Shown one piece after another: positions 1-64,000 of a stretch of 64,000 nucleotides of DNA. The position numbers and the translations under genes were made by a program. The number at the start of each line of letters is the position of its first letter. Position 1 is the stretch's first letter. The stretch is from NCBI RefSeq assembly GCF_053078305.1, contig NZ_CP166879.1. One strand, written 5' to 3'. A model generated the notes under the pieces. The model saw only the letters and a program-made list of their open reading frames with translations, had not been told where the DNA came from and did no database searches.

Positions 1-319
1 GGATGATATTGGCGTTGTCCGGCACTTTAATACCGATGGCATCTTCGATGGCGTAAACCGAAGCCAGGGCGTGTACGCCAGTACAGACGCCGCAGATACG
101 TTCAACGAACGCCCACGCATCGCGCGGGTCGCGCCCTTGCAGGATGATCTCCAGCCCGCGAAACATCGTGCCGCAGGAGACGGCATTGGTGATCACATTC
201 TGATCGTTAATATTCACTTCGCAGCGCATGTGGCCTTCAATGCGCGTAATCGGGTCGACCACCAGGCGGCGTCCGGCATTATTGATGGTGTATCCCTGAG
301 TTTCGTACTGAGTGCTCAT
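1..319 (-). CDS. hyaB: Hydrogenase-1 large subunit, N-terminal part (runs off window)
   Basis: Reverse translation from ATG at 319-317 gives [30 protein letters not shown]..., matching HyaB; ATG overlaps hyaA stop. Confidence 0.9.
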
Positions 320-1434
320 GCCTGTTTATCCTCATTGCCTGGCTGATGTTCGGTTTCTGTAGGTTGCTGGTTATGACGTCTGCGCTGGTCAACGGCGCTG
401 GCGACTGCGTGCACACCAACAGCCGCTGCCACCACGCCAAGCGCGGTTAAACCGACGGTATCGGCGGTGGAATGAGTACCCATTTGCGGAATATCGACCA
501 CGCGGCTGTAGAACGAACCGCGATCCCAGAAACCATTTTCCGCACAGCCCAGGCAGCCGTGACCAGACTGGATTGGGAAAGAAACGCCATCATTCCAGCG
601 TGTGGAGGAACAGGCGTTATAGGTGGTAGGCCCTTTGCAGCCCATTTTGTACAGGCAATAACCTTTGCGGGCAGCGTCATCATCCCAACTCTGGACGAAC
701 TCTCCGGCGTCGAAGTGAGCGCGGCGATAGCATTTATCGTGGATACGCTGACCATAAAACATCAGTGGACGACCCATTCTGTCGACATCTGGCAAGCGAT
801 CAAAGGTCACCATGTAAGTAATGATGGCGCTCATCACATCCGGGATCGGCGGGCAGCCAGGTACTTTGATAATGGGTTTGTCGGTGATGACTTTGTCGAT
901 AGGCGTTGCCTGTGTCGGATTGGGTCGCGCGGCCTGCACGCAGCCCCAGGACGCGCAGGTTCCCCAGGCGATAATCGCGCTGGCTCCGGCAGCGGCACGT
1001 TTGAGTTTCTCAATAAACGGTCGTCCGCTGCTGATACAGAACATCCCCTGCTCGCCCAGCGGCGGATTACCTTCTACTGCGAGGATATATTTGCCATTGT
1101 ATTGCGTGATGATGTCTTCAAAGACTTCTTCCGCCTGGGTTCCGGCGGCAGCCATCAAAGTATCATCGTAATCGAGGGAAATCAGGGAAAGGATGACGTC
1201 CTTTGCCAGCGGGTGAGCGGAGCGGATAAAAGATTCGGTACAGCAGGTGCATTCCAGACCGTGGATCCATACCACTGGAATGCGGGGTTTATTCTCCAGC
1301 GCCCAGGCAATCTTTGGTGCCATTCCCGCGCCTAATCCCAGCGACGTGGCAGCCAGACTACAATATTTGAGAAAGCTGCGCCGGGTAACGCCCTGACGCC
1401 GCATGGCCTGGTAAAATGTTTCCTCGTTATTCAT
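316..1434 (-). CDS. hyaA: Hydrogenase-1 small subunit; ORF-track entry extends upstream from a TTG, real start is the ATG at 1434
   Basis: [30 protein letters not shown]... Tat signal and Cys-rich Fe-S motifs; K-12 synteny with serT. Confidence 0.9.
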
Positions 1435-1859
1435 ATCGCACGTCTCTCCTCCTTGCGACACCGGCAGGACACCGGGCGCACATGGTCGGCAAGCGACGTC
1501 CCTGTAGCAAGGCAAACCATCGCTTCACGTGAGATGCTGAAAACGAAAGCTCATCCTTCTGCACTGGCGCACGTCGCCAGAAAGTAATGTTAATAAAGCG
1601 TAGTGAAACTTTTGCACAAAACAATACAAACTGTGTGGATTTATCTTTTAGCGATAAAAATGGACCTATTTTTCTTTTTGCCGGGCGGTGGGATGTTTAG
1701 CCTGTTGCTAAACGAGTAAAAGAGAAGGAATTCATGGTGATGAAATGATCAATCTGCTGTTATTTCACGCTATCAATGCACTTTTGGCTGTTTTTCAGGC
1801 AAACAAACAAATTAGGGGTTTACACGCCGCATCGGGATGTTTATAGTGCGCGTCATTCC

Positions 1860-1947
1860 GGAAGTGTGGCCGAGCGGTTGAAGGCACCGGTCTTGAAAAC
1901 CGGCGACCCGAAAGGGTTCCAGAGTTCGAATCTCTGCGCTTCCGCCA
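1860..1947 (+). tRNA. serT: tRNA-Ser (anticodon UGA), intact; 3' 60 nt is the attL core
   Basis: GGAAGTGTGGCCGAGCGGTTGAAGG...CGCTTCCGCCA, long variable arm, anticodon loop cTTGAAAa. Confidence 0.9.
1888..1947 (+). repeat. attL core: 60-bp direct repeat, identical to 51881-51940
   Basis: Exact 60-nt match read directly in sequence; mismatch immediately upstream (1887 c vs 51880 t). Confidence 0.85.
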
Positions 1948-1953
1948 AACAAT

Positions 1954-1987
1954 CAAGGGGTTACCAAATGGTAGCCCCTTTCCTTTT
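1954..1987 (+). terminator. Rho-independent terminator after serT (prophage-side copy)
   Basis: Hairpin aggggttacc/ggtagcccct followed by T-tract. Confidence 0.6.
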
Positions 1988-2087
1988 TTTGCTCTTAGTA
2001 TACACTTGGTATACTAATTGGTATATTTAGCTCAATACACACTAGGTACATTGTTCTCTTTACGATTTATCGCTATACCGATGAATT

Positions 2088-2417
2088 ATGAATAACCCCA
2101 ATCCATGCATGACGTGTGGTGCCTGTTGTGCATTTTTCCGCGTCTCTTTTTACTGGGCAGAAGCTGACGATGCTGGCGGAAAGGTTCCGGTCAGTCTCAC
2201 TGAGCAAATATCCCCCTTTCATCGCTGTATGCGCGGCACCAGTCAGAAAAATCCCCGATGTGTCGCTCTGGCGGGAACTCCGGGTAAAAACGCATATTGC
2301 TCTGTTTACAAAAACCGTCCGTCCACGTGCCGGGAATTCGCAATGTCCGGAGAAAATGGCATCGCAAATGAAGCATGCAACCGCGCCCGGGCAAAATACG
2401 GACTTCCGGAAATCTGA
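2088..2417 (+). CDS. YkgJ-like Cys-rich protein (UPF0153, putative Fe-S or zinc binding); moron at prophage left end
   Basis: [31 protein letters not shown]... CxxCxxCC motif; opposite strand to tail genes; hairpin terminator at ~2540-2565. Confidence 0.55.
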
Positions 2418-2580
2418 AAAATCATCCATATCAACAGGATGCACGAAAAATGAGAGTTCCATCACTTCCGGAATTAACTTTTCCGTGGCACTATTTACTC
2501 GGCATAGTGTATATCTTCACAATAATGACATAATCAACGCAGTTCATGGGGGAGGTGATGGTCCCCCATCTTTTTGTCTG

Positions 2581-3252
2581 TTATTCCTGTGCCCAGCCAA
2601 CCCTGTATGCCAGGATCTCATCCGCACTGCTCAGCGATTCCAGGTCCTTCTTCATGGTGCGCTGGCGAATGTGGATTTCCATCCCTTTGGTGAACATCGC
2701 CTGCTCTGCCGCTTCACTCAGCGCAATAAGCTCTTCTGCTGTCACCGGCACATCATTGTTTTCCGCATCCGTCCAGAAAAACGCCTCCGGCAGTTTCCCC
2801 GATTTCGCTGCCGCCACCGACGGCTCAAGACGCGTCTGCGTTGACTTCCCGTAGTCCCATTTACGCCCATTGTGCTCAAACGTGTAGTTCGCCGCTTCCA
2901 TCGCATTACGCCAGGCGTTAATTTCATCGCCCTTCATCCCTCGCGCTTTCTCCGCGGTCAGCAGGTCCGTGATTTTCTCCCCGTCAAAACCCCAGCGCCC
3001 CGAGATGTCAGCTTTGCGGTTTTCTTCCGTATCCGCCACCTCCACCACACTCTGGCCCACTGGCCACAGAACTGATGCCACCCTGCTGATGCCGGTAATG
3101 ACTCCGGCACTGTTATAAACCACCTTCAGCGTCTCTGCTGAAAATAACGACTGACACTCATACCAGTCCTGACCATCCTCTGATTTCAGGTACATCGCAC
3201 CCGGCACATCCGGATTTTCCGGCGTGTATTGTCTGAAATTCTTTATGTGCAT
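2581..3252 (-). CDS. tfa: Tail fiber assembly protein (Tfa-like)
   Basis: Position immediately downstream of side tail fiber; size and composition typical of lambdoid Tfa. Confidence 0.65.
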   Translation of the reverse strand: MHIKNFRQYTPENPDVPGAMYLKSEDGQDWYECQSLFSAETLKVVYNSAGVITGISRVASVLWPVGQSVVEVADTEENRKADISGRWGFDGEKITDLLTAEKARGMKGDEINAWRNAMEAANYTFEHNGRKWDYGKSTQTRLEPSVAAAKSGKLPEAFFWTDAENNDVPVTAEELIALSEAAEQAMFTKGMEIHIRQRTMKKDLESLSSADEILAYRVGWAQE

Positions 3253-3293
3253 CTGTAAGTCCTCCCGGTTACATGTCTGAAAGATGATGCGCT

Positions 3294-5012
3294 TTATAAT
3301 GGAAAATACTCAAACCCCGAAGCTCCTGACGACACATACTCACCCACGCTGACTGTACGCCACTGAGAACCATCAAATGTCACCTGAAGCGGCCTGTAAG
3401 AAACCGATATCACACCATCTGCTCCTCTACTTTTCAGACCAGTAATCACAGCTCCTATACTCAGGCTTATTGACAGAAAACCAGAGCTCTCTTCTGCTCT
3501 GTAAGTCTGTTCATTACCCAGCCTGATACCCACAACCCGGCTCTTCCCGTCTGATGCCCCGGGCGGCCCCATCGGCCCGGTTTCTCCACGCTCACCTCTG
3601 GGACCGGGGTCGCCTTTCTCCCCTTTCGGTCCCTGCGCTCCCCGCGGACCAGCGGGGCCTGTTGCTCCCGTTTCACCTTTCGGACCCTGTGCTCCGGGGT
3701 CACCTTTCTCTCCTTTCGGACCGGGAACACCACCTCCTGCTGCAGCCTCTTCTGCCTTTGTTTTCGCTTCATTTGCCACATCCATTGCCGCCTTCACGGC
3801 CTTCGGCGTGGCTGCCTTTGTTTCGTCATTACTGCCAGTATCACTGCTTAACTGCACCACACCTTTCTGCGTCGTGCTGGCATCCCGCTGGCTGACCGTA
3901 TCCGGTTTGTTTTTTGTGCTGTAATCCACCCGCCAGTGGAAATACCGTGTGTCGCCGTAAACCGTACAGGTACAGACCGTGCCATTAATAAACCCCGTTG
4001 CACCGTATTCGCCAATGGTGACCCGGACTATGGCAGCCTCATACGTTCCCATCACCTCAATGACACAGCCACCCAGATTGAGTTTTCCCGGTCCGACATC
4101 CGTGATGACTTTATTCATTGACGCAAGCAGTGATGCCTTCATCATCCAGTAAGGCTGGTCAAATGCCCCTTTTTCTTTCAGCCAGGCAACAAACTCGCGT
4201 GTTTTCCATTCACCGGCCCCCGTATGAATGTCCCGCCCGTATACTCTGGCTGCTCCCACGGTGTTCAGAAACTTCACCTTATCCGGGATATCATCACCGT
4301 TTTTCGCTTTCTCCAGGCATCCGTCCGCTTTGTCCATTGCCGCTTTCACCGCTTTCGGCGTGGCTGCCTTCGTTTCATCATCACTGTCCGTTGCGCTGCT
4401 TAACTGCACAATTCCCTTCTGTGCCGTCGTCGCATCCGGCCCTCCCGGCTCGCCTTTTTCGCCCTTCTCTCCCCGTTCACCTTTCACACCCTGAAGCCCC
4501 TGTGGTCCTGTCTCACCACGCTCACCCTTTGGCCCCCGCTCGCCGGTATCGCCTTTTGGCCCGGGAATACCCTGCGGCCCGGTGTCCCCCTTATCCCCCT
4601 TCGGTCCCCGCGCATTCTCTGCCCGTTTCTTCGCTTCCTCTGCACTCGCCGCTGACGCTTCCGCACGTTTCAGGATTTCCGCTGCCACCGCTTCCAGCTC
4701 TGCAAGGGCTTTCGGGTAATACTGTGCGTCTTCCAGGTCCATCAGAAATTTATTCAGCGTTCCCGGTGCAGAATCCGCCTTCACCAGAATGTCACCCACA
4801 TATGACGGCGCGTACCCTTCCGTGTTCAGCGTCACCCGGTACAACCCCGGCTCAACATCCATACTGTAACTGCCGGTTTCCCCCGGCTGACCATACGCCA
4901 CCGTGGTGACAATCACCATCTCCGTTGTGCGGCGCGCTTTCAGCTCTATCGTGCATCCCGGTACTGGTTTTCCCGTACCATCCTTCAGCACACCCGATAT
5001 TCTGACTGTCAT
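3294..5012 (-). CDS. stf: Side tail fiber protein with collagen-like G-x-x repeats
   Basis: Two blocks of [13 protein letters not shown]... repeats; conserved [10 protein letters not shown] motif twice; follows J. Confidence 0.75.
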
Positions 5013-5154
5013 GGATTTCCCCCATAAAAAAACCGCAGTACCGGTTTCCCGGCCTGCGGTAAAATTTGTGGTTTGTTGGTGTTAAAACGGTGCCATCCGG
5101 CTGACCACCCTCAGCAACCGGTCGGCGGGGGATATTCTCCCCCGCCACGGTTTC

Positions 5155-5295
5155 TTACTGCTTACACTGTAAGAACGCCGCAATCTCCGCGCCCGCTATC
5201 CGGAACCGGAACTCGCACAGTGAACTGTGGGTGATCCAGATAATGAGCACTACCGTGATACAAATCACGGTGGTTTTTAACGGTTTTTGCGACAT
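5155..5295 (-). CDS. hok: Hok/Gef-family type I toxin (46 aa), not in ORF track
   Basis: Own translation: MSQKPLKTTVICITVVLIIWITHSSLCEFRFRIAGAEIAAFLQCKQ; TM helix plus LCE-R-R...AAF signature; AAGGAG RBS 9 nt upstream. Confidence 0.6.
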   Translation of the reverse strand: MSQKPLKTTVICITVVLIIWITHSSLCEFRFRIAGAEIAAFLQCKQ

Positions 5296-5493
5296 AAACG
5301 CTTGCTCCTTTTACGGAGAGGCGCTAACCTTCAATTTGCTGAAGATCGAAAGTCAGGCCTCGGGTTAAACATGAATGTTTGTCCGGGGCCTTCGTCTTTC
5401 CGGCCTTCAGGTGTTCCCTCCGGCCATCAGCCAAAGGCACCCGCGCATACTGTACGGTTTTTGTCTCCTTCCGGCAATCCCGGGGCGCGATGT

Positions 5494-8400
5494 TCAACTG
5501 ATGCCGATCCCCGCCGTGGATTTTTTCATGACCACAACCAGTAAATCACTGATGTATGTTGTCGGCGTCCAGTGGTTCACCCCGTTCGACCACACATTAA
5601 ACGTCAGGGTCACATGACCCCGTCCTGCTGGCATATCAATGACGGACGAAAACACCCGGGTGACATCCGTTGCCGGCTGATGAAAAATTACCCTTCCGTT
5701 CATCTGCACCTGTAACTGACACGTGGAATACCATGTTGAAGTGTGATCTTTGCTGGACTGGTGCTCATGTCTCGCCCCCCGGAACAGCACCGGTGGAATG
5801 ATAATCTGCCGGTCGAAGCCCTGGTCATCGTAAACCGTGACGGTTATCGTGCCACTGGCATAACTGTTATTCCGGGGAAAGGCTTTCCCCACCGTCTTCA
5901 CCAGATCGCCTTCAATCTGGTTCGCAGACAGTTTCCCTCTGATGACACAGTTCTCGTTAATGGTGACATTATTGAGCGTGCCGCTATTCGCTGTGACAGC
6001 TCCACTGATGTCCGCATTGCGGGCCGTCAGCCTGCCCTCCGGCGTCAGGGAGAACGTCGGGGGATTGCCGGACGAGGTGATGCTCACTGCAAACAGTCGC
6101 TTCAGGAACACATCGTTCATGAACAGCTGATTCCCCTGCGCCACAAACAGCGGCGTGGTGTTGCCGTTCTCCGGGTTAATCATCGCGATACGGTCCGCCT
6201 GCAGCAGAATATTGCTCAGGGGCTGGCCATCAGCATCCTCAATCCCCGCACCTATACCGGCAACATACGGAATGCCGTTTTTCGTTTTCTGCACCTTCAG
6301 CATATACAGCGCAGCCAGGTCGTTATTTGTGTCTGTCTGCACCCGCTGTATCTGCTGTATGGTGGCACTCTGGTCTTCCAGGGTTTTACTGACCGTCTGC
6401 GTGATTTCATTGCGGGTTTCGGTGATGGTGGTCTTCATCTCCGCCATCTCATCGTCAAGCTGGCTGTTATCAATCAGCTCCCACATCCCCTGTGCCAGAT
6501 GTGTCTTCCCGATTTCTCCTCTGAAAAAGTCCAGATACCCTTCCGCATCATTGCTCGCCCGGCCACTGGCTTCCACAAACGCAGATTTCCCCACCAGGTT
6601 GACGCTGCGCACATAAAACCAGAAATCCTTCCCCGGCTTGATGTGCGGGCCGGAGACGCTCCACTGGCTGCCTGTCCCCAGATAACGGGCAGAGGTTTCC
6701 ACCTGAGATGTGTCTGCGATTTTTGCCTCCGAGAACCAGAACTCAAACTGTACCGTCGGGTCATACACCGCCAGCACCGGTACTGCTGTTATCTGATAAT
6801 ACCCCGGCGTCAGCTCAATGCTGGCCGGTGCTGCAGGCGCATTAATCCGGAACGCGGTGGTGGCAGGTTCGCCCTGCTGGCCGTAGCTGTTTATCGCCCT
6901 GACCGTCAGGGTGTATTCCCCCAGAGGCAGGCCACTGAAACGGTGCTCCGTGTCGGCAGTGATGGCGGTGGTCACCAGGCGGCTGTTTTCACCGTTTCCG
7001 CTGGTCAGGCGCAGACTGAAGCGCACGCCCTTCACCACCCGCGGCGTGTCCCATTTCGCCAGCGCCAGATACTGGCCGTCTGAGGCACTCACCTCCACCG
7101 TGAGGTGCTGCACTGCCGGCGGGATAACGCTGTTCAGTGAACCGGACAGCGGCTCAAAGCGAGCCCCGTTATCCACAATGGCTTCTTTTTCCGGTACGTG
7201 CTGCACTGCCGTGATGGCAAAAGTGCCGTCCGTGTTTTCCCGGATGGAAACACAGCGGAACAGGCGACGACGCAGTGACGGCAGGGAGAGTCCCCACACA
7301 CCGTATGTCTCCACGCCATCCGGCAGGGCGCTGACCTGTATCCGGTCCGGCGCGGGGTGTGCAGTGATGTCCACGCGCACCGGCTTACCGCTGCCGTTAA
7401 TCAGGTTCACCGTCGATGTCCCTGCTTCCGGCAGTGTCACCTCACGGTCCAGCGTCAGTGTGCGGCTGGCGGCATCAATGGACAGGATGCGTCCGCCGGT
7501 CAGGGTCCCGGCATAGTCGTTATCACAGATTTCAATGATGTCACCGGGCGTATGCCGCAGCCCCTGTGACCCGAGCGTGAAATCCACCGTCTGCGTTTCC
7601 AGCAGTTCGGTCTTTATCACCCACAGTCCGGCACGGTGGGCCTGACCGCGGCTGGTACAGCCAAACGCATCCATCTTCAGCAGGTTGCGTCCGTAGCGCA
7701 GGATGGCGTCCGGGTCTTCCACCAGTTCCGTGGAGGTCTGCCAGCCGTTCTGCGGGTCGGTGTAATTCACCTCCACCGCCGTGTGCCGGTCCTTCAGGGC
7801 ACTGAAGCTGTAGCGGAACCCCACGCCGTTATCATCCACCACCACATCGCTGTTGGTGTACGGCCACACCACATCCGACGGACGGTCCTGAACGAACGTC
7901 AGCGTCTGGCCGTTCCATACCGGCATACAGCGCATCGCCGAGCAGAAATCCCCCAGGACATCCCACACCTTACGCTGCTGTGACAGGTACGCATTGAAAG
8001 TCATCCGCGGCTCTGTTCCCCCGAAACCATCCGGGACCGTCTGGTCGCAGTACTGCCCGATGGCATACAGTGCCCACTTGTCCACATCCGCGGCCCCCAG
8101 GCGTTTTCCCATGCCGTAGCGCGGGTGGGTCAGCATGTCCCACAGGCACCAGGCCGGGTTATTGCTGTATGCCGGTTTCAGACTCCCGTCCCAGATACCG
8201 CTGTAGGTGCGTTTTTCCGGGTCATAGTTTGACGGCACCTGAATGATGCGACCACGGATATGGTAGTTCACCGTCAGCTGCTGGCCACCAAACTGCTCCG
8301 CATCCACCTGCAGCCCCACAATGGCCGTGTTCGGGTAGCACTGTTTCACATCGATGATTTCGGTGTATGACGACCACAGCGTTCTGTTCTGCAGCTGGTC

Positions 8401-8970
8401 CGTGGTGCTGTCCGCCGTCTCCCTGACCATCCGGATGTTAAAGGGGCGCTCAGGGAGATTATTCAGAATCACAGACGTCAGGTACTGCGAGGTGGTCTTG
8501 CCGTTAATGGTGATATCCTTCTCCGTCACCCAGTGCCCGTTACGCTCAAGCTGAATCAGCAGGCGGACAGAAGAGGGATTACGGTCACCCTTTGAGGTGG
8601 TCTCCACCAGTGACTGCACCCCGAAGGTGACCCGCAGACGGTCAATGTTCGCTGACGTGATGGTGCGCGTCACCGGCTTTGCCTTCGTCACCTCCACGCC
8701 CAGTGCGGTTTCTGCCCCGGAGGACTCAAAGCCTTCCGGCGGTGTCTGCTCCTGCTCCCCGGCGCGCCAGACGGCGGTCACACCGTGTATCACGGGATTA
8801 CCGTCCGTGTCCGTCAGCGGGGTTTTGTTCACCAGAATACTCTGCAGTCCCTTCACCGGACCTTCCACCGGTCCCTCACCAATGGCATCAATCACGCTCA
8901 TCATCTGCGTGGATTTGAGATTGTCCTTCGCCTCACGCGGTGTGTGCCCCTTGCCGCCCCCTTTACCCAC
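5494..8970 (-). CDS. J: Tail tip / host specificity protein J; likely GTG start at 8970 (track ORF extends to 9021)
   Basis: (V)[21 protein letters not shown]... collinear with lambda J throughout; AGGAGA RBS before GTG. Confidence 0.9.
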
Positions 8971-9211
8971 TCTGCCCCCCTCTCCTGTCTGATGTCTGAA
9001 TCTGTTTATGCCCAAAAACAACAGGCACCCCGGAGGGTGCCTGTGTCATGACGGAATAAAATTTCTGAAATTCTTCACATTTCCGGCAATTGCCTGTAGC
9101 CGCAATAATGACGCTGCGTTACTTTTTTGATGCCTGAAAAATAACTCCATAAAGTTAATCTTCATCGTTCTCTCCCGCAGCTCCACTAACTCTGCGGGAT
9201 TTTTTTTATTT

Positions 9212-9892
9212 TTATCCCCGCCCGATAACCACCACTTTCCCGTCTCCGCCCTCATCACGGGTGCTGATGTCCTGGGATATCCGTCGTGAACCAACCAGCA
9301 TTTCACCGTAAGGCACCGGCATCGGGTTACCCTGGGCAATCATGTTGTCCAGTGACGAAAAATACGTGTTCTGTTTACCGTTATCCGTACTTTTATACTC
9401 CGGCGTCTTTGCCTTCGGGGCCAGCATCTGAGCCACACCACCCAGTATCATGCTGGCACCCAGTGAGAACAGCATCGTGGTGGCAGTCAGCCCTCCGGCA
9501 CTCAGGGCTGCGCCCCATGCCGCCAGTGTTGCACCACCAGTGAAAAATGACCCGACAATCGCTGCAACCCCCAGCACCACCTGAAAAACACCATTTCCCC
9601 CGGCTCCGGCCAGCCGCGGTACAATATGAATCACGGCCCTCCCGCTCAGTGGCTCATGAAGACGGGCATACACCGCCTCCGGCGCGGTATCCTCACCGGC
9701 AATACGTATCTGATACCAGCCTTCGTTCATCTGACCGCGGAATCCCGGCACCTGCAGCGACAGGGCACGGATGGCCTCCGCTGCCGTGTTCACATACAGG
9801 CTGATGCGGCGACCAAATCGTTGTAAATCCCCGTGAAGGCAGATGCGGACCAGTGGCGGTGACGCCAGACAGAATGCGTTCGTCGTTGCCAT
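9212..9892 (-). CDS. I: Tail assembly protein I
   Basis: MATTNAFCLASPPLVRICLHGDLQRFGRR... matches lambda I. Confidence 0.85.
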   Translation of the reverse strand: MATTNAFCLASPPLVRICLHGDLQRFGRRISLYVNTAAEAIRALSLQVPGFRGQMNEGWYQIRIAGEDTAPEAVYARLHEPLSGRAVIHIVPRLAGAGGNGVFQVVLGVAAIVGSFFTGGATLAAWGAALSAGGLTATTMLFSLGASMILGGVAQMLAPKAKTPEYKSTDNGKQNTYFSSLDNMIAQGNPMPVPYGEMLVGSRRISQDISTRDEGGDGKVVVIGRG

Positions 9893-10533
9893 TTTTCAGA
9901 ATACCTCTCCCGTTTACTCAGTTGTTCAGGTATATGGTGAAGCAGTTCACCGTTGCCACAGTAAATGGCGGCATGATTCGGCACCGATGCGCCAAAGCAG
10001 CACAGCAGGATATCGCCCGCCTGTGCACAGGACGGAGACACCCGGTAAAAGCCGTTGTCCGCCAGGTTGTCCAGGTACAGGTTCTGGCCGTTGTGCCACC
10101 AGTCATCCTCACGCACAAAATCCGGCAGCGTTATCCCCGCCAGATGGTAAGCATCCCGGAACAGGGTGTAACAGTCCGTCACACCGTGTTCAAAGCGCCG
10201 TCCGGTCAGGTGCGGCACACAGCGGAACCGGTGAATTTCACCCCGGCAGACCAGCCACCAGGGCAGGGCACTCTTTATCTGCAGCCGCCGGTCCGCCTCG
10301 CTCAGCCAGGGCAGACCACCGGGATGACTGTGGACCAGCGCCACAATCTCCCCCTGCATCTGTGCCTGCAGCCAGTCTTCCGGTGTAATACGAAAATACG
10401 CCTCCGGCTCTGCGGAGATATTCACGCAGGGCTGGTACCGTTCGCCCTCCGGGGTGCTTATCACGAAGCCGCACGACTCCGCGGGCGCACATCGCCGGGC
10501 ATGCGCCAGAATCGCTGATTCAGTCTGTGTCAT
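9790..10533 (-). CDS. K: Tail assembly protein K (NlpC/P60-like); start trimmed to ATG at 10533
   Basis: MTQTESAILAHARRCAPAESCGF... matches lambda K; track ORF has 87 extra N-terminal codons. Confidence 0.85.
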   Translation of the reverse strand: MTQTESAILAHARRCAPAESCGFVISTPEGERYQPCVNISAEPEAYFRITPEDWLQAQMQGEIVALVHSHPGGLPWLSEADRRLQIKSALPWWLVCRGEIHRFRCVPHLTGRRFEHGVTDCYTLFRDAYHLAGITLPDFVREDDWWHNGQNLYLDNLADNGFYRVSPSCAQAGDILLCCFGASVPNHAAIYCGNGELLHHIPEQLSKRERYSEKWQRRTHSVWRHRHWSASAFTGIYNDLVAASACM

Positions 10534-10543
10534 AAACCGGGAT

Positions 10544-11242
10544 TTACTGCGAAAGTTTGTTAATGGAAAGGAAACCGCCAAAATTGACCGCCATGCCGCG
10601 CATCTCACACCCGCGCATGCATTTACTGCATCTGTCCTTCCGGATATCCGTGGTGGGGTTGTCGAACTCATCCGCCACTGCCGGACCGTTATACCCGCAC
10701 TCATCGCCCCGGTAATCCCACATACAGGTGTTCGCCAGCATGATGCGACCGGGAAACAGCGCACCGTCCGTCTCCGTCGGTGTCGCCAGCACAAACGAGG
10801 CCGTCATGGCCGTCAGCGCTGACATCTGCTCCACCACCCACCGGTCCGTCAGCTCCTGCTCCGGGTCGGCCTCAGGATTGCCTGCCACAAAGTTCACCGC
10901 ATCCAGAAAACGCGCATACACCCGGCGGCGGACCACCGTGGCACCCACCAGGCTCTGCAAATCCTCCGCCATCCCGGTGACAAGGCCGAACAGATTGGAC
11001 ACCGTCAGCGACGGGCGGGCACTGCTGCCCTTTCCGTTCATCTCAAAGCCACTCCCCTCAATCGGGTACGCCTGATATTCACGCCCCTGCCAGGTCACCG
11101 GCTCCCCTTTTTCATTCAGCTCATTGCAGAAAAAATACCGCTCACCGCCCTGCACCGTCAGGTCGATTTCCCAGAGCACCACCCGCGGTGACTGCTCTGA
11201 CTTAACCGACTCGTTCAGGCTTGCTTCGTGAATATCCTGCAT
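10544..11242 (-). CDS. L: Minor tail protein L
   Basis: MQDIHEASLNESVKSEQSPRVVLWEIDLT... matches lambda L. Confidence 0.85.
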   Translation of the reverse strand: MQDIHEASLNESVKSEQSPRVVLWEIDLTVQGGERYFFCNELNEKGEPVTWQGREYQAYPIEGSGFEMNGKGSSARPSLTVSNLFGLVTGMAEDLQSLVGATVVRRRVYARFLDAVNFVAGNPEADPEQELTDRWVVEQMSALTAMTASFVLATPTETDGALFPGRIMLANTCMWDYRGDECGYNGPAVADEFDNPTTDIRKDRCSKCMRGCEMRGMAVNFGGFLSINKLSQ

Positions 11243-11571
11243 CAGTTCACCACCTGCTTAAACTCCGCGCTGAACTCAACGCGCAACATCCCGACCCGCG
11301 CAGACCACCCGGCACAGGTCACCTTTATCTGCCGGTATGCATAGGGTGGCTTCCACAAAAATGCCTTCCAGCCCCCGTGCTCTGCCAGGAACGCTTCCAG
11401 ATGCCGGGCCTCCTCCCGGCTCACGGAAAGCATCACCCGGTATGTTTTCAGGTCAGCATTCAGCCCTGCCGCCATACGCTGTGAGTACCCGTCACCAAAA
11501 CGCACTTCACGCACCGATGGCTGCGAGTTCACCTCCATATCCGGCTTCACTTTCCAGCGAAAGGTTTTCAT
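11242..11571 (-). CDS. M: Minor tail protein M
   Basis: MKTFRWKVKPDMEVNSQPSVREVRFGDGYSQR... matches lambda M. Confidence 0.85.
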   Translation of the reverse strand: MKTFRWKVKPDMEVNSQPSVREVRFGDGYSQRMAAGLNADLKTYRVMLSVSREEARHLEAFLAEHGGWKAFLWKPPYAYRQIKVTCAGWSARVGMLRVEFSAEFKQVVN

Positions 11572-14180
11572 CGCCCGCTCCCTGATAACATACCGCCATC
11601 ACGCAACTGCAGCCGGAGTTCATCCTGCGCCCCCTTACGGGCCATGTCATACACCGCCTTCATCAGCTGCGGCCCCGCCTGTCCGTTGATACCGTCGTTC
11701 TGAATCACCACGTGATTGTTCTGATTAAAATTAATACCTTCCGCCCGCCGCATCTGCGCCGGACTTCCGGCACCACCCACATACCCCCCTTCCGCATAGC
11801 CGCGCATCAGACGGTAAAGATTCCCCACGCCAATCCGGCTGGTTGCCTCCTTCGTGAAGACAAACTCCCCGCGGTGAACTATCCCCGCAGGCTCATATTT
11901 GCCGCCCGTCCCCGTAAATCCTCCGGTCGCGAAATGGGAGTTCGCCGCCGCAGCCTGAATGGCCGTCCCCGTGGAAGCGGATGCGCCACCACCGAAAGCA
12001 CCACCAATGGCGCTGCCGATACTCCCGACAATCCCCACCATCGCCTGCTTCAGAAAAATCTCTGTCAGCATGGAGAGCACGGAACGGGTGAATCCCCGCC
12101 AGTTCTGTTCGCTGCCGGTCAGCATCGCTGCCATATTCTGTGCAATACCGTCAAAGGTCTGCGTGGCCGCGCTTTTCACCTGCGAAAAACTGTCCGTCGC
12201 ACTTTCCGCCCACTCGCCCCAGCCGGACTTCATCCCGGCCATCCAGCTTCCACGAAGCTGCTCCTCTGCAGACCAGGTGTTCTTCAGTGCAGATGTGGCC
12301 TTCGCCAGCGCAGCCGGATTATCACCGTACACGTCACGAAGGCGCTGCTCTTCCGACTCCCGCTGCGCCTGACGGTCGGTGAGGCCGCGGGCTTTTGCGC
12401 TGATGGCGGCCTGCTTCGCGCTCTGCTGCTGTTCAAACCGCGCCGCCTGCTGTGCCAGCTCATTCAGCCGTTTCTGGTGTTCAACCTTGTCGCCCAGGTC
12501 AGCCAGCTGGCGTTTGTACTCCAGCGTCTCTTTCTCATGGGCCAGCAGGGATTTTTCCTGCCCGGATAACTGTCGTTTCGTGGCGGCCTCTTTCAGGACC
12601 GCATACTGACTTTCCGCCTTCCATAAATCACGGCGCTGCCGGCTGATTCTCTCATTCGCACCGCTGTGTTTTTCCAGCGTCCTGAGCTCAGCTTCAAGGG
12701 CAAGCAGAGCCTCTCTTGCCTGCTCCTCTTCCCTCTCCCCGGCAGAGCGCGTTTTCGGTGATGTATGCTTTTTACCTGTCAGCTCTTCAGCCAGACGGCT
12801 GACGGCTTCCTGCTGCCCCGGACCTTTGCTGACGCCTGTTGCACGCGAACGGTTGATGTACCCCATTTCCCCCTGGCGTATACGCGCATCCCGTTCCGCA
12901 ATGGATTTTCTCAGCGCCAGTTCATCGCGTTTTGTCTTCTCAATAAATACGCGGTTCTCTTCTGCCAGTTCACCAAACAACGCACCAACGCCGGGCACAT
13001 TCTTTGTCGTTTCCCAGGCTGACTGAATAAATTCAGCCAGCGCCAGATCCCCCTGCACAAGCAGCAGCTTCACCTGTTCAACGGTTCCTGCCACCACGTC
13101 AGTGATCAGACTGAGTGCCCCCAGTGTATGATCACCTATCCATGCCCATGCGTCAGAAGTCCAGGTTTTAACATCGTCCCAGATTTTTTCCACCGGCGTG
13201 GCCGCTTTATCAAGTTGCTCCAGACGTGCATTCATGACATCCGCAAACAGGGACATCGCCTCCGTTACCGCAGCCTGTTTACCTTTCGTGCGCTCAAGCT
13301 CATCAATATGGCGTAACTGGGAAACGCTCAGGAAGTTATACTGCTGATTCAGGGAGGCCAGCGCCTTCACCGGATCAGCTGCAATCCCTTCAAAGGCTTT
13401 TTCCACCTTCCCGGCATCGTCCCCCACCGTCTGCAGCCATCTCTGAGAGGTTTCCCCCATGATCCGTAGCTGCCCGGCGGTATATTTCCCGCTTTCTGCC
13501 AGACGGGCCAGATTTTCTGCCGCCTGTCTGATACCACCACCGGCTTCATCGCTGATCACCCCGGCCATTTTCCACAATTCTGCCGTTGTGGTGGCAGCCG
13601 CCCCTCCGGTCAGGGTCAGTGAACGCAACAAGGCCCGGTCAGCCTGCTCTGCCTGCCAGGCAGCGGCAGCAAGCGCGGCCAGTACGGCAACCCCGCCACC
13701 TGCCGCCACACGGGCCACCGACATAAATCGTCCCAGTTCACCGGCATTCCGGGCATTTTCAGCCAGTGCATTTGCCGTATCTGACAGCGAATCCTCTGAT
13801 GATTCAGAGGCATCCCTGATCCCGAGAAGTTCCTCCTTCAGCAGGGTAAGCAGGCTGAGCGGTCCACCGAATGAATCGCTGATCTGCCCCCCCTGCTGCA
13901 GCATGATAAGGAAGGGATTCTGACCACCGGCAAGCTGAGTGACAATATCCGTGAACTGTGCGGGCAGTGTGCGCATGGCAGCCTTATACTGTCCGACTGA
14001 TATCCCGGCTTTTTGTGCAGCCAGCGCCTGTCGGCTCAGCCCCTGTTCAACAGTACTGGCGGTTTTTCTGGCATCCGCCTCCAGACTGGAAAAATGGCGG
14101 CGTACCCGGGCCATCTGTTCATCAAACCGGGCCGCATCCAGACTCAAATCAATAACAAGATCACCCGCTGGCTGGGACAT
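11568..14180 (-). CDS. H: Tail tape measure protein H
   Basis: 870 aa, coiled-coil rich, Gly-rich C-terminal region; position between GT and M. Confidence 0.85.
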   Translation of the reverse strand: MSQPAGDLVIDLSLDAARFDEQMARVRRHFSSLEADARKTASTVEQGLSRQALAAQKAGISVGQYKAAMRTLPAQFTDIVTQLAGGQNPFLIMLQQGGQISDSFGGPLSLLTLLKEELLGIRDASESSEDSLSDTANALAENARNAGELGRFMSVARVAAGGGVAVLAALAAAAWQAEQADRALLRSLTLTGGAAATTTAELWKMAGVISDEAGGGIRQAAENLARLAESGKYTAGQLRIMGETSQRWLQTVGDDAGKVEKAFEGIAADPVKALASLNQQYNFLSVSQLRHIDELERTKGKQAAVTEAMSLFADVMNARLEQLDKAATPVEKIWDDVKTWTSDAWAWIGDHTLGALSLITDVVAGTVEQVKLLLVQGDLALAEFIQSAWETTKNVPGVGALFGELAEENRVFIEKTKRDELALRKSIAERDARIRQGEMGYINRSRATGVSKGPGQQEAVSRLAEELTGKKHTSPKTRSAGEREEEQAREALLALEAELRTLEKHSGANERISRQRRDLWKAESQYAVLKEAATKRQLSGQEKSLLAHEKETLEYKRQLADLGDKVEHQKRLNELAQQAARFEQQQSAKQAAISAKARGLTDRQAQRESEEQRLRDVYGDNPAALAKATSALKNTWSAEEQLRGSWMAGMKSGWGEWAESATDSFSQVKSAATQTFDGIAQNMAAMLTGSEQNWRGFTRSVLSMLTEIFLKQAMVGIVGSIGSAIGGAFGGGASASTGTAIQAAAANSHFATGGFTGTGGKYEPAGIVHRGEFVFTKEATSRIGVGNLYRLMRGYAEGGYVGGAGSPAQMRRAEGINFNQNNHVVIQNDGINGQAGPQLMKAVYDMARKGAQDELRLQLRDGGMLSGSGR

Positions 14181-15023
14181 ATCTCACACCTCCGGAAATC
14201 CCCGCTGAAGCCATCATTAATGCAACATCATCTTCGCTGACATCCACCACATCCGCAGAAGGTGAAATATCGCCCCCACCCACCCCACAGAACCGGACGC
14301 CTCCGGCAACTCCTGCCGCTTTCTGCATCAGCATGTCTTCCTCGTCCGGCATCTCCGTCTGCTCTTCCTCACACGCTGGCGCAAGCAGACTGAAATCCGC
14401 CGGATGCATATCCGGATCGCCAAAAAACAGGCTGAGTACGGCGTACATCAGCCCGGAAAAATGAGCGTCCAGTTGGGTATCCTGAAAATAATGCGTGCAG
14501 TAAAAACGTCGCCAGTCGGCATATTCGGTGGATGTCATCCCGGCAAGCATGGCGCGCCAGTCGGGTCTCCCCATCTCTCGCGCCAGTTTCAGGACAAAGT
14601 TCAGCTCGCCTTCGAATGCTTTTTTGATGTTACCGGCTCAGTCGCTTCTGCTTTCCCGGTTTGTTCAGGATCGGCATCGTGCCGGTTATCCAGCATACCT
14701 GAAAGATAAAGCACCCGGTTCGTTGCCTGATTCAGTGCATCAGCAGGCCATCCCAGCATCACTTCACGGCGGATCTGCTGCATCTCTGTCTCCGGAGAGG
14801 CCAGAGTGCCTTTGAGGGAATGGGAATGCCATAGCGACATCGCCACAAGCAGGGATGCCGTTTCCAGATATCGCTGGTTAATGTGCACGACATCATGCTT
14901 CGTTGTCCCCTGTTGTTCTGCGTCTGAAACAAACTTCATATAATCAAACCGCTGCAGCGCGGACAGCTCCGACAGCGTGACGGACACACCGTTATATTCA
15001 AATTGTTCTGTTTTCAGGAACAT
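14161..15023 (-). CDS. GT: G-T fusion tail assembly chaperone made by programmed -1 frameshift near 14619-14625
   Basis: Slippery heptamer A_AAA_AAG near G 3' end; -1 frame continues AFEGELNFVLKLAREMGRPDW... into ORF 14161-14574. Confidence 0.75.
14601..15023 (-). CDS. G: Tail assembly chaperone G; start trimmed to ATG at 15023
   Basis: MFLKTEQFEYNGVSVTLSELSALQRF... matches lambda G; 140 aa. Confidence 0.85.
   Translation of the reverse strand: MFLKTEQFEYNGVSVTLSELSALQRFDYMKFVSDAEQQGTTKHDVVHINQRYLETASLLVAMSLWHSHSLKGTLASPETEMQQIRREVMLGWPADALNQATNRVLYLSGMLDNRHDADPEQTGKAEATEPVTSKKHSKAS
14619..14625 (-). promoter_or_regulatory. Programmed -1 ribosomal frameshift slippery site
   Basis: + strand ctttttt = minus-strand A AAA AAG, 5 codons before G stop. 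Confidence 0.75.
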
Positions 15024-15039
15024 GCTTGATCTCCTCCCC

Positions 15040-15789
15040 TCAGCCCGCAGCGCCATCCGTGACGGTGATCTCCGCCACCGCCGCAAACTCACCGTTGCCG
15101 GTGACAACAGGGATCTGCGCTTTACCTGCCGCAACACCTTTCACGGTGATCGTGTTCCCTTTCACGGTAATGGTGGCGAAATTCTGATTTGCCGACGTTG
15201 CGCGGAATGTTTTATCCGTTGCGCCTTCCGGCTGAACGGCCACAGTCAGGGTGGTGCTCTGACCTTTTGCCACATTCCCCGTTAGTGGCGTCACGGTAAT
15301 ACCGGTGACCGGTGTGATTTCTCCCCGATCCTCCGCCAGCGACGGACGACCAATATTGGTGATTTTTACCGTACGGGTAATCACTTCTTTGGCAGTCACC
15401 GCTTTACCAATGGCGCTGACCCAGCCACGAAACACATCCACCGTGCCATTCGGAAAACGGATTTTATAGGCCCGGACATCGCCGCTTTCAAACCAGCCTA
15501 TAAGCCCTTTCTGGCCTTCCTCTCCCGGCTTCCAGGCCAGCGTAAAACTGGTATCACCGGCAGATTTCTGCCCCTGCCCGGTGGATACCCAGTCAGCATC
15601 CTCATCATCCAGATAGTTATCATCGTAGGATTCCGCCGTCATCTCGCCGGGGGTCAGATCCTTCACCTTCGCCAGTCGCTGCCAGTCATCGTCTGACAAC
15701 GGGTTTGCATAAGCATCAGCCTTGCCGTTGTAAACCCACAGTGTGGTACCGGAACCTTTCACCGGCTCAAGAGGATTTGGTGTTGCCAT
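15040..15789 (-). CDS. V: Major tail protein V
   Basis: [33 protein letters not shown]... matches lambda V incl. C-terminal Ig-like region. Confidence 0.9.
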
Positions 15790-15796
15790 ATCGTCC

Positions 15797-16192
15797 TCAC
15801 ATCTCGTATGTAATGGAATAAGTCAGATCCGCAGAGCTCCATAACGCCATATCGTCATCACGACGATACTCATAGCCCTGCGTAACCATCGTGGTAATCA
15901 TGCCTGCCAGTGCAGGGATCTCCGCCATCGCCGGGTAAATCCGGCTTTCCATCCACTGATCAAGCTCTGAATCCGGTACCTGTGCCGGTAAAAACACCTC
16001 AATATGCAGTGTGGCCCGCCAGGTATCAGCATCCAGCTCTTCACCGGTATACTCTGCATCCGTCAGATAAACCGCGACCGCCGGAAAATCCGCCTCCTCA
16101 AAAACAGCGGGGCGACCATCAAACAGCGTCGCCCCGGTGTCATGCTTCTCCAGTGCATCCAGTACGGCTGCACGGATATCAGTATGTTTCAT
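15797..16192 (-). CDS. U: Tail terminator protein U
   Basis: 131 aa, position between Z and V. Confidence 0.8.
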
Positions 16193-16767
16193 CGTTTTAT
16201 CGCAATCCTCAGTTGTTGTTTCAGCGCGTATGCCAGTTCTTCTGGCAGGCGTTCACGCCGGATACGTTCAATATTCTGTTTAAATGCTGTGGTCAGCGGC
16301 ACCGCCATCGGGATTTTCACCACATCAATGGGGTAACGGTTTTTCCCGGCCACACGCTGCATGACATGCCACCGCCCATTTTTCAGTTGCTGAATAAACG
16401 CGCCGGGAATGCGACGGTTACCCACCACAAGCACACTGCCGCCACCTTTCAGGGATGAACGCTGCCCCTTTTTACGTCGCCTTCGTCGGGACAGAACAAC
16501 CCGCGCATTACCCAGCCTGATTACGGGCAAATCCCCCCGGTTAACTTTGATTCTGACCTGCGGATTTTTAACCGTGGCCCTTTTCAGCCTGGCTCTTTCC
16601 TTTACCAGTTTCCGGCGTACCTTTGTCTCACGGGCAACCTGTGACGCCGACTGATTTATTGCCGTTGTGGCCACACGGTTAATGGCCATTGCTGAAGCAG
16701 CAGGAATGGCGTTTTTACGAACCCGGCTCAGATTGTCAATCGCCTGATCAAGTCCTTTTATCACCAT
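16189..16767 (-). CDS. Z: Tail completion protein Z
   Basis: MVIKGLDQAIDNLSRVRKNAIPAASAMAINRV... matches lambda Z. Confidence 0.85.
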   Translation of the reverse strand: MVIKGLDQAIDNLSRVRKNAIPAASAMAINRVATTAINQSASQVARETKVRRKLVKERARLKRATVKNPQVRIKVNRGDLPVIRLGNARVVLSRRRRRKKGQRSSLKGGGSVLVVGNRRIPGAFIQQLKNGRWHVMQRVAGKNRYPIDVVKIPMAVPLTTAFKQNIERIRRERLPEELAYALKQQLRIAIKR

Positions 16768-16782
16768 AATTTCACCCTGCGT

Positions 16783-17136
16783 TTATCGTCGCCGGTTAAC
16801 TGCGGGTGGTTGCCCACGGTTGAGCCAGAGATAACAGCTGCCCCCGTCATCCGGAGAAACACGATCCACCCAGAACATCTCGCCGTTAATGGTCAGCGTG
16901 TCACCACGCCGCACAGCACGCACCGTATCCGTCCGCACAAATAATGACGGGCTGCTTCCTTCAATACGGACCCCGCCACCGGCAAAACCCAGCGACTCCG
17001 GATCGTCAAAAACCCCCTGAACTTCGCCGCCACGCTGTGCACCGGAGGTGAACTGCGCACGGATCCCCATCACTTCAACGATCGTACTGTCCACCCCGGC
17101 GAGGGCAGCATCAAAGGCATTCTGAAAATCACGCAT
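16783..17136 (-). CDS. FII: Head-tail joining protein FII
   Basis: C-terminal ...WVDRVSPDDGGSCYLWLNRGQPPAVNRRR matches lambda FII. Confidence 0.85.
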   Translation of the reverse strand: MRDFQNAFDAALAGVDSTIVEVMGIRAQFTSGAQRGGEVQGVFDDPESLGFAGGGVRIEGSSPSLFVRTDTVRAVRRGDTLTINGEMFWVDRVSPDDGGSCYLWLNRGQPPAVNRRR

Positions 17137-17512
17137 ATTCAGCCGTTCCGTGCTGTATCATGGCCGTTGCCAGTGATGATGGCACCAGAACACGCATACC
17201 CCGTAACGCCAGCTCAACGGGACGACCTGTCTCCGGGCAATACCCCATTACTTGCAGGCACTTCCGTACCCGGACGGCTTTAACATCATCCGGAGAATCC
17301 GTGTTGTTCAACTGCTCACCATCGTCTGTGTCATTTTGATCAGACCCGCTCTCATCAGAGTGCATAATGCCCTCCCGGGAAGCTGCAAGCTCCTCTTCCC
17401 ACTCAGACACACGCAGAGCAATATCCGCAGCACTCCCCGACATATCCACCTCGCGCCCCAGCAGACCAGCCAGTTGACGAAGACGATTCAGGTTTTCTTC
17501 TTTTGTTGCCAT
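17129..17512 (-). CDS. FI: DNA packaging protein FI-like; start trimmed to ATG at 17512
   Basis: MATKEENLNRLRQLAGLLGREVDMSGS...; position between E and FII; acidic middle. Confidence 0.7.
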   Translation of the reverse strand: MATKEENLNRLRQLAGLLGREVDMSGSAADIALRVSEWEEELAASREGIMHSDESGSDQNDTDDGEQLNNTDSPDDVKAVRVRKCLQVMGYCPETGRPVELALRGMRVLVPSSLATAMIQHGTAEYA

Positions 17513-17563
17513 CTCAGCCCCCTGTGAAAAAAGACACGGGGGCATTTCGCCCCCGCTCCCGGA

Positions 17564-18592
17564 TTATTTCACCTGTACCACCACAAACTCATCCGGATCC
17601 GGCAGCACCATCAGCGGCGCGGACTGCGTCATGGTGAATTCACGGGCCGGATCGCCCACGGTCATCCAGTGTTTCGGATAACGGGAAGAGGCCACCACAC
17701 CTTCGGACAACGCCTGCGCATCCTGAATGGCACCATAGCAACGGATGCCCTCCGCTGACGTATTTCCCAGGACCAGCGTGCCCTCCGGCAGATAACGTTT
17801 TTCGGTACCGTCCTCTGCCACATAAGACGTTTTCGCCACCACAATGGCCAGATCGCCGTAATACCCCTTGAAGGACACCACTGCGCCCAGATCTTTCACT
17901 GCCGTTTCGAGTTGTGAATTTGAGCCGCGACGGGTATCCAGTTTTTCGCGGAACAGCTTAAAGCCATTCAGCAGACGCCAGACCGTACCGTCCATAATGG
18001 CGATATTCACAAGACCGCTGGCCTGATCGCAGTAGAGGTCAATATCATGCGTCGGATCAAACGTATCACGGTCCTGCTCAGACCATTTTTTACCGTCAGC
18101 CTGCTCAATGTTATTTCCTTCAGAGCGCCCGAAATCCACCTCGACAGTATCAAACTGCTCCCCTTCCATGGTGTATTTGCCATACAGCACGGCATTCACC
18201 GCCTGCATTTCCTCCACCTGGACAATGGCATGCTCTTCCTGTTTGAGGTTATCAGTGATGATACGCAGACGACGGTAGGCCGGGTCGTTCAGTTGCGCCG
18301 GATCTTCACCGGGAAGGCGCTCCACCGCCTGCTGGTAATTAAATTCGTGTTTCGGCTTGACGTAGCCCGGACGCAACACGCGGGTTTCACCACCACGATG
18401 ACGCAGCACTTTTCCTTCAACAACCGGGGAGACATAGGCTGCCACCGGCGTTTTTCCGGTAATTTTGTCCAGCATCACCTCTTCGGTGTGGAAATTCACC
18501 GTACGGCGGAAAAACAGTTCCAGAAACAGCGCACGAAATTTCACTTTTTGTTCGGTATAACCGAGTAACTGGCGGGTCGTAAACAATCCCAT
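17564..18592 (-). CDS. E: Major capsid protein E
   Basis: ...GYVKPKHE...AYRRLRII...KLDTRRGSNS...DPAREFTM... collinear with lambda E. Confidence 0.9.
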   Translation of the reverse strand: MGLFTTRQLLGYTEQKVKFRALFLELFFRRTVNFHTEEVMLDKITGKTPVAAYVSPVVEGKVLRHRGGETRVLRPGYVKPKHEFNYQQAVERLPGEDPAQLNDPAYRRLRIITDNLKQEEHAIVQVEEMQAVNAVLYGKYTMEGEQFDTVEVDFGRSEGNNIEQADGKKWSEQDRDTFDPTHDIDLYCDQASGLVNIAIMDGTVWRLLNGFKLFREKLDTRRGSNSQLETAVKDLGAVVSFKGYYGDLAIVVAKTSYVAEDGTEKRYLPEGTLVLGNTSAEGIRCYGAIQDAQALSEGVVASSRYPKHWMTVGDPAREFTMTQSAPLMVLPDPDEFVVVQVK

Positions 18593-18649
18593 AAATCAGT
18601 TCCTTTCATTCAGAAATCAGTCAGGCCAACGCGGTGGCCTGATAACGTG

Positions 18650-18997
18650 TTACGGCAGCGCCGCGTGACTCAGGGCTGTGCCGACAAAGGCGTTGGCCTT
18701 TTTGTGTTCATCCACACTTTCAGGCCAGCGGATTGCCTCCGTCGCAAAGGTCCCCGACTTGTAATACGTCAGCACCGTCTCTGTGCCTTCAAGCGGCAGT
18801 ACCAGTATGCCAGCCGCACTACCGGCTTTCTGTCCGTCCCAGACCACCAGTTTCCCGCTGGCTTCATCCAGCATCAGGGGCGTCAGTGCCGGTGTTGCCT
18901 GAGAAATCCCGCTGCTGCCTGTGGCGGTATGAGCCGGATCATTACCGGCAAAAATACGTACTTCTGCACGTTGTTCAGTGATGGTTTTCGTTACCAT
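18650..18997 (-). CDS. D: Head decoration protein D
   Basis: ...NDPAHTAT...TPLMLD...YKSGTF... matches lambda D. Confidence 0.85.
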   Translation of the reverse strand: MVTKTITEQRAEVRIFAGNDPAHTATGSSGISQATPALTPLMLDEASGKLVVWDGQKAGSAAGILVLPLEGTETVLTYYKSGTFATEAIRWPESVDEHKKANAFVGTALSHAALP

Positions 18998-19033
18998 ATT
19001 GTAAAAACCTCATATTGATGGTCAGCACTGACT

Positions 19034-20539
19034 TCATGGCATGGCCATGAGCATTTTCACGTCCGCATCACCGTCTGCCGACGTCTGTGACACGCCACCC
19101 TGCACGGCTGCCGGTGAATGGTTCGCCATGATGCGTTCAAACATGGCGGTTGTGGATGCAGAAACCGGTTCTGCTTTATCCGGCGATGAGGACAGAATGT
19201 CGCGGGCAGCCTCCACCGTCATTCCGGGAAACGCCGCCAGTTTTTCAGCCTGCGCCTCAGCCCCTTTTGCCTCATCCAGAGCCATAATCTGATCACGGAG
19301 TGAGGGTCCGGCATCCGCCTGCGGTGAAGCCGCCAGGATCGGGCGGGCTTTTTCCACCGTCATATCCGGCATCGCCGCCAGCGTTGCCGCCAGTTGTTCA
19401 CGACCTTTAGCTTCTTCACACGCCATAATGCGATCGGCTTCACTCTGCGCGGATGCCACCGGCTGCTGCGGTGCTGCCGCGGCCAGAATCGCCCGGGCCT
19501 GTTCAACGCTCATGCCCTGTTGTCCTGCCAGCATCGTGGCAAGCTGTTCACGTCCTTTCGCTTCCTGACACGTCAGGATCCCCATCACTCGCTGGTTCTC
19601 CTGCGCGGCGGCTTCCGTTGCAGTTAATTGCGGCATAGTGCCTCCTGTATCATGTGTGTTCAGCGCCGCAGCCATCACGCTGATGGCATCCGACGCATTG
19701 ATTAATTCATCCGCCAGCCCGGCCTCAATACCGGACTGACCTTCAAAAACGGCAGCCTCTGTCCCCGTGACAGCTTCCACAGACAGCCCCGTATACATCG
19801 CCACTTTTTCGGCAAACATCCGGTGCGCCGCATCAATCCGCTGCTGCATGTCCTGGCGAACCTCTGACGGCAACGCTTCAAACTGATTGCCATCCACCTT
19901 ATGCGCCCCGGCATAAATCAGCGTGATATCCACTCCGGCCTGCGCCAGATGACCGGCATAGCTGACATGGCCCATCATCACGCCAATGGAGCCGATACGG
20001 GATGTCTGGGTAACCAGCCGTCGGGAGCAGGCCGACGCCAGCAGCATGGCCGCAGAACAGGCCGTGTCATTACACAGTGCCCAGACCGGCTTCTGCTGCC
20101 GGAGGCGGTAAATCATGTCAGCGCAGTCAAACGCACCGGCGGCCTGCCCGCCCGGACTGTCAATATCCAGCAGTACGCCCCGGACAGAGGTGTCCGCCAT
20201 TGCCTGCTGAAGACAGGCAACAATGCCGTCATAGCCTGTCATTCCGGAAAATGGCCGCATACCACCCAGCCGGTGCACCAGCGTGCCGGTCACCGGCAGT
20301 ACCGCAATACCGTTCACCACCCGGTAAACACGGGCCGGTCGTTTACCTCCGGCCATGTACTCGTCCGTTTCAGCCAGCATCCCGGGAGCATCAAGCTGTA
20401 CCTGCTGTTGTGGTAACGAAAGACTTGCTGCCCCCATCTCGCGCCCCAGCGCGCAAAAGAAAACCCGCGCATAGGCGGGCTCCAGAAGCAGCGGTTCATT
20501 GAATGCTGCGGCAATAATGTGTGAAAGATTACGTCTCAC
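19034..20539 (-). CDS. C: Head maturation protease / scaffold (C, Nu3-like C-terminus) with three tandem ~40-aa repeats
   Basis: 501 aa; position between portal and D; repeated (Q/E)EAKGREQLA...M(S/T)VE(Q/K)AR(A/P)ILAA units. Confidence 0.8.
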   Translation of the reverse strand: MRRNLSHIIAAAFNEPLLLEPAYARVFFCALGREMGAASLSLPQQQVQLDAPGMLAETDEYMAGGKRPARVYRVVNGIAVLPVTGTLVHRLGGMRPFSGMTGYDGIVACLQQAMADTSVRGVLLDIDSPGGQAAGAFDCADMIYRLRQQKPVWALCNDTACSAAMLLASACSRRLVTQTSRIGSIGVMMGHVSYAGHLAQAGVDITLIYAGAHKVDGNQFEALPSEVRQDMQQRIDAAHRMFAEKVAMYTGLSVEAVTGTEAAVFEGQSGIEAGLADELINASDAISVMAAALNTHDTGGTMPQLTATEAAAQENQRVMGILTCQEAKGREQLATMLAGQQGMSVEQARAILAAAAPQQPVASAQSEADRIMACEEAKGREQLAATLAAMPDMTVEKARPILAASPQADAGPSLRDQIMALDEAKGAEAQAEKLAAFPGMTVEAARDILSSSPDKAEPVSASTTAMFERIMANHSPAAVQGGVSQTSADGDADVKMLMAMP

Positions 20540-22121
20540 GTGGTGTTGTCTCCTCTTCCGGCCTGCGGCTCTCCGCTATCTGCTGCTGATACGCCTGCGC
20601 TATCCACACCGGACGTGAGAGTCCGGCTTTTTCCCGCTCTGCGGATTCCCTGACCTGCTGGCGGAAAATGTCCTGATAATCCTCACCCATCAGCGCCAGC
20701 TCTTTCTCATACGTGCTCAGTCCGGAATCAATACGCATCACCGATTCCTGGACCTCCTTGAGCCCGTCAATGGCCATTCTTCCGGCACCAATCCACTCTG
20801 CCCGTGACCAGGCTGATCGCGCCTGATAAAAATCAAAACGTGCCCGTGGCGGACGGATAATCCCCCGAAGAAGTGCCTCTTCCAGCCAGCAGGAAAACAT
20901 CTGCGTGGCCAGCCGGGCCGCAATAAATTTTCGTCGTCCCATAAAATAGCGCCACGACTCATTGGCAGAGGCGCGGGCACTTGAATAACTGACCTTCGAG
21001 TAATCACGGGACAACTGTTCGTAGGAAACGCCAAGACCGGCGGCGATATACCGCAGCAGCGCCTGTTCAAGCGCCGAAAATCCATTGTCTGAATCCTGCG
21101 CGGTCTGCAGTTTCAGATCATCACCGGGGAAAAGGTGCGGAATTTTGACACCACCCAGCGTCACGTGATTCGTGTCATACCAGCTGGAGAACTTCTCCAG
21201 AATATTAATGAGCGGATTATCCTGCTGACCCTGTGGTGCCCCCGCGATATATTCAAAGGCCTTTTCGGTATCAAGTTCACTTTCAATCGTCGCTGCATAC
21301 ATCGCCTTCACTATGGCCGACTGAAGCTGTGTTGCCTGCAGGGAATCGAGCATCTTCAGCCGTTCCATGACGCTGTAAAACTGATTGGCCCCACGGGTCT
21401 GCCCGTCCTCCACCGGCTCGAAAATATGCAGCATGGCCGGACGCCCGGTGGGAAGTTCACGCGGGATCCGTTCCCATCGTCCACTTCCGGAGAACGGAAA
21501 ATCATCCTCACAGATATGGTACGCAACGGCACGGCCATATCGATCGACCTCCACACCGGCACGCAGAAAACGGTTCCCCATACCGTGTCCTGGCGTGTCC
21601 ACCCGTTTCGGACTCACGGCTTTAAAACGCGTGCGGAATAACTGCGTGGTTTCCGTATCCCAGACCGGCTGCACAAAGATTTCGCCGTTAAAGGCATGAA
21701 CGCCCACACCTTCACGGATAAATTCCGTGAACGTGCGTTTCCCTTCCACGTCGATCTCGCCAAACATCCCTTCTGCGTATTCCGACCAGGCCGCCTCCAC
21801 CTCATCGACAAAACTTTTTGCCGCAGTCTCCCGCATCCCCAGCCAGCGCCAGTTCGGACGGTAGCTGATAAGAAACATATGCCCGACAATATGATCCTTA
21901 TGCAGGGCCACCGCATTAGCCGCTATCCCGTTATTGCGTACCAGATCATCTGCACGGGCATTCCCCAGACGCAACGCGGGCAGCAGGGCCGCATCGGCAC
22001 TCTGCGCCGGTGGCAACCACTCCGCCATTTGCCCGCCAAATCCTGCACCGCCCCCGTGGTAGCTGAGACTCTCCCGAAGCGGAACGCCGTTCACATCAAT
22101 CAGGACAGGCGTTCGTTTCAT
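20529..22121 (-). CDS. B: Portal protein B
   Basis: 530 aa, position and conserved blocks as lambda B. Confidence 0.85.
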   Translation of the reverse strand: MKRTPVLIDVNGVPLRESLSYHGGGAGFGGQMAEWLPPAQSADAALLPALRLGNARADDLVRNNGIAANAVALHKDHIVGHMFLISYRPNWRWLGMRETAAKSFVDEVEAAWSEYAEGMFGEIDVEGKRTFTEFIREGVGVHAFNGEIFVQPVWDTETTQLFRTRFKAVSPKRVDTPGHGMGNRFLRAGVEVDRYGRAVAYHICEDDFPFSGSGRWERIPRELPTGRPAMLHIFEPVEDGQTRGANQFYSVMERLKMLDSLQATQLQSAIVKAMYAATIESELDTEKAFEYIAGAPQGQQDNPLINILEKFSSWYDTNHVTLGGVKIPHLFPGDDLKLQTAQDSDNGFSALEQALLRYIAAGLGVSYEQLSRDYSKVSYSSARASANESWRYFMGRRKFIAARLATQMFSCWLEEALLRGIIRPPRARFDFYQARSAWSRAEWIGAGRMAIDGLKEVQESVMRIDSGLSTYEKELALMGEDYQDIFRQQVRESAEREKAGLSRPVWIAQAYQQQIAESRRPEEETTPRET

Positions 22122-22324
22122 AACCTCACTCCCAGCGGACGACGGCGACGGCGGGTTGTCCCCAGTACCGACTCCGCATCATTGATCGCACGGTTAAGCT
22201 CATCCAGAGAAGCCGCCGTATATTCAATTCTGCGACCATCTTTCTGGACAGACACCACCCGTTTACCGGTTAATAAATCAAGGCGCGCCTGACGCAGCGC
22301 CTGCAGTTCAGCGACTGTAACCAT
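22118..22324 (-). CDS. W: Head-tail connector W
   Basis: 68 aa, ...LTGKRVVSVQKDGRRIEYTAASL... matches lambda W. Confidence 0.8.
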   Translation of the reverse strand: MVTVAELQALRQARLDLLTGKRVVSVQKDGRRIEYTAASLDELNRAINDAESVLGTTRRRRRPLGVRL

Positions 22325-24236
22325 TCACTCCTCCGGACAGCTTCGCTGCCAGTTCTTTCAGGGTTGGCCGGGTCGTCTCTTCTTCCCGGGATTTTGCCAG
22401 TACAGCCAGATCAAGCTGCCAGCGTTGCACGGACACACGTAATGCCGCGTAGGCATACACCAGGCAGTCCAGCGCTTCGTTACGCCGCTTTTTGTTATCC
22501 CACAGCAGACGCATCTTTCCTTTTTCCCACTTCTCCACCAGTTCTTCCGCCACCAGTTGCTGCGCCTCTGTCTGCGAAAAAATCTCCGGATCATCAGGAA
22601 AACGGATGGCATACGACGTGGCTTCATCCGCAGGCGTGGGATCGGCTTTCATACGGGCATAGAGAATTTCTTTTGCGGTGTCTGTCCCCACTTCACACAG
22701 ATACACGCCCCGCTGATTGCGGGTTTTTGGCATGGTGATCACCGGCTTGCCATAGACAGATGCGCCTTTTACCGGCAGCACCCGGAAAACACCGTGTTTT
22801 TTTGATCTCTGATAAACAATTTCACCATCGATCCCCCCGGTGTCCCAGCAGACACGGGAAATGGTCATTTCGGTACCGTCTGCATGGCGGTATTTTTTGT
22901 TGATCGCCGCATCCACACGTAACAGCGTCTCTTCCTCATCAGGACGCCCCATAATGATGATTTTATCCACCAGAAAGGCTTCCTCTCCCGGAGCCCATCC
23001 CCAGACATACATCTCAAAACGGTTACGCTGCGAGTCAATGCCCGCCGTCAGATAAACCACCCGGGCAGGCACCGCTGCCGTGTAATGCACGACCTTATCC
23101 ATCAGCACCTGGTGATCGAGTTTTTCGCCCACGGCCTCTTCCCAGGTCTCGCCCAGCGTGGTGTTCACAAAAGTTTTCAGGCCGTTGGGATCTTTCAGTG
23201 CATCCAGCCAGTCATAGACTATCTGTACCCAGGTGGTGAACGGACTGTACGCCGTCCAGATATGGAAAGTGATGGAGCGCGGCGGCGGAATTTCATTACC
23301 CGCAGCGCTGAAAAACGTCAGGCCGTCACGGGTCCACATGCCCGTGTTTTCACAGATCCACCGCCCGTTGCTCTGGTCAAGCTCAGACTGATGGATCACG
23401 CAGCCATGATGTTCACAGAGATAGAAAACGCTTTCGGGGCTGTCCTTCTCCCATTTAAGGCCAAAAGGCGTGGACTCATCGCCAAATTTCAGATACTGCT
23501 CCTCCCCACAGTGCGGGCAGGGCACATAAAAACGCATGAAATGCGCCGACTCGTTGGCCGCTTTTTCGATCTGGCAGGAGCCTTTTATTTTTGGCGTCGA
23601 GCCGCGAATGGATTTTGGCCATACCGAGCCCTCAATACGCTTATCCCCCAGCAGGGTTGGCGAGCCCTCTTTTTCGACATCCGGCTCGAACGAGGAAAGT
23701 TCGTCATAGCAGACCACGTCCACGGATTTTTCACGGTAGTTTTTTGCTGCCGCACCACCCAGGCACCAGAAGCCCACCCCCGATGAAAAGCGTTTCAGCG
23801 TGAGAGTATTGTCACGATGTTTACGACCCAGCCACGGGGAAAGATCTTTCAGGCATGGCACGTCCCGAATCGTCGCCTCCACGTGAGACTTCATAAAATC
23901 TTCAGCGGCAGAATCCGTGGGCTGAAAAAGCAGACTGTTTCGGGATTTATGCTCAATAAAATACCCGACCACCCCCAGCAACATCTTTGTATAGCCAACA
24001 CGGGCAGATTTAATCAGATTAACAGTGCGGATCTGATCATTCCCCATGCTGTTCATGATGGCGATCTGGAATGGCAGCGTTTTCCATTCTCCGTCACCGT
24101 ATGAGGAGTCTTTAGGCAAATAATAATTTTGATCAGCCCATTCAACTGCCGTCATCGGTACAACTCTGACCAGAGGCTGCAGCGCAACCGAAACGGCAGC
24201 CATCATATTATTCAGTTGTTGCTCTGATATATTCAT
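22308..24236 (-). CDS. A: Terminase large subunit A; start trimmed to ATG at 24236
   Basis: MNISEQQ...TAVEWADQNYYLPK...GSVWPKSIRGSTPK...CPHCGEEQYLKFGD... collinear with lambda A. Confidence 0.9.
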   Translation of the reverse strand: MNISEQQLNNMMAAVSVALQPLVRVVPMTAVEWADQNYYLPKDSSYGDGEWKTLPFQIAIMNSMGNDQIRTVNLIKSARVGYTKMLLGVVGYFIEHKSRNSLLFQPTDSAAEDFMKSHVEATIRDVPCLKDLSPWLGRKHRDNTLTLKRFSSGVGFWCLGGAAAKNYREKSVDVVCYDELSSFEPDVEKEGSPTLLGDKRIEGSVWPKSIRGSTPKIKGSCQIEKAANESAHFMRFYVPCPHCGEEQYLKFGDESTPFGLKWEKDSPESVFYLCEHHGCVIHQSELDQSNGRWICENTGMWTRDGLTFFSAAGNEIPPPRSITFHIWTAYSPFTTWVQIVYDWLDALKDPNGLKTFVNTTLGETWEEAVGEKLDHQVLMDKVVHYTAAVPARVVYLTAGIDSQRNRFEMYVWGWAPGEEAFLVDKIIIMGRPDEEETLLRVDAAINKKYRHADGTEMTISRVCWDTGGIDGEIVYQRSKKHGVFRVLPVKGASVYGKPVITMPKTRNQRGVYLCEVGTDTAKEILYARMKADPTPADEATSYAIRFPDDPEIFSQTEAQQLVAEELVEKWEKGKMRLLWDNKKRRNEALDCLVYAYAALRVSVQRWQLDLAVLAKSREEETTRPTLKELAAKLSGGVNGYSR

Positions 24237-24714
24237 CGAGTAAATCCGGTAATTTATCCCCTGCCCGCGCACACTGATTTGCGCCCTTTGCAATAAGGGT
24301 TTTCAGATGGTCAATATGACGTGGCGTTAAATCCGGGAACTGTCGCTGCATGGATAACGGAATGGAATCAAGCGTACTGGACAATGCCATCGCCAGTTTG
24401 CTGAGGGCGAAAACGCAGAAGTCTGAATCGATGAGCTTACCTTCGGTTACCTGATTTTTAAGTTTTTGAGCTACAGCCTGTTCTTCTGTCAGTTCAGCTC
24501 TGGCCCGAAGCAGCCTTTCCTCCAGTTCTCCTCCGTCATCAGGTGTTCTCTGATTGTGTTGTCGCCGCTCGCGATCTATCTCCAGTACAGTTTTAACGTC
24601 ATATAAAACTTCCCTCCCCCGACGTTCAACAGGAGGAACGCCCCATTTATCAAATGCCTGAACAGAGATACCGATGGAGGAGGCCATATCACTTTTATTC
24701 AATAAAAAGGCCAT
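24208..24714 (-). CDS. nu1: Terminase small subunit Nu1; start trimmed to ATG at 24714
   Basis: ...VLYD...LPLSMQRQFPDLTPRHIDHLK... matches lambda Nu1 C-terminal half; immediately downstream of cos. Confidence 0.8.
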   Translation of the reverse strand: MAFLLNKSDMASSIGISVQAFDKWGVPPVERRGREVLYDVKTVLEIDRERRQHNQRTPDDGGELEERLLRARAELTEEQAVAQKLKNQVTEGKLIDSDFCVFALSKLAMALSSTLDSIPLSMQRQFPDLTPRHIDHLKTLIAKGANQCARAGDKLPDLLDEYIRATTE

Positions 24715-24930
24715 CTCCTCTCCATAAGTCATCGATAAAAAGCGAAACAACAACCATGTGTTTTTGCAAAACCATTTGATATCATTGACATTTTTCGCAT
24801 TGACGACATCAAAACACATCGTAAGGTTGTTGTATTGATTTTATTTTCACCTTACTTATCAAGTAGATATACCAAACAATTAAACAACAACCACCCCCTC
24901 AAAAAATCTCATAAATAGTGAAAACGCGCG

Positions 24931-24942
24931 AGGTCGCCGCCC
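24931..24942 (-). other. cosN cohesive-end sequence (GGGCGGCGACCT on minus strand)
   Basis: rc of 24911-24942 = GGGCGGCGACCTCGCGCGTTTTCACTATTTAT, near-identical to the lambda left end. Confidence 0.85.
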
Positions 24943-25201
24943 CGTAACGGGTCCATATGCCGGAAAGGACCCGAGAAAATGATAATGATTATCAGTTGCA
25001 ACAAAATCCAGTTTCTTCCACCATCGCACCGGACCAGCGACCATGAGGGGACAACGCCGCGCTCCGTTAACGCGGTAAACCCCGGTGTGTATCGTTTTTG
25101 ATTATCCCCGCACACTCGCGCAGAGGAGTCTCCCTGTCGGGCTGCGGTCTCTGTTAATGCAGGAATACGGCGACAATACCGCGCATGGATAATAAGGTCG
25201 C

Positions 25202-25426
25202 TCAACACACTGGCTGTAATGCAGCCGATACCATGCGGCATTTAGCTGCATTCATCGTACACTCAACGGTTAGCTCTTCATTCGTGGCATTCACCTGAAA
25301 GGTCCGGGAGTGTAATTGCGTACATTTACCACTGAACGAACCTTCAACAAGAACACGACCACACTGCAAAATACGGAACGGAATTGTTCCCTGAAAAGGC
25401 TTTACGGTTACCAGTAATTTCTTCAT
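25202..25426 (-). CDS. Hypothetical 74-aa protein between Rz and cos
   Basis: MKKLLVTVKPFQGTIPFRILQCGRV...; GGAG RBS 5 nt upstream of ATG at 25426. Confidence 0.4.
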   Translation of the reverse strand: MKKLLVTVKPFQGTIPFRILQCGRVLVEGSFSGKCTQLHSRTFQVNATNEELTVECTMNAAKCRMVSAALQPVC

Positions 25427-25449
25427 GCATTCTCCGGATAACAAAAATA

Positions 25450-25917
25450 CTAGTTAATACACTGAGTGCGGATATATTCCTTCGCCCCTTCCAGCTGCTT
25501 CTGCATTGTCATCAACCGTTCTCTGAGGATGAAATAATCCCGTTCAGCGGTGTCTGCCAGTCGGGGGCCGGTTGCATTATCCACGCCGGAGGTGGTGGGG
25601 GCTTCACGCACGGAGCCTGGACAGGTGGCTTTAACCCGCAGGCGCTTACGACCAGCGGCAACATCAGCACGCAGAGTTTCATTTTCAGCTCTCGCATCGG
25701 CTAATTCCCTCGAGTATTTAGCATCGAGCGCAGCAACATCGCGCTGGCGCTGCTGCATATCAGTAATGGTTGCGTTTGCCAGCTCCAGCTCTCTGGCTTT
25801 TTTATCGCGCTGCGCTTTGTAGGTGATGGCGTTATCGCGGTAATGATTCAGCCCCAGACTAAGCGCACCACAGGCCACCAGCAGGACAATAATCACCACA
25901 CACAGAACACGGTTCAT
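25450..25917 (-). CDS. Rz: i-spanin Rz
   Basis: ...[45 protein letters not shown]... matches lambda Rz. Confidence 0.9.
25512..25697 (-). CDS. Rz1: o-spanin Rz1 lipoprotein, embedded in +1 frame of Rz
   Basis: ...[27 protein letters not shown]... matches lambda Rz1; lipobox VSAC. Confidence 0.85.
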
Positions 25918-26849
25918 ATCACCACCATTTCACTGTTTTCTTTTTCCAGACGTTTTTTTGCAACAGCGAAATACCGGTCATCCTTTTCTATTCCGGTAAA
26001 CCGTCTCCCCGTCCGGATACATGCAACACCTGTTGAACCACTCCCCATAGTAAAATCCAGTACCCTGTCGCCAGGGTTGCTGTACGTCTGAATCAGCTCT
26101 TCCAGTAATGCAACTGGCTTCTGGGTCGGATGCCATCGCTCCCGCTCCCGCGCGTACTCCAGAATATTTGCGCGGTATTTTTTCCCCTGAGGGAGATTAA
26201 AAACCACAGTGCCGTAACCGGAATTCACTTTGCACATTTCTTCATATGTCATGAAACCCGGCATACGGTCGATACCAAAGCGTTTAATTAACTCGTTGTA
26301 CGTATCCTGTGAGCAGAGGGAAAACTGGACTGTGTTCACGCGAAAAAAATGCTCTGCCCGACAGTGCCCCAGTGTTTTGTTAACTTCCTTGTCTGTCCTG
26401 TGGCCAATGAAAGAAAGGATATTTCGGGCGTACTCCCTCAGCGGGTGGTTTTTCTCACTGTCATATTTTTTCCGGAAAACAACGATATCCTCGAATAAAG
26501 ATACAGGTGCTTTTTTTACTGAAAGCGGGTTGGGGAAATGCTCCTTCTTCCACACCATACGATATAAAAACGGCAGGTTTTTATCCGCCAGAGTAATCAT
26601 CGTGCTTGTATGCGGCTCCTGGCTGAACATGACCAGCACACCGCCCACCCTCAGCAGTCGTTCGCACTGTGTGAAAATATCTTCAGGATTTAAGGCATCG
26701 TCCCATGCTGTCGTACTCTTATCCCATGTACGGAGTGTAAGCCCTTTAATGGTTCCATACGGCGGGTCACATAAAACCAGGTCAACACTTCCCGGTAGTA
26801 ATGAAGGCATAACATCAAGACAGTCACCGGAATACAGTACACATTTCAT
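25914..26849 (-). CDS. DNA methyltransferase, beta-class (DPPY, N6-adenine or N4-cytosine); stop overlaps Rz start
   Basis: [10 protein letters not shown] near N-terminus; HPTQKP and FTMGSGSTG (SAM-binding) near C-terminus; ATGA overlap with Rz. Confidence 0.75.
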
Positions 26850-26856
26850 GTTTCTG

Positions 26857-26988
26857 TCACCCCACCAGCCCTGACAGAGTTAAGACGCGCCAGGCAGTGG
26901 AAAAGCAAATAGCAACCAGCATTAGTGAAAATGAAATGCCGACGATTACACAGAGGATCTTCGCCAGCATTATGAGTTTGTCTGACAT
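26857..26988 (-). CDS. Small single-pass membrane peptide (43 aa)
   Basis: MSDKLIMLAKILCVIVGISFSLMLVAICF...; GGGAGG RBS; ends 5 nt before the MTase start. Confidence 0.45.
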   Translation of the reverse strand: MSDKLIMLAKILCVIVGISFSLMLVAICFSTAWRVLTLSGLVG

Positions 26989-27002
26989 GTTTAATCCTCC
27001 CT

Positions 27003-27185
27003 TCACGATTTCAACGCAATGACCAGTTTTGCCAGCCCATACAGCATCGGAGACACAGCGATACCGACCGCCACCCACTTAATAGCAAAAGCCAGTGCTC
27101 TGCTGATGTCATCAGTTACTGGCGCTTTCAGTTCAAGGCCGTTTTTCATAGTCAACCTCAACAGAATTCGTTTATACTTTTCCAT
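27003..27185 (-). CDS. Small membrane protein (60 aa from ATG 27185; track ORF uses GTG at 27218)
   Basis: MEKYKRILLRLTMKNGLELKAPV...IKWVAVGIAVSPMLYGLAKLVIALKS; GGGAG RBS; C-terminal TM helix. Confidence 0.45.
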   Translation of the reverse strand: MEKYKRILLRLTMKNGLELKAPVTDDISRALAFAIKWVAVGIAVSPMLYGLAKLVIALKS

Positions 27186-27227
27186 GTTCTCCCTTGCCTT
27201 ATCCAAGGTCAGAAACACAAAACCCCG

Positions 27228-27256
27228 CTTGCTGCCAACAAACGGGGTTTTTACTT
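27228..27256. terminator. Bidirectional hairpin terminator between endolysin and downstream insert
   Basis: aaaaccccg...cggggttttt with A-run and T-run flanks. Confidence 0.5.
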
Positions 27257-27341
27257 TTATTCACTTACATTTTGCCAGTTCGCAGGATTTCGTGTTATCC
27301 GTCCATGTAAGCAAACCTCATTTTTCAGCAAAATATTCTGC

Positions 27342-27875
27342 TTATCTGTCGATTTCCCAGCACGCCAGCGCGCTCTCCTGGTCTCTCCGGGATACCTGAC
27401 CGTAACAGTTATTTGAGCGAATACGGCAGTCTCTGCCACCGTCCTTAATCCACCAGCGAATCGCCTCACACGCTCCCCTGCGATCGCCTGCATTAATTCG
27501 TTTATAAAACGTCGACGGGAAACACTTACCTGGGCCAATGTTGTAAGGACAGAATGACGCGATCCCCGCTTTCTGGGGTTCAGTCAGTGGCACTTTGATG
27601 TTTTTCGCCACCCATGCCAGCGCCTTATCACGTTCAATGGCGTTAACCTGGTCGCATTTTTCCTTCGACAGCTTCATGCCAGGGACGACAGGCTTACCAT
27701 CCACCCGGGTGGCACCACGGCAGATGGTCCAGATACCCGCACCATCACGGTATGCCGTGCTGTGGTTACCTTCTTTTTCGTCAAGAAACTGGTCGAGGAT
27801 TTCAGGCGCAGGCGCACCTGCGGCAATCAGCGCCAGAACAGCAGCTGACAGGCCGTATTTGATTTTTGCGTTCAT
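27342..27875 (-). CDS. R: SAR endolysin (phage lysozyme with N-terminal signal-anchor-release domain)
   Basis: N-terminal weakly hydrophobic Gly/Ala-rich TM (LSAAVLALIAAGAPAPE) then lysozyme-like body; pinholin partner upstream. Confidence 0.8.
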   Translation of the reverse strand: MNAKIKYGLSAAVLALIAAGAPAPEILDQFLDEKEGNHSTAYRDGAGIWTICRGATRVDGKPVVPGMKLSKEKCDQVNAIERDKALAWVAKNIKVPLTEPQKAGIASFCPYNIGPGKCFPSTFYKRINAGDRRGACEAIRWWIKDGGRDCRIRSNNCYGQVSRRDQESALACWEIDR

Positions 27876-27911
27876 GTATATATTAAATATTCAGCCGCTG
27901 TCCCTGGCCCA

Positions 27912-28898
27912 CTAAATACGCACTTTAAGATAAGTCAGCCCCGGCTGGATCCAGCCATCAGGCTCTTTCTTAAAGGGTGGCGTATTGAAATCACAAAGAA
28001 GAGCCTCCCGCACCGCAGCATCCCTGTCTGCACCACTGGCAAGTGCTTCAATCTCTGCCGCCAGCTGCAGATATCCCATGCAGCGACCAATGCGCTTCAT
28101 CAGCCCCTGTTTTTTATTGTTCTTCAGGTAATCAATGGCAAATTCAATGAGCGTCTCACTGTGCTGGTGCGATGGCGGTGTTACTTTTCCATTTTCTGAT
28201 ATGGTGATTTTCCCGTCATCACCGGATACAACAAAGGATGGCCGGTTACACTCCCGTTCCTGGTTTTTGTCCGACACAGGCACAGTAAAATCACTTTCAT
28301 GCCCGTTTTTACGACAGTCCTCGCCACGTACCGCAGCAAATACCGACAAGGCATACTCCTTTGCTCTCGCTTCATAGTCGCTGAATGTTGTTTTCGGATC
28401 GTAGTCTTCCCTGTACATAACCGACAGAACTTCCTCATGATCAATATGAACACTGACCACGCTGCCTATTCTTTTGGTCAGCACAAGACGAGAATCTTCC
28501 CCGACTTTCACTCCTGGTGTCACACGTGCCGGAAGCTCCACATTAACCATCGCGCTCTGCACATCATCAGGCGCATTTTTTACCGGTTCGTTGACCTTTT
28601 CACGCCCCGGGTAAGTGGCGATTTTTTCCGGCATTGTCCATGAAGAAATATTCTGAAAGCCACATCGCGCAGTCCCTTCGCGTAATCCGAGAGCCGCATC
28701 CATGAAAAACTGCTTCGCCTGTTTTTTCGCCTCAGCTTCGTAAAATTCCAGCGTGGCACCTTCAGTACGGTCAAGACTAATCGCCACATATGGCGACAAC
28801 AACGACGGCTGACCGGCAATTTCCAGTGCCACCGTAACAGTTATCTTATCCGGGTAATGATTTATCCCTTTTACAACCAGTTCATATTTGTTATTCAT
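27912..28898 (-). CDS. Unknown 328-aa protein inserted between holin and endolysin
   Basis: MNNKYELVVKGINHYPDKITVTVALEIAG...; GGGGAGAG RBS; start 5 nt after S stop; no TM or signal peptide; no motif I can assign. Confidence 0.7.
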   Translation of the reverse strand: MNNKYELVVKGINHYPDKITVTVALEIAGQPSLLSPYVAISLDRTEGATLEFYEAEAKKQAKQFFMDAALGLREGTARCGFQNISSWTMPEKIATYPGREKVNEPVKNAPDDVQSAMVNVELPARVTPGVKVGEDSRLVLTKRIGSVVSVHIDHEEVLSVMYREDYDPKTTFSDYEARAKEYALSVFAAVRGEDCRKNGHESDFTVPVSDKNQERECNRPSFVVSGDDGKITISENGKVTPPSHQHSETLIEFAIDYLKNNKKQGLMKRIGRCMGYLQLAAEIEALASGADRDAAVREALLCDFNTPPFKKEPDGWIQPGLTYLKVRI

Positions 28899-28902
28899 CG
28901 CT

Positions 28903-29118
28903 TTACTCTCCCCGGGCCGCCTTACGCCGGTCTTCTCTGATTTTAAAATACAGGTTCGTCAGGTATGTCAGCAGACCAAACAGCAGACTCCCCAGCACGC
29001 CTATTGCCGCCCACTGAGACGGGGAAACCCTGTCCAGCAACTGCAGGAACCAGTAGCCCGTTCCCACCGCTGACGTGGTGTATGACACACCTGTTGTGAT
29101 TTTTTCCATCTGGTACAT
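28903..29118 (-). CDS. S: Class II pinholin (phage 21 S-like), dual-start motif MYQMEK
   Basis: ...[51 protein letters not shown] matches S21; GGGAGACGGGG RBS. Confidence 0.85.
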
Positions 29119-29194
29119 ACCCCGTCTCCCGCAATCCGGAAGCTCACAACAATATAAAGACCACCGGCACACACCGATGGTCCCTTGCGCATGC

Positions 29195-29440
29195 TTACAT
29201 CATCATGTCGCTGTCAGGTGTGGGTTCACCGCCATCTGAAGCACTCCCCTCACCCGCAATGCCTTCCGGCTCCGGAACTGCCGGTGCGCCCAGCAGTTCA
29301 TCCAGAATGGCATCCACTTCTGCATCAAGACGCGCCTCAAGGTTCTGGCGGAGTTTCTGTTTCAGTGCGCTCAGGACTTCTTCAGAGCGCAGGACTTCCT
29401 TCACTGCCTCTGCAGTGACCAGGGATGTAATTTCTGACAT
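29195..29440 (-). CDS. Hypothetical acidic 81-aa protein
   Basis: [30 protein letters not shown]... from internal ATG of track ORF 29195-29614. Confidence 0.4.
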
Positions 29441-29480
29441 GGGATTTTCTCGTCGAAAGGTGTGATTAAGAAAGTTGCAG

Positions 29481-29660
29481 CTAAATGAGCGGCTCTTCGG
29501 GTTTGCTTCCGGCTGACTGACTGGCGCTGATTTTCTCTGCGGCCCTTTTATCAATCTGCCTGCGCCAGAAATCGCGCACTGCCCTGTACCCACCCGAAAG
29601 AAGATACAGCACACAGACCGCCGTACAGAAGTACAGCATCACCTGATGAATAAATGTCAT
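29481..29660 (-). CDS. Hypothetical small membrane protein (59 aa), not in ORF track
   Basis: Own translation MTFIHQVMLYFCTAVCVLYLLSGGYRAVRDFWRRQIDKRAAEKISASQSAGSKPEEPLI. Confidence 0.4.
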   Translation of the reverse strand: MTFIHQVMLYFCTAVCVLYLLSGGYRAVRDFWRRQIDKRAAEKISASQSAGSKPEEPLI

Positions 29661-29798
29661 AATTTCTTACCGTTATGGTTGACAATAAAAACTGTTTTCA
29701 TTTAAAAAACAACCGATGTACGAAAGCATCTTTTCTTTACATTCTCCATTGGGATTACCTCCGCCAGCTTCCATTCCTGCCGCTGGCGGCTTTTTTTA

Positions 29799-31766
29799 TC
29801 ATGCCGCGACGTCCGCGTTGTTCACTTCCACCTTCACACTGTCAATCAGCAGCGTATATGCCGCCGCCTTTGATATGTCTGTCAGTTGCAGTTTGTCCGC
29901 CGACCCTGATGCCGGAGATTTCACCAGTGTGAACGGTGTACCCCGTTTCTCATCCAGTACCGGCATCACCTGAATGCTGTTGTTTCCGGCAAACTCAAAA
30001 GCCAGTGTGTGCCATCCGTTATCAAAGACCCCGAACGTATCCAGCTTCGCATTCTGCTTCTTGTGGTACATCGCGTTCAGGTTCGTCGCATCCGTCTGCA
30101 GGAAGAAGGACATCAGCATGTCGTTGCCTTCCTCTGACAGCGTCACTCCCTCCGGCAGGGACGGCAACTGCCAGTAAATACCCAGGGCAAACTGATTCGG
30201 CACCAGTGCGCCCGGCACCTTAAACCGCACGCTCACACGTCCGCCTTTCTTCAGCAACTCTGCTCCCTGCCCGGCGGCATCATGCTCCAGAAACCAGATG
30301 TGGCTTTCCGGTTTGTTCAGTTGCAGGGCCTTACCACCGGTGGCACCCTCATCACTGACCACAGCCTCAGCGATGTTTTTATCAACACTGTCTCCGCTCG
30401 CCGGTTTGTGATAATAGCGCCAGCCCTGTGATGCCAGGTCTTCACCGGACGCCAGCAGACTCATCAGGGTTCGGTTACTGACCGGGGCTTCCGGCTCTCT
30501 CTCCGGGCCTTCACCGGAAGGTCCGGTGGGCTTCACCGTATCAGGCTGTTTTCCGGTAATGAATTCAGCGGTTCTCCCGGCATGCACCAGAATCGCCGTT
30601 GCCAGACGGTCGGAAATAATCCCACGGCGTGCCCAGGTGCTGAAATGGCTGGCCCTGTCCACAGATGTCCAGGTCTTCTGGTCATTACGCCACTTTGAAC
30701 CGTAATAACCGACGGCTTCCAGGTCCGGGTCTTCTGCCGGGTCATTGGTCTGCACATTCGCACCATTCTCATCCGTCATTAACGGTACAAAGAAAATGTT
30801 CTGCGACTCCTTACCCTTATACCCTCCGTATACTGATGCATACCCTTCCGCATGACGCTGCTTCCAGAAATACGTTGTGTCCCCGCAAATCCACGGTACC
30901 GTTGATGCGCTGCCTCCTGTGCACTGTGATGCCTGACCGGCAAGGTCCGTTCTGAACTGATTCACCATCGCACTAAACAGCCCCGGATGCTGCGCATGCG
31001 TCCCCACTGCCGCATCACCTTCTCCCTGCATCCACACCACCGCAAGCAGACGGTTTTTCGGGTTCTTCGCCAGTGCGGCTTTAGTCCGGCTCACCAAATC
31101 CTGATACAGCGGCTTACCCACACCCCAGCGCAGTGAATTTTCCGATGCACCGGCTGATTCGCTGTATGTGCCGTCTGCACCCGTTGTGAATGCCGAAGCA
31201 CCACGGCAGCACGGAACCAGCAAAATGCCCGCATTCGCCGGTATAAACGGCAGCAGTTTTTTGGCGATATGCAGCCCCTGCCCCACGGTTCCGTACTGCC
31301 CCTTTGACAGGTCCGCTTTCGGATGGTTAAGACGGCTCATGTCCTGCACATCATGCAGACAATGGTCCGCCGGAATAATGTCGTTATACTTACAGGCGGC
31401 ACCGCCCGGTGTCACCGTACTGCGACGCGCCAGCTGCTTAATACGCGGGTCCGGACGGTCATATGTCTCCGGCAGCGGAAGGCCTTCACCATACGACATG
31501 CCGTTTGACTGCCCCGCCAGAACAACAACAAAGTAATACTCCGGTTCGCTGGTGGCGCTGATAACTGTGCCTTCTCCATCCGACGGCTTCACCACCACAG
31601 GTGTGGTGACATCACCTTCCGCCGCAATAGCCTGCATCAGGGTATAAGGCGTGATGGCCACCGGACTGCCAAATGGCTGCCACCCCTCCTTCAGTTTTTG
31701 AGTCAGTCGCTCCGCAAGGTCTGACGGCGACGCCGCCCTGACCACGTCATAGTGTTTAAATGCCAT
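29799..31766 (-). CDS. nanS-p: NanS-p-like sialate O-acetylesterase (DUF1737 N-terminus + SASA/SGNH domain)
   Basis: VVLAGQSNGMSYG catalytic-Ser motif; 655 aa; occupies the position seen downstream of stx in Stx phages. Confidence 0.7.
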   Translation of the reverse strand: MAFKHYDVVRAASPSDLAERLTQKLKEGWQPFGSPVAITPYTLMQAIAAEGDVTTPVVVKPSDGEGTVISATSEPEYYFVVVLAGQSNGMSYGEGLPLPETYDRPDPRIKQLARRSTVTPGGAACKYNDIIPADHCLHDVQDMSRLNHPKADLSKGQYGTVGQGLHIAKKLLPFIPANAGILLVPCCRGASAFTTGADGTYSESAGASENSLRWGVGKPLYQDLVSRTKAALAKNPKNRLLAVVWMQGEGDAAVGTHAQHPGLFSAMVNQFRTDLAGQASQCTGGSASTVPWICGDTTYFWKQRHAEGYASVYGGYKGKESQNIFFVPLMTDENGANVQTNDPAEDPDLEAVGYYGSKWRNDQKTWTSVDRASHFSTWARRGIISDRLATAILVHAGRTAEFITGKQPDTVKPTGPSGEGPEREPEAPVSNRTLMSLLASGEDLASQGWRYYHKPASGDSVDKNIAEAVVSDEGATGGKALQLNKPESHIWFLEHDAAGQGAELLKKGGRVSVRFKVPGALVPNQFALGIYWQLPSLPEGVTLSEEGNDMLMSFFLQTDATNLNAMYHKKQNAKLDTFGVFDNGWHTLAFEFAGNNSIQVMPVLDEKRGTPFTLVKSPASGSADKLQLTDISKAAAYTLLIDSVKVEVNNADVAA

Positions 31767-31963
31767 GAATCCTCCCGGTCGGGATAATGTTGTGAGTCAG
31801 ATAAGGGGCGGGCTGAAGTCCGGAAGTTACAGGACAATGGCAGGAGGAAGACTACAGCCCGCAATACGAAAAAGGCCGCGCAGTTGCGCAGAGTGATTAC
31901 TGTCGGGTATTATTCGCCAGCTGAAAAATTGATTACTTCACGTTTTGTTGTTTATTCCTTGCT

Positions 31964-31993
31964 GCCCGCATCTCACCATGCGGGCTTTTTTTA
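31964..31993 (+). terminator. Rho-independent terminator on + strand
   Basis: cccgcat-ctcacc-atgcggg hairpin followed by cttttttta. Confidence 0.5.
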
Positions 31994-32000
31994 TCCATAA

Positions 32001-32238
32001 GAAAGCCCCTCCGGAGAGGGGCTGGAGTAGCGCTATGTACCGTTCATTACATGATGCCGGGTGCCTCCCGGTGAGTTCAGCCCGGTGCCACCGAACCCGC
32101 GTCATTCTCGCTAACGATCATCAGAGACCATTCCGTACACCAGCCGCCCCTCCGCACAGGGGGATTCATCATGCAGAAATTTTTTAACAAATTCTCAGTC
32201 GGGAAGACAACCTTCAACTGACTGAATTGTGAGCAACA
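32001..32238. repeat. Structured repeat unit 1 (~238 bp), diverged copy of unit at 32489-32723
   Basis: Shared blocks: gcccctccggagaggggc hairpin, gccgggtgcctcccggtgagttcag, cccctccgcacagggggattca-ATG, ttttaacaaa, ctgaattgtgag. Confidence 0.7.
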
Positions 32239-32488
32239 TAGCATTTAACGGGGAACCTGTTTTCTGCAGTAAAAAGGCCCACCGGAGCGGACGGGCCTGG
32301 AAGGATAGCGGTCATGTGATGCCGGTTTCCCGGTAACTCAGCACCGGTATCTGAGTCAACGTTTTCTCTACTGGGTCATTTCCGATACGCCCTGCCTGCT
32401 GACAGGCTTTCATCACATCTGAAAATATAGCACCCTGACTGATACTGTAGTACCCAAGGTTCCAGAAACTGTGATGTATCCGGCACAG

Positions 32489-32723
32489 AAAAGCCCCTCC
32501 GGAGAGGGGCTGACGCTGCGTATCTGTATCATCATGCGCATGGTGCCGGGTGCCTCCCGGTGAGTTCAGTATCAGCACCTGAACCCGCACAGAAAGGATA
32601 AGGGATGTAACCAAACACCTGTCGCTGATATGCCCCTCCGCTCAGGGGGATTCACCATGCCAGTTTCTTTTAACAAACTCCCCGCAAATCAGACAACTGT
32701 CAACCGTCTGAATTGTGAGACAT
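32489..32723. repeat. Structured repeat unit 2 (~235 bp)
   Basis: Same block order as unit 1; hairpins preserved by compensatory changes (ccgcaca vs ccgctca loop). Confidence 0.7.
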
Positions 32724-32789
32724 TTAAAATTTTCGGGGCAACAGGAAGACAATCATCACGACACCGGCAACCAGCGACCGGCACCAGAT

Positions 32790-33725
32790 TTAACGTATGT
32801 GCACACAACCTGAACCGGCATCAAAAAACAAACCGTGCACTGACAGAAAACGGGAAACCTCCGTCCGCTGATCATCACTCATTAAGGACCACACAAAGGC
32901 GTTATGCTCATCTTCAAGTTTCCGTCTTCTTGTTTGCCTTACAAGCAACTCAGCCGTCACCTGTACAATGTCAATGACCACCTTCTCTTCAGCAATGTAC
33001 GGCCTGTTCCAGTTCTCTGTGTTAATCTTCTCCGTCACCGGCGCTGACTTTTTGCAAGTTTCCCCATTAAACCCGACGCCATAAACAACAACATCATCGC
33101 TTTGCTTTTCGTTATCAATAATGACGAATAATACAGAAACCGATGTATCAGCGAACCCGCCTGAAATCTGAACCAACTCAACAACGCGGTTGCCAAAATA
33201 CTGACGCATTGCCAGCTCACCACGCCTGTAACCAACCCCGGGAAAGCACAAAAAAAATGAAAATCTTGCCTTCATACTCGCCAGAACATAAAACGCGTCA
33301 TCCAGAACACCGGAGGTCTTTTTATAAGGCATCATCGCTGAAATCTTCTCCCTGATATCCGCGCTCTGTGCTTTGTACTGTAGCGAAAAAGGCGGATTCA
33401 TGATGACACAATCGAACGTGTCCGTGTCACTGACATCATCTATGGCGTTGAAGAAATTTTCATTGACCGTCTTCACTGTGGCATCCGGAAAGTTATCCGG
33501 GATATGCAACAACGGAGAGGCCTGTATATCCACAGCATACAGACTTCCCACCGTGAGAAACTGCTCCAGTTGCCCGGAGCCACACGCACCATCAAAAATA
33601 CTCAGGGGCAGATCACCACAATATTCCCGCACTTTTTCAGCGACAAACCGACGCAAAGGAACGGACGTGATGTACTCTGCGTATTTTCTGGCGACTTCGC
33701 GATTATTGGATTCCTGAAAAACCAT
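32790..33725 (-). CDS. Putative N6-adenine DNA methyltransferase, gamma-class-like (motif I before NPPF)
   Basis: IFDGACGSGQL (SAM-binding) then VIMNPPF; 311 aa, too small for a separate target-recognition domain; lies at stx-equivalent locus. Confidence 0.6.
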   Translation of the reverse strand: MVFQESNNREVARKYAEYITSVPLRRFVAEKVREYCGDLPLSIFDGACGSGQLEQFLTVGSLYAVDIQASPLLHIPDNFPDATVKTVNENFFNAIDDVSDTDTFDCVIMNPPFSLQYKAQSADIREKISAMMPYKKTSGVLDDAFYVLASMKARFSFFLCFPGVGYRRGELAMRQYFGNRVVELVQISGGFADTSVSVLFVIIDNEKQSDDVVVYGVGFNGETCKKSAPVTEKINTENWNRPYIAEEKVVIDIVQVTAELLVRQTRRRKLEDEHNAFVWSLMSDDQRTEVSRFLSVHGLFFDAGSGCVHIR

Positions 33726-33810
33726 TTGTGAAAGGCTCTGTGGTTGATATGCGCCGGGCGTGGCACGGAGACAAAAAAGGCCCGCAAAAGCGAGCCTGGG
33801 AAAATAAGTG

Positions 33811-33887
33811 TGGCGCGTTGTACTGGATTCGAACCAGTGACCGATTGCTTAGAAGGCAATTGCTCTGTCCGACTGAGCTAACAACGC
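33811..33887 (-). tRNA. argO: tRNA-Arg (anticodon UCU), argO-like
   Basis: Cloverleaf folded by hand: acceptor GCGTTGT/ACAACGC, anticodon loop CTTCTAA, T-loop GGTTCGAATCC, CCA end. Confidence 0.75.
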
Positions 33888-33900
33888 ATGATGCTGATAA

Positions 33901-33977
33901 TGGACCGCCATCGGGGACTTGAACCCCGCGCAGCCAGCTTCGAAGGCTGGCGCTCTGTCCCGATGAGCTAATGGCGG
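33901..33977 (-). tRNA. argN: tRNA-Arg (anticodon UCG as read), argN-like
   Basis: Acceptor CCGCCAT/ATGGCGG, anticodon loop CTTCGAA, T-arm CGGGGTTCAAGTCCCCG. Confidence 0.65.
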
Positions 33978-33986
33978 TATGTGATA

Positions 33987-34062
33987 TGGTGGCCCTTGCT
34001 GGATTTGAACCAGCGACCTGGCGATTATGAGTCGCTCGCTCTCACCACTGAGCTAAAGGGCC
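33987..34062 (-). tRNA. ileZ: tRNA with CAU anticodon, ileX-like (tRNA-Ile2 via lysidine, or Met)
   Basis: GGCCCTTTAGCTCAGTGGTGAGAGC...CTCATAA...GGTTCAAATCC...CCA; close to E. coli ileX. Confidence 0.75.
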
Positions 34063-34102
34063 GGGTGCAGGATAATAACGGTACGTAACTAATCCTGCAA
34101 TA

Positions 34103-35161
34103 TCATCCGTTCTGACTGGCTAAATCCTGAACTTCCCTGACCGTCTGCTCAAAACGTTCAGTCTCCAGCTCAACGCCAGTTGCACGACGCCCCAGCGCCA
34201 TCGCGGCTTTGACTGTCGAACCCGACCCCATGAAAAAATCTGCAACCAGGTCCCCCGGACGACTGCTCGCGCTGATTATCTGCTGCAGCATTTCTGCCGG
34301 TTTTTCGCACGGATGTTTCCCGGGATAGTACTGCACCGGTTTATGCGTCCACACATCCGTGTACGGCACCTGCGCCGTCACACCGAAATACCGCCGCAGA
34401 TGCTTATATTCACTCTGCAGTTCCGCATACTGCCGGTTCAGTGAAGTATATGTCTCCAGCAGCTGGTGGTGGGGCTTTTCCAGTTCACCCCGCTGATGCT
34501 TCTCTTCTGCCACCCGGGCAAACAGCGCCTGTAATTTCAGATAATCACTTTCGTTCGGCAGCTGCCACTGACTGGCACTGAACCAGTGCGACACCATGTT
34601 TTTCTTTCCTGTGGCATCCACTATCTGTTTTGCCGTTATCCCCAGGGCAGCGCGCGCATCACGAAAGTAAGCAATCAGCGGGGCCATCACATGCTGTTTC
34701 AGTGCCCTGCCCTTCGCCTCATACCCGGCATCTTTCGGACGATACGGCCCCTGATAATGTTCCGCGAACAGAATGCGCTCTGTGGCGGGGAAATACGCCC
34801 GCAGGCTTTCCTTGTTGCACCCGTTCCAGCGTCCGGACGGCTTTGCCCAGATGATATGGTTCAGCACACTGAAGCGTTCACGCATCATGATTTCAATGTC
34901 AGACGCCAGGCGATGACCACAGAACAGGTAAAGACTTCCGGCAGGTTTCAGCACCCGCCAGAACTGCGCCAGACACTGGTCCAGCCACTTCAGGTAATCA
35001 TCGTCGCCCTTCCACTGGTTATCCCAGCCCTCGGGCTTCACTTTAAAGTATGGCGGGTCTGTGACTATCAGATCGACAGAGTTTTCCGGTAAGGTCTGGA
35101 TAAATTCCAGGCAATCAGCGTTGATTAACTCACAACTGGATATTTTTACAGTATTAAGCAT
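34103..35161 (-). CDS. DNA methyltransferase, beta-class (DPPY ... FxGxG), 352 aa
   Basis: DLIVTDPPYF near N-terminus; DFFMGSGSTV near C-terminus. Confidence 0.75.
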   Translation of the reverse strand: MLNTVKISSCELINADCLEFIQTLPENSVDLIVTDPPYFKVKPEGWDNQWKGDDDYLKWLDQCLAQFWRVLKPAGSLYLFCGHRLASDIEIMMRERFSVLNHIIWAKPSGRWNGCNKESLRAYFPATERILFAEHYQGPYRPKDAGYEAKGRALKQHVMAPLIAYFRDARAALGITAKQIVDATGKKNMVSHWFSASQWQLPNESDYLKLQALFARVAEEKHQRGELEKPHHQLLETYTSLNRQYAELQSEYKHLRRYFGVTAQVPYTDVWTHKPVQYYPGKHPCEKPAEMLQQIISASSRPGDLVADFFMGSGSTVKAAMALGRRATGVELETERFEQTVREVQDLASQNG

Positions 35162-35311
35162 GGATCATTAAGCCTGTCTCTGATAGGCTCATTCTGCTTT
35201 TGCGCAAAGCAGTGGGCCTGAGGTTTGCTTGTGACCCCAACGCATGAGCAGATGGCTGGTGAGTGCCCCTAACACCCACCAGCCGCCCATTTACCACAAA
35301 TAAAAAAGCCT

Positions 35312-35509
35312 TCAGGACTGAAGGCGTCTGTAACAACCGAACTGATAGTCTGCCAGACCCGCCATAACAAGCTGGGTCAGTATTAACTGACAGCGTTCGC
35401 GTGAAAGGTAAGTATTCTGCGCAATCTCCCCGACTGTCGCCGGTTCGGTGACGCTTAATTCATTAAACACCACTCTGGCGGTTTCGGTCATATCCTGCTG
35501 TTTCAGCAT
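35312..35509 (-). CDS. Hypothetical small protein (65 aa); start uncertain
   Basis: MLKQQDMTETARVVFNELSVTEPATVGEIAQNTYLSRERCQLIL...; longer track ORF crosses a terminator hairpin so N-terminal extension rejected. Confidence 0.3.
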   Translation of the reverse strand: MLKQQDMTETARVVFNELSVTEPATVGEIAQNTYLSRERCQLILTQLVMAGLADYQFGCYRRLQS

Positions 35510-35632
35510 GTCTTTTTCCCTTTTCCGGTTAACGTGACACACCAATAACTCTTGTCGAAAAAGCCAGCAAGCTGAAAGACCCGTATTCGCAACCACCAGC
35601 GCGTTTACTGTACTGACGCGATTTTCGGACAT

Positions 35633-35660
35633 AAAAAAACCACCTGGCGGTGGTTTTTTC
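35633..35660 (-). terminator. tR'-like rho-independent terminator downstream of Q
   Basis: aaaaaaaccacctggcggtggttttttt palindromic hairpin with flanking A/T runs. Confidence 0.55.
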
Positions 35661-35720
35661 TTACTTTGCCATCGCGTACAAAATCGGCAAAATATCAGAT
35701 TTATACGAAACATACGCGAT

Positions 35721-36410
35721 TTAATTGACTTTTGCAATATCTCGTCGTGAAAAGGTCGCTTTTTGTTGCGCTCTTATTTTCACGGAGCAAATCAAGGATT
35801 CTCTATCGAGGCGCTTAAAAATATCGCACATCTCACGCCAGTAGTTCGCATAATTATGGCTCCAGTTATCAGGCTTAACTCCACACAGTCTGGCAAGCTC
35901 CTGTCTCTGGTAGACCTCACACCCGGTAACCCATCCTCTGACATCCTGTGCCGCCAGCCAGATCAACTTCTTCACACGCTCCAGCGTTTTCACTGCAATT
36001 TTTCTGGTACCAGACTGAGTTTTAAATTCATTCCACACCCACTGCGTTATCGCGATCTGATGCTCCCAGCAAATGTTTCCGCCATAACACCACAACAACC
36101 ACGCCTTCTGATGTTCTTCCAGTTCCAGAAGGGCACGCCGCCACGATGATGTTGCAAACTCAACAGGACTGACCAGCGCAATTGATGAGCCTTTCGCCAG
36201 TGATTGTTTACCCGGGATTGGGGGATTATCCCGCGTGATCATTTTTCCGGTTACCTCATCGCGGTAACGAATTTTTTTGCGTCTGTAACGCCCTGTATCG
36301 AACAGGGCATTTTCCTGCCAGGCTTCCAGTTGACCTTTTGTCGCCCCACTGAGATCCGCAGTGGCAATCATGAGTTGCTCACGAACAAACTGTAAATACT
36401 GGTTATTCAT
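35721..36410 (-). CDS. Q: Late antiterminator Q-like protein
   Basis: Position directly upstream of terminator and late genes, downstream of rusA; ~230 aa as Qin-type Q proteins. Confidence 0.55.
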   Translation of the reverse strand: MNNQYLQFVREQLMIATADLSGATKGQLEAWQENALFDTGRYRRKKIRYRDEVTGKMITRDNPPIPGKQSLAKGSSIALVSPVEFATSSWRRALLELEEHQKAWLLWCYGGNICWEHQIAITQWVWNEFKTQSGTRKIAVKTLERVKKLIWLAAQDVRGWVTGCEVYQRQELARLCGVKPDNWSHNYANYWREMCDIFKRLDRESLICSVKIRAQQKATFSRRDIAKVN

Positions 36411-36766
36411 GCACACCCCACCTCTGTAATTTTTATCTCCAGCCGTCCACCAGATACTGGCTTGCCACGTACAATATTGATTTCATCAAACTGCTCGTCA
36501 TCAATAAGCACTCCCGCATGCGTCAGCGCATCCAGCGGTGCTTTCAGAATATTGTCCAGGTCACGACGACGCTTATCCGGTGGCTCTGCAATAATTTTTA
36601 TTGCCAGCCGTCCGGACAGGCTTAATTTCAGCCGCTGCTGGCGAACAATAAGCGCCACTGCACGGCGATAACGCTCCCCGGCTTTTGATACAAAATATGT
36701 GCTGCCACGGCGTCGCCAGTAAGTGTTCACCGTCGGCGGGTAAGGTAAAACCAAATCTATGAGCAT
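36407..36766 (-). CDS. rusA: Holliday junction resolvase RusA
   Basis: ...PYPPTVNTYWRR...KRRRDLDNILKAPLDALTHAGVLIDDEQ...GGRLEIKITE matches RusA. Confidence 0.85.
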   Translation of the reverse strand: MLIDLVLPYPPTVNTYWRRRGSTYFVSKAGERYRRAVALIVRQQRLKLSLSGRLAIKIIAEPPDKRRRDLDNILKAPLDALTHAGVLIDDEQFDEINIVRGKPVSGGRLEIKITEVGCA

Positions 36767-36778
36767 CAGTCACCTCTT

Positions 36779-37861
36779 TTACCCGAGCACGCCAGTCGCA
36801 AAGGCGTGATCAAGAAAACGAAAAATTAACTCAATCTGAGAGCCGTACTTTTTCTCAAACTCCAGCGGGTCTGCATGAAGTTCGTTGTGGTGCTCCCGGC
36901 ACAACGGTAGCGTGAAAATATCGTGGGCCTTTGTCCCCATTCCCCCCTGACCATGACCAATCAGGTGATGCGGATCGTCAGCAGGCTTACCACAACACGC
37001 ACACGGCTGTGTCTTTACCCAGCGCGTGTATTTCTCATTAACCCAACGGCGACGTTTAGGCCGCCTCATGAACGATTCAGGAGACTCCGGATCAACGGCG
37101 ATACTGACAACCGTTTTTTTCTGTGGTGGATTTTGTTGCTGGTGGACGTGAAGTGGCAGCGCAATATTTTTTGTGCGCTGCTTCAGTATGCTGATGGCTG
37201 TCTGTTCTCCCGGTACGATGTCACTCTCACGGTATACGGAGCGGATTTTTTCCGCTGGTAATCCCAGCGAACGACGCGCTACTGCCTCAGGTAGTGCATC
37301 CACCACCTGATTGCAGGCCGCCCACCAGGATAATTCGGCCAGCGATAACTCCCTCTCCTGCGTGCCGCTTATTGCGTGACGGATGACGTCAATCATCCAG
37401 GCAACCAGATTCTGCTGAGCAAGTTGATCGAGTGATTCTGATGTCTGGTCGCGCAGCTGGTTGTCACAGTGCCAGCACAACACCATCGCGCCGGTACCGT
37501 AACGGTGAATGACGGTTTCGCTGTGATGATAATCGCCATGTGGCCACTGGCAGGATTTCACGTGACGTAATAACCAGTCAGACAGCGCACCAGCACCGCC
37601 AGCGGCACGAATCACCCGTTCATTGCTGAAAAATGGCAGTAATGATTTATCCTCAGCCAGCGGCTGGCAAACGACAGGAACAACCCCGGACGGCAAACTC
37701 CGCATGCTTTTGGGTTCCGGCTCCACCAGCACCCTGCCGCGATGAAAAACCGGCAGTAATTCGCGACCAGGCTTAATGACCACCAGGCCAAGTTCCGGGA
37801 CCAGAACAGGTCGAAGTAATACCCGCACATTATCTCCAGACACGCTGACGGTAGCAGGCAT
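36779..37861 (-). CDS. DUF968 (YdfU-like) nin-region protein
   Basis: 360 aa; C-terminal Cys/His cluster CACCGKPADDPHHL...CREHHNELH; position as Qin ydfU. Confidence 0.55.
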   Translation of the reverse strand: MPATVSVSGDNVRVLLRPVLVPELGLVVIKPGRELLPVFHRGRVLVEPEPKSMRSLPSGVVPVVCQPLAEDKSLLPFFSNERVIRAAGGAGALSDWLLRHVKSCQWPHGDYHHSETVIHRYGTGAMVLCWHCDNQLRDQTSESLDQLAQQNLVAWMIDVIRHAISGTQERELSLAELSWWAACNQVVDALPEAVARRSLGLPAEKIRSVYRESDIVPGEQTAISILKQRTKNIALPLHVHQQQNPPQKKTVVSIAVDPESPESFMRRPKRRRWVNEKYTRWVKTQPCACCGKPADDPHHLIGHGQGGMGTKAHDIFTLPLCREHHNELHADPLEFEKKYGSQIELIFRFLDHAFATGVLG

Positions 37862-38102
37862 TTGTTCGTGGCAGATGTGCGCGAACAGGAAGATATACAG
37901 AAACGGTCCAGGTCAGACGATCAACGTTCAGACTCCGCTCCACACGGACACCGCGACGCAGATACGCCTCTTGAAGCATATCTGCCTCATCGGTCGTACA
38001 GAACAGATAGTGAAACCAGCCATACTGAGGCGTACGAAAACGCCACCCCCGCTTAATTTCCGGGTCGGCTTCAGAATTGTGGGATTTTATGTGTTGTGTC
38101 AT
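37830..38102 (-). CDS. Hypothetical nin-region protein (90 aa)
   Basis: ORF with coding-like composition; no family recognised. Confidence 0.35.
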   Translation of the reverse strand: MTQHIKSHNSEADPEIKRGWRFRTPQYGWFHYLFCTTDEADMLQEAYLRRGVRVERSLNVDRLTWTVSVYLPVRAHLPRTNACYRQRVWR

Positions 38103-38172
38103 CGGATTCTCCGGTGACAGCAGGTGTCAGTTGTTCAGGCTGACGGCGCGAATTGTAAGTCAATACGCCTGG

Positions 38173-38205
38173 AATGTACAAACAGAAAACCCGTCAGTAA
38201 GACGG
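38173..38205 (-). terminator. Rho-independent terminator after YgiW-like gene
   Basis: Minus strand cccgtcttactgacggg followed by ttttctgtttg. Confidence 0.55.
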
Positions 38206-38224
38206 GCTTAGCAAGCCGGGACGG

Positions 38225-38569
38225 TTACTTTAATAATTTCAGTGCCTTTACATCAACTTCAACACTGCTCAGGTCTTTATCAATTTCACCCTCAATTCTT
38301 ACTTTGTCTTTCGGAGAAACATTCTGCCCGGCCCATACGCTGTCATCAATATCCGTGACAATTGTCCCGCTATTGTCACGAAACTCATAACGTTCATCAC
38401 CCACTTTTTTAATGATGCTCCCTTCAAGGATAACCCATGCATCATCCTTCAGTTCTTTTGCCTGCGCTACTGTTGAACGCTCTGCTTCAGGCCCCTGGAA
38501 ACCACCCTGCTGTGCAAAAACGCCAAAAGACACACCGGAAATAAGTGCTGCAATCAATACCTTTTTCAT
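38225..38569 (-). CDS. Periplasmic OB-fold protein, YgiW/YdeI (BOF) family; moron
   Basis: Signal peptide MKKVLIAALISGVSFGVFA; QGGFQGP...AKELKDDAWVILEGSIIKKVGDERYEFRDNSGTI... resembles YdeI/YgiW. Confidence 0.7.
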   Translation of the reverse strand: MKKVLIAALISGVSFGVFAQQGGFQGPEAERSTVAQAKELKDDAWVILEGSIIKKVGDERYEFRDNSGTIVTDIDDSVWAGQNVSPKDKVRIEGEIDKDLSSVEVDVKALKLLK

Positions 38570-38690
38570 TCATAGTCCTCTTTCAGAAATGAACATTCAA
38601 ACAGCATTTTCAGTATGGTAAAGCGCGGGTGCGTTGAGGATGCCTGACACATCAGAGGTGGCGAGGGATTTCTCCCTCGCCTGGTCACTC

Positions 38691-38846
38691 TTACTTCTCA
38701 GATTCGTAGTCTACGAAGACAGCAACCTCCGTCTGGCCGGTTCGGATTCGTACCTCGCAGAGGTCTTTCCTCGTTACCAGTGCCGTCACAACAACGGTAA
38801 TACAGATGACGATCAGGGCGATTAACATCGCCTTTTGCTGCTTCAT
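38691..38846 (-). CDS. hok: Hok-family type I toxin (51 aa)
   Basis: MKQQKAMLIALIVICITVVVTALVTRKDLCEVRIRTGQTEVAVFVDYESEK; track ORF extends upstream (mok-like reading frame). Confidence 0.8.
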   Translation of the reverse strand: MKQQKAMLIALIVICITVVVTALVTRKDLCEVRIRTGQTEVAVFVDYESEK

Positions 38847-39136
38847 AGCCTGCTTCTCCTTGCCTTTCGGCACGTAAGAGGCTAACCTACGTTTGTGAAG
38901 CATAGATTGGGCCTCAGATTAATGTTAAGCGTCCTGCAAGACGCGTAATGTTAACTGGGGCTTTTCTCTGTCTGCCTTACGGCGGCATGCCCGAGGCAGA
39001 CAGCCTCAAGCACCCGCAGCAATTCTACTTAACTCTTCTTTCCCCGCAAACCGTTTTTATCCCCAGCGGCAAATCGAATACACCACCAGCGCCACCGCCA
39101 TTGCAATACCAACATTTGAGAAGGCCTCAGGCCAGC

Positions 39137-39490
39137 TCATTGGCGCACCTCCTTCGGCGGTTCTGGTAGCGGCATCCAGTGTGTGGCTTCACACACGATA
39201 GGCGCACCGAAACACTGCGCATACTGGAAGTCACCCGTATTATCCAGGTTAAAACCTGTAAACTGTTCCCCCGTGCTGGACACAAACAGTTGTACATCAA
39301 CACCAACTGGCGGCATTCGCTCACTACAGCTTATCCAACCATCCGGAGTTACCGGAGAATTGCCAGCCTTGCACATGGCAATCTCCATGATTTCAACCAT
39401 ATCTCCTGGTGGAATTTTACAATGCTGACCAATATGCCTCTGCTGCCTGGCATATTCGAGGATGTGCTCCAGTTTGGTTCGATCAATCAT
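39137..39490 (-). CDS. Hypothetical nin-region protein (DUF551-like?)
   Basis: 117 aa, Cys-containing; family assignment from memory only. Confidence 0.35.
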   Translation of the reverse strand: MIDRTKLEHILEYARQQRHIGQHCKIPPGDMVEIMEIAMCKAGNSPVTPDGWISCSERMPPVGVDVQLFVSSTGEQFTGFNLDNTGDFQYAQCFGAPIVCEATHWMPLPEPPKEVRQ

Positions 39491-39855
39491 GATTTATCTC
39501 CATTAAGCATTGCAGCACGGCAATCGTTCCATCCTTCAGCATAATCACTATGCGCAAGAGGCCAACCTCTTATGTATTCACGCGGCGACTTATCAGGCAC
39601 TACCAGCGCTGGCGGGACGGCAAATAGATATCCGCCAAAGTCAGGAAGCTCTCCAATGGCCTGTACGAACTTTTGTTTGCCTACGTCAACTCCTAATGGG
39701 TAATGAGCTATAATCTTTGCCACTGGCTCTGCTTCCAGCGATGCCAGTGCGATAAGCGCCAGCTCACGAATTTCACCGCCGTCTATATCGTCAATGTCAT
39801 CGCGGCCAGAAATGTTAGCCAGCCATTGCAGTCGCTCTTTGGTAATAGTGGTCAT
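39487..39855 (-). CDS. Hypothetical protein
   Basis: 122 aa ORF, stop-start overlap with neighbours. Confidence 0.35.
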   Translation of the reverse strand: MTTITKERLQWLANISGRDDIDDIDGGEIRELALIALASLEAEPVAKIIAHYPLGVDVGKQKFVQAIGELPDFGGYLFAVPPALVVPDKSPREYIRGWPLAHSDYAEGWNDCRAAMLNGDKS

Positions 39856-39856
39856 C

Positions 39857-40201
39857 TCACTCTCCTTCTATGCGAATACCAGCAACAGTCAGTGCGGCAT
39901 TGACCTCATCAGCGTAGTAGTACGTTAATCCACTTGATGATTTAGCCAGCTTGAATGGTTCTGGTAACTTCACTATGCGGGACTCCTGCTCGTCGATACG
40001 CTGTTTTGCTTCCTCCAGTTCATCCAGCAAATCAGCGATAATATCCACTTCACGATGACGGATTTCACACTTAAACGCAGCCAAAGCTGCATCACAATCC
40101 TGCTCAGCGTTTGGACTGTCTGGTTTCTCCTGATACCACGCCAGCATCGACCGATAGTTTTGTGCTGCCTCACGCAATGCCTGATAGTCAATCTTGCTCA
40201 C
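39857..40201 (-). CDS. Ead/Ea22-like protein, short paralog; GTG start
   Basis: (V)SKIDYQALREAA...; AGGAGGCAACCA-GTG initiation region identical to the downstream paralog. Confidence 0.5.
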   Translation of the reverse strand: MSKIDYQALREAAQNYRSMLAWYQEKPDSPNAEQDCDAALAAFKCEIRHREVDIIADLLDELEEAKQRIDEQESRIVKLPEPFKLAKSSSGLTYYYADEVNAALTVAGIRIEGE

Positions 40202-40848
40202 TGGTTGCCTCCTTTGCGAAGCTGGGCAGCAAAGTCAACTAACCACTCAGTCATTTCAACCTTCCCTATCAGGTCTGAACCAGGGTGCATACAGCAATCA
40301 CTCTGCGCCGCTTTGAAATCCTTATACTCATATTCTTGGGCCACCAGATTTTTTGCAGCTTCTATAGCAGCATCCACCCCCAGCGCCCGCACTTCAGACA
40401 GGAAAGCATCGGTGGCTGGCATATTTCCTGTTGCCTTCATGGCCTCCAAAATAACCAGAACGCCATCTCTCCCAACCTCCTCGCAGATAACCTCGGTGTT
40501 GTCGCCAACAACATCGCAGAATGCCTGAACTGCTTTACGAGCAAGTGCATTCTCCGCCGCCAGCGCCACAAGATTAGCTTCCAGCTCGGCAATACGTTTG
40601 CTTTGGGCTTCCCGTTCATCCAGCAGTGCCTGTACTACTTCAGGGTTGAAAGCTGCAATAAATTCTGCGTTGTTCTCTGCATTTTTCTGGTCATCAAAGC
40701 CAGGCCATTTGATAATGTCTCCGCAACGTTCATCCCCCGGCGTATGCACCGCATATGTATCAGTGCCCGGCGAAATGAATGCGACCCATTCGCCCTGGGT
40801 TGCCAGTTTTGCTATCTCACGTAGCGTCTGATAATTAATTTTTCTCAC
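40198..40848 (-). CDS. Ead/Ea22-like protein; GTG start at 40848
   Basis: (V)RKINYQTLREIAKLATQGEW...; AGGAGG RBS 6 nt before GTG; coiled-coil middle. Confidence 0.5.
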   Translation of the reverse strand: MRKINYQTLREIAKLATQGEWVAFISPGTDTYAVHTPGDERCGDIIKWPGFDDQKNAENNAEFIAAFNPEVVQALLDEREAQSKRIAELEANLVALAAENALARKAVQAFCDVVGDNTEVICEEVGRDGVLVILEAMKATGNMPATDAFLSEVRALGVDAAIEAAKNLVAQEYEYKDFKAAQSDCCMHPGSDLIGKVEMTEWLVDFAAQLRKGGNQ

Positions 40849-41140
40849 TGGTTGCCTCCTGGAAAATAACCGCATGTCCCAGTTTCTCCGCCAGTGCCAG
40901 TTCTGCCTTAGCGCCTGCCGACCGCTGCCAGCCTTTCAGCATATAAACCGCATCCACACAACGAATCATTGCCATGCAAATATCCATGTACTGCGGCTGA
41001 GTCAGCCCGTCCGGAAGTACTGCCGGGTTTAAAACGGTATGCCCTTCCCGTTTCAGTGCTTCTTCCGCCCTGTGAAATGCCTCGCGGTTGAAATTTTCAT
41101 ATCCCGTCATTGGACCGGCGATATAAATGCTCACCCTCAC
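40835..41140 (-). CDS. DUF4406-like (nucleoside 2-deoxyribosyltransferase-like fold) protein
   Basis: MRVSIYIAGPMTGYENFNREAFHRAEEALKREGHTVLNPA... Confidence 0.5.
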   Translation of the reverse strand: MRVSIYIAGPMTGYENFNREAFHRAEEALKREGHTVLNPAVLPDGLTQPQYMDICMAMIRCVDAVYMLKGWQRSAGAKAELALAEKLGHAVIFQEATSEKN

Positions 41141-41391
41141 GCCTGAACCCTCCTGTCGAAATAAACGTAGTTATTCACTATGCGCAGCGGCATGCCTAAT
41201 TTTCTGGCAATTTCCCTTCTTTGCATGCCTCTCTGATGCAGTTGCCGCGCCAGCTCAATATCACGCTGAGAATATTTTGCTGACTGGTGATAATCACCCC
41301 GTAACATCATGCTGATACCCAGTTCCCGCGCTTTCGTCCTGACGGCTGACTCACTACGGCCAATCAGATAACCGATGCTTTCGACTCTCAT
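41137..41391 (-). CDS. Hypothetical HTH protein (84 aa from internal ATG)
   Basis: ...MQRREIARKLGMPLRIVNNYV... HTH-like segment; start uncertain. Confidence 0.3.
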   Translation of the reverse strand: MRVESIGYLIGRSESAVRTKARELGISMMLRGDYHQSAKYSQRDIELARQLHQRGMQRREIARKLGMPLRIVNNYVYFDRRVQA

Positions 41392-41450
41392 CGTTCCCGC
41401 ACACTGCCGGAGTATCAGGATTTCAGCCCAGCTCCACTTCTTCCAGCCAC

Positions 41451-42212
41451 TCACCGCTGCTGCCCTCTGGTGGCCGTAATATCCCGGAGAATATCCCTGT
41501 GTTTGTTCAGTTCCCGCAGCGCAGCACAGACTCGCTCCCACTTCTGAACATCACTTTTCGCCCTGCGCAGCGCCAGGTTTGCCCTGCACAGGGACAGAAA
41601 AATCAGCTCATCTGCTTGCGTTTCGGTAAACGATGGCAACGACTGCACAATGTCCGCCACTGTTTCTGTTTTAATATCTTCCTGTGTTGCAGATTCCTGT
41701 ACTGGTAACGCAACACCTGCTGGCTGAGGAAAGGCCTTACCATCATTTTCCGTTACCGGCACGGCTTTCGGCTCTGCTGGTAAATTATCGCCCGGCATGC
41801 AGTAACGAAATTTACCGTTCTGATTTACGCGTGCCAGGCGTCCCGTTGCGGTTACCACCGCCAACGTGGAAGCAACCTTGCGAATGCTAACACCGAACTT
41901 ATCCGCCAGTTCCTCACACGTTTTAGCCCCCTCCTGACCGATAAACTCAATCATCATGTCTGCGGTAACTTTTTGTTCGACCTCCCCGGTCAGCACATCC
42001 GGTACTTCAGACTGTGCTGGCTGCTCTTCGGTTACCCCGGATTCACCTTCGCCAGCCAGAAACCAGATGTGACCCGCTTTATCAACAACGCCATTTCTTT
42101 TGAGTTCCCACAGTTCGTTGAGAACCTCTTCACGACTGATATCAAGCCGCTCAGCCAGTCCAACAGAGCTGGCTTTTCCCATTGCTTTCAGTGCGTCAAA
42201 AACGGTTTCCAT
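41451..42212 (-). CDS. Hypothetical protein with N-terminal winged-helix-like region
   Basis: [43 protein letters not shown]... Confidence 0.4.
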
Positions 42213-42245
42213 TAAAATTTCCTCCTACAAAATCGCTTCTCAGAT

Positions 42246-42788
42246 TCAAATAAAACCAGCTGCCTTCCGGCGTTCGTATTCCTGTTTCAGCCGTTCAATT
42301 GGCGTTGGCCCTTGCGGGTGTTTCGCCCCTTCCAGTTGTCGTCGCACTGGCGGAACACTCATCCCGTTACCAACATGCTTTGCCCATTTCGTCAGTTGCC
42401 GTTCCGCAAGTCGTTTTAACTCACCCTGCGTCATCTGGCGCTCAATCCCTCTGGTACGCATTTCGAGGCAGATGTGGTACAGCACAGGCTGTGGCCACGG
42501 GTATTTATCACTCCCGTCGTATCGCCAGGATTCATTGCGCCAGCGCCGGTACTCTTCCATCACGGCATCCACCGTAAGACCAAATGGATTTGCCCCACTC
42601 TCCGAAATCAGCGCAACAAACTCAGCCAGGTCCGGGGGCCACGTTTCACCCGCCCGACAGCGGTCCATGCACTGACGGCAGACCTGCCGGATTTGCTGTT
42701 CAGTCATCGCACCAATCTGGGCAATCCAGAGCTTCGAAGGTGCGGCCCCGTTCTTCTGAGTCCAGCGGTTCGAATACACCTCCCCCAT
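42246..42788 (-). CDS. Replication protein P-like (helicase loader); start uncertain
   Basis: Blocks resembling lambda P C-terminal half (...EFVALI..., ...YPWPQPVLYHICL...); follows O-like gene. Confidence 0.5.
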   Translation of the reverse strand: MGEVYSNRWTQKNGAAPSKLWIAQIGAMTEQQIRQVCRQCMDRCRAGETWPPDLAEFVALISESGANPFGLTVDAVMEEYRRWRNESWRYDGSDKYPWPQPVLYHICLEMRTRGIERQMTQGELKRLAERQLTKWAKHVGNGMSVPPVRRQLEGAKHPQGPTPIERLKQEYERRKAAGFI

Positions 42789-43710
42789 AAGCTCCCACAG
42801 CTTCCAGGCCGTTTCCGTTGCTGATAAATCCGTTGTCACGTTCCCACTGTTCGCGTGCTGCCCGGATTTCCTGAACTGCCCGTGATGCCGTGCCACCTGA
42901 TGCTGCATGGCTTACCCCCTTGCTGACTGGTTTTACCTGTGCCCTGACGTGCTGCACGTGGCGGGCAAATTTCTGCTCCCACTGAACCTGCGTGAAAACC
43001 TTCCCCTCCGCCATCCAGTAATCCCGGAATGCGACAAGCTCAGCAGGTGTAAATTCCGGCTCAGGCAGAGCCATACCCCACACTGCTGCCCGTTGTCGAA
43101 AATCCGGCGACGGCTGCCAGACAGTGGTCATCGAAAATTTCCCGATCGGTTCGCTCAGGCCGTCCAGGTATTCAGGTTCGGCTGTCTGCAACGGCGCACC
43201 ATGCAACTCACTGGTCGGAATACTCTCGCGTTCACGCACGTTATGTGTGGGGTTTAATTCTTTTAGATCTGTATCTTTATTAGTTGCTTTTGTGTTTGCG
43301 TCATGTTCAAACACAACACCAACATTTGTTTGAACACCTGTTAAATCTCTCTCTTGTTTTGTTTGAACATATACTTCCTTTCTGCTTCTTCTGGCCTGAA
43401 CAGATGCTTTTCCGGCGGCTGATTTTTTGGTCAATTTTTCCCTGACTGATGCCAGATCTTCCTCAATCCGAAGATGCACCCATTCATCGCCGTTATCGCA
43501 AAAAAACTCACGCAAGGATGGTTCCACATCAGCCCATCGCTCGTTAGTCAGACGGGAAATTTTTGCCAGCCTGTTTTTAGGTATTGGTTTCCCTGTTTGC
43601 CAGTAATTGAACATCAGCAACAAATACGCACCGTGCTCCTCTGCGGACAAATGCATGGTGTCAGCCAGGTAATCAGCTATGTACAGTTGCATGTATGGTA
43701 ATGCGGCCAT
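42700..43710 (-). CDS. Replication initiation protein, O-like (DUF1376 N-terminus, DnaT-like C-terminus)
   Basis: MAALPYMQLYIADYLADTMHLSAEEHGAYLLLMFNYWQTGKPIP...; position after cro/cII-like genes. Confidence 0.55.
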   Translation of the reverse strand: MAALPYMQLYIADYLADTMHLSAEEHGAYLLLMFNYWQTGKPIPKNRLAKISRLTNERWADVEPSLREFFCDNGDEWVHLRIEEDLASVREKLTKKSAAGKASVQARRSRKEVYVQTKQERDLTGVQTNVGVVFEHDANTKATNKDTDLKELNPTHNVRERESIPTSELHGAPLQTAEPEYLDGLSEPIGKFSMTTVWQPSPDFRQRAAVWGMALPEPEFTPAELVAFRDYWMAEGKVFTQVQWEQKFARHVQHVRAQVKPVSKGVSHAASGGTASRAVQEIRAAREQWERDNGFISNGNGLEAVGAYGGGVFEPLDSEERGRTFEALDCPDWCDD

Positions 43711-43796
43711 AATTGCCTCATCTTGTGACGAACCATCCTCTGGTGATATTCTGTGATTCCCCAATCAACAGAATCAGCAGGGGGCTGGCATAAATA

Positions 43797-44234
43797 TCAA
43801 TGCACCACAACAGACTCGCCGGATGACCCGCCGTCGCTGAAATACGCTTTCCGGTAAACGGCCTGGACAGCATCATCATGTGCATCAATTGCCGTGCTCA
43901 ACGCTTCCTGCGCCGCCAGTAATGCACGGCGCTCAACAGTGTCAAAAATACTGAGGTGATAACGCAGTTCACGCGGAAGAACAGTCAGGATAGCCGGAAT
44001 TAGTGCCTGAATTTTTTCAACAGCATCAGGCGTATCCTTTTCAAGCCAGCGAAAAATATTTTGTATATTCAATCCAATACCCTCTGTCGTAGAGGTGTCA
44101 TGCATTGGTGGATAAGTCATTTCAAGCTCAAAATATGCTGTCGCTATATCATCAGCGATTTTTTTGCGCCCTACCCTCGGATAAAGCAGCCACGCATTCA
44201 TCGCCATGCGGATGTGCTCATGCTTGATTTTCAT
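43797..44234 (-). CDS. YdaT-like (CII-like regulator / toxin YdaT family)
   Basis: MKIKHEHI...ALIPAILTVLPRELRYHLSIFDTVERRALLAAQEALSTAIDAHDDAVQAVYRKAYF... resembles Rac YdaT. Confidence 0.6.
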   Translation of the reverse strand: MKIKHEHIRMAMNAWLLYPRVGRKKIADDIATAYFELEMTYPPMHDTSTTEGIGLNIQNIFRWLEKDTPDAVEKIQALIPAILTVLPRELRYHLSIFDTVERRALLAAQEALSTAIDAHDDAVQAVYRKAYFSDGGSSGESVVVH

Positions 44235-44491
44235 GAATCAACTCCCGCCGCTGCTTGTGCGTTAGCCTGATACTCAACAGGTAAACCATCGGTTGGATTA
44301 GGGTATTTATCAGGGCGCAATTCATGCGGAGTTACTCCCCAGTCAAGCGCCTCACATGCTGGTATAACCTCCTCCGCTGGCACTCGTTTTTTAAACCACC
44401 CACTTATGGTTTGCGGTGTTTTACCAAGACGACGCCCTAATTCTGATTGGCTCATTATTGACAGGATTTTCACTTGAGTACTTTTTTGCAT
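44231..44491 (-). CDS. Cro-like HTH protein (YdaS/DicC-type)
   Basis: ...SQSELGRRLGKTPQTISGWFKK... HTH; divergent from repressor gene. Confidence 0.6.
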   Translation of the reverse strand: MQKSTQVKILSIMSQSELGRRLGKTPQTISGWFKKRVPAEEVIPACEALDWGVTPHELRPDKYPNPTDGLPVEYQANAQAAAGVDS

Positions 44492-44611
44492 GTTTCCCTC
44501 CGAACTTTACGATGACACCGATGATTACAAATTTAAATTTAAATTTCAACTTCTATTTGTAATGCCACTTATCAATTTTTTCTGTAGGATCGCGGAACTA
44601 GTTTACGAGGG
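44492..44611. promoter_or_regulatory. Immunity-region intergenic spacer with candidate operators / divergent promoters
   Basis: Inverted repeat ttacaaat ... atttgtaa flanking aatttaaatttaaattt, between divergent repressor and cro-like genes. Confidence 0.4.
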
Positions 44612-45010
44612 GTGGTGATGATCTTTGTAAAACGCCTTCAGCAGGTGTTGCAGGAATTGAATATAAACCAGTCAGAGCTGGGAAGACGTCTTGGTGTAAA
44701 ACCCCAATCCGTGCAAGGTTGGTTGAAAGGCGTGATGCCAAGAATGGATAAACTGGAAAAATTAGCAGAGCTCTCACAACATCCCGTCCATTGGTTCTTT
44801 ATGGAAGAAGAAACTCTCGGCGATAAAATGGCTGTATCCAGTAATGACAACCAACCGCAACTTACAGAACAACAACGAAAAATCATATCGCTTTTAGATG
44901 AGTTACCTCAAAGCGACGCAGAGCAGATCATTCGTGATATGGAGCAAAAACGCGATTTCTATAAACGGAAACTTGAAGAGTTACTGCGGCAGAAAAACAA
45001 AACTGCCTGA
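44612..45010 (+). CDS. Immunity repressor, DicA/RacR-like (HTH only, no peptidase domain)
   Basis: ...LNINQSELGRRLGVKPQSVQGWLKG... HTH; C-terminal ...LTEQQRKIISLLDELPQSDAEQII... resembles DicA. Confidence 0.65.
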   Translation: MVMIFVKRLQQVLQELNINQSELGRRLGVKPQSVQGWLKGVMPRMDKLEKLAELSQHPVHWFFMEEETLGDKMAVSSNDNQPQLTEQQRKIISLLDELPQSDAEQIIRDMEQKRDFYKRKLEELLRQKNKTA

Positions 45011-45056
45011 TGCATTCCTTTTCTGGAACGAGCATCAGGCAAATGACTAGCAGATT

Positions 45057-45416
45057 TTATAATCCAACCAGGCTTTCCAGGGGGATACCAAATTGATTAT
45101 GAAGACGGCGAATCATTGGTAACGTAAGGCTTCTGGTACCATTCAACACCTCATAAACCCGATTTTTTTTCCCAATTGCGGGTTCCAAATCTTTCACAGT
45201 CAGCCCCTGCTGTTCCATGCGAAATCTTATAGCTTCAATTGGGGATGGTGGCTCAATGGGATAATGTTTTTTTTCATATTCCTCTATTAGCAAACACATC
45301 ACCTCAAAAAAATCCCCCTCAGGCGTGTCAATTTCGGGCTCATTGTCGAACATGGGTTCAACAGCACGCAACGCGGCTTCATAATCTTGCTCTGTACGAA
45401 TAGGTTTGATGTTCAT
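45057..45416 (-). CDS. higA: HigA-like antitoxin (C-terminal HTH)
   Basis: ...GLTVKDLEPAIGKKNRVYEVLNGTRSLTLPMIRRLHNQFGIPLESL...; downstream of and adjacent to toxin. Confidence 0.65.
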   Translation of the reverse strand: MNIKPIRTEQDYEAALRAVEPMFDNEPEIDTPEGDFFEVMCLLIEEYEKKHYPIEPPSPIEAIRFRMEQQGLTVKDLEPAIGKKNRVYEVLNGTRSLTLPMIRRLHNQFGIPLESLVGL

Positions 45417-45418
45417 GC

Positions 45419-45721
45419 TTACTCCAGTTCGATGGTATCAGCATCAATAGCATCGTATTCCTTGTGGTTTCCGATGAATTTAACAAATACCCATCCTCGC
45501 TGATACGCAATTGCAACAATTAAACGGTAATGATTACCTTTTATGTTGAATACCACGCGCCGGTTTTTCAATATACTGGCCGTTCGGTATTGTGCCTTAA
45601 TGTCTGCTGGGCTTTTCCAGTCAGCTTTTGCCGCCTCATCCACCCATGCCCTTAGCGGTTGTTCTGCATCAGGATTCTCCGCCCAAAAATCCCTGAGTGT
45701 TTTAACTGAGATAATCTTCAT
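45419..45721 (-). CDS. higB: HigB-like toxin (RelE/ParE fold); start trimmed to ATG at 45721
   Basis: MKIISVKTLRDFWAENPDAEQ...NIKGNHYRLIVAIAYQRGWVFVKFIGNHKEYD... Confidence 0.65.
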   Translation of the reverse strand: MKIISVKTLRDFWAENPDAEQPLRAWVDEAAKADWKSPADIKAQYRTASILKNRRVVFNIKGNHYRLIVAIAYQRGWVFVKFIGNHKEYDAIDADTIELE

Positions 45722-45995
45722 AACTGTATAGTAGTCCCATTTTGGGACTGATGCAACAGCTCGCAATTACAAATTTAATAATAAACATGTTGACCAGTTA
45801 AATTTTAATTTGTAAATTGTATCCATAAACCCACCCCGCCCCACAGAACGCAGGGCAATACTTCGAGTTACCCGGCAGTGGTCAGGGGTTAAGTAGCCAG
45901 CCTGAGGCGTATGAACATGACGGCGGGGATTACGTTTAACTATGCAGCAGGTTTTTTGTTCCGCTACCCCGGCGTTAAGGGGAAATGAGGTCAAC

Positions 45996-46148
45996 ATGGA
46001 TACGCTCAATCTTGGCAACAACGAATCTCTGGTATGCGGTGTGTTCCCTAACCAGGACGGCACGTTTACCGCGATGACGTATACCAAAAGTAAAAAGTTT
46101 AAAACCGAAGCTGGCGCGCGTCGCTGGTTAGCCAGAAACACTAACTGA
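45996..46148 (+). CDS. ydfA: YdfA/YdaF-like small protein (DUF1391)
   Basis: MDTLNLGNNESLVCGVFPNQDGTFTAMTYTKSKKFKTEAGARRWL...; GAGG RBS. Confidence 0.6.
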   Translation: MDTLNLGNNESLVCGVFPNQDGTFTAMTYTKSKKFKTEAGARRWLARNTN

Positions 46149-46412
46149 TTAGCACCAGTAAAAACAGGTTGCCACTGGTTAATTTACCCTGAAAAGTCAG
46201 GGCACAACAGAAAGCACACGGCGAAGGCGTCTTTTCCTTAGAAGGCTTGTCGTTAGATTTCTTCGACCGTGTGCTTCCGGTTGTGGCAATCCGCGAAATG
46301 GCGCGGCGGTAAATATGGCTGGGGGTTTTTATTTCTTTTCCCCTCATTGAGGACACCGGGTTGTCAGGTTGACCATATGCCTGAGTGACAACCCCGCCAC
46401 AACATCTCCATG

Positions 46413-46475
46413 TTTCAATGGCAGTGGTACCTTTGGCGGCATCAGTTTATTAGCTTTCTGATGTCCGCCCTTTTT
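46413..46475 (+). ncRNA. dicF: DicF-like sRNA (ftsZ translation inhibitor homolog)
   Basis: tttggcggcatcagttta...ctgatgtccgccc + T-tract; downstream aaagtgaattttgtgatg..gtgaatgcggct.agcgcacgcggaac recalled as matching the Qin dicF region. Confidence 0.5.
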
Positions 46476-46933
46476 AAAGTGAATTTTGTGATGCGGTGAA
46501 TGCGGCTAAGCGCACGCGGAACAGTTAAAACCGTAAAGTGGTCTTTTACGGGGCGTAACGGGCATACTTCTGTATTCCGGCGTTAATTGTTAACTGGTTA
46601 ACGTCACCTGGAGGCACCAGGCACTGCATCGACAAAGTTCACTTCGGTGATGAAAGGTAAGAGAAAATGTTGAATGTAGCTATTGAAAACCAGAACGGGT
46701 GGAATTATAGTGCACCTGCACCTCATAAAGCGGGTGCCGGGATTGCTACCCCGATGTTCATCATGGCGCATAACCGCGCTCAGGCGTTTTTTTTATGCGT
46801 AATGCACAGCCACATTCAGATTATGGTGGGGCGTGCAGGGCAGCCGCAAGGCTGGCCGGGTTCCATGATGACCGGTTGTAGCAACCCTGTGCGTCTCACC
46901 ACCCATGAGATTGCTACCTCCGGTGGTGAGTTA

Positions 46934-47518
46934 ATGAAATTCATCATGGAGGCTGCCATCATGGCTACTATCCCTGCCCTTTCTCACCCTGAAATTACTA
47001 TCGCCAATGGGCGTGCTGTTACATCCTCTTTAGCTGTTGCCGAGTATTTCCGGAAACCACACAAAGATGTACTGGCAAAAATTTCACGTCTAGACTGTTC
47101 AGCAGAATTCACTGAGCGAAATTTTTCGCCCAGTGAATATACCGACTCAACCGGGCGCAAACTCCCTATGTACCAAATCACCAAAAACGGCTTCGTTTTC
47201 CTGGTGATGGGCTTCACCGGCAAAAAAGCCGCTGCATTTAAAGAAGCCTACATCGCTGAGTTCGATCGCATGGAGAAAGAACTGCGCCAGAATAACGCCC
47301 CGTCTCCCGACAAAATGATTCACGGGGACGGACGTACCCTGGTTATCCGTCTCGACGAACACGGCAATATCAAATTCACTGAAACCGTTCCTGATGGTGC
47401 AATGGTCTGCACCCTGGATACCTTCCAGTTTTATCTGGAGAAACAAGGCTGGACTCTTGTAAACCGGAGCGCAATTAAAAATATGACTGTGGAGCAATTA
47501 CTAAAAATTCATTGTTGA
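46934..47518 (+). CDS. rha: Rha-family phage regulatory protein (start uncertain: 46934 or 46961)
   Basis: ...ITIANGRAVTSSLAVAEYFRKPHKDVLAKISRL...PMYQITKNGFVFLVMGFTGKKAAAFKEAYI... Rha domain. Confidence 0.65.
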   Translation: MKFIMEAAIMATIPALSHPEITIANGRAVTSSLAVAEYFRKPHKDVLAKISRLDCSAEFTERNFSPSEYTDSTGRKLPMYQITKNGFVFLVMGFTGKKAAAFKEAYIAEFDRMEKELRQNNAPSPDKMIHGDGRTLVIRLDEHGNIKFTETVPDGAMVCTLDTFQFYLEKQGWTLVNRSAIKNMTVEQLLKIHC

Positions 47519-47528
47519 GGACGCGATA

Positions 47529-47717
47529 ATGGAAACGTTATTACCAAACGTTAATACGTCTGAAGGGTGTTTTGATATTGGTATTCTGCTCAGTAACCGG
47601 GAGTTTACTGAAGATGCCATTAAGATGAGAAAATATGAGCCTTATCTTCTCAATGATAATTCCATACTCTCCAGAATTGCCCTTCTTAAACTTGGTATTT
47701 TCGGAGGGCAGCAGTGA
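47529..47717 (+). CDS. dicB: DicB-like cell-division inhibitor
   Basis: METLLPNVNTSEGCFDIGILLSNREFTEDAIKMRK... matches DicB N-terminus. Confidence 0.7.
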   Translation: METLLPNVNTSEGCFDIGILLSNREFTEDAIKMRKYEPYLLNDNSILSRIALLKLGIFGGQQ

Positions 47718-47902
47718 CTTCTGCATTTGCACTGGTGATGACGGTTTTTCTTATAACGGGTGAGCCACAGAATGTGATTACCGGAATTTATGCCAGTAAA
47801 GAATCATGCCTCCGTGCAAGAGACGAGCAAAAAATTTCTGGCGAATGCCTCCCGTTAAAAAAAGTATCGCTGTACCTGAATAACGAAATACCGGCTGGAT
47901 AA
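47714..47902 (+). CDS. ydfD: YdfD-like small membrane (lysis) protein; GTG start
   Basis: (M)TSAFALVMTVFLITGEP...EQKISGECLPLKKV...NEIPAG resembles Qin YdfD. Confidence 0.6.
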   Translation: MTSAFALVMTVFLITGEPQNVITGIYASKESCLRARDEQKISGECLPLKKVSLYLNNEIPAG

Positions 47903-47994
47903 TCCACCAGCCATATTAACGCCATACCCGTTGATTAAGCATGCCAGCAATGGCAGGGGTTCGTACAACCTTAAAATAGTTATGAGGTTTATCC

Positions 47995-50433
47995 ATGAGC
48001 ACTGATAAAGAAGAATTTTCGCTATATTGCGAAGCAAAAAATGACAAGGTCAGAAAACGCCTTGGGATTAAAGGAGGTTTTTACTGGACTACAGCAAAAA
48101 AATTATCTGTTGCCATCTCACGGTGCGTTGTTGCAATGGACGAGGCAGGCTACGACGCTGATGATTTCAAAAAACCTGTCCGCGTCCATTTCCCCGTTGT
48201 GAATGACCTTCCACCGGAAGGCGTGTTTGATACCGAATTCTGCAACCGCTATGAAAAAGGCGGGGAAGATGGCATCACAATGATATTTATAGCGCCTTCC
48301 CCCTCAGTTCAGGACAAACCAGCCAGCACTGACAATACCAACGTCAATGGCGAAGACATGGCTGAGATTGAGGATAATATGCTCCTGCCGATTTCCGGTC
48401 AGGAACTGCCCATTCGCTGGCTTGCGCAACATGGCAGCGAAAAACCGGTAACGCACGTTTCACGGGAAGAACTTCAGGCATTACATATCGCACGAGCTGA
48501 AGAACTGCCGGCTGTTACTGCCCTGGCTATTTCCCACAACACAAAGCTGCTCGACCCGCTGGAGATTCGCGACCTTCATAAACTGGTACGCGACACAGAC
48601 AAAGTTTTCCCTAATCCCGTTAATTCCAGTCTGGGGTTAATGACTGCTTTTTTCGAAGCATACCTGGACGCTGACTATACCGATCGAGGTCTGCTGACAA
48701 AAGAGTGGATGAAAGGAAATCGTGTTTCTCGCATCACCCGCACGGCTTCCGGTGCAAATGCCGGTGGCGGAAATAAAACCGATCGTAATCCTGACTTAGT
48801 ACACACCCTCGATACTCTGGATGTGGAGGCTGCAGCAGCCACACTTCCGATGGATTTTAATATTTATGAAATACCCGTGAGCGTTTATCGTCGCGCAAAA
48901 GAAATCGTCCTGAAAAAAGAAAGTCCGTTCAGGGAATGGTCCGCAGCACTTCGCGCAACCCCTGGTATCCTGGACTATTCCCGCGCAGCTATTTTTGCAC
49001 TTATCCGGAGCGCCCACCCTGAGTTTTATCACTACCCGGGACGCCTTCAGGGGTATATCAATGCCAACCTGACAGAAACTGATCACGAGAATCCCACAGC
49101 TGAAACGCTCATGGCTGCCCGGCATACACCGGAAAAAGATATCCTGGAAGAAATTAACGGCGGACTGGCTGCTGAGTGCAAAACAGAAGAAGAAAAAAAT
49201 GATGAAGAAAACCCGCAACCATCTGGCGCAATGGCAGATGAACAGGCAACGGCTGAAACAATGGCAGCGGATACAGTTGAACATCATCAGGACCCGCAGC
49301 CGCTGGATGACAAGTCACAGGTAAAAGTTACTGCTGAAGAAGTAAATAAAATTATGGAGGCAGCAGACATCAGTCGACCAGATGCCGACAAATTGCTTGC
49401 CGCTTCTCGTGGTGAGTTTGTTGAAGGGATTAGCGACCCGAATGATTCGAAATGGGTTAAGGGGATTGAAACCTGCGATTCTGTGAACCAGAACCAGCAA
49501 GAAACGGAACAGAACGGTCAGAAAGCGGAACAAAACAGCCCAAATGCGTTACAAAACGAGCCAGAAACGAAACAACCTGAACCAGTAGTGCAACAGGAAG
49601 AGGAAAAAGTTTGTACCGCATGCAATCAGACTGGTGGTGGTAACTGCCCTGATTGTGGCGCAGTGATGGGGGACGCAACCTACCAGGAGACATTCAACGA
49701 AGAAAGCCAGGATGAAGCCCGGGAAAAAGATCCGGAGGAAATGGAAAGTGCCGGACTCCCGAACAAGGAGTGCACCGAAGGCGATCAACATGCCAATGGC
49801 AATAATGAAACAGGCGAGACAGCAAATCCCTTAATTAAGGTGAACGGTCATCGTGAAATCACATCCACCAGCAGGTTATGGCACCATCTGATGATTGACC
49901 TTGAAACAATGGGCAAAAATCCTGACGCACCAATAGCCTCAATAGGCGCTGTATTTTTCGATCCACAAACCGGAGAGCAGGGGCCTGAATTCAGCAAAAT
50001 AATTGATATGGGTACATGTGGCGGCACTGTAGACATAAGCACCATCGAATGGTGGCTTCAACGCTCTGGCGAAGCCCGTGCCGCCATTTTAGCTGATCGA
50101 ATACCGCTTGATGATGCGCTTTTACAATTACGGGAATTTATAGACGAAAACTCCGGTGAGTTTTTTGTTCAGGTCTGGGGAAATGGAGCCAACTTCGACA
50201 ACGTGATTTTACGCCGTTCATATGAACGGCAGGAGATCCCCTGCCCGTGGCGTTACACCAATGATCGTGATGTAAGAACGATTGTTGCCCTGGGGCTGGT
50301 GATGGATTTCGATGCTCGAAGTGTCATCACATTTGAGGGTGAACGCCATAATGCCCTGCACGATGCGCGTTACCAGGCAAAATACGTTTCAGCTATCTGG
50401 CAAAAACTGTTCCCGAATCAGGCTGATTTTTAA
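47995..50433 (+). CDS. Large early-left protein: RecE-like N-terminal region + acidic linker + Cys4 zinc ribbon + C-terminal DEDDh 3'-5' exonuclease domain
   Basis: C-terminus MIDLETMG ... WGNGANFDN ... [10 protein letters not shown] (Exo I-III motifs); [16 protein letters not shown]; N-terminal blocks recalled as RecE-like. Confidence 0.6.
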
Positions 50434-50499
50434 TGTTCAACCCATATCGCCGCCCACAAGCTATAGTGGCGGCGGTCATGCTGTAAGGCACGTGACCAC

Positions 50500-50751
50500 A
50501 TGTACGAATTAACTCTATCGCCAGCAGAAATTCAAGAGATCACGAGATACGAACGGTATACAAAACAGCAACAACAGTTAAGGTTGCACGGTATCCCATT
50601 TGTACCCGGTCCTAAAAACGAACCAATAGTTCTTCGCAGTGATGTCCCGCGCGGACTGACTGCGATACCGAAAGTATCTGAACTGGTTTCTGCTGACCCC
50701 GATTTTGAGGCGCTGAACAATGGGAAGACCAAGAAAAAACAAAAAAGATAA
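50500..50751 (+). CDS. xis: Putative excisionase
   Basis: Small basic protein immediately upstream of and overlapping int. Confidence 0.5.
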   Translation: MYELTLSPAEIQEITRYERYTKQQQQLRLHGIPFVPGPKNEPIVLRSDVPRGLTAIPKVSELVSADPDFEALNNGKTKKKQKR

Positions 50752-51739
50752 TGCACTACCGCCACGTGTTAGATCGAATGGTTACAGTTACGTATGGAAA
50801 CCCGAAGGAAGCACAAAAACTATAGGGCTAGGAAGAGTGCGGGAAACCAGCATAGCTAAAGTCTGGCAGAATTATGAACTGGAAAAAGCAAAACGCCACA
50901 ACATAATGACCGTCGCTAAATTATGGCACATGTTTATGGATTCCCCCGCATTTACAGAACTGGCCCCCAGAACCCAAAAAGATTATCGGCAACATCAGAG
51001 GGCGTTACTGGCAGTCTTCGGAAAAGTACTGGCTGATAATGTAAAAATTGAGCAGGTAAGAATTTTCATGGATAAACGGGGGATTGAGAGCAAGACCCAG
51101 GCAAACCATGAACTGGCAAGTCTCAGTCGTGTATACGGGTGGGGATATGAGCGTGGATATGTGAAGAATAACCCATGCAAAGGAGTCAGGAAATTTACGC
51201 TTAAAGCCCGCACTGTTTACATCACAGATGAACAGTATGCGGCGATATATGCGGAAGCAATACCACAGTTACGCATTGCAATGGAGATATCCTATCTTTG
51301 TGCGGCAAGACTCGGTGATGTGCTCGAGCTGAAATGGCAGGATATTATGGATAAAGGAATCTACATTGAGCAAAACAAGACCGGCACCAAACAAATCAAG
51401 GAATGGTCTCCACGATTACGAACCGCGATCCAGTTAGCCAGAAATGTATCTTCAGGCACATGTGAATATGTGATCAACACAACCAAGGGCGGGAAGGTCA
51501 TAGCTAAAACGCTAAACAACTGGTGGAACCAGGCTAAACACGCAGCCGAGAAAAAATCCGGCGTCCCGTTTGGGTGCAATTTCCATGACATAAAAGCCAA
51601 AGGAATATCAGATTACGAAGGAAGCAGTCGCGACAAACAGATTTTCAGTGGACATAAAACAGAAAATCAGGTGTTGATTTATGATCGTAAAACAAAAATC
51701 ACGCCGACACTGGATTTGCCACTTGTGGTCAGCAAGTAG
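50720..51739 (+). CDS. int: Tyrosine integrase
   Basis: 339 aa; catalytic R (AARLGDV), H-x-x-K and terminal HKTENQVLIYDRK (Tyr) motifs; adjacent to attR. Confidence 0.85.
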   Translation: MGRPRKNKKDNALPPRVRSNGYSYVWKPEGSTKTIGLGRVRETSIAKVWQNYELEKAKRHNIMTVAKLWHMFMDSPAFTELAPRTQKDYRQHQRALLAVFGKVLADNVKIEQVRIFMDKRGIESKTQANHELASLSRVYGWGYERGYVKNNPCKGVRKFTLKARTVYITDEQYAAIYAEAIPQLRIAMEISYLCAARLGDVLELKWQDIMDKGIYIEQNKTGTKQIKEWSPRLRTAIQLARNVSSGTCEYVINTTKGGKVIAKTLNNWWNQAKHAAEKKSGVPFGCNFHDIKAKGISDYEGSSRDKQIFSGHKTENQVLIYDRKTKITPTLDLPLVVSK

Positions 51740-51880
51740 GCAACTCAGGAAATTTTCTGGCAAAAAAGACTTGGTATACTAACTCTGAAAGCTCCCTAAC
51801 AGCCTGATTTTTCTAGGTGTTAAGTTTGGTTAATTTTTCAGCTATTTTTCGTATTGCATTGATTTTTATTTATTTTTCAT

Positions 51881-51940
51881 CGGTCTTGAAAACCGGCGAC
51901 CCGAAAGGGTTCCAGAGTTCGAATCTCTGCGCTTCCGCCA
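51881..51940 (+). repeat. attR core: 60-bp direct repeat (displaced serT 3' fragment)
   Basis: Identical to 1888-1947. Confidence 0.85.
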
Positions 51941-51946
51941 GATAAG

Positions 51947-51985
51947 ATAAGGGGTTAGCTAAATGCTAACCCCTTTTTCTTTTGC
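51947..51985 (+). terminator. Rho-independent terminator (likely the original serT terminator)
   Basis: aggggttagc-taaat-gctaacccct perfect hairpin + T-tract. Confidence 0.6.
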
Positions 51986-52146
51986 CTGTCGAAATTCTCA
52001 GGGCGTTATATTTGCTTAATGACCTGATAATCCGCTGTTAAACCTGTTCCAGATCAAATGCGTAAAGATGGGTAAAACTTCTGGGTGCCCTTACGCATTA
52101 TCATTATGCTGCTTAATTAATTACATCTGTCATAGAGAGTGACTCA

Positions 52147-52806
52147 ATGGATCGTATTGTTAGTTCTTCACATGACCGTACATCACTGCTTAGCACCCAT
52201 AAGGTGCTGCGTAATACCTATTTTCTGCTGAGCCTGACGCTGGCCTTTTCGGCGATTACCGCAACTGCCAGTACGGTGCTGATGCTGCCATCTCCGGGTC
52301 TGATTCTGACGCTGGTGGGTATGTATGGTTTGATGTTCCTGACCTATAAAACGGCGAATAAGCCGACCGGGATTATCTCCGCATTCGCCTTTACCGGTTT
52401 TCTGGGTTATATCCTCGGACCAATTCTGAACACCTATCTGTCTGCCGGAATGGGTGACGTAATCGCTATGGCACTGGGCGGAACGGCGTTAGTGTTCTTC
52501 TGCTGCTCTGCATATGTGCTGACCACCCGCAAAGATATGTCGTTCCTCGGCGGTATGCTGATGGCGGGTATTGTGGTGGTGCTGATTGGTATGGTTGCTA
52601 ATATCTTCCTGCAACTGCCTGCTCTGCATCTGGCGATCAGCGCGGTCTTCATTTTGATCTCCTCTGGCGCTATTTTGTTTGAAACCAGCAACATCATTCA
52701 TGGCGGTGAAACGAACTATATTCGTGCCACGGTTAGCCTGTATGTTTCGCTGTACAACATCTTCGTCAGCCTGCTGAGCATTCTGGGCTTCGCCAGCCGC
52801 GATTAA
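52147..52806 (+). CDS. yccA: Inner-membrane protein YccA (BAX inhibitor-1 family, FtsH modulator)
   Basis: [34 protein letters not shown]... Confidence 0.9.
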
Positions 52807-52896
52807 TCTCACCCGCTAACACTTTCATAGCCTCGCTTTATGCGGGGCTTTGTTTTTTGTTACACTGCCGGCAGTCTGATTAAGGTAGTAATAATT

Positions 52897-53226
52897 ATGC
52901 TGATCTTCGAAGGTAAAGAGATAGAAACGGATACCGAAGGCTATCTCAAAGAAAGCAGCCAGTGGAGTGAGCCGCTGGCAGTGGTGATTGCAGAGAACGA
53001 AGGGATTTCGCTGTCGCCAGAACACTGGGAAGTGGTGCGTTTTGTGCGTGATTTCTATCTGGAATTTAATACGTCTCCGGCGATTCGTATGCTGGTAAAA
53101 GCGATGGCGAATAAATTTGGCGAAGAAAAAGGTAACAGCCGCTATTTATACCGACTGTTTCCGAAAGGTCCGGCTAAGCAAGCCACCAAAATTGCTGGCC
53201 TGCCAAAACCGGTAAAATGTATTTAA
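52897..53226 (+). CDS. tusE: Sulfurtransferase TusE
   Basis: [36 protein letters not shown]... Confidence 0.9.
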
Positions 53227-53501
53227 CGGATACGAAAATCGGTTAATTCACCCGAGGGATGATGCGGCTCGCTGAGCACCCGTTCTACACGCGCAGAACG
53301 CGGGCCGCCACTCTTTAACCACTGCATTAATTTTTCTACCTGCCCTTCTTCACCGCAAGCAACCACTTCCACGCTGCCATCGTCAAGATTTTTGGCGTAC
53401 CCGCTTAACCCGAGTTTTTTCGCTTCGTACTGCGTGGTATAGCGAAATCCTACGCCCTGAACTCGCCCGTAAACCCAGGCAATTATGCAGACTTTCGACA
53501 T
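53223..53501 (-). CDS. yccX: Acylphosphatase
   Basis: [32 protein letters not shown]...; start trimmed to ATG at 53501. Confidence 0.9.
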
Positions 53502-53595
53502 TGCTGCTCTCCTTATCCTTAATGGACGCGTTGCAAATCCATGGAAAACTCCGGACAATGACGCCCATTTCTTTGCATCGACAGAAAAGTAAATT

Positions 53596-54786
53596 ATGAG
53601 TGTACGTTTAGTGTTAGCCAAAGGGCGCGAAAAATCATTACTTCGTCGCCATCCGTGGGTCTTTTCCGGGGCCGTTGCCCGCATGGAAGGTAAAGCCAGC
53701 CTCGGTGAAACCATCGATATTGTTGATCATCAGGGAAAATGGTTAGCACGCGGCGCTTATTCGCCAGCTTCGCAAATCCGGGCGCGCGTCTGGACGTTTG
53801 ACCCGTCTGAGTCTATCGACATTGCTTTTTTTTCCCGCCGTTTGCAACAAGCACAAAAATGGCGTGACTGGCTGGCGCAAAAAGATGGCCTCGACAGCTA
53901 TCGTTTAATCGCCGGTGAATCTGATGGCCTGCCGGGTATTACTATCGATCGTTTCGGTAATTTTCTGGTGCTGCAACTGCTGAGTGCTGGGGCAGAGTAT
54001 CAGCGCGCGGCATTAATTAGTGCCCTGCAAACGCTGTACCCGGAATGTGCGATTTACGATCGCAGCGATGTTGCGGTACGTAAAAAAGAAGGGATGGAGC
54101 TGACCCAGGGCCCCGTCACCGGCGAGTTGCCGCCTGCCCTGCTGCCGATTGAAGAACACGGCATGAAGCTGCTGGTGGATATTCAGCACGGACACAAAAC
54201 GGGCTACTACCTGGACCAGCGTGATAGTCGCCTGGCTACCCGCCGCTACGTTGAAAATAAACGCGTACTGAACTGTTTCTCCTATACCGGTGGTTTCGCC
54301 GTATCGGCACTGATGGGCGGTTGCAGCCAGGTTGTCAGCGTTGATACCTCCCAGGAAGCGCTGGATATTGCACGGCAGAACGTTGAGCTGAACAAACTGG
54401 ATCTGAGCAAGGCGGAGTTTGTCCGTGATGATGTCTTTAAATTGCTGCGTACTTATCGCGATCGCGGTGAAAAATTTGACGTTATCGTGATGGACCCGCC
54501 GAAGTTTGTTGAGAATAAAAGCCAGTTGATGGGCGCGTGTCGTGGCTATAAAGACATCAACATGCTGGCGATTCAGTTGCTGAATGAAGGCGGTATTCTC
54601 CTGACTTTCTCCTGTTCCGGTCTGATGACCAGCGATTTATTTCAGAAAATCATCGCGGATGCCGCAATTGATGCCGGCCGTGATGTACAATTTATAGAGC
54701 AGTTCCGTCAGGCAGCCGATCATCCGGTGATCGCTACCTACCCGGAAGGGCTATATCTGAAAGGGTTTGCCTGTCGCGTCATGTAA
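53596..54786 (+). CDS. rlmI: 23S rRNA m5C1962 methyltransferase RlmI
   Basis: [27 protein letters not shown]...; 396 aa. Confidence 0.9.
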
Positions 54787-55161
<375 letters not shown>

Positions 55162-55205
55162 TCCCTGAACAAATCCCCGGAAGGTTTTTGCCTTCCGGGG
55201 ATTTT

Positions 55206-55619
55206 TTATTTGGCCAGGCCCAGGCGAGGGATCTCAATAGCCGGGCAGCGATCCATCACCACATTCAACCCGGCATCCCGTGCCAGTACTGCCGCTTGCT
55301 CATTAATCACCCCCAGTTGCATCCAGAGGGTTTTCGCGCCAATGGCAATAGCTTCCTGTGCCACGCCCCACGCCGCTTCTGAATTACGGAAAACATCGAC
55401 CATATCGACCTTTTCCGGAACGTCTGCCAGCGTGCCGTACCCCTGCTGGCCCAGCAGCGTTTTGCCGGCAACTTTTGGCGAAACCGGAATGACGTGATAC
55501 CCCTGGTCGAGTAGATATTTCATCACGCGATAGCTGGGACGATCGGGTTTGTCGCTTGCCCCCACCAGCGCAATGGTGTGAGTGGACGTTAAAATGCCTG
55601 CAATATCGGTTTCTTTCAT
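55206..55619 (-). CDS. yccU: CoA-binding protein YccU
   Basis: [41 protein letters not shown]... Confidence 0.9.
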
Positions 55620-55791
55620 TATTTCCTCCAGACTGTTTCACAAAGTGTACGACAAAGCCGACATGCCAACCATGCAGCTAATACGAATGAATGAGAGCAA
55701 AAGCGGGAAATATGTCTATATGTTAGTAAGTATGATTAAAGAAAAATTTTGACACATTATTATTCGGGCGGTCTTTTGACAGGAGCTACCT

Positions 55792-56454
55792 ATGAAAACC
55801 GGCATCGTGACCACCTTGATTGCATTATGTTTGCCGGTATCCGTTTTTGCCACCACGCTGCGGCTTTCAACCGATGTCGATCTTCTGGTACTCGACGGCA
55901 AGAAGGTCTCCAGCTCTCTGCTGCGCGGTGCGGACAGCATTGAACTGGATAATGGACCGCATCAGTTAGTGTTTCGCGTTGAGAAGACGATTCATCTTTC
56001 CAATAGTGAAGAACGGCTGTATATCTCCCCACCGCTGGTGGTCAGTTTTAATACCCAGCTCATCAACCAGGTCAATTTTCGCCTGCCTCGCCTGGAGAAT
56101 GAGCGGGAAGCTAACCATTTTGATGCCGCGCCGCGCCTTGAATTGTTGGATGGCGATGCGACGCCGATTCCGGTAAAGCTGGATATTCTCGCCATTACCT
56201 CAACGGCAAAAACGATTGATTATGAGGTCGAGGTTGAACGCTATAACAAATCCGCGAAACGCGCTTCACTACCGCAATTTGCCACGATGATGGCAGATGA
56301 CAGTACGCTGCTTTCGGGTGTTTCCGAGCTGGATGCTATTCCACCGCAGTCTCAGGTGCTCACAGAACAACGGCTGAAGTATTGGTTTAAACTGGCTGAC
56401 CCACAAACGCGAAATACTTTCCTGCAGTGGGCGGAAAAACAACCATCTTCCTGA
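55792..56454 (+). CDS. yccT: UPF0319 protein YccT
   Basis: [34 protein letters not shown]... Confidence 0.85.
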
Positions 56455-56549
56455 GATTTTTGTGCCTGTGCGCAGGCTTTTTCGGTCTTTAACTTGCAGC
56501 GATAAGTGCTTACAGTAATCTGTAGGAAAGTTAACTACGGATGTACATT

Positions 56550-57008
56550 ATGGAACTGACGACTCGCACTTTACCTGCGCGGAAACATATTGCGCTGGTG
56601 GCACACGATCACTGCAAACAAATGCTGATGAGCTGGGTGGAACGACATCAACCGTTACTGGAACAACACGTACTGTATGCAACAGGCACTACCGGTAACT
56701 TAATTTCTCGCGCGACCGGCATGAACGTCAACGCGATGTTGAGTGGCCCAATGGGGGGTGACCAGCAGGTTGGCGCATTGATCTCAGAAGGGAAAATTGA
56801 TGTATTGATTTTCTTCTGGGATCCACTAAATGCCGTGCCGCACGATCCTGACGTGAAAGCCTTGCTGCGTCTGGCGACGGTATGGAACATTCCGGTCGCC
56901 ACCAACGTGGCAACGGCAGACTTCATTATCCAGTCGCCGCATTTCAACGACGCGGTCGATATTCTGATCCCCGATTATCAGCGTTATCTCGCGGACCGTC
57001 TGAAGTAA
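56550..57008 (+). CDS. mgsA: Methylglyoxal synthase
   Basis: [34 protein letters not shown]... Confidence 0.9.
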
Positions 57009-57039
57009 TATTGCACAGGTGGCAAACGCCACCTGTTTC

Positions 57040-59094
57040 TTACGGTTTTCTCGCCACCGGCACATCCAGATTTTTCAGTATTTCCACAAAGGGAGAGGGA
57101 TTCTCTTTGTTAAACAGTGCCCATACCCGATGGCGTGCCCGGGTCAGCGCCACGTACATTAACCGCCGTTCTTCAGCGTCCGGGAAATCCTCAACCGGTG
57201 GCAGTAGCGCCTCTTCCATAATCGACTCCCGCGCCGCAGCCGGAAAACCATCACTTCCCTCCTGCAAGCCAACGATGATGACGTAATCCGCCTGTTGCCC
57301 TTTGCTGGCATGAATGGTCATAAAGTCGATTTGCAACTTCGGCCAGCGTGTTGCCGCTTTTTCCAGGCTGGCAGGCCTCATGTGATGGTAACGCGCCAGG
57401 ATCAGAATGCGCTCTTCCGGTTTGGCATAACCAGAGAGCTTATCCAGCAAAGCGTCAAGATGGCTCTCATCCAATAACGTGACGGCTTTTTTGTCTCCAT
57501 TGGTTAAGCTGTTTAGCGGCTTTTTCAGCTGGCCTGGGTTCTGCTGAATAAACCGGTTTGCCACCTCACCGATACGACTGTTAAAACGGTAAGTCGTGTC
57601 TAAATCGCAGCGATCGCCTTCACCAAAGTTTTCATGGAAAGCGGTGGTGAGCGACATTTGCGCACCGCTGAATCGGTAAATCGCCTGCCAGTCATCACCA
57701 ACGGCGAACAACGTCGTCTGACTGTTTTGCTTGCGTAATGCCGCTAACAACGCTGCCCGCTGCGGCGAGATATCCTGAAATTCATCAACCAGAATATGCT
57801 TCCACGGGCTGATAAAGCGACCTTTCTCCAGAATCACAATCGCCTGGTGAATAAGGCCCGAAAAATCGACAGCGTTTTCTGCCTTCAGCGCACCTTTCCA
57901 GGCTTTTAATAACGGAGCCATCAACTTGATACGTTTACTGAACAGATCGCGAATCTCTTCGGGTGCACTGGCAATCATTTCTGCCTGTGCACCACCGTGC
58001 ATCCGCATCAGACTTACCCAACGATCGAGGCGTGAGGCAAGACGACGCTGTAATTTTTCATCATCCCAGAAGTTACCTTCTGGCACTGACCACTGCATTT
58101 CTTCCGTCAGCCATTGCCGCCAGCCCTTCGCCTGCGCTTTCTTTTCGCTGCATTGCTTGCGCCACTCAGCAATAAAGAGTTCATGACGGGCAGCGGTATC
58201 ATTTTCCAGTTTGCTGACTATCGGAACTTTTTTGCTGCCCTGCTGAATAATATGCAGCGCCAGCGCATGAAACGTGCGTGCGGTAATGTCTTCGGTATGT
58301 AGCCGTTCGCGAATACGCTCGTCCATCTCTTCAGCGGCTTTGCGACCAAACGCCAGCAATAAAATTTGCTCAGGGGACGCTTCACCACGCGCCAGCAACC
58401 AGCCTGCACGGGCCACCAGCACCGACGTTTTTCCGCTTCCTGCACCTGCCAGCACTAACAGAGAATGCTCGCCATTAACGACTGCCCGGGCCTGCGCCGG
58501 ATTCAGCGGTGAAGACTCGACCTGGCGGAAAAAATCCGCATACTCGGTAAGCATGGCTTCGGTATACGCCTGGTTATGCTGCAACCGAGCGCTTTCAATA
58601 TCTTTCAACCAGGCCTGACATTTACGCCACGCCTCACGGCAGTTATCGAATTCTTCCAGTCGGTTAACCGGCAACGGCAACGCCGACAAAGCCTGGCGGA
58701 TTTGTTGCTGAACGCCAGAGGTTTGCTCACGCGTCAGCCATTTATTTTCTCCAGTGCGCGTGGCAATCAAATCCAGTTGCTGGCGTAAAACACCAGACGC
58801 AATTTCGCTCATCTCGCCACTCCACCGCCGCCAGTGAGCATCAAGATGATGGTAAAAACGCTGCGTCTCGCCCCATTCGGTGCCGTGCAAACGCACCACT
58901 TTTTCGTCCGGCAGTACAAATTCCAGCTCGCCCCATACCAGACCGCGCTTACAGTGAATCGCCAGTAATTGATTGAAAGGAATAAGGTATTCGTGGCGAT
59001 CGCCGGAGACTTTAATACCGGCATTGAGGATCACCGCCCGATCGTAAGGGTGCTGTGCCAGACGTTTTCCAAGCGTTGTCGCTTTCAGTTCCAT
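57040..59094 (-). CDS. helD: DNA helicase IV
   Basis: MELKATTLGKRLAQHPYDRAVILNAGIK...; Walker A LAGAGSGKTSVL; start trimmed to ATG at 59094. Confidence 0.9.
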   Translation of the reverse strand: MELKATTLGKRLAQHPYDRAVILNAGIKVSGDRHEYLIPFNQLLAIHCKRGLVWGELEFVLPDEKVVRLHGTEWGETQRFYHHLDAHWRRWSGEMSEIASGVLRQQLDLIATRTGENKWLTREQTSGVQQQIRQALSALPLPVNRLEEFDNCREAWRKCQAWLKDIESARLQHNQAYTEAMLTEYADFFRQVESSPLNPAQARAVVNGEHSLLVLAGAGSGKTSVLVARAGWLLARGEASPEQILLLAFGRKAAEEMDERIRERLHTEDITARTFHALALHIIQQGSKKVPIVSKLENDTAARHELFIAEWRKQCSEKKAQAKGWRQWLTEEMQWSVPEGNFWDDEKLQRRLASRLDRWVSLMRMHGGAQAEMIASAPEEIRDLFSKRIKLMAPLLKAWKGALKAENAVDFSGLIHQAIVILEKGRFISPWKHILVDEFQDISPQRAALLAALRKQNSQTTLFAVGDDWQAIYRFSGAQMSLTTAFHENFGEGDRCDLDTTYRFNSRIGEVANRFIQQNPGQLKKPLNSLTNGDKKAVTLLDESHLDALLDKLSGYAKPEERILILARYHHMRPASLEKAATRWPKLQIDFMTIHASKGQQADYVIIVGLQEGSDGFPAAARESIMEEALLPPVEDFPDAEERRLMYVALTRARHRVWALFNKENPSPFVEILKNLDVPVARKP

Positions 59095-59216
59095 GACTCT
59101 GTAGATCCACACGAAATTATTTCTTATCAGTGTAACCGTCAGAGAAAACGTGCTCCAGCCCAAAAAAACGTTACAATTGCCGCCCATTACTGAAAACCAC
59201 AGTAAAGCGAGGTTTT

Positions 59217-59663
59217 ATGCGTACCGTTTTGAACATTCTGAACTTTGTGCTTGGCGGATTTGCCACCACTCTGGGCTGGCTGTTGGCGACTCTGGTCAGT
59301 ATTGTGCTGATTTTTACCTTACCGCTGACACGATCCTGCTGGGAGATCACTAAACTGTCTCTGGTGCCTTATGGCAATGAAGCTATTCATGTCGATGAAC
59401 TGAACCCGGCTGGCAAAAATGTGCTGCTGAATACTGGCGGTACGGTATTGAATATTTTCTGGCTGATTTTCTTTGGCTGGTGGTTATGCCTGATGCACAT
59501 TGCAACGGGCATCGCACAATGTATTTCCATCATTGGCATTCCTGTCGGTATTGCGAACTTTAAAATTGCCGCTATTGCACTATGGCCGGTTGGTCGTCGC
59601 GTGGTATCGGTAGAAACAGCGCAAGCTGCGCGTGAAGCCAATGCACGTCGTCGTTTTGAATAA
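59217..59663 (+). CDS. yccF: Inner membrane protein YccF
   Basis: MRTVLNILNFVLGGFATTLGWLLATLVSIVLIF... Confidence 0.9.
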   Translation: MRTVLNILNFVLGGFATTLGWLLATLVSIVLIFTLPLTRSCWEITKLSLVPYGNEAIHVDELNPAGKNVLLNTGGTVLNIFWLIFFGWWLCLMHIATGIAQCISIIGIPVGIANFKIAAIALWPVGRRVVSVETAQAAREANARRRFE

Positions 59664-59672
59664 TCCACTAAT

Positions 59673-61835
59673 ATGGCCTTTATGCTAAGTCCTTTGCTCA
59701 AACGCTATACCTGGAACAGCGCCTGGCTGTATTACGCGCGTATTTTTATTGCGCTTTGTGGAACCACAGCGTTTCCGTGGTGGCTGGGTGATGTAAAACT
59801 GACGATTCCGCTAACGCTGGGGATGGTGGCAGCGGCGCTGACCGATCTCGATGACCGACTGGCGGGACGTTTGCGTAACCTCATCATTACGCTGTTCTGC
59901 TTTTTTATCGCCTCGGCCTCAGTAGAATTGCTGTTTCCCTGGCCCTGGCTATTTGCGATTGGCTTAACGCTCTCTACCAGCGGCTTCATTTTGCTCGGCG
60001 GTCTGGGTCAACGCTATGCAACAATTGCCTTCGGTGCATTGCTGATCGCTATTTACACTATGTTGGGAACATCACTGTATGAGCACTGGTATCAGCAGCC
60101 GATGTATCTGCTGGCCGGTGCCGTCTGGTACAACGTCCTGACACTTATTGGTCATCTGCTGTTCCCGGTCCGCCCGCTGCAGGACAACCTGGCGCGTTGC
60201 TATGAACAACTGGCGCGTTATCTTGAGCTCAAGTCGCGCATGTTTGATCCTGATATTGAAGATGAAAGCCAGGCACCGCTGTACGATTTGGCTCTCGCCA
60301 ACGGTCAGCTGATGGCGACATTGAATCAGACGAAACTCTCGCTGCTGACCCGCTTACGTGGCGATCGTGGTCAACGGGGAACGCGTCGCACGCTGCATTA
60401 TTACTTTGTCGCACAGGATATTCACGAGCGTGCCAGCTCTTCTCATATTCAGTATCAAACATTGCGTGAACATTTTCGCCACAGCGACGTGCTGTTCCGT
60501 TTTCAGCGGCTGATGTCGATGCAGGGCCAGGCGTGCCAGCAACTGTCACGCTGTATTTTGCTGCGTCAGCCTTATCAACATGATCCGCATTTTGAACGCG
60601 CTTTTACGCATATTGATGCTGCGCTGGAGCGGATGCGCGATAACGGCGCGCCTGCCGATTTACTCAAAACACTGGGATTTTTGCTGAACAATTTACGCGC
60701 CATTGATGCCCAACTGGCAACAATTGAATCAGAACAGGCCCAGGCACTGCCCCATAATAATGACGAAAATGAGCTCGCTGATGACAGCCCGCACGGATTG
60801 AGTGATATCTGGCTGCGTCTTAGCCGTCACTTCACGCCGGAATCCGCCCTCTTCCGTCATGCGGTAAGAATGTCGCTGGTGTTGTGCTTCGGCTACGCCA
60901 TCATTCAAATAACCGGAATGCATCACGGGTATTGGATCTTGCTGACAAGTTTGTTTGTCTGCCAGCCAAACTATAACGCCACGCGCCACCGCCTGAAGCT
61001 AAGGATTATTGGTACGCTGGTAGGTATCGCCATTGGCATTCCTGTGCTGTGGTTTGTGCCATCACTGGAAGGGCAGCTGGTGCTGCTGGTTATTACCGGC
61101 GTGCTCTTTTTTGCCTTCCGTAACGTGCAATACGCTCATGCAACGATGTTCATCACACTTTTGGTGCTACTGTGTTTTAACTTACTGGGTGAAGGTTTTG
61201 AAGTAGCGTTACCTCGCGTAATCGATACGCTGATTGGTTGTGCCATTGCGTGGGCGGCAGTGAGCTACATCTGGCCTGACTGGCAGTTTCGCAATCTGCC
61301 GCGCATGCTCGAACGCGCCACAGAGGCCAACTGTCGCTATCTCGATGCCATACTGGAGCAATACCATCAGGGGCGTGATAACCGTCTGGCGTATCGTATT
61401 GCCCGCCGCGATGCACACAACCGTGATGCTGAACTGGCGTCGGTGGTATCAAATATGTCCAGCGAACCGAACGTTACCCCGCAAATTCGCGAAGCCGCGT
61501 TTCGGTTGCTGTGCCTTAACCATACGTTTACCAGCTATATCTCAGCCCTCGGTGCTCACCGGGAGCAGTTAACTAATCCTGAAATTCTGGCATTTCTTGA
61601 TGACGCAGTTTGCTATGTTGATGACGCGTTACATCATCAACCTGCTGATGAAGAACGCGTCAATCAGGCATTAGCTGGCCTGAAACAACGGATGCAGCAA
61701 CTTGAACCACGGGCAGACAGCAAAGAACCTCTGGTCGTACAACAAGTTGGGTTATTGATTGCATTACTGCCTGAGATTGGTCGTCTGCAACGCCAGATTA
61801 CTCAAGTTCCGCAGGAAACTCCTGTTTCGGCGTAA
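59673..61835 (+). CDS. yccS: Inner membrane protein YccS (FUSC-like)
   Basis: 720 aa polytopic membrane protein; K-12 synteny. Confidence 0.9.
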   Translation: MAFMLSPLLKRYTWNSAWLYYARIFIALCGTTAFPWWLGDVKLTIPLTLGMVAAALTDLDDRLAGRLRNLIITLFCFFIASASVELLFPWPWLFAIGLTLSTSGFILLGGLGQRYATIAFGALLIAIYTMLGTSLYEHWYQQPMYLLAGAVWYNVLTLIGHLLFPVRPLQDNLARCYEQLARYLELKSRMFDPDIEDESQAPLYDLALANGQLMATLNQTKLSLLTRLRGDRGQRGTRRTLHYYFVAQDIHERASSSHIQYQTLREHFRHSDVLFRFQRLMSMQGQACQQLSRCILLRQPYQHDPHFERAFTHIDAALERMRDNGAPADLLKTLGFLLNNLRAIDAQLATIESEQAQALPHNNDENELADDSPHGLSDIWLRLSRHFTPESALFRHAVRMSLVLCFGYAIIQITGMHHGYWILLTSLFVCQPNYNATRHRLKLRIIGTLVGIAIGIPVLWFVPSLEGQLVLLVITGVLFFAFRNVQYAHATMFITLLVLLCFNLLGEGFEVALPRVIDTLIGCAIAWAAVSYIWPDWQFRNLPRMLERATEANCRYLDAILEQYHQGRDNRLAYRIARRDAHNRDAELASVVSNMSSEPNVTPQIREAAFRLLCLNHTFTSYISALGAHREQLTNPEILAFLDDAVCYVDDALHHQPADEERVNQALAGLKQRMQQLEPRADSKEPLVVQQVGLLIALLPEIGRLQRQITQVPQETPVSA

Positions 61836-62427
61836 GAGAGTCAGCCCATTCTGCAAGCTCCTGGCGGCGTGCCACCGGGAGCGCAGCTTCATGAATGCCG
61901 ATAATGGCACCTTCAAGCATAAACAGAATCTTTTCTGTCACCAGACTGTTTTGCTGCCGCAGTCGCAACCAACACATTTTTGCCCCAAGTATACGTAACG
62001 CCCGTACATCCTTAATCCCCACCTCCCCGAGAATCGCTTCCAGATGAAAAGACATATTGGGCAAATCTTTCAGTCTTTCCCGGGTATTGCGCGTGCTTTT
62101 CTCTTTCAGCGCTGCATCGAGAGAATATTTCGACAGACGCACCAGCTTCAGTTGATTTCGCCATAGACTTTCATCAACCCGATAGTAATTGAGGGTAACG
62201 GATCGGCCACACTTTTTATATGTCAGCCAGACAGGCGGATGTTTTACACAGTACTGTGCACTTTGCTCACAAGCCCGAAGATATAACTCACCATCAGAAA
62301 CCATCGCAAACACCGTGTCGTCAACGGTCAGGCTGTAACTACCAAACAATGATCGGTATTCAATTGTGCCCAACGTTGCCAGGTATTCTTGTGATTTATA
62401 GATCCGCTTATAGGAGAGGCTTTTCAT
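61798..62427 (-). CDS. sxy: Competence regulator Sxy/TfoX
   Basis: MKSLSYKRIYKSQEYLATLGTIEYRSLFGSYSLTVDDTVF... Confidence 0.9.
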   Translation of the reverse strand: MKSLSYKRIYKSQEYLATLGTIEYRSLFGSYSLTVDDTVFAMVSDGELYLRACEQSAQYCVKHPPVWLTYKKCGRSVTLNYYRVDESLWRNQLKLVRLSKYSLDAALKEKSTRNTRERLKDLPNMSFHLEAILGEVGIKDVRALRILGAKMCWLRLRQQNSLVTEKILFMLEGAIIGIHEAALPVARRQELAEWADSLTPKQEFPAELE

Positions 62428-62603
62428 AAAATTCCTTTTAAAATCATAACATAAAAGAATGATTCACATTAACGGATCCGTTAAATACGAAAATAGGCAA
62501 CTTATTCTTTAGGGGCAAGATTAATTTATGTTTTCCCGTCACCAACGACAAAATTTGCGAGGCTCTTTCCGAAAATAGGGTTGATCTTTGTCGTCACTGG
62601 ATG

Positions 62604-62623
62604 TACTGTACATCCATACAGTA
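62604..62623 (+). promoter_or_regulatory. LexA (SOS) box upstream of sulA
   Basis: TACTGTACATCCATACAGTA fits CTGT-N8-ACAG, 23 nt upstream of sulA ATG. Confidence 0.85.
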
Positions 62624-62645
62624 ACTCACAGGGGCTGGATTGATT

Positions 62646-63155
62646 ATGTACACTTCAGGCTATGCACATCGTTCTTCGTCGTTCTCATCCGCAGCAAGTA
62701 AAATTGCGCGTGTCTCTACGGAAAACACTACAGCCGGGCTTATCAGTGAAGTTGTCTATCGCGAAGATCAGCCCATGATGACGCAACTTCTACTGTTGCC
62801 ATTGTTACAGCAACTCGGTCAGCAATCGCGCTGGCAACTCTGGTTAACACCGCAACAAAAACTGAGTCGGGAATGGGTTCAGGCATCTGGGCTACCCTTA
62901 ACGAAAGTAATGCAGATTAGCCAGCTCCCCCCTTGCCACACTGTGGAGTCAATGGTTCGCGCTTTACGCACGGGCAATTACAGTGTGGTGATCGGTTGGT
63001 TGGCAGATGATTTGACTGAAGAAGAGCATGCTGAACTTGTTGATGCGGCAAATGAAGGTAACGCTATGGGGTTTATTATGCGTCCGGTAAGCGCATCCTC
63101 TCACGCAACGAGACAACTTTCCGGGCTAAAAATTCACTCTAATTTGTATCATTAA
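62646..63155 (+). CDS. sulA: SOS cell-division inhibitor SulA
   Basis: [38 protein letters not shown]... Confidence 0.9.
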
Positions 63156-63511
63156 GTAAATTTAGGATTAATCCTGGAACTTTTTTTGTCGTCCAGCCAA
63201 TGCTTTCAGTCGTGATTAATTTTCCTTGCGGAGGCTTGTCTGAAGCGGTTTCCGCGATTTTCTTCTGTAAATTGTCGCTGACAAAAAAGATTAAACATAC
63301 CTTATACAAGACTTTTTTTTCATATGCCTGACGGAGTTCACACTTGTAAGTTTTCAACTACGTTGTAGACTTTACATCGCCAGGGGTGCTCGGCATAAGC
63401 CGAAGATATCGGTAGAGTTAATATTGAGCAGATCCCCCGGTGAAGGATTTAACCGTGTTATCTCGTTGGAGATATTCATGGCGTATTTTGGATGATAACG
63501 AGGCGCAAAAA

Positions 63512-64000
63512 ATGAAAAAGACAGCTATCGCGATTGCAGTGGCACTGGCTGGTTTCGCTACCGTAGCGCAGGCCGCTCCGAAAGATAACACCTGGTACAC
63601 TGGTGCTAAACTGGGCTGGTCCCAGTACCATGACACTGGTTTTATTCCTAACAATGGTCCGACCCACGAAAACCAACTGGGTGCAGGTGCTTTTGGTGGT
63701 TACCAGGTTAACCCGTATGTTGGCTTTGAAATGGGTTACGACTGGTTAGGTCGTATGCCGTACAAAGGCGACAACATCAATGGCGCATACAAAGCTCAGG
63801 GCGTTCAGCTGACCGCTAAACTGGGTTACCCAATCACTGACGATCTGGACATCTACACTCGTCTGGGTGGTATGGTATGGCGTGCAGACACCAAGGCTAA
63901 CGTACCTGGTGGCGCATCCTTTAAAGACCACGACACCGGCGTTTCTCCGGTTTTCGCAGGTGGTGTTGAGTACGCGATCACTCCTGAAATCGCTACCCGT
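63512..64000 (+). CDS. ompA: Outer membrane protein A, N-terminal part (runs off window)
   Basis: [44 protein letters not shown]... Confidence 0.9.

Follow-up and report, generated by a model that had tools for sequence, protein, structure and literature searches.

The 3′ part of a tRNA-Ser gene occurs twice, far apart, in the window, by which we mean the whole stretch of 64,000 nucleotides analysed here (NCBI RefSeq assembly GCF_053078305.1, contig NZ_CP166879.1; all positions are those of this stretch). This raises the question of what lies between the two copies, and by which sites an integrase would have placed it there. An initial annotation had read the copies as the attL and attR sites of a prophage in serT, each followed by its own terminator, with a motif shared by both arms. 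All four of these elements (serT, the repeat, the terminators and the shared motif) are found in the sequence, the layout of the motif being amended below.

Prophage boundaries and the empty site

An intact serT, encoding tRNA-Ser(UGA), occupies 1860–1947 on the plus strand (ARAGORN; tRNA-Ser is annotated in relatives). Its last 60 nt (1888–1947, plus strand), running from base 2 of the anticodon stem to the CCA end, recur exactly at 51881–51940 on the same strand, as checked by eye and by a script assertion. A repeat search extended the match to 68 bp at 96% and returned this serT block as the sole long-range direct repeat of the window. The second copy is a displaced, promoterless 3′ fragment for which ARAGORN makes no tRNA call, nor does it find a second Ser tRNA in the 64 kb. 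The identity block spans the anticodon stem-loop to the tRNA 3′ end, with serT whole at attL, where its 3′ 60 nt are now the phage copy, and a fragment at attR.

Joining 1500–1947 to 51941–52500 in silico gave a junction of 1,007 bp with 100% identity to E. coli XH990. This junction is unbroken in 4,657 of 5,426 complete E. coli genomes, where its annotation reads tRNA-Ser and yccA; in the window, yccA (52147–52806, plus strand) is the host gene beside attR. The arrangement int–attR–yccA is present in 744 E. coli genomes of the complete-genome set, and a prophage of the same integrase family sits at serT in ∼14% of the complete genomes, O157 and other Shiga-toxin-producing strains among them. 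The comparison with a prophage-free serT–yccA junction, proposed in the initial annotation, gave the junction predicted, and deletion of 1948–51940 restores the empty site. Both the boundaries and the empty site are demonstrated by this result, and the 60-bp repeats are attL and attR, exact at the coordinates first assigned. Positions 1948–51880 form a single, complete lambdoid prophage from the same E. coli serT/yccA family as Sp4 and phage Evi.

The boundaries themselves are already known for this prophage family. The excised circle of Sp4, from O157 Sakai, has been PCR-amplified after mitomycin C and its attP sequenced, with the same serT core (PMC2669165, Fig. S5). The window core is identical to the published Sp4 L, P and R sequences, allowing for machine-reading gaps in the supplement.

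Core and crossover position

The functional core is probably the anticodon stem-loop alone, at the left end of the 60-bp block. In serT the anticodon stem is formed by 1887–1891 and 1899–1903 around the loop 1892–1898, and the left edge of tRNA identity falls within a 4-nt window of the 5′ anticodon stem in all serT-phage lineages compared. Judged from this edge, strand exchange most likely occurs in the 7-nt anticodon loop. The true core (C-O-C′) would accordingly comprise stem arms CGGT and ACCG around the loop CTTGAAA at 1888–1902 (plus strand), with its attR equivalent at 51881–51895, and the other ∼45 bp of the block probably serve just to restore the tRNA.

Promoter and terminators of serT

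A sigma-70-like promoter of serT (TTTACA-17-TATAGT, 1819–1847, plus strand) lies in host DNA, untouched by the insertion and within the junction that is 100% identical to XH990. Downstream of the tRNA sequence, attL and attR carry terminators that are alike without being identical. The intrinsic terminator at attL (1955–1990, plus strand) has a stem-loop at 1955–1980, with an 11-bp stem followed by the T tract TCCTTTTTTT (−18.8 kcal/mol, z = −4.0). Its attR counterpart (51949–51985, plus strand; stem-loop 51949–51975) likewise has an 11-bp stem and the T tract TTTCTTTT (−21.6 kcal/mol, z = −5.9). The initial annotation had called the first phage-supplied and the second host-type; both attributions are borne out, the first hairpin being identical in the attP of phage Evi and the second being the original serT terminator that directly follows the gene in empty-site genomes. 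Another hairpin, at 51745–51760 between the int stop and P1, was discarded as a terminator, being no better than shuffled sequence (z = −0.8).

Arm-type motifs and IHF-consensus sites

Predicted arm-type sites, unlike the core in sequence, are found in both attP arms, one in P and three in P′. The 14-mer ACTTGGTATACTAA has exactly two occurrences in 64 kb (2004–2017 and 51769–51782, both on the plus strand), and still two when ≤2 mismatches are allowed, against a chance expectation of 0.15. With this excess, and with the position of the motif kept across lineages, a chance origin of the pair was rejected. That the motif is present in both arms, as first noted, stands; that the 14-mer is tandem just inside attL does not, the repeated unit being the 8-bp core TTGGTATA, in three tandem copies rather than two. 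These P′1–P′3 copies (1995–2025, plus strand) are TTAGTATA at 1995–2002 and TTGGTATA at 2006–2013 and 2018–2025, spaced by 11 and 12 bp, and homology among different occupied strains stops at 2028, just past the third. The P1 site (51769–51782, plus strand) is ACTTGGTATACTAA, whose core TTGGTATA at 51771–51778 lies 110 bp before the identity block. Five copies of TTGGTATA occur in the whole window on both strands, three of them in the att arms.

Matches to the IHF consensus, a degenerate one, lie between these motifs and the core: at ≤1 mismatch there are three in the 344-bp attP versus 0.19 expected. The H′-like site AATCAAGGGGTTA (1951–1963, plus strand) is the sole perfect match to the consensus (WATCAANNNNTTR) in the 64-kb window and overlaps the phage terminator stem; its host counterpart, AGATAAGGGGTTA, has no IHF consensus, and H′ is missing from some relatives, such as L050. 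The H1-like site AATCAGGCTGTTA (51797–51809, minus strand) and the H2-like site AATCAATGCAATA beside the core (51852–51864, minus strand) have one mismatch each. These two of the three sites coincide with P-arm islands conserved in the family across lineages, TAAnnnnTTGATTT at −84..−72 for H1 and an island at −29..−17 for H2. By these consensus matches, H1, H2 and H′ are candidate sites for IHF.

Integrase and candidate excisionase

The integrase gene (50720–51739, plus strand) encodes 339 aa with the three domains of the lambda Int type, that is, an arm-binding N-terminal, a core-binding and a catalytic domain, the last matching Pfam PF00589 at residues 168–323. Its alignment with lambda Int begins at residue 1 (E = 3.6e-19 for 1z1b and E = 0.018 for 1kjk, an entry of the N-domain alone). 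Its AlphaFold model (pLDDT 96.6) has N-terminal strands at residues 17–19, 23–26 and 35–39 followed by a helix at 45–60, all at pLDDT >89, and the top Foldseek matches are full-length lambda Int, over ∼350 aligned columns with a TM score of 0.70. The modelled fold is demonstrably that of lambda Int, and on this model the enzyme is of the lambda type with all three domains present.

Equivalents of lambda R212, K235, H308, H333 and Y342 are conserved, while R311, the second catalytic arginine (Arg-II), is replaced by Lys (FHDIKAKG). Lys occupies this position in all 10 serT-phage relatives aligned and in 90 of 118 aligned sequences (116 relatives, the window integrase and lambda Int). We treat it as a variant and not as a reason to exclude the enzyme from the lambda-type class, because the subfamily works in nature, as shown by the existence of phage Evi, the excision of Sp4 and the 744 occupied genomes. 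The end of the preceding gene (50500–50751, plus strand) overlaps the start of int; it encodes a DUF4224 protein (Pfam PF13986, E = 2e-10; PHROG 1266 'excisionase', E = 1e-19), a candidate excisionase or directionality factor.

Taken jointly, these features are, with high probability, best explained by a lambdoid prophage in serT with crossover in the anticodon loop, arm sites of the TTGGTATA type bound by integrase, and bending by IHF. The lambda-type tyrosine integrase (50720–51739) would have inserted the prophage into serT, with strand exchange in the 7-nt anticodon loop; this loop and the inverted stem arms around it form the left end of the 60-bp block. The phage attP brings the serT sequence between anticodon stem and CCA end, together with a terminator of its own, so that attL is rebuilt as an intact, terminated serT, and the displaced 3′ fragment with the host terminator remains at attR. 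The N-terminal domain of the integrase would bind the TTGGTATA motifs, P1 in the P arm and P′1–P′3 in the P′ arm, while IHF at H1, H2 and H′ would bend the arms so that they return to the core, as happens in the lambda intasome. The candidate for excisionase is the DUF4224 gene that overlaps int. Position, covariation and the analogy with lambda are what assign the motifs to the integrase, and from them we infer binding.

Conservation among serT-phage lineages

The motif, generalized as NNRGWAHA (H = A, C or T), precedes the core by 110–112 bp in 21 of 22 diverged P-arm types. Most phage-type P′ arms have copies at +48/+59/+71–75 after the tRNA end (a few have one or two), and the sequence between the conserved arm motifs has diverged among lineages, which demonstrates that the motifs are conserved by position. 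An inverted P-arm copy at −47 is present in 16 of the 22 types. The window lineage is without it, and nothing convincing as an inverted second site was seen in the window P arm; the closest candidate considered, TTTGGTTAAT at 51825–51834, agrees at 6 of 8 core positions, is not kept in Evi or L085, and was rejected.

The motif itself varies by lineage (TTGGTATA, TTAGAATA, GAAGAATA, TTAGAAAATA), and the P and P′ versions match each other in four verified pairs (the window, Evi, L122+L123 and L109+L110). Outside its N-domain the window integrase is nearest to AGAATA-type enzymes (75%), while its N-domain is nearest to GGTATA-type enzymes (66% versus 48–56%). In this small sample of seven integrases and four verified arm pairs, the motif sequence appears to track the N-terminal domain independently of the rest of the protein. 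Cross-lineage conservation and the lambda-type arm-binding domain strengthen the initial proposal that the motifs may be integrase arm-type sites.

Four attP-like IMG/VR junctions (L084, L092, L096 and L108) combine different motif types, and initially seemed to count against covariation. Since most have no int beside the P′ arm, they probably border a neighbouring element or remnant, and are probably junctions of tandem prophages or of a prophage beside a remnant. Two integrase relatives, L077 and L078 (76–78% identity), are not beside serT, have no TTGGTATA and are uninformative for the serT site. For most IMG/VR matches to the integrase the prophage call ends 3 bases past the int stop, and these carry no att-arm information.

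The cluster at attL might instead be mainly the promoter of the ykgJ-like gene (2088–2417), its attR-side copy being coincidental or unrelated. A sigma-70-like match with an extended −10 TG (TATACA-17-TATATT, 1999–2027, plus strand) does overlap the tandem copies, 60 bp upstream of that ORF. However, relatives keep the cluster in place although what follows it varies: in Evi it is an espV fragment, in L028 and L073 unrelated sequence, and in L110, L111, L112 and L122 a convergent int. The copy in the other arm is fixed at −110 in 21 of the 22 P-arm types, and the motif follows the integrase N-domain. We find a mainly promoter function improbable, although the tandem TTGGTATA cluster may have a secondary promoter role.

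Equally improbable is that the TTGGTATA repeats bind another phage protein, such as the DUF4224 excisionase-like product, rather than the integrase N-domain. A candidate directionality factor is indeed encoded beside int, and lambda Xis also binds tandem direct repeats. Sites of the lambda Xis type, however, lie in one arm only, whereas the motif is in both arms, split one plus three much as in lambda. Moreover, the integrase is of the full lambda type with an arm-binding domain, and the motif type is reflected in the N-domain sequence regardless of the remainder of the integrase.

The prophage body

Between its ends the prophage has a lambdoid body of 49,933 bp (1948–51880) with one integrase, two core copies and a full set of lambdoid genes. 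By plus-strand coordinates, the order is ykgJ-like cargo, tail fibres, J, tape measure, head, portal, terminase and lysis, followed by methyltransferases with three tRNAs, replication, regulators, Rha, exonuclease, the xis-like gene and int. The cargo gene is that at 2088–2417, and the ORFs for the large terminase subunit, portal, head and tail look intact. An Arg-Arg-Met tRNA cluster (33811–34062) is similar to the stretch that precedes stx; here it is followed by ORFs for DNA methyltransferases rather than for toxin subunits, and assignment as an Stx phage was rejected.

It is very unlikely that the region consists of several elements, in tandem or as a composite, or that it is a degraded island with its true ends elsewhere, and this reading was rejected. 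The serT site can carry tandem prophages, with up to four junction matches in some E. coli genomes and an internal attP-like junction in an 84.7-kb IMG/VR contig. Here, however, two core copies and one integrase enclose a single ordered lambdoid module set of 49.9 kb, deletion of exactly 1948–51940 gives the empty site at 100% identity, and no third serT-core copy or second int was found inside 1948–51880.

Implications of the attP map

For the boundaries the analysis adds nothing new, the insertion site and core having been published for the family, and insertion into serT with a lambda-type att design is correct but ordinary. What is new is a nucleotide-level map of attP: four predicted arm-type sites, three sites of IHF type and, in the anticodon loop, the probable point of crossover. 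Our literature search found no paper combining serT, yccA and prophage, and none on arm-type sites of a tRNA-Ser phage of enterobacteria. From the map, primers and oligonucleotides can be designed exactly for excision PCR, for EMSA and for integration vectors with a minimal attP. With it, annotation pipelines can also delimit serT prophages precisely and identify junctions that are tandem or hybrid.

The comparison of lineages also suggests, as a hypothesis, that the specificity for arm sites can shift under a constant core; if true, this would be relevant to the engineering of orthogonal integrases. More tentatively, and as a possibility we would not yet favour, many enterobacterial phage lineages may compete for one attB, the serT anticodon loop. 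They would share a nucleotide-fixed attP scaffold (sites at −110 and −47, two IHF sites, core, terminator, and three sites at +48/+59/+72), with an arm-site code (GGTATA, AGAATA, AGAAAATA) diversified together with the integrase N-domain and the window lineage as a further variant. With intasomes thus orthogonal to one another, tandem lysogens at serT would be stable, as would hybrid junctions, and no phage could excise another. The window lineage lacks a visible P2-type site, has its att cassette inverted relative to int and carries Lys for Arg-II, which could mean a modified excision pathway. Lambda and HK022 have common arm sites and different cores; the serT phages, with the same core and different arm sites, would be their mirror image.

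Comparison with known systems

Sp4 of E. coli O157:H7 Sakai (yccA/serT) has the same site, the same core at both junctions, a similar length (∼49.8 kb) and a lambdoid layout. The Sp4-type integrase is ∼96% identical in protein (L132, the 3′ end of whose int holds the published Sp4 attP primer), and the int–attR–yccA DNA is 91–92% identical in O157 strains. The window prophage differs in its cargo (the ykgJ-like gene, methyltransferases and three tRNAs) and in its intact-looking structural ORFs, whereas Sp4 is reported to be defective, with an IS in nu1 (PMC2669165), and its excisionase probably non-functional (Asadulghani et al. 2009, PMC2669165). The Sp4 paper defines the core; arm-type or IHF sites are not described there (PMC2669165).

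Phage Evi (LR597642) shows the predicted attP uninterrupted: int, a P arm with GACTTGGTATATTAAC, the 60-bp core, the phage terminator and three perfect copies of TTGGTATA. Its integrase is 97.6% identical to that of the window (96–98% over Evi and the Sp4-type contigs). Unlike the window prophage, Evi has a 40-kb genome, and the DNA after P′3 is an annotated espV fragment; its att region is unannotated. The attP is further demonstrated, as int, P arm, core and P′ arm, in IMG/VR contigs L073 (the L132 contig) and L118. Contig L028 (the L085 contig) also has an attP junction, and its length of 84.7 kb suggests two prophages in tandem.

Williams (2002) is said to have described tRNA-targeting integrative elements with crossover in the anticodon loop, and the Islander paper states the same principle (PMC4383910). 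As in such elements, the serT block runs from the anticodon stem to the 3′ end, the gene is restored and a displaced fragment marks the far end; the sublocation class of the serT family is given by analogy with them.

With lambda the window prophage shares the three-domain integrase fold, arm motifs distinct from the core, int transcribed towards att, three tandem P′ copies about one helical turn apart, and matches to the IHF consensus between arm sites and core on both sides. Lambda integrase is heterobivalent, and its attP has arm-type sites P1, P2 and P′1–P′3 and IHF sites H1, H2 and H′. The target here is a tRNA gene rather than the gal–bio intergenic attB, and the identity block is 60 bp, against 15 bp in lambda. 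The tRNA 3′ half and a terminator add ∼50 bp to the P′ arm. Instead of the lambda arm consensus the arms carry TTGGTATA, and no P2-type site is visible in this lineage. Lys replaces Arg311, and the putative excisionase is a DUF4224 protein. Finally, int adjoins the P′ arm in lambda, whereas in the window it adjoins the single-site arm.

Boundaries of the serT prophage

The 60-bp direct repeat proposed as attL and attR is exact, 1888-1947 being identical to 51881-51940. A repeat search stretches it to 68 bp at 96% identity, the sole long-range direct repeat in the window, and the copies enclose a single lambdoid prophage of 49,933 bp (1948-51880). The left copy lies within serT, the tRNA-Ser(UGA) gene assigned by ARAGORN to 1860-1947 on the + strand.

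The sequence 1500-1947 was joined to 51941-52500 and searched against all complete Escherichia coli genomes. The reconstructed 1007-bp junction was 100% identical to strain XH990 and was found in one piece, with annotated tRNA-Ser and yccA, in 4657 of the 5426 genomes. An int-attR-yccA arrangement was found instead in 744 genomes (91-99.5% identity), O157:H7 strains included. Escherichia phage Evi (LR597642) carries int, the P arm (attR side), the 60-bp core, the attL-type terminator and three TTGGTATA copies uninterrupted, an attP order shared by several IMG/VR contigs. Both the empty site and this attP match the boundaries drawn in the initial annotation. The circular attP expected there after mitomycin C is in print for Sp4, the Sakai O157 prophage at yccA (PMC10925052): following mitomycin C treatment, Asadulghani et al. 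obtained the Sp4 circle junction by PCR and sequenced it, and in their Fig. S5 L, P and R all share the serT core seen here (PMC2669165). The boundaries are thus already known for the serT/yccA prophage family and are not new.

Gene content of the prophage

At the very attL-proximal end stands a YkgJ-family (CxxCxxCC) cargo gene (2088-2417), followed in window order by tail-fibre genes, J, tape measure, major head, protease, portal and large terminase genes. Lysis genes come next, then two DNA methyltransferase ORFs (32790-33725 and 34103-35161) flanking tRNA genes Arg(UCU), Arg(UCG) and Met(CAU) at 33811-34062 on the - strand, the sole other tRNAs that ARAGORN detected in the window. Replication genes, HTH regulators, Rha and an ExoVIII-type exonuclease follow, and a DUF4224 'excisionase' and the integrase (50720-51739) occupy the attR-proximal end. 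In Stx phages the toxin genes sit at the location occupied here by the methyltransferases and three tRNAs; no stx was found within 1948-51880, nor was a second integrase or a third core copy.

In the closest relative prophage, FHI_NMBU_10, the counterparts of two small adjacent ORFs at 45057-45766 (- strand) are annotated as a HigB-family toxin and an HTH antitoxin. Short local direct repeats occur within a tail-fibre gene (3781-3888/4333-4440, fibre and collagen repeats), in neighbouring genes annotated as ead/Ea22-like in the closest relative (40160-40213/40807-40860), and in the intergenic stretch below the methyltransferase (32050-32080/32539-32569).

Terminators and the predicted crossover

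Each repeat copy is followed, as had been claimed, by a strong intrinsic-terminator hairpin: at 1955-1980, then TCCTTTTTTT, on the attL side (-18.8 kcal/mol, z = -4.0), and at 51949-51975, then TTTCTTTT, on the attR side (-21.6 kcal/mol, z = -5.9). The phage terminator (1948-1990) reads GGGGTTACC-AAAT-GGTAGCCCC, and the sequence following serT at the attR-type junctions L086-L094 (IMG/VR loci) reads GGGGTTACC-GAAA-GGTAACCCC; the former is more like the latter than like the E. coli serT terminator. The L086-L094 sequence is presumably the host serT terminator of another enterobacterium, and the serT copy in attP was probably captured from another host.

The first base of the identity block is the second of the anticodon stem. 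Other lineages have their left edge inside this 4-nt stretch as well, and the block invariably runs to the CCA end. With the stem arms CGGT/ACCG as inverted repeats and the 7-nt loop between them as overlap, the anticodon stem-loop is laid out like a tyrosine-recombinase core. By analogy with tRNA-targeting integrases of the anticodon-loop class, reportedly defined by Williams in 2002, strand exchange would take place in 1892-1898, and the other ~45 bp of the block would serve only to rebuild serT.

A motif shared by both arms

The 14-mer ACTTGGTATACTAA has just two matches in the 64 kb, even when two mismatches are tolerated. Both are on the + strand (2004-2017 and 51769-51782), and 0.15 would be expected by chance. 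The motif said to be common to attL and attR was thereby recovered, but the tandem unit had to be revised: it is the 8-bp core TTGGTATA, with three copies on the attL side (TTAGTATA at 1995-2002, and TTGGTATA at 2006-2013 and 2018-2025) spaced by 11 and 12 bp. Homology with other occupied E. coli strains ends at 2028, 3 bases past the third copy.

Scanning IMG/VR for the serT 3' end recovered 49 loci; the serT-integrating elements concerned belong to many lineages, and the loci were aligned without gaps on the core. They comprise 22 P-arm types with <75% ungapped identity to one another, some of which differ just by a 1-nt shift. The motif NNRGWAHA (H = A, C or T) is present 110-112 bp 5' of the core in 21 of them, and the remaining one has the near-match GGGGAATT. 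Of the P' arms (attL side), most phage-type ones carry copies at +48, +59 and +71-75, after a terminator; a few carry one or two. Sequence between the conserved islands has almost wholly diverged across lineages. The motif itself varies by lineage (TTGGTATA, TTAGAATA, GAAGAATA or TTAGAAAATA), and the P and P' motifs match in all four pairs of arms that can be assigned with certainty to a single element: the window, phage Evi, L122 with L123 (GTTAGAAAATA in both arms) and L109 with L110. The integrase N-domain tracks motif type: outside its N-domain the window integrase is nearest to AGAATA-type enzymes (75%), whereas its residues 1-62 are nearest to GGTATA-type enzymes (66% versus 48-56%).

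The P' copies might be mere promoter elements of the cargo gene, since a sigma-70-like match with an extended -10 (1999-2027) overlaps all three and lies upstream of it; however, the motif is conserved by position across lineages, paired between arms and tracked by the integrase N-domain, which argues against that reading. Together with the rarity of the 14-mer and the end of homology at 2028, these features support well the proposal that the repeated motifs are arm-type integrase sites.

The stretch that separates the int stop codon from P1 contains a near-palindrome, TCAGGAAATTTTCTGG (51745-51760), whose counterpart in Evi is the perfect 16-bp palindrome CCAGAAAATTTTCTGG; as RNA, 51745-51760 folds no better than shuffled sequence. 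At L084, L092, L096 and L108, attP-like junctions have one motif type in the P arm and the other in the P' arm, mostly without int beside the P' arm; these are probably joints of tandem prophages, or of a prophage and a remnant, at serT. A LexA-box-like TACTGT-N8-ACAGT, absent from the window, is located ~190 bp 5' of the core, just outside the P arm, in L086, L097, L105 and L112, which suggests an SOS-controlled gene beside attP in those lineages.

Predicted IHF-type sites

A predicted IHF-type site at 1951-1963, the only perfect WATCAANNNNTTR in the whole 64 kb, separates the end of the tRNA gene from the arm copies. The phage terminator stem overlaps it, and the host terminator differs at precisely these bases. 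Two P-arm islands conserved among lineages, at -84..-72 and -29..-17, fit the IHF consensus read in reverse complement (YAANNNNTTGATW), and both hold a predicted site in the window (51797-51809 and 51852-51864). With one mismatch allowed, the 344-bp attP contains three IHF-type sites versus 0.19 expected. The original observation and its interpretation hold, the arm-type sites being a prediction from sequence.

The integrase

Alignment of the 339-aa integrase with lambda Int begins at residue 1 (1z1b, E 3.6e-19); the isolated lambda Int N-domain entry, 1kjk, gave E 0.018. A structure model built from 88 relatives (pLDDT 96.6) has a predicted N-terminus of three strands and a helix, followed by core-binding and catalytic domains, and its top structural matches are full-length lambda Int (~350 columns, TM 0.70). 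From alignment, domain order and structural matches, the enzyme is predicted to be heterobivalent and arm-binding.

Lysine replaces lambda Arg311 (FHDIKAKG, about residues 288-295); the remaining catalytic residues are conserved. The 10 serT-phage relatives all share this lysine. In an alignment of 118 sequences, made up of lambda Int, the window integrase and 116 relatives, 90 have it, so it marks a large HD[IL]KAK subfamily occurring in nature. The Arg311-to-Lys change is mentioned for two natural integrases in one paper (PMC12884075).

Comparison with sister lineages and lambda

An inverted motif copy lies at -47 in 16 of the 22 P-arm types, but the window lineage, L103 and L123 are without it, and no P2-type site is visible in the window P arm (51820-51850, about -47 from the core). 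The orientation of the att cassette relative to int differs between close relatives. In the window lineage int adjoins the P arm, with its single site, and is codirectional with serT; in relatives with 54-72% identical integrases (L090, L110, L111, L112 and L122) int adjoins the P' arm, with its three copies, and points towards serT, so that the cassette is inverted. According to Asadulghani et al., the Sp4 excisionase is probably non-functional, and Sp4 circles were seen only after mitomycin C, when regional replication of Sp5 co-amplifies Sp4 (PMC2669165). Any link among the missing P2, the inverted cassette and these Sp4 findings is speculative. Neither the predicted map of arm and IHF sites nor the scaffold common to the family appears to have been reported before; both follow the classical lambda design.

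Follow-up and report, generated by a model that had tools for sequence, protein, structure and literature searches.

We found that the stretch of DNA analysed here (the window, 64,000 nucleotides of contig NZ_CP166879.1 in assembly GCF_053078305.1) carries an intact and selectively maintained ykgJ-like gene between the attachment site and the tail-fibre genes of a lambdoid prophage, and that the short repeats preceding this gene are most likely arm-type sites of the prophage integrase. We place the probability of this explanation as a whole at roughly 0.7. In its terms, a lambdoid prophage of ~50 kb occupies the 3' end of serT and the region is its tail-distal end; the one cargo gene between attL and the tail-fibre genes is an intact paralogue of the E. 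coli gene ykgJ that would be transcribed from att inward, with its own terminator stopping an antisense run into tfa. Its product, a putative Fe-S/metal protein, may provide lysogens with a second dose of the YkgJ activity. The repeats, which lie at one-helical-turn spacing and recur as a 14-mer in the other arm, would be binding sites of the Int N-terminal domain; if the overlapping TGgTATATT has promoter activity, this would be incidental and could be occluded by Int. The arrangement is real but ordinary, and it is largely foreshadowed in the literature: remnants resembling YkgJ have already been noted at this place in Stx phages, and the intact, conserved copy described here adds modestly to them.

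The prophage and its ykgJ-like gene

The window begins with E. coli chromosome, in which hyaB'-hyaA on the minus strand is followed by serT (Table 1). In an empty-site strain the order is serT, the native serT terminator and yccA, and the sequence departs from that of the window directly after the tRNA. In the window, the attR core sits just downstream of int and the DUF4224 gene and just upstream of yccA. The 60-bp core repeat, the integrase gene and the empty-site strain thus identify a lambdoid prophage of ~50 kb, with attL at serT and attR before yccA. An Rfam search of positions 1500-3300 returned nothing but the tRNA. The hairpin that the phage supplies downstream of serT and the native serT terminator (51950-51985) have folding energies of -18.8 and -21.2 kcal/mol, respectively (both z < -4); paired changes between the two preserve the stem, and the folding is equally good. 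Since the phage-supplied terminator is strong, read-through from serT should be low.

Table 1. Features of the window discussed in the text (position 1 is the first nucleotide of the window)
Feature	Position	Strand	Remarks
serT, tRNA-Ser(UGA)	1860-1947	+	ARAGORN; Rfam tRNA 57.5 bits; 3' 60 nt phage-supplied upon integration
attL core, 60 bp	1888-1947		Identical to attR core; exact repeat at 51881-51940
serT terminator hairpin and T-run, phage-supplied	1955-1990	+	Folding -18.8 kcal/mol
Three direct TTrGTATAy repeats (1995, 2006, 2018)	1994-2026	+	Spacing 11 and 12 bp; proposed tail-side Int arm-type sites
Sigma-70-like match TATACA-17-TATATT, TG upstream	1999-2027	+	9/12; possible promoter; overlaps repeats
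Leader, 36 nt, homologous to K-12 ykgJ upstream region	2052-2087	+	
ykgJ-like CDS, 109 aa, PF03692 CxxCxxCC	2088-2417	+	
59-nt run identical to K-12 ykgJ	2100-2158	+	Gene 79% identical overall; includes best predicted RyhB site
Intrinsic terminator of ykgJ-like transcript	2546-2575	+	5 nt off tfa stop codon
Tail-fibre assembly (tfa)/DUF4376 gene	2581-3252	-	Convergent with ykgJ-like gene
Tail fibre gene	3294-5012	-	
J	5494-9021	-	
DUF4224 gene	50500-50751	+	Xis-like role suggested solely by position
Tyrosine integrase	50720-51739	+	Lambda Int homologue from residue 1, N-terminal arm-binding domain included
ACTTGGTATACTAA, proposed int-proximal arm-type site	51769-51782	+	Identical to 2004-2017
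attR core, displaced serT 3' part	51881-51940		Exact repeat of 1888-1947; native serT terminator next

The genes for J, the tail fibre and tfa, all on the minus strand, abut attL, and the ykgJ-like gene lies inside the attL end, 141 nt downstream of serT. An earlier note on this DNA had described a 109-aa CxxCxxCC protein encoded opposite to the tail genes, right inside attL and with its own hairpin terminator. Each of these statements is borne out: the first by the open reading frame at 2088-2417 (plus strand) with its full PF03692 match and RefSeq family name, the second by the orientation of the three tail genes, the third by the core repeat, int, yccA and the empty-site strain, and the last by the hairpin at 2546-2575, which is conserved in the prophage copies examined.

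The protein has the cysteine motif C7-x2-C10-x2-C13-C14, matches the full Pfam model PF03692 (1-85/85, E 5.7e-12, 46.6 bits; cut-off 23), and has the same sequence as RefSeq WP_001367470.1 ("YkgJ family cysteine cluster protein"). The earlier note had proposed a comparison with chromosomal ykgJ: the protein is of the same length as K-12 YkgJ (b0288, WP_001303809.1; gene between ecpE and yagU), aligns with it gap-free across all 109 residues at 83% amino acid identity, and keeps the eight cysteines C7, C10, C13, C14, C47, C58, C71 and C81, which are invariant in 13 enterobacterial sequences. Among 123 diverse homologues, seven of the eight are conserved at a level of at least 90%, C47 being under that threshold. 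Many orthologues have a C-terminal tail of 25-28 residues, outside the Pfam domain, that is absent from the 109-aa forms and is missing in K-12 YkgJ and some Citrobacter and Salmonella proteins. An AlphaFold2 model computed from the 123-sequence alignment is confident (pLDDT 94, pTM 0.83). Searches of NCBIfam, PHROGs and PADLOC with the protein gave no match, and a search of BFVD gave weak matches only (best E 0.1).

Compared with K-12 ykgJ, the gene has a dN/dS ratio of 0.05-0.06 (dN 0.084-0.088; dS saturated, 1.4-1.7), and 15-16 of the 19 polymorphic sites among eight prophage copies are synonymous, the other 3-4 being nonsynonymous. The gene has been under strong purifying selection, both since its split from chromosomal ykgJ and inside the prophage lineage. 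It is of full length and intact, and is not the truncated pseudogene that the earlier note had considered as an adverse outcome.

With regard to expression, the SD-like AGGTGA of the orthologues is weakened to CGATGA in the window copy. Three sigma-70-like sites were found in the region (1.6 expected), and the match listed in Table 1 makes an autonomous promoter of the prophage gene possible; we found no promoter-like site upstream of the copies in prophages at potB/potC (next section) or of K-12 ykgJ. By eye, 1950-2090 shows no CTG-N10-CAG resembling a LexA box. The terminator has a G+C-rich stem of 8 bp (2546-2569) and then CTTTTTGT, with a folding energy of -14.5 kcal/mol. Since the minus strand has no U-tract, it should serve the ykgJ transcript only. 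All prophage copies examined have kept it; we found no terminator downstream of K-12 ykgJ. The term "terminal moron", which the earlier note had applied to the gene, is therefore apt in part: the gene is dispensable cargo with its own terminator, but its base composition is not distinctive (G+C 0.521, against 0.525 for the prophage), and the promoter is only a candidate with a 9/12 match.

Distribution and maintenance of the gene

By megablast of the gene and its 3' region against 5426 complete E. coli genomes, we identified the gene in about 85 of them, and many of the best matches, among the matches listed, are named STEC or non-O157 STEC serotypes. The gene adjoins serT in 30 genomes, and all other copies inspected lie beside potB, in prophages integrated at potB/potC. 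In both settings it is terminal, has its 5' end towards att and is co-oriented with the flanking host gene; homology between the serT-type and the potB/potC-type copies begins at the ATG or at most 7 nt upstream of it. The int/att module specific for serT is found in 741 of the 5426 genomes (~14%). Most prophages with this module are without the gene, and another prophage at serT has EspK in the cargo position. Since the module is present in 741 genomes and the gene adjoins serT in 30, cargo and integration module are independent.

Among E. coli phage genome records, none harbors an intact copy and 53 harbor N- or C-terminal fragments, including VT1-Sakai (H0002) and PPompW, the latter with two remnants. 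As many phages have truncated ykgJ remnants only, the gene appears to be easily lost. In our literature search on ykgJ and the YkgJ family, we found no study of the prophage copy.

These fragments, the absence of the gene from most prophages with the same int/att module and the lack of a PHROG family for the protein are what one would expect of a passive hitchhiker, i.e., host DNA acquired by aberrant excision that is of no use to phage or lysogen and is decaying. We consider such passive carriage unlikely, as decay is at odds with the dN/dS of ~0.05 relative to K-12 and the 15-16 synonymous versus 3-4 nonsynonymous changes among prophage copies, with the retention of all invariant cysteines, with the conservation of the terminator and 3' region, and with the maintenance of the gene across two att types. 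We favor instead the reading of the gene as maintained cargo: the att-proximal, tail-distal cargo slot of STEC lambdoid prophages can house an intact, selectively kept copy of a conserved yet uncharacterised host gene, predicted to encode a protein of the Fe-S type, whereas most Stx phages retain only remnants of ykgJ.

The upstream repeats and the integrase

The three repeats upstream of the gene read TTAGTATAC at 1995, TTGGTATAC at 2006 and TTGGTATAT at 2018. The array found by Tandem Repeats Finder spans 1994-2025 and has 2.8 copies with a period of 11-12, confirming the GTATAC-centred repeats that the earlier note had seen here. Across the window the 9-mer occurs 14 times (8.2 +/- 3.1 expected), which is not above chance; the repeats are meaningful because they are clustered and because an exact 14-mer recurs in the other att arm. 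This 14-mer follows the int stop codon and precedes the attR core, and it is the single repeat copy found in the int-proximal arm. The AAAAAGACTTGGTATACTA block is invariant in int/att modules that are just ~90% identical. The EspK prophage at serT has no ykgJ and yet keeps the triple array, right past which its similarity to the window stops; the potB/potC-type prophages that carry ykgJ have no such repeats. The integrase matches lambda Int (1z1b) over residues 1-318 with an E-value of 3.6e-19, and Pfam reports only its catalytic domain.

The repeats hence follow the serT int/att module and not ykgJ, the 14-mer is present in both arms, and the integrase is lambda-like. On these grounds the repeats are most likely arm-type sites of this Int that belong to attP, rather than a control element of ykgJ, so that the reading given in parentheses in the earlier note is the one we prefer. 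We weighed it against the possibility that the TTGGTATAC repeats control the ykgJ-like gene as operators or promoter elements, for instance for a dimeric regulator. The repeats do overlap the sole promoter-like match, with its extended -10 TGgTATATT, and the repeat unit at 2004-2017 is nearly palindromic (TTGGTATACTAA), a form that is unusual among arm-type sites and would also fit a dimeric DNA-binding protein. Nevertheless, an operator of ykgJ should not be kept in a serT prophage that lacks the gene and be absent ahead of the gene in the potB/potC type, nor does this reading suit an identical 14-mer beside int in the other arm that is invariant in diverged modules, or an Int with a lambda-type arm-binding domain; we therefore judge it quite improbable. 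If the repeats are indeed arm-type sites, they define a probable site, TTGGTATAy, for a serT-specific lambda-like integrase that is present in ~14% of complete E. coli genomes.

Nature of the protein, origin of the gene and comparison with known systems

By analogy with better studied proteins, we infer that the protein may bind metal at one or two Cys4 centres, which would most likely be of an oxygen-sensitive Fe-S type. The CX4CX3CC motif of FliB, the flagellin lysine methyltransferase of Salmonella, which its authors likened to PF03692, binds an oxygen-sensitive [4Fe-4S] cluster, and FliB has eight conserved cysteines (PMC8598068). DpdM, a phage protein of the DUF3109 family called a homologue of E. 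coli YkgJ by its authors, has two predicted metal sites, was validated as a dPreQ1 methyltransferase, and has a fold described as 'unique' (PMC10516641). Lists of predicted and validated RyhB targets include chromosomal ykgJ (PMC4666370, PMC8534726), which is what a dispensable iron protein would show and is indirect support for metal binding. Deletion of ykgJ in K-12 is reported to cause filamentation in biofilms (PMC8743551). In a windowed duplex search against the RyhB core, the best predicted pairing is at +19 to +45 (2106-2132), over the CxxCxxCC codons (-22.2 kcal/mol), and the phage copy has the identical stretch. K-12 alone has a further, leader-proximal predicted site; since codons 2-4 and the leader from -18 to -1 differ from K-12, it is lost in the window. 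Folding of full-length RyhB with 120-nt targets gave long duplexes that were no better than those of shuffled sequences. The "metal-dependent regulator" of the earlier note can be upheld for its first half, since family membership and the eight invariant cysteines predict metal dependence; we found no support for a regulator.

The two studied proteins with a related Cys motif, FliB (PMC8598068) and DpdM (PMC10516641), are both methyltransferases, and we found no solved relative of the fold of the window protein, which is in line with the 'unique fold' of DpdM (PMC10516641). The prophage protein might accordingly be a minimal Fe-S methyltransferase of this type that modifies a host or phage macromolecule, e.g., a surface protein or nucleic acid, in the lysogen. 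We give little credence to this proposal. At E <= 0.01, the only Pfam match of the window protein, and of 121 of the 123 homologues, was PF03692, with no match to DUF3109, and at E <= 0.1 NCBIfam returned nothing for the window protein (the presence of a FliB model in that library being unchecked); the analogy with FliB and DpdM thus extends no further than the Cys motif or superfamily, and the protein is not filed with them. Moreover, it has no linked substrate or partner gene, and YkgJ is without the extra ~120-300 residues of DpdM and FliB, a range for which we used the generally known length of FliB. To our knowledge, no methyltransferase activity is known for YkgJ. We thus retain the reading of the protein as a putative metal protein that duplicates a chromosomal activity. 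The YkgJ family has no solved structure, its only studied relatives being unusual methyltransferases, and the chromosomal and prophage copies, 83% identical and with different leaders, form a natural pair for assigning a function to YkgJ.

The dS of ~1.5 relative to K-12 ykgJ points to an old split, and neighbour-joining groups the phage copies as a sister clade to E. coli ykgJ, separate from the sequences of other Enterobacteriaceae. According to BLAST, the window retains the region from -36 to +317 of K-12 ykgJ. Nakamura et al. 2021 traced a 96-bp secondary prophage att site, attB-in-PP_2, to the ykgJ/ecpE intergenic region (PMC8112680). We reproduced the 309-bp, 84% homology given there in VT1-Sakai, and by matching the published segment lengths we placed the 96 bp at -164 to -69 of K-12 ykgJ. 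The 5' end of the prophage gene is towards att with int beyond, and the upstream region of ykgJ is a documented lambdoid att site (PMC8112680); we therefore infer that phage and chromosomal copies were probably exchanged by aberrant, lambda-gal-type excision, in either direction of transfer. Such excision of a prophage residing at the ecpE-ykgJ att site would produce this geometry. Three related candidates were rejected. When the 29+96+184-bp layout of the published site was rebuilt by BLAST of K-12 against VT1-Sakai and PPompW, the 96 bp fell outside the part kept in the window. Precise excision of the gene from the ompW-yciC locus of E. coli was dismissed, since the BLAST ends there seemed complementary but the E. 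coli remnant also keeps codons ~76-89. Finally, co-capture with an ompW-like att was discarded, as the K-12 ykgJ upstream region and the ompW-ykgJ intergenic regions of other genera have no similarity beyond about -12.

A more far-reaching reading would join several of these threads, namely, that prophage YkgJ is a minimal CxxCxxCC Fe-S enzyme akin to the methyltransferases FliB and DpdM, that in the lysogen STEC prophages use it for the modification of a macromolecule of host or phage, that chromosomal ykgJ is a phage-delivered replacement of a decayed ancestral copy at ompW-yciC, and that both copies are still swapping sequence and are both under RyhB control. Ongoing exchange between the copies would account for the 59-nt identical block; we hold the four parts jointly to be highly unlikely. 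That the locus matters as DNA, as a landing pad (attB-in-PP_2) for a second phage, would be in line with the ykgJ/ecpE-derived 96-bp att sequences in prophages, which do exactly that (PMC8112680); it is barely credible, since the att, as placed from the segment lengths published there, is absent from the region kept in the window.

Several known systems can be set beside the locus as we read it, that is, an intact cargo gene next to the probable arm-type sites of a lambda-like Int. K-12 ykgJ shares the homologous 36-nt leader with the window copy, which differs in its location on a prophage near att, outside the ecp-yagU region, and in having a terminator. H0002 of VT1-Sakai (Sp15) likewise lies between att and the tail-fibre genes, with its 5' end towards att and opposite to the tail genes. 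Unlike the window gene, it is a truncated remnant of 66 aa, ~65% identical over residues 4-34, and it retains 193 bp of the ecpE-ykgJ intergenic region, the region to which we assign attB-in-PP_2. The depositors of VT1-Sakai described H0002 as 'similar to E. coli K12 YkgJ' and as located downstream of the dinI-like H0001, with a putative SOS-box promoter common to both; in the window, by contrast, the gene is intact, there is no dinI, and no CTG-N10-CAG box is seen by eye. The attB-in-PP_2 site and other ykgJ/ecpE-derived sequences of STEC prophages (PMC8112680) have the same origin, a ykgJ locus from E. coli or from a close relative, and likewise sit at the tail-distal, effector-exchange end of lambdoid prophages; the window is without the 96-bp att, and the coding sequence survives intact instead.

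At the protein level, YkgJ, FliB and DpdM have in common an N-terminal Cys motif ending in CC, and about eight cysteines are conserved in both FliB and YkgJ. The spacing differs, being CX2CX2CC in YkgJ, CX4CX3CC in FliB and CX3CX2CC in DpdM, and YkgJ is far shorter, with a core domain of ~85 residues.

In lambda attP, the arm-type sites P1, P2 and P'1-P'3 are bound by the N-terminal domain of Int and have the sequence C/AAGTCACTAT. The unit proposed here, TTGGTATAC, differs in sequence from that of lambda and is nearly palindromic, and the triple array is on the int-distal arm, the reverse of lambda. The similarities lie in the short direct repeats in both arms flanking the core, in the three tandem copies about one helical turn apart within one arm, as in P'1-P'3, and in an integrase that is homologous to lambda Int along its whole length.

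The ykgJ-like gene and the history of ykgJ in E. coli

The ykgJ-like gene of the prophage is only 79% identical overall to chromosomal ykgJ of K-12, and the two share a stretch of 59 nt (window 2100-2158, codons 5-24) with perfect identity, a run with a naive P of about 7e-7. In other genera, 8-10 synonymous changes are found across this stretch, and the best predicted RyhB pairing site falls inside it. The run suggests one of two things: the prophage and chromosomal copies may have undergone gene conversion, or the nucleotide sequence may be under a constraint specific to E. coli. Its length would also suffice for RecA to recombine the prophage and chromosomal ykgJ loci.

E. albertii, Salmonella and one further genome of the Enterobacteriaceae (L019) each carry an intact YkgJ-family gene of 134-137 aa in the ompW-yciC interval. 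In E. coli, only codons ~76-89 and 106-134 of this gene are left at that place, in decayed form. Since the ompW-yciC gene is intact in those genomes but decayed in E. coli, ykgJ between ecpE and yagU is a relocated paralogue and the working copy of E. coli, and the prophage copies are its closest relatives.

Coordinates of features in the window and in the comparison loci
Feature	Position	Strand	Remark
Intact ompW-yciC YkgJ-family genes	L017, L018, L019 1501-1914
Decayed ykgJ pieces, E. coli ompW-yciC intergenic region	L022 1038-1175		RefSeq: partial YkgJ family protein
Two separate decayed ykgJ-derived segments, PPompW of strain 12E129	L012 40751-40913 and 43350-43524		among effector genes
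Tail-fibre ORF, 572 aa	window 3294-5012	-	two collagen-like Gly-X-Y tracts
Hok/Gef-like ORF, 46 aa	window 5155-5295	-	between J and tail-fibre gene
tRNA-Met, tRNA-Arg, tRNA-Arg	window 33811-34062	-	downstream of 352-aa DNA-methyltransferase-like ORF

ykgJ-like genes and remnants in other prophages

In the prophages integrated at potB/potC, potB is followed after 164 bp by the ykgJ-like gene on the same strand (positions 3836-4001 of locus L004). Scanning for terminators from inside potB (L004 3700) onward gave no candidate in the interval between the two genes; the one hairpin detected there, perfect, A+T-rich and 14 bp long, has no U-tract. Transcription of the pot operon may run on into the cargo gene. 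In the Stx1a phage Stx1a_10012 (L009 1-340), the ykgJ-like gene is reduced to its first 66 nt, and the ORFs after this remnant look, by eye, like NleG-type effectors. The presence of two remnants in PPompW indicates that ykgJ remnants recur inside one exchangeable effector locus.

The serT terminator and the rest of the prophage

The terminator of serT at 1955-1990 is supplied by the phage, the native hairpin being located at 51950-51985, so that the integrated serT ends in phage-derived sequence. The two differ at paired stem positions (GGGGTTACC...GGTAGCCCC in the phage version versus GGGGTTAGC...GCTAACCCC in the native one), and thus the stem is kept.

The best database match, the FHI_NMBU_10 prophage, is 100% identical across window 1750-2650. 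It is ~3.5 kb shorter than the prophage in the window (yccA at the equivalent of 48577 versus 52147) and lacks annotated tRNAs, indicating that the window prophage or strain is related but different. The tail-fibre ORF of the window contains an internal duplication, with the near-repeat TTQKG(I/V)VQLSS... after each Gly-X-Y tract; its FHI_NMBU_10 counterpart is represented by two partial pseudogenes according to RefSeq. In four related prophages (L001, L004, L005 and L007), the counterpart of the Hok/Gef-like ORF carries the annotation Hok/Gef family protein.

At window 32790-35161 the prophage is laid out like an Stx phage, the three tRNA genes following the 352-aa DNA-methyltransferase-like ORF. 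It has no stx genes. The stx position is taken by an ORF of 311 aa that contains an NPPF motif and looks like an N6-adenine methyltransferase.

Follow-up and report, generated by a model that had tools for sequence, protein, structure and literature searches.

The central tail fibre gene J and the side tail-fibre gene of a lambdoid prophage are separated by 481 nt in the 64,000-nucleotide stretch of contig NZ_CP166879.1 (assembly GCF_053078305.1) that was analysed here and is called the window throughout. An earlier note, made from the letters of this DNA, had read a short frame in this gap as an unannotated toxin of the Hok family in the lom position between J and stf, had expected mok/sok-like control elements upstream of it, and had suggested that the toxin is co-transcribed with the tail genes or acts in post-segregational or abortive killing. 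The locus raises the question whether the gap contains a toxin gene together with the RNA elements that would control it, and what such a unit could do for the phage. We consider it probable, at roughly 85%, that the gap holds a complete and self-contained hok/sok-type type I toxin-antitoxin cassette.

The 46-codon frame belongs to the Hok family

The frame lies on the minus strand at 5295..5155 and comprises 46 codons followed by TAA. Its translation, MSQKPLKTTVICITVVLIIWITHSSLCEFRFRIAGAEIAAFLQCKQ, is exactly the peptide that the earlier note had given, and the AAGGAG ribosome-binding site named there is found at 5310..5305 (minus strand), 9 nt ahead of the hok ATG. Comparison with the Hok family profile, which had been proposed as a check, was carried out here and gave a clear match: residues 10-44 match Pfam HOK_GEF (PF01848; E 2.5e-11, 43.4 bits), and the full length of the peptide, residues 1-46, matches PHROG 251 ('MokW-like host killing', moron category; E 1.8e-21). 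The NCBIfam HokA and Hok family models give E values of about 1e-9. Their curated cut-offs are not reached by the peptide (38.2 versus 89 bits for the HokA equivalog NF007290, and 37.2 versus 73 bits for the Hok family model NF007279), and we therefore regard it as a family-level relative, neither a HokA equivalog nor a member of that curated subfamily.

Based on an alignment of the peptide with R1 Hok, HokB-E, PndA and HokW, the Hok logo residues C16, T18, L30, C31, E32 and E41 correspond to C12, T14, L26, C27, E28 and E37 of the 46-aa peptide. According to the survey in a 2026 preprint, the logo residues are kept in more than 80% of 1,264 Hok peptides (Escalera-Maurer et al., bioRxiv 10.1101/2025.08.07.668861). 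The hydrophobic stretch TVICITVVLIIWIT, read directly from the sequence, would provide the N-terminal hydrophobic helix. By homology, the 46-aa peptide is the product of a Hok-family type I toxin gene.

The length of the hok frame is constant, at 45-47 aa, across 15 homologous loci, and dN/dS between clades is 0.27-0.60. The window copy differs from that of strain PG20180057 by four synonymous and no non-synonymous changes. By these comparisons the toxin frame is under purifying selection, which argues against plain decay.

Genomic position, prior annotation and distribution

On the minus strand, hok is flanked by J (5494..9021; PHROG 31, E 0), with its stop at 5494, and by the gene for the side tail fibre protein (3294..5012; PHROG 366, E 2e-118), with its ATG at 5012, in agreement with the position between J and stf proposed earlier. 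Nothing else of note was seen on either strand of the 481-nt gap. The description of this place as the lom position also holds, as phages PhiR5_1 and P-EibA, in which the 5' end of the tail-fibre gene is about 90% identical to that of the window, carry lom between J and this gene. Directly ahead of the tail-fibre ATG, a stretch of ~30 nt is common to these lom-bearing phages (PhiR5_1, P-EibA) and to the hok-bearing phages, and this shared junction contains the 3' half of a terminator stem, a T-run and the ribosome-binding site of the tail-fibre gene. These alignments characterize the gap as a moron slot whose downstream junction does not vary.

The word 'unannotated' applied only to the ORF track that accompanied the DNA. 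An identical peptide is present in RefSeq as WP_000078852.1, 'Hok/Gef family protein', and in Escherichia coli STEC434 its gene is annotated between gpJ and a 'prophage tail fiber N-terminal domain-containing protein', with cassette DNA that is 100% identical to that of the window. The identical peptide and the order gpJ, hok, tail fibre are found in STEC434, PG20180057 and 2012EL-2448; the same arrangement is also annotated in RM10466, and in phage 1720a-02 the gene in this arrangement is labelled hypothetical. The locus is thus already known, by its RefSeq name, its PHROG family, its catalogued cluster and even its annotated position between J and the tail-fibre gene. With gene, family, prophage enrichment and position all public, its discovery value is small. 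The case illustrates that small-ORF cut-offs hide true toxin genes in phage late operons.

At least 80% of a query composed of the J end, the cassette and the tail-fibre start was recovered from 118 of 5,426 complete E. coli genomes, and relatives at 72-77% DNA identity are present in about 1,750 of the 5,426. The prophage itself is mosaic, and the best coverage of its first 25 kb by any genome of the collection does not exceed 87%. Homology to cassettes in other contexts runs from the -35 hexamer to the fbi element described below and then stops. These contexts include positions after lom in Stx phages, after ogr in P2-like prophages and next to the L31B gene in O157 chromosomes, as well as an IncI plasmid, E. 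albertii and a Citrobacter MAG. The shared extent from -35 to fbi across contexts marks a mobile unit.

When one genome of each species was scanned for the pattern GGGTGCCTTT-N95-115-GGTTAGCGCCTC, only five loci were recovered, and these added little diversity. Two of its loci, L015 and L016, are cut by contig ends, and a third, L013 from a Verrucomicrobia MAG, was rejected as a chance match with no homology.

The preprint cited above catalogues 44,248 Hok homologues and, in its text, describes them as enriched in prophages. Construct 79_1563 in its Table S2, which represents cluster 79, differs from the window peptide only by Q46R. The preprint text states that 42 of 45 constructs were toxic and names 19_179, 60_1482 and 69_1540 as the nontoxic ones (bioRxiv 10.1101/2025.08.07.668861). 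By exclusion from that text, 79_1563, which is one residue away from the window peptide, would be toxic.

Layout of the predicted cassette

In our reading, the whole 481-nt gap is one predicted hok/sok-type cassette composed of a promoter, an mRNA of ~415 nt with a sequestered ribosome-binding site, an antisense Sok-like gene and a terminator. The predicted hok promoter (5449..5477, minus strand) begins 16 nt past the J stop codon and consists of a -35 hexamer TTGCCG (5477-5472), a 17-nt spacer and a -10 hexamer TACAGT (5454-5449), which together match 8 of 12 consensus positions. A consensus promoter and terminator scan of the cassette called neither this promoter nor the cassette terminator and picked up only the hairpin past the hok stop codon, on the plus strand. 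As the scan missed the promoters, our promoter calls rest on comparison and not on consensus score. Nine aligned loci, drawn from five genomic contexts, retain the hok promoter hexamers, with the -35 variants TTGCCG, TTGCCC, TTGCGG and TTGAAA and the -10 variants TACAGT, TAAATT, TAGATT, TACATT and TAGAAT, and upstream homology stops just beyond them. From this we infer that the cassette promoter is active. Given this putative promoter and a terminator of its own, and given its replacement by lom in relatives, the cassette can be classified as a moron.

The predicted full-length hok mRNA (~415 nt; 5026..5442, minus strand) begins with a G at 5442, taken as +1, and includes the whole terminator. 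Model RF01794 of Rfam aligns with its position 1 at 5442, and the match covers 5442..5284 (model positions 1-157) with 63.5 bits against a gathering score of 59. Because this match falls on the hok strand, the model, which is named 'sok', describes the sense leader.

Several elements of a hok mRNA can be assigned along this transcript, all on the minus strand. The tac-like 5' end GGGUGCCUUUGGCUGAUGG (5424..5442) is nearly invariant in the 15 loci and is predicted to pair with 5104-5089. It is followed by a short leader ORF, the truncated counterpart of mok (5331..5372; ATG at 5372, 13 codons, TGA at 5333-5331), and by a ucb-like box CUUCAGC (5338..5344), which is part of the region targeted by the Sok 5' tail and, in the predicted fold of the full-length RNA, pairs with 5115-5108. 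A hairpin at 5295..5326 (helices 8 and 9 of the consensus fold) would sequester both the hok Shine-Dalgarno sequence (AAGGAG, 5310-5305) and the start codon of the hok coding sequence (5155..5295). Directly past the hok stop codon there is a G+C-rich hairpin, GGCGGGGGA-GAAUA-UCCCCCGCC (5124..5146; helix 17 of the consensus fold), followed by a dcb-like box GCUGAGGG (5108..5115), assigned from the same fold, and by an fbi-like element UCAGCC-GGAU-GGCACC (5089..5104), the predicted pairing partner of the mRNA 5' end. Within fbi, GGCACC is nearly invariant, and the upstream arm varies mainly by C-to-U substitutions, which retain G-U pairs. The intrinsic terminator (5026..5060), ACCGCAG...CUGCGG followed by U7, was recognized in the sequence and as a hairpin in the 415-nt fold. 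It ends 13 nt ahead of the tail-fibre ATG, and it was missed by the consensus scan because its stem is interrupted.

A predicted antisense Sok-like gene in the hok leader

A search for a short antisense promoter, also proposed earlier, produced a candidate that is assigned by homology. This predicted Sok promoter (5302..5330, plus strand) consists of a -35 hexamer TTGCTC (5302-5307), which overlaps the hok Shine-Dalgarno sequence, a 17-nt spacer and a -10 hexamer TAACCT (5325-5330). It matches 6 of 12 consensus positions, and the consensus scan did not call it. The TTG and the TAACCT are invariant in all 15 loci and their spacing is kept, and the promoter sits in the same relative place as the Sok promoter of R1 (TTGCGC-17-TATCCT). 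The invariance of the -10 hexamer could equally stem from a constraint on the sense-strand RNA.

The predicted Sok-like RNA of ~65 nt (5337..5401, plus strand) has its complement at about +42..+106 of the hok mRNA. It would comprise an 18-nt single-stranded 5' tail, a long hairpin at 5355-5391 and the tail UCGUCUUUCC, and its fold has an energy of -25.7 kcal/mol (z -3.5). An antisense RNA of 63-66 nt with the same shape is encoded in all 15 homologues. In the inner stem, the variants UUAAACAU/AUGUUU and GGUUAAC/GUUGACU both pair. Since these two hairpin variants are out of register in the antisense alignment, the RNAalifold consensus was poor and each sequence was folded singly instead. A promoter, a 5' tail and a terminator hairpin, the parts of an antisense gene, are all predicted at the sequence level.

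The orientation of the cassette bears on how it may be transcribed. J, the cassette and the tail-fibre gene are all encoded on one strand, and no terminator-like sequence was found between the J stop codon and the cassette promoter, so that read-through from the late operon into the cassette is possible. Moreover, the tail-fibre gene lies beyond the cassette terminator, and late transcription must therefore traverse the cassette to reach it. Late, Q-modified transcription would meet the Sok promoter head-on. The suggestion that the toxin is co-transcribed with the tail genes may accordingly hold as far as read-through is concerned, but the conserved promoter hexamers and the terminator of the cassette speak for an independent unit.

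RNA folding and the predicted switch

Folding of the 5' leader for fbi and tac elements, proposed as a further check, was performed on single sequences with RNAfold and on an alignment of 15 loci (mean column identity 80%) with RNAalifold, and both predict closure of the 5' end onto the 3' end. The 415-nt RNA (5442-5028) has a minimum free energy of -189.1 kcal/mol (z -8.8 relative to shuffles), and its nucleotides 2-17 pair with the fbi region. RNAalifold independently gives the 5'-3' closure, the long-range helix between CUUCAGC and GCUGAGGG, the Shine-Dalgarno hairpin and the 3' hairpin. In the consensus fold, 96.7% of pair cells are paired, compared with 39-45% in slid controls; the consensus structure came from the same alignment that was used for scoring, which favours it, and the gap to the slid controls is large nonetheless. 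Thirteen pairs show compensatory changes, and as many were obtained in 1 of 500 shuffles.

Support differs among the helices. Helix 1, the tac/fbi closure, is paired in 95% of cells and conserved across the 15 loci, and no double compensatory change was found in it. Helix 7, which joins the ucb- and dcb-like boxes, contains two covarying pairs. Helices 8 and 9 of the Shine-Dalgarno hairpin are 100% and 95% paired, respectively, and all nine pairs of helix 17, the post-stop hairpin, are 100% paired, four of them with compensatory changes.

In-silico deletion of the 3' end, fbi included, made the 12 nt to which the Sok 5' tail is complementary more accessible in 15 of 15 loci; for the window copy, the predicted unpaired probability of the Sok target rose from 0.13 to 0.57. 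This predicted rise fits the logic of R1, in which full-length hok RNA is inert to ribosomes and to Sok, and the trimmed RNA is Sok-sensitive. The hok Shine-Dalgarno sequence, by contrast, had a predicted unpaired probability of at most 0.02 in the full-length RNA and at most 0.22 in the 3'-shortened RNA in all 15 loci. In R1, a ribosome-binding site that stays closed after trimming is what makes mok necessary. That the hok ribosome-binding site is predicted to remain closed in the shortened RNA as well counts against our main reading, as it leaves translational activation unexplained.

The leader reading frame

No mok frame overlapping hok was found in the window copy, in which the 13-codon leader ORF is the most that is present; it ends 35 nt upstream of hok and has no Shine-Dalgarno sequence. 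In RM10466, the frame that starts at the equivalent ATG has 69 codons and extends into hok, and the stop of the leader ORF in the window copy results from a substitution of AGA AGA by AAT TGA. Among the 15 loci, five have an overlapping mok frame and ten do not, the widespread Stx-phage version being one of the ten. An AUG at +45 with a GAAGG Shine-Dalgarno sequence is common among the loci, where the ORFs that begin with it range in length from 1 to 79 codons. The window copy has lost this AUG, and it also has a 1-nt insertion that widens the spacing between the hok Shine-Dalgarno sequence and the ATG to 9 nt.

Of the mok/sok-like control elements expected within ~200 bp upstream of hok, the sok-like part is therefore present, as a hok leader recognized by RF01794 and a putative Sok-like antisense gene, whereas a canonical mok is not. 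We take mok to be a feature of the R1 mechanism and not a criterion of family membership; as far as its described procedure goes, the Hok catalogue likewise did not use mok as a criterion (bioRxiv 10.1101/2025.08.07.668861). Two readings of the leader follow: either this subfamily is independent of mok, or many copies, including that of the window, are translationally crippled.

Comparison with characterized hok systems

The R1 hok/sok locus (parB) and the window locus are collinear. Both have a promoter, tac, a Sok target with an antisense Sok gene, a Sok promoter abutting the hok ribosome-binding site, a sequestered ribosome-binding site, a membrane toxin with the motif C..T...LCE...E, a 3' hairpin, fbi and a terminator, as far as these elements can be predicted for the window. 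The R1 hok mRNA, at 398 nt, is similar in length to the predicted ~415-nt transcript of the window. The toxins differ in length (52 aa in R1, 46 aa in the window) and are about 30% identical overall, or 39% over a 33-residue local alignment, and DNA identity between the two loci is about 46% across the positions that align. In addition, the window copy has no mok overlapping hok, and it is located in the tail-gene region of a prophage whereas the R1 locus is on a plasmid.

Nothing of substance separates the window locus from WP_000078852.1/WP_000078853.1, cluster 79 of the catalogue and PHROG 251. The 46-aa Hok found after lom in Stx phages (933W L0129; gp62 of Shigella phage 75/02, 'MokW-like'; cluster 72) is encoded in the same cassette from -35 to fbi, at 72-77% DNA identity. 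The cassette after ogr in P2-like prophages comprises the same unit from -35 to fbi, and the leader, the Sok-like hairpin and the toxin length of 46 aa are common to it, the Stx-phage version and the window. Both relatives differ from the window copy in that their toxins are 61-65% identical to that of the window, that they occupy another genomic slot, and that their leader ORF (MWKGPEST...) starts at the +45 AUG which the window copy has lost.

The hokW-sokW locus of Sakai prophage 5 has been characterized by experiment, with demonstrated toxin and antitoxin activities and a role in phage release (Takada et al. 2021, PMC8621323). HokW (MKQQKAM...) is a toxin of 51 aa that resembles HokC/D; its locus has another leader and contains a 70-codon mok in frame with hokW, and the 46-aa peptide of the window is 39% identical to HokW. 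The hokW data are not directly transferable to the window cassette. The Stx-phage relative (76-77% identical) was considered as a candidate for hokW itself and rejected, because the primers of Takada et al. encode MKQQKAM..., a different 51-aa locus.

Possible mechanism and role in the prophage

If the cassette works according to the R1 paradigm, full-length hok mRNA would be inert, and slow 3' trimming would strip off fbi so that the RNA refolds and exposes the target of the Sok 5' tail. As long as the prophage is present and transcribed, short-lived Sok would bind the trimmed RNA and cause its destruction, the duplex of Sok and mRNA being cut by RNase III in the R1 scheme. Once Sok synthesis ceases, the stable mRNA pool would be translated and Hok would depolarize the inner membrane. 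The steps of this mechanism in R1 (inert mRNA, 3' trimming and Sok-triggered decay) are the work of the Gerdes laboratory. Events that might stop Sok synthesis in the prophage include loss of the element, shut-off of transcription by an infecting phage, or convergent transcription of the late operon after induction. Without an overlapping mok, control would operate through Sok-triggered mRNA decay and inefficient direct initiation at hok, and not through translational coupling of mok and hok. The pay-off for the phage would likely be addiction or abortive infection, possibly with some help in lysis as reported for hokW.

The same parts may serve a different role, as a lysis helper timed by the phage. 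Q-antiterminated read-through from J would flood the cell with hok RNA and collide with the Sok promoter, and Hok made late would aid holin-mediated lysis and phage release. The shared orientation of J, cassette and tail-fibre gene, with no terminator after J, is in keeping with this alternative, as is the need of late transcription to traverse the cassette before it reaches the tail-fibre gene. For hokW of Sp5, at a different locus, sokW RNA was gone after mitomycin C, the appearance of HokW was RecA-dependent, and deletion halved the phage yield (PMC8621323), but these results concern a different subfamily. Furthermore, relatives at 72-77% DNA identity also occur at places that belong to no late operon, namely after ogr in P2-like prophages, in the chromosome and on plasmids; the cassette is thus not tailored to the tail-gene slot, and help in lysis cannot be its general role. 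On balance we see a dedicated lysis helper as possible, though on the unlikely side.

A related proposal concerns the switch itself. In ten of the 15 loci no leader frame reaches hok, and the hok ribosome-binding site is always in a hairpin. The 46-aa subfamily (clusters 72 and 79) may on this basis be mok-independent, and in the tail-operon slot the switch could be transcriptional, Q-antiterminated read-through being set against the Sok promoter, which would make the cassette a late-phase lysis helper and not an addiction module. We offer this as a speculative and rather doubtful extension.

Several chromosomal hok loci of E. coli K-12 are inactivated, and the window locus could be likened to these, as a regulatory remnant whose toxin ORF is intact but is no longer translated from its own transcript, and which does nothing for the phage. 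This would explain a mok frame cut to 13 codons by a nonsense substitution, the loss of the +45 AUG that most relatives have, the 9-nt spacing left by the 1-nt insertion, and a Shine-Dalgarno sequence and start codon that are predicted to be paired in both the full-length and the shortened RNA. On the other hand, the peptide is identical in loci that differ by 6-9% in DNA, all changes relative to PG20180057 being synonymous, and all RNA elements are intact. As ten of 15 relatives are also without an overlapping mok, mok may be dispensable in this subfamily. A remnant therefore appears improbable to us, and a complete cassette is the reading we prefer.

The remaining alternative, that the 46-codon ORF is a chance reading frame in an intergenic spacer and no gene, has in its favour only a length below the usual ORF cut-offs and is refuted by matches in three independent profile libraries, by the Rfam match on the leader, by the conserved length of the frame in 15 loci and the purifying selection on it, and by the RefSeq annotation of the peptide.

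A second hok locus in the same prophage

Two further observations were made elsewhere in the window. Stx genes were sought beside the phage tRNAs of the window and were not found; the ORFs there are methyltransferase-like. A second, hokW-type locus is present in the same prophage at 38691-39015 and is near-identical to hokW-sokW. It scores 117.7 bits in Rfam at 38841-39015 (minus strand) and contains a 70-codon mok with an in-frame 51-aa hok at 38903-38691. The prophage of the window thus carries two different hok/sok loci, a situation that, by the figure given in the Hok catalogue, is found in just 3.5% of Hok-bearing phages (bioRxiv 10.1101/2025.08.07.668861).

A second hok/sok locus in the prophage

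The prophage carries a second hok/sok locus (38691-39015, minus strand) that is different from the 46-aa Hok-family cassette between J and the tail-fibre gene. Its leader, at 38841-39015 (-), matches Rfam RF01794 at 117.7 bits, and its mok reading frame of 70 codons (38903-38691, minus strand) contains, in frame, a 51-aa Hok, MKQQKAMLIALIVICITVVVTALVTRKDLCEVRIRTGQTEVAVFVDYESEK. This peptide differs by two residues from entry 35_712 of a recent catalogue (Escalera-Maurer et al., bioRxiv 10.1101/2025.08.07.668861). Primer YO-560 of the hokW study of Sakai prophage 5 encodes the C-terminal sequence of the same entry (Takada et al. 2021, PMC8621323). Directly downstream of the locus lies a gene for a YgiW/YdeI-type OB-fold stress protein (38225-38569).

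RF01794 carries the name "sok antitoxin". Both of its matches in the window, 5284-5442 (-) and 38841-39015 (-), are on the hok coding strand, where each begins at mRNA +1 and extends as far as the start codon of hok; the family in effect models the hok mRNA leader and not the antisense RNA. Sok would be misplaced if its strand were read off this model.

Related loci in other genomes

In Escherichia coli PG20180057, hok begins with GTG instead of ATG, and the encoded peptide is otherwise the same as that of the window's main cassette. The two loci share a substitution patch, AAAGACG for ATGTGAA, which removes the +45 AUG, a leader start codon common among relatives of the cassette, and makes the 3' tail of Sok richer in U. 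On the IncFII plasmid pMTY1886, an R1-type Hok gene is listed as 558-659, only 33 codons; because the match to a complete 52-aa Hok spans 501-656, the annotated start appears to be too far downstream. Enterobacterial hok cassettes of Stx-phage and P2 types were also found on short contigs labelled as unrelated taxa, Xanthomonas pisi DSM 18956 (857 bp) and a Collinsella MAG (3.4 kb), most likely reflecting contamination or mis-binning.

Other features of the prophage

Like Stx phages, the prophage has a phage tRNA cluster (Arg-tct, Arg-tcg, and Met; 33811-34062), which is flanked by ORFs at 32790-33725 and 34103-35161, all on the minus strand. No Shiga toxin genes were found among the ORFs beside this cluster. 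The only matches from these ORFs were to DNA methyltransferases, and they were weak or incomplete: hsdM-like (E 5e-6) and adenine methyltransferase (E 5e-33, below the cut-off). Downstream of the cluster, in the region that holds stx in Stx phages, are two tandem copies of the STnc100 sRNA family (31993-32203 and 32483-32689, minus strand; 164 and 135 bits).

An isrK match (58 bits) adjoins a C4 antisense RNA (78 bits) at 46718-46906 (+), the pair being placed upstream of ORF 46667-47518. The arrangement is similar to the P1/P7-type antirepressor control region of some lambdoid prophages.

A tRNA-Ser (tga) gene at 1860-1947 (+) lies beside the tail-fibre end of the prophage. It is probably the attachment site, since the matching prophage of E. 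coli STEC434, a strain whose main cassette is 100% identical in DNA sequence, terminates by tRNA-Ser near hyaA.

Follow-up and report, generated by a model that had tools for sequence, protein, structure and literature searches.

In the 64,000-nucleotide stretch of DNA analysed here (the window, from contig NZ_CP166879.1), the spacer that separates tail genes I and J holds an element that is already known: a gene for a small regulatory RNA (sRNA) of the EcOnc22 type and PasB family, oriented antisense to the tail genes and lying beside a lambda-like hairpin that precedes J. For the spacer as a whole, we regard a self-contained antisense sRNA gene, an allele of EcOnc22/PasB, together with a separate palindrome belonging to the tail-gene strand as the best explanation, and we put its probability at roughly 85%. 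A published sRNA gene in this way accounts for a structured spacer that is unannotated here, and an attractive small open reading frame (ORF) drops out of consideration.

From the ORF list and the sequence, the spacer runs from the start of J to the stop of I (8971-9211, 241 nt). J lies on the minus strand at 5494-8970, with a GTG start at 8970 and an N-terminus like that of lambda J, and the tail assembly gene I lies on the same strand at 9212-9892, with its stop codon at 9212-9214; the boundaries of gpJ and of the tail assembly protein are identical in the RefSeq annotation of a 98.9% identical locus. The preliminary description had reported a structured spacer of 190 bp at 9022-9212 and had taken I and J to be adjacent in lambda. 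The structure is present, but its extent is corrected to that given above, and the statement about lambda does not strictly hold, in that 60 nt with a hairpin of their own separate the two lambda genes; the window spacer is ∼180 nt longer. Both hairpins in the window spacer fold better than shuffled sequence, with z values from -4.1 to -5.6. Conservation in related prophages, which the preliminary description had named as a check, is extensive: of 5,426 complete E. coli genomes, 800 contain the spacer, as do 147 phage records that include VT1-Sakai, CP-1639, BP-4795 and 1720a-02. The positive E. coli genomes are mostly STEC and carry a median of three copies of the whole spacer, with a maximum of nine. 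A search of positions 8500-9800 against Rfam at E values up to 1 gave no relevant match (one chance match was snoRNA-like), and the Sakai I-J locus likewise gave no relevant match at the gathering threshold; Rfam is without a model for either PasB or EcOnc22. HnrS, a multicopy sRNA that itself reaches nine copies and that the maximum of nine spacers per genome had suggested as a possible identity, was rejected, since HnrS corresponds to EcOnc10-12 and occupies another prophage site.

The sRNA gene occupies 9116-9207 on the plus strand, as delimited by homology to the E2348/69 and Sakai loci and by folding. It matches PasB and EcOnc22, EcOnc23 and EcOnc24 in position, strand and sequence, and the earlier suggestion that the spacer could hold a small regulatory RNA was therefore correct. 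PasB was mapped to the minus strand of NC_011601 at 1466343-1466261, a length of 83 nt (Pearl Mizrahi et al. 2021, PMC8550237, Table S6). In E2348/69 it falls between the homologue of I (1465575-1466255, plus strand) and the homologue of J (from 1466496, plus strand), and the I-J spacer of that genome can be aligned to the window spacer along its length. The northern probe used for PasB, AATCCCGCAGTGATCGCGGAGCT (PMC8550237), is the complement of the E2348/69 counterpart of the second hairpin, the one nearer to I. By blastn the window allele and PasB of E2348/69 are 78.9% identical over 71 nt, a relationship for which megablast returned no match.

EcOnc22 (prophage Sp15), EcOnc23 (Sp14) and EcOnc24 (Sp11) are homologous Hfq-bound RNAs of O157:H7 Sakai, which run at ∼85 nt on northern blots and are destabilised in an hfq mutant (Tree et al. 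2014, PMC4104026). In hybrid reads from RNase E-CLASH, the portion derived from EcOnc22/23/24 is GCCTGAAAAATAACTCCATAACGTTAATCTTCA, at old coordinates 2902717-2902749 (Waters et al., PMC5286369), and 32 of the 33 bases of this read are equal to the plus strand of the window at 9132-9164. The published EcOnc coordinates refer to an older version of the Sakai sequence, and the CLASH read fixes the shift to NC_002695.2 at +135; an estimate of 132-149 nt was obtained from HnrS (EcOnc10) with its terminator and from the Rfam match of AgvB. With this shift, the EcOnc22 Hfq peak corresponds to window positions 9129-9189. An apparent Hfq peak on the palindrome (8994-9054) had come from placing unshifted coordinates on NC_002695.2 and is ruled out by the +135 shift. 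In NC_002695.2 all three EcOnc22/23/24 coordinates lie in I-J spacers, antisense to the tail genes, and the three spacers are identical to one another. We found no statement linking PasB with EcOnc22 in PMC8550237, in the preprint of Zhu, Shabalina and Storz (2026, 10.64898/2026.05.13.724894), or in the wider literature searched, and a full-text literature search for EcOnc22 recovered only a review that lists its function as unknown. That EcOnc22/23/24 (EHEC, 2014) and PasB (EPEC, 2021) are alleles of one locus goes beyond the papers found.

Expression and Hfq dependence have been demonstrated for the homologous copies. The level of pasB changes in an hfq mutant by log2 values of -6.8 and -2.4 (PMC8550237), and the baseMean of pasB in E2348/69 is 482-1082, against 5-15 for the flanking tail genes; PasB is higher in static overnight LB culture. 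RIL-seq chimeras, in which PasB is always the 3' partner, join it to bfpB, bfpI, ftsZ, galE, ler, perB and rplX (PMC8550237). The CLASH hybrids of EcOnc22-24, among whose partners in Sakai is ECs5028, are few, at one or two reads each, and are not significant. In Sakai and E2348/69 lysogens the sRNA is made while the tail genes are silent, binds Hfq and depends on it for stability, and these homologues form Hfq- or RNase E-associated hybrids with mRNAs in trans, including hybrids with ler, perB, bfp and ftsZ mRNAs in EPEC. The copy in the window is probably expressed as well. It is only ∼79% identical to PasB, so that the EPEC targets may not transfer to it. Given the chimeras of PasB with ler, perB, bfp and ftsZ mRNAs, the content of alleles at this locus could add to differences between strains in virulence regulation.

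The anatomy of the gene is that of a short, independently transcribed RNA. A predicted -10 element, AATAAT, lies at 9104-9109 on the plus strand; it was located by alignment to the pasB locus, and the expressed Sakai copies have the same AATAAT. In E2348/69 a strong promoter, TTCACA-16-TATAAT, is present upstream of pasB. A consensus promoter scan of the window called none at the sRNA, the -35 region of which is weak. The terminator in the window spacer is clear; the promoter is predicted through alignment with the TATAAT allele. The start predicted from the -10 is the G at 9116, within the conserved GCTGCGTTA, which would give a primary transcript of ∼91 nt. The 5' ends given by CLASH reads and by coverage in E2348/69 fall at the equivalent of ∼9131-9132, immediately past a U-run, and indicate an RNA of ∼75 nt. 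The mapped 5' ends of the homologues thus lie 15-16 nt downstream of the predicted start, an offset that points either to processing or to a different promoter.

An intrinsic terminator at 9173-9207 on the plus strand ends the gene. Its stem is 8 bp long (9173-9180/9192-9199) and encloses a loop of 11 nt (9181-9191); a U8 tract (9200-9207) follows, and the hairpin folds at -13.2 kcal/mol (z = -4.5). Four nucleotides separate the end of the terminator from the complement of the I stop codon. This is the second hairpin with a plus-strand T-tract that had been seen at the outset, now with exact limits, and the proposal of an antisense terminator also holds, in that it ends the plus-strand sRNA antisense to the tail genes. 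In most alleles the stem CCCGCAG/CTGCGGG is invariant while the loop is variable or deleted, and one allele class has an unrelated hairpin and U-tract at the terminator position; such a pattern would be predicted were selection acting on plus-strand termination. The terminator is the probable Hfq-binding 3' module of the sRNA.

Comparison of 56 distinct sRNA bodies gave a consensus structure consisting of the terminator stem only, with the remainder A/U-rich and unpaired. Two motifs, AACUCC (9143-9148, plus strand) and UUAAUCUUCAU (9155-9165, plus strand), are the sole conserved unpaired stretches among these bodies, and UUAAUCUUCAU is kept in most alleles. Lying just 5' of the terminator, UUAAUCUUCAU is a putative seed, and a seed of PasB has been proposed at the same position (Zhu, Shabalina and Storz 2026 preprint, 10.64898/2026.05.13.724894). 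Candidate target sites were sought by exact complement, as unconstrained duplex prediction against the RIL-seq target fragments gave meaninglessly long pairings. In the ler fragment of the PasB chimeras there are two AAUGAAGA sites to which UCUUCAUU is complementary, and UCUUCAU is kept in the window allele; the complementarity of the ler sites to UCUUCAU(U) is suggestive of seed pairing. The window allele also has an 8-nt match (UUCUCUCC) to the ftsZ ribosome-binding site, which is at chance level and serves as a lead only. In the mechanism that we propose, the promoter, preceded by a conserved dyad block (9046-9082), would drive a plus-strand transcript from ∼9116 to the hairpin and U8, and the unstructured middle of the RNA, with AACUCC and UUAAUCUUCAU, would pair with targets, with the terminator and U-tail bound by Hfq. 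The gene would then be an autonomous insertion of the moron kind, pointing in the direction opposite to the tail operon.

The block at 9046-9082 (plus strand) contains the dyad TCTGA-N6-TCACA at 9064-9079 and is nearly invariant over the allele classes, including those in which the sRNA body and the flank towards J have diverged. A first sample of spacers was retrieved via the block itself, and a second was drawn via the terminator alone. In the terminator-drawn sample, 97 of 107 distinct cassettes have the core TCTGAAATTCTTCACA with no more than two substitutions, ∼133 nt upstream of the anchor. Across cassettes the two half-sites, TCTGA and TCACA, do not change, but the 6-nt spacer between them does. 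Where cassettes occur in tandem, each has its own copy of the block, 24 nt upstream of the respective -10; since the block is repeated with each cassette and the palindrome is not, the block is tied to the plus-strand promoter. These features have the signature of a binding site for a dimeric regulator of the sRNA promoter, and the same upstream dyad in every cassette points to a shared regulator. The dyad agrees with the CRP site TGTGA-N6-TCACA at nine of ten core bases. CRP is thereby a candidate regulator, but the centre of the dyad, at about -44.5 from the predicted start, does not fit the -41.5 of class II CRP promoters.

The locus is far more variable than the 2026 census indicates: seeds differ, one allele class has a replaced terminator hairpin, and arrays reach four cassettes. 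We recognised at least six or seven allele classes at the I-J site. Among 86 distinct spacers, 70 have one cassette, six have two and eight have three or four, with an array spacing of ∼225 nt; 14 of the 86 thus carry two to four cassettes in tandem. The four cassettes of L028 have differing middles (...GUUAAUCUUCAUCG, ...GGUGACUAUUCGUU, ...GGUUAGUCAACAUCG and ...GUUAAUCUUCGUAUC), and each has its own block, -10 and terminator. The preprint describes PasB variants that are a few nucleotides apart and mostly single-copy, with duplicates on 58 of 1,107 chromosomes (10.64898/2026.05.13.724894). With the whole spacer as query we obtained a median of three copies per genome, against the mostly single-copy occurrence in the preprint, and the low diversity and copy number reported there probably stem from the use of only the E2348/69 allele as BLAST query. 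It is possible, at odds that we place slightly below even, that lambda-like prophages of STEC and EPEC have in the I-J junction a dedicated and expandable site for sRNA cassettes that have the dyad block and terminator in common and differ in their pairing middles. If so, a lysogen with several prophages would express a co-regulated family of sRNAs with distinct seeds, and EcOnc22-24 and PasB would be members of a family much more diverse than the published census. Tandem arrays of one to four cassettes with different putative seeds were not described in the papers that we found on this sRNA. We offer the allelic and array diversity, and the common promoter dyad, as modest leads.

The sRNA could act mainly in cis, pairing with the late tail mRNA upon induction so as to bring about cleavage or altered expression of J, with any action in trans being secondary. 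The gene lies wholly within the spacer, antisense to the operon, and the RNA has perfect complementarity to the I-J intercistronic mRNA; it is moreover abundant in lysogens, and its position is conserved over many phages. Nonetheless, the sRNA has no overlap with the coding sequence of I or of J or with the J ribosome-binding site, Hfq dependence and numerous chimeras in trans are documented, and tandem cassettes with different bodies are a better fit to diversification of targets in trans. We therefore consider a mainly cis-acting role unlikely, albeit with some residual weight; cis action is compatible with the reading of the gene as a self-contained antisense sRNA and the two are not exclusive.

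The palindrome near J is a different element. It had been described as a perfect repeat, acaggcaccc-cgga-gggtgcctgt, at 9022-9046; the perfect 10+4+10 arrangement is there, at a corrected position of 9021-9044. On the minus strand it forms part of a terminator-like hairpin (9011-9044), with a 10-bp stem (9021-9030/9035-9044) and a 4-nt loop followed by UGUUUUUGGG (9020-9011), and the start of J lies ∼45 nt downstream on the tail-gene strand. The terminator scan called it on the minus strand, where it is trailed by the U-tract TGTTTTTGGG. Its fold energy is -23.1 kcal/mol for the minus strand (z = -5.6 relative to shuffled sequence), compared with -20.1 kcal/mol for the plus strand. A compensatory change of a stem pair from C-G to T-A is present in 17 of 83 alleles. 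With the innermost pair excluded, one-sided changes keep a G.U pair only in the minus-strand RNA in 28 cases and only in the plus-strand RNA in two; the innermost pair adds 12 plus-only cells, all from alleles with a differing loop, and these may be an effect of the loop alignment. The pattern of substitutions fits RNA pairing on the tail-gene strand. The preliminary description had treated the palindrome and the second hairpin as parts of one element, which cannot be maintained: the palindrome belongs to the tail-gene strand and occurs once per spacer, beside J, and is absent from the distal cassettes of arrays, whereas the sRNA cassette is repeatable. Our preferred reading is that of an RNA hairpin of the late operon that resembles an intrinsic terminator and is older than the sRNA insertion. 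Such a hairpin might halt sense transcription that lacks Q antitermination before it reaches J, or it might stabilise the upstream mRNA against 3' exonucleases. Lambda offers a counterpart: at the corresponding place ahead of J, its 60-nt I-J spacer holds AAACCGCC-UGCG-GGCGGUUU and then a U-rich tail. Folding shows this lambda hairpin, although the terminator scan of the lambda I-J spacer did not call it; we know of no function assigned to it.

The palindrome could instead end a second sRNA, transcribed from the tail-gene strand from ∼9098 to 9014 with the conserved block as its seed, so that the spacer would encode a divergent pair. The minus strand at 9082-9014 does resemble the 3' half of an sRNA in having an A/U-rich stretch, a hairpin rich in GC and a U-tail, and the -10 element reads CATTAT when reversed onto that strand. 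No usable -35 accompanies it, however; no minus-strand Hfq peak is listed in Sakai, the EPEC RIL-seq tables contain no I-J intergenic RNA of that strand, and it is the block, not the palindrome, that recurs with each cassette. We regard a divergent second sRNA as quite improbable, and retain the reading of one plus-strand sRNA gene beside a hairpin of the late operon.

It had also been suggested that the spacer could encode a small protein, and a 39-aa ORF (MKINFMELFF...) is indeed present on the minus strand at 9046-9165. On this proposal the ORF would have its own ribosome-binding site and use the palindrome as terminator; its ATG is preceded by GGGAGAG, its stop lies 1 nt from the terminator hairpin, and a hypothetical protein is annotated in the area in one phage record. 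We reject it as a gene, since its start codon, frame and length vary among 83 distinct spacer sequences taken from IMG/VR. The homologous start codon is ATG in about two thirds of these alleles and ACG or ACA in about a third, and the peptides at the ORF position range from 7 to 54 aa, with changes of frame and unrelated C-terminal halves. An alignment of six divergent spacers shows the same: the ATG is ACG in 1720a-02, stops come early in PhiR12_2 and BP-4795, and the indels across the ORF are not multiples of three. Conservation is confined to the first ∼25 nucleotides of the ORF, and its start (ATGAAGATTAA) is conserved because it is the complement of the sRNA motif UUAAUCUUCAU. RefSeq has no annotation at the ORF, and we attach very little credence to a small protein gene. 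Equally implausible is a toxin-antitoxin pair of type I in which the ORF would encode a toxic peptide and the plus-strand RNA would be its antisense antitoxin, for although the sRNA is antisense to the 5' end and start codon of the ORF, and sok-like RNAs occur elsewhere in the window, the ORF is neither conserved (in start, frame or length) nor hydrophobic and has no evident promoter, the spacer matches no Rfam antitoxin family, and the homologues of the sRNA are Hfq-dependent with many partners in trans.

The closest known relatives of the sRNA gene proposed here are the Sakai copies. EcOnc22-24 share with it the I-J spacer, the strand relative to the tail genes, the promoter region and the terminator, and between the window sRNA and the identical Sakai spacers there are three substitutions and one extra T. 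The substitution at 9153, within the conserved middle, is A for C, that at 9118 is G for A, and that at 9185, within the loop of the terminator, is A for G; the window has U8 instead of U7. Expression has been demonstrated for the Sakai copies, whereas the window copy is known from its sequence. PasB is more distant. It has the same locus, orientation, terminator stem, AACUCC and AUCUUCAU motifs, upstream block and architecture of an Hfq-dependent sRNA, but the window allele differs from it in a 6-nt deletion, a different 5' third, and a -10 of AATAAT rather than TATAAT, without the TTCACA -35.

The palindrome finds its parallel in the lambda I-J hairpin, which also has a GC-rich stem, a tetraloop and a U-rich tail and lies on the tail-gene strand 20-45 nt before J. 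The lambda hairpin is unrelated in sequence, has a shorter stem and adjoins no sRNA cassette; the likeness seen is one of position. More broadly, we note the parallels between the sRNA gene and AgvB, AsxR and HnrS (EcOnc10-12). These have unrelated sequences and validated targets, and they are inserted elsewhere, either downstream of the late promoter or amid other late genes. In common with the gene described here, they are short Hfq-associated sRNAs of EHEC with their own promoter and terminator at fixed positions in lambdoid prophages, they are multicopy in EHEC, and they combine conserved 3' parts with variable target-pairing parts.

Comparison of the spacers between tail genes I and J in related phages represented by IMG/VR contigs shows that some hold from two to four sRNA cassettes, arranged in tandem with a spacing of ~225 nt. 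Contig L028 has a four-cassette array, seven others (L024, L025, L029, L039, L057, L081 and L108) have three to four cassettes, and six (L037, L058, L086, L101, L104 and L113) have two; the I-J spacer of the window has only one. Every cassette of an array comes with a separate TCTGA-N6-TCACA block, a -10 and a terminator, but the putative seed differs from one cassette to the next. In the window the block is the dyad TCTGA-AATTCT-TCACA at 9064-9079, upstream of the sRNA promoter. Across cassettes the half-sites are invariant and the spacer between them is variable. The dyad resembles a CRP site, matching at 9/10 core bases; its centre, however, is at approximately -44.5 from the predicted start.

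Contig L040 carries a truncated cassette, in which the seed-proximal part and the terminator (TTAACGTTAATCTTTGTCTGTCCCCGCAACTCTGCGGGATTTTTTT) adjoin the I end and unrelated sequence takes the place of the promoter block. This is probably a decayed copy.

In the window allele, UUCUCUCC at 9168-9175, just 5' of the sRNA terminator, is exactly complementary to GGAGAGAA in the ribosome-binding region of ftsZ. Because complementarity over 8 nt is at about chance level, we regard this predicted pairing only as a lead. We note that ftsZ is among the RIL-seq partners of PasB, the sRNA at the same locus in EPEC.

At the three EcOnc22-24 loci (2.17-2.90 Mb), the Sakai sRNA coordinates published by Tree et al. 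2014 and by Waters et al. 2017 show an offset of +135 nt against the current chromosome record, NC_002695.2; calibrations at 1.94 and 2.23 Mb permit an offset of 132-149 nt. Applying the published coordinates directly to NC_002695.2 misplaces every EcOnc peak in that range.

Several other RNA families have matches in the window. The Rfam family of the sok antitoxin RNA (RF01794) is matched twice, each time on the minus strand, at 38841-39015 and 5284-5442; the latter match is the weaker (63.5 bits, just over the family threshold of 59) and lies directly downstream of the J stop codon (5494). The two matches suggest that hok/sok-type loci are present in the prophage. The prophage sRNA STnc100 (RF02076) is present in two neighbouring copies on the minus strand, at 31993-32203 and 32483-32689, near three tRNA genes (33814-34062). 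On the plus strand, a match to isrK (46718-46794) is followed at once by one to C4 antisense RNA (46819-46906), and the pair may be part of a second mobile element or of a different prophage module within the window; this order is the arrangement of P1/P7-type immunity regions.
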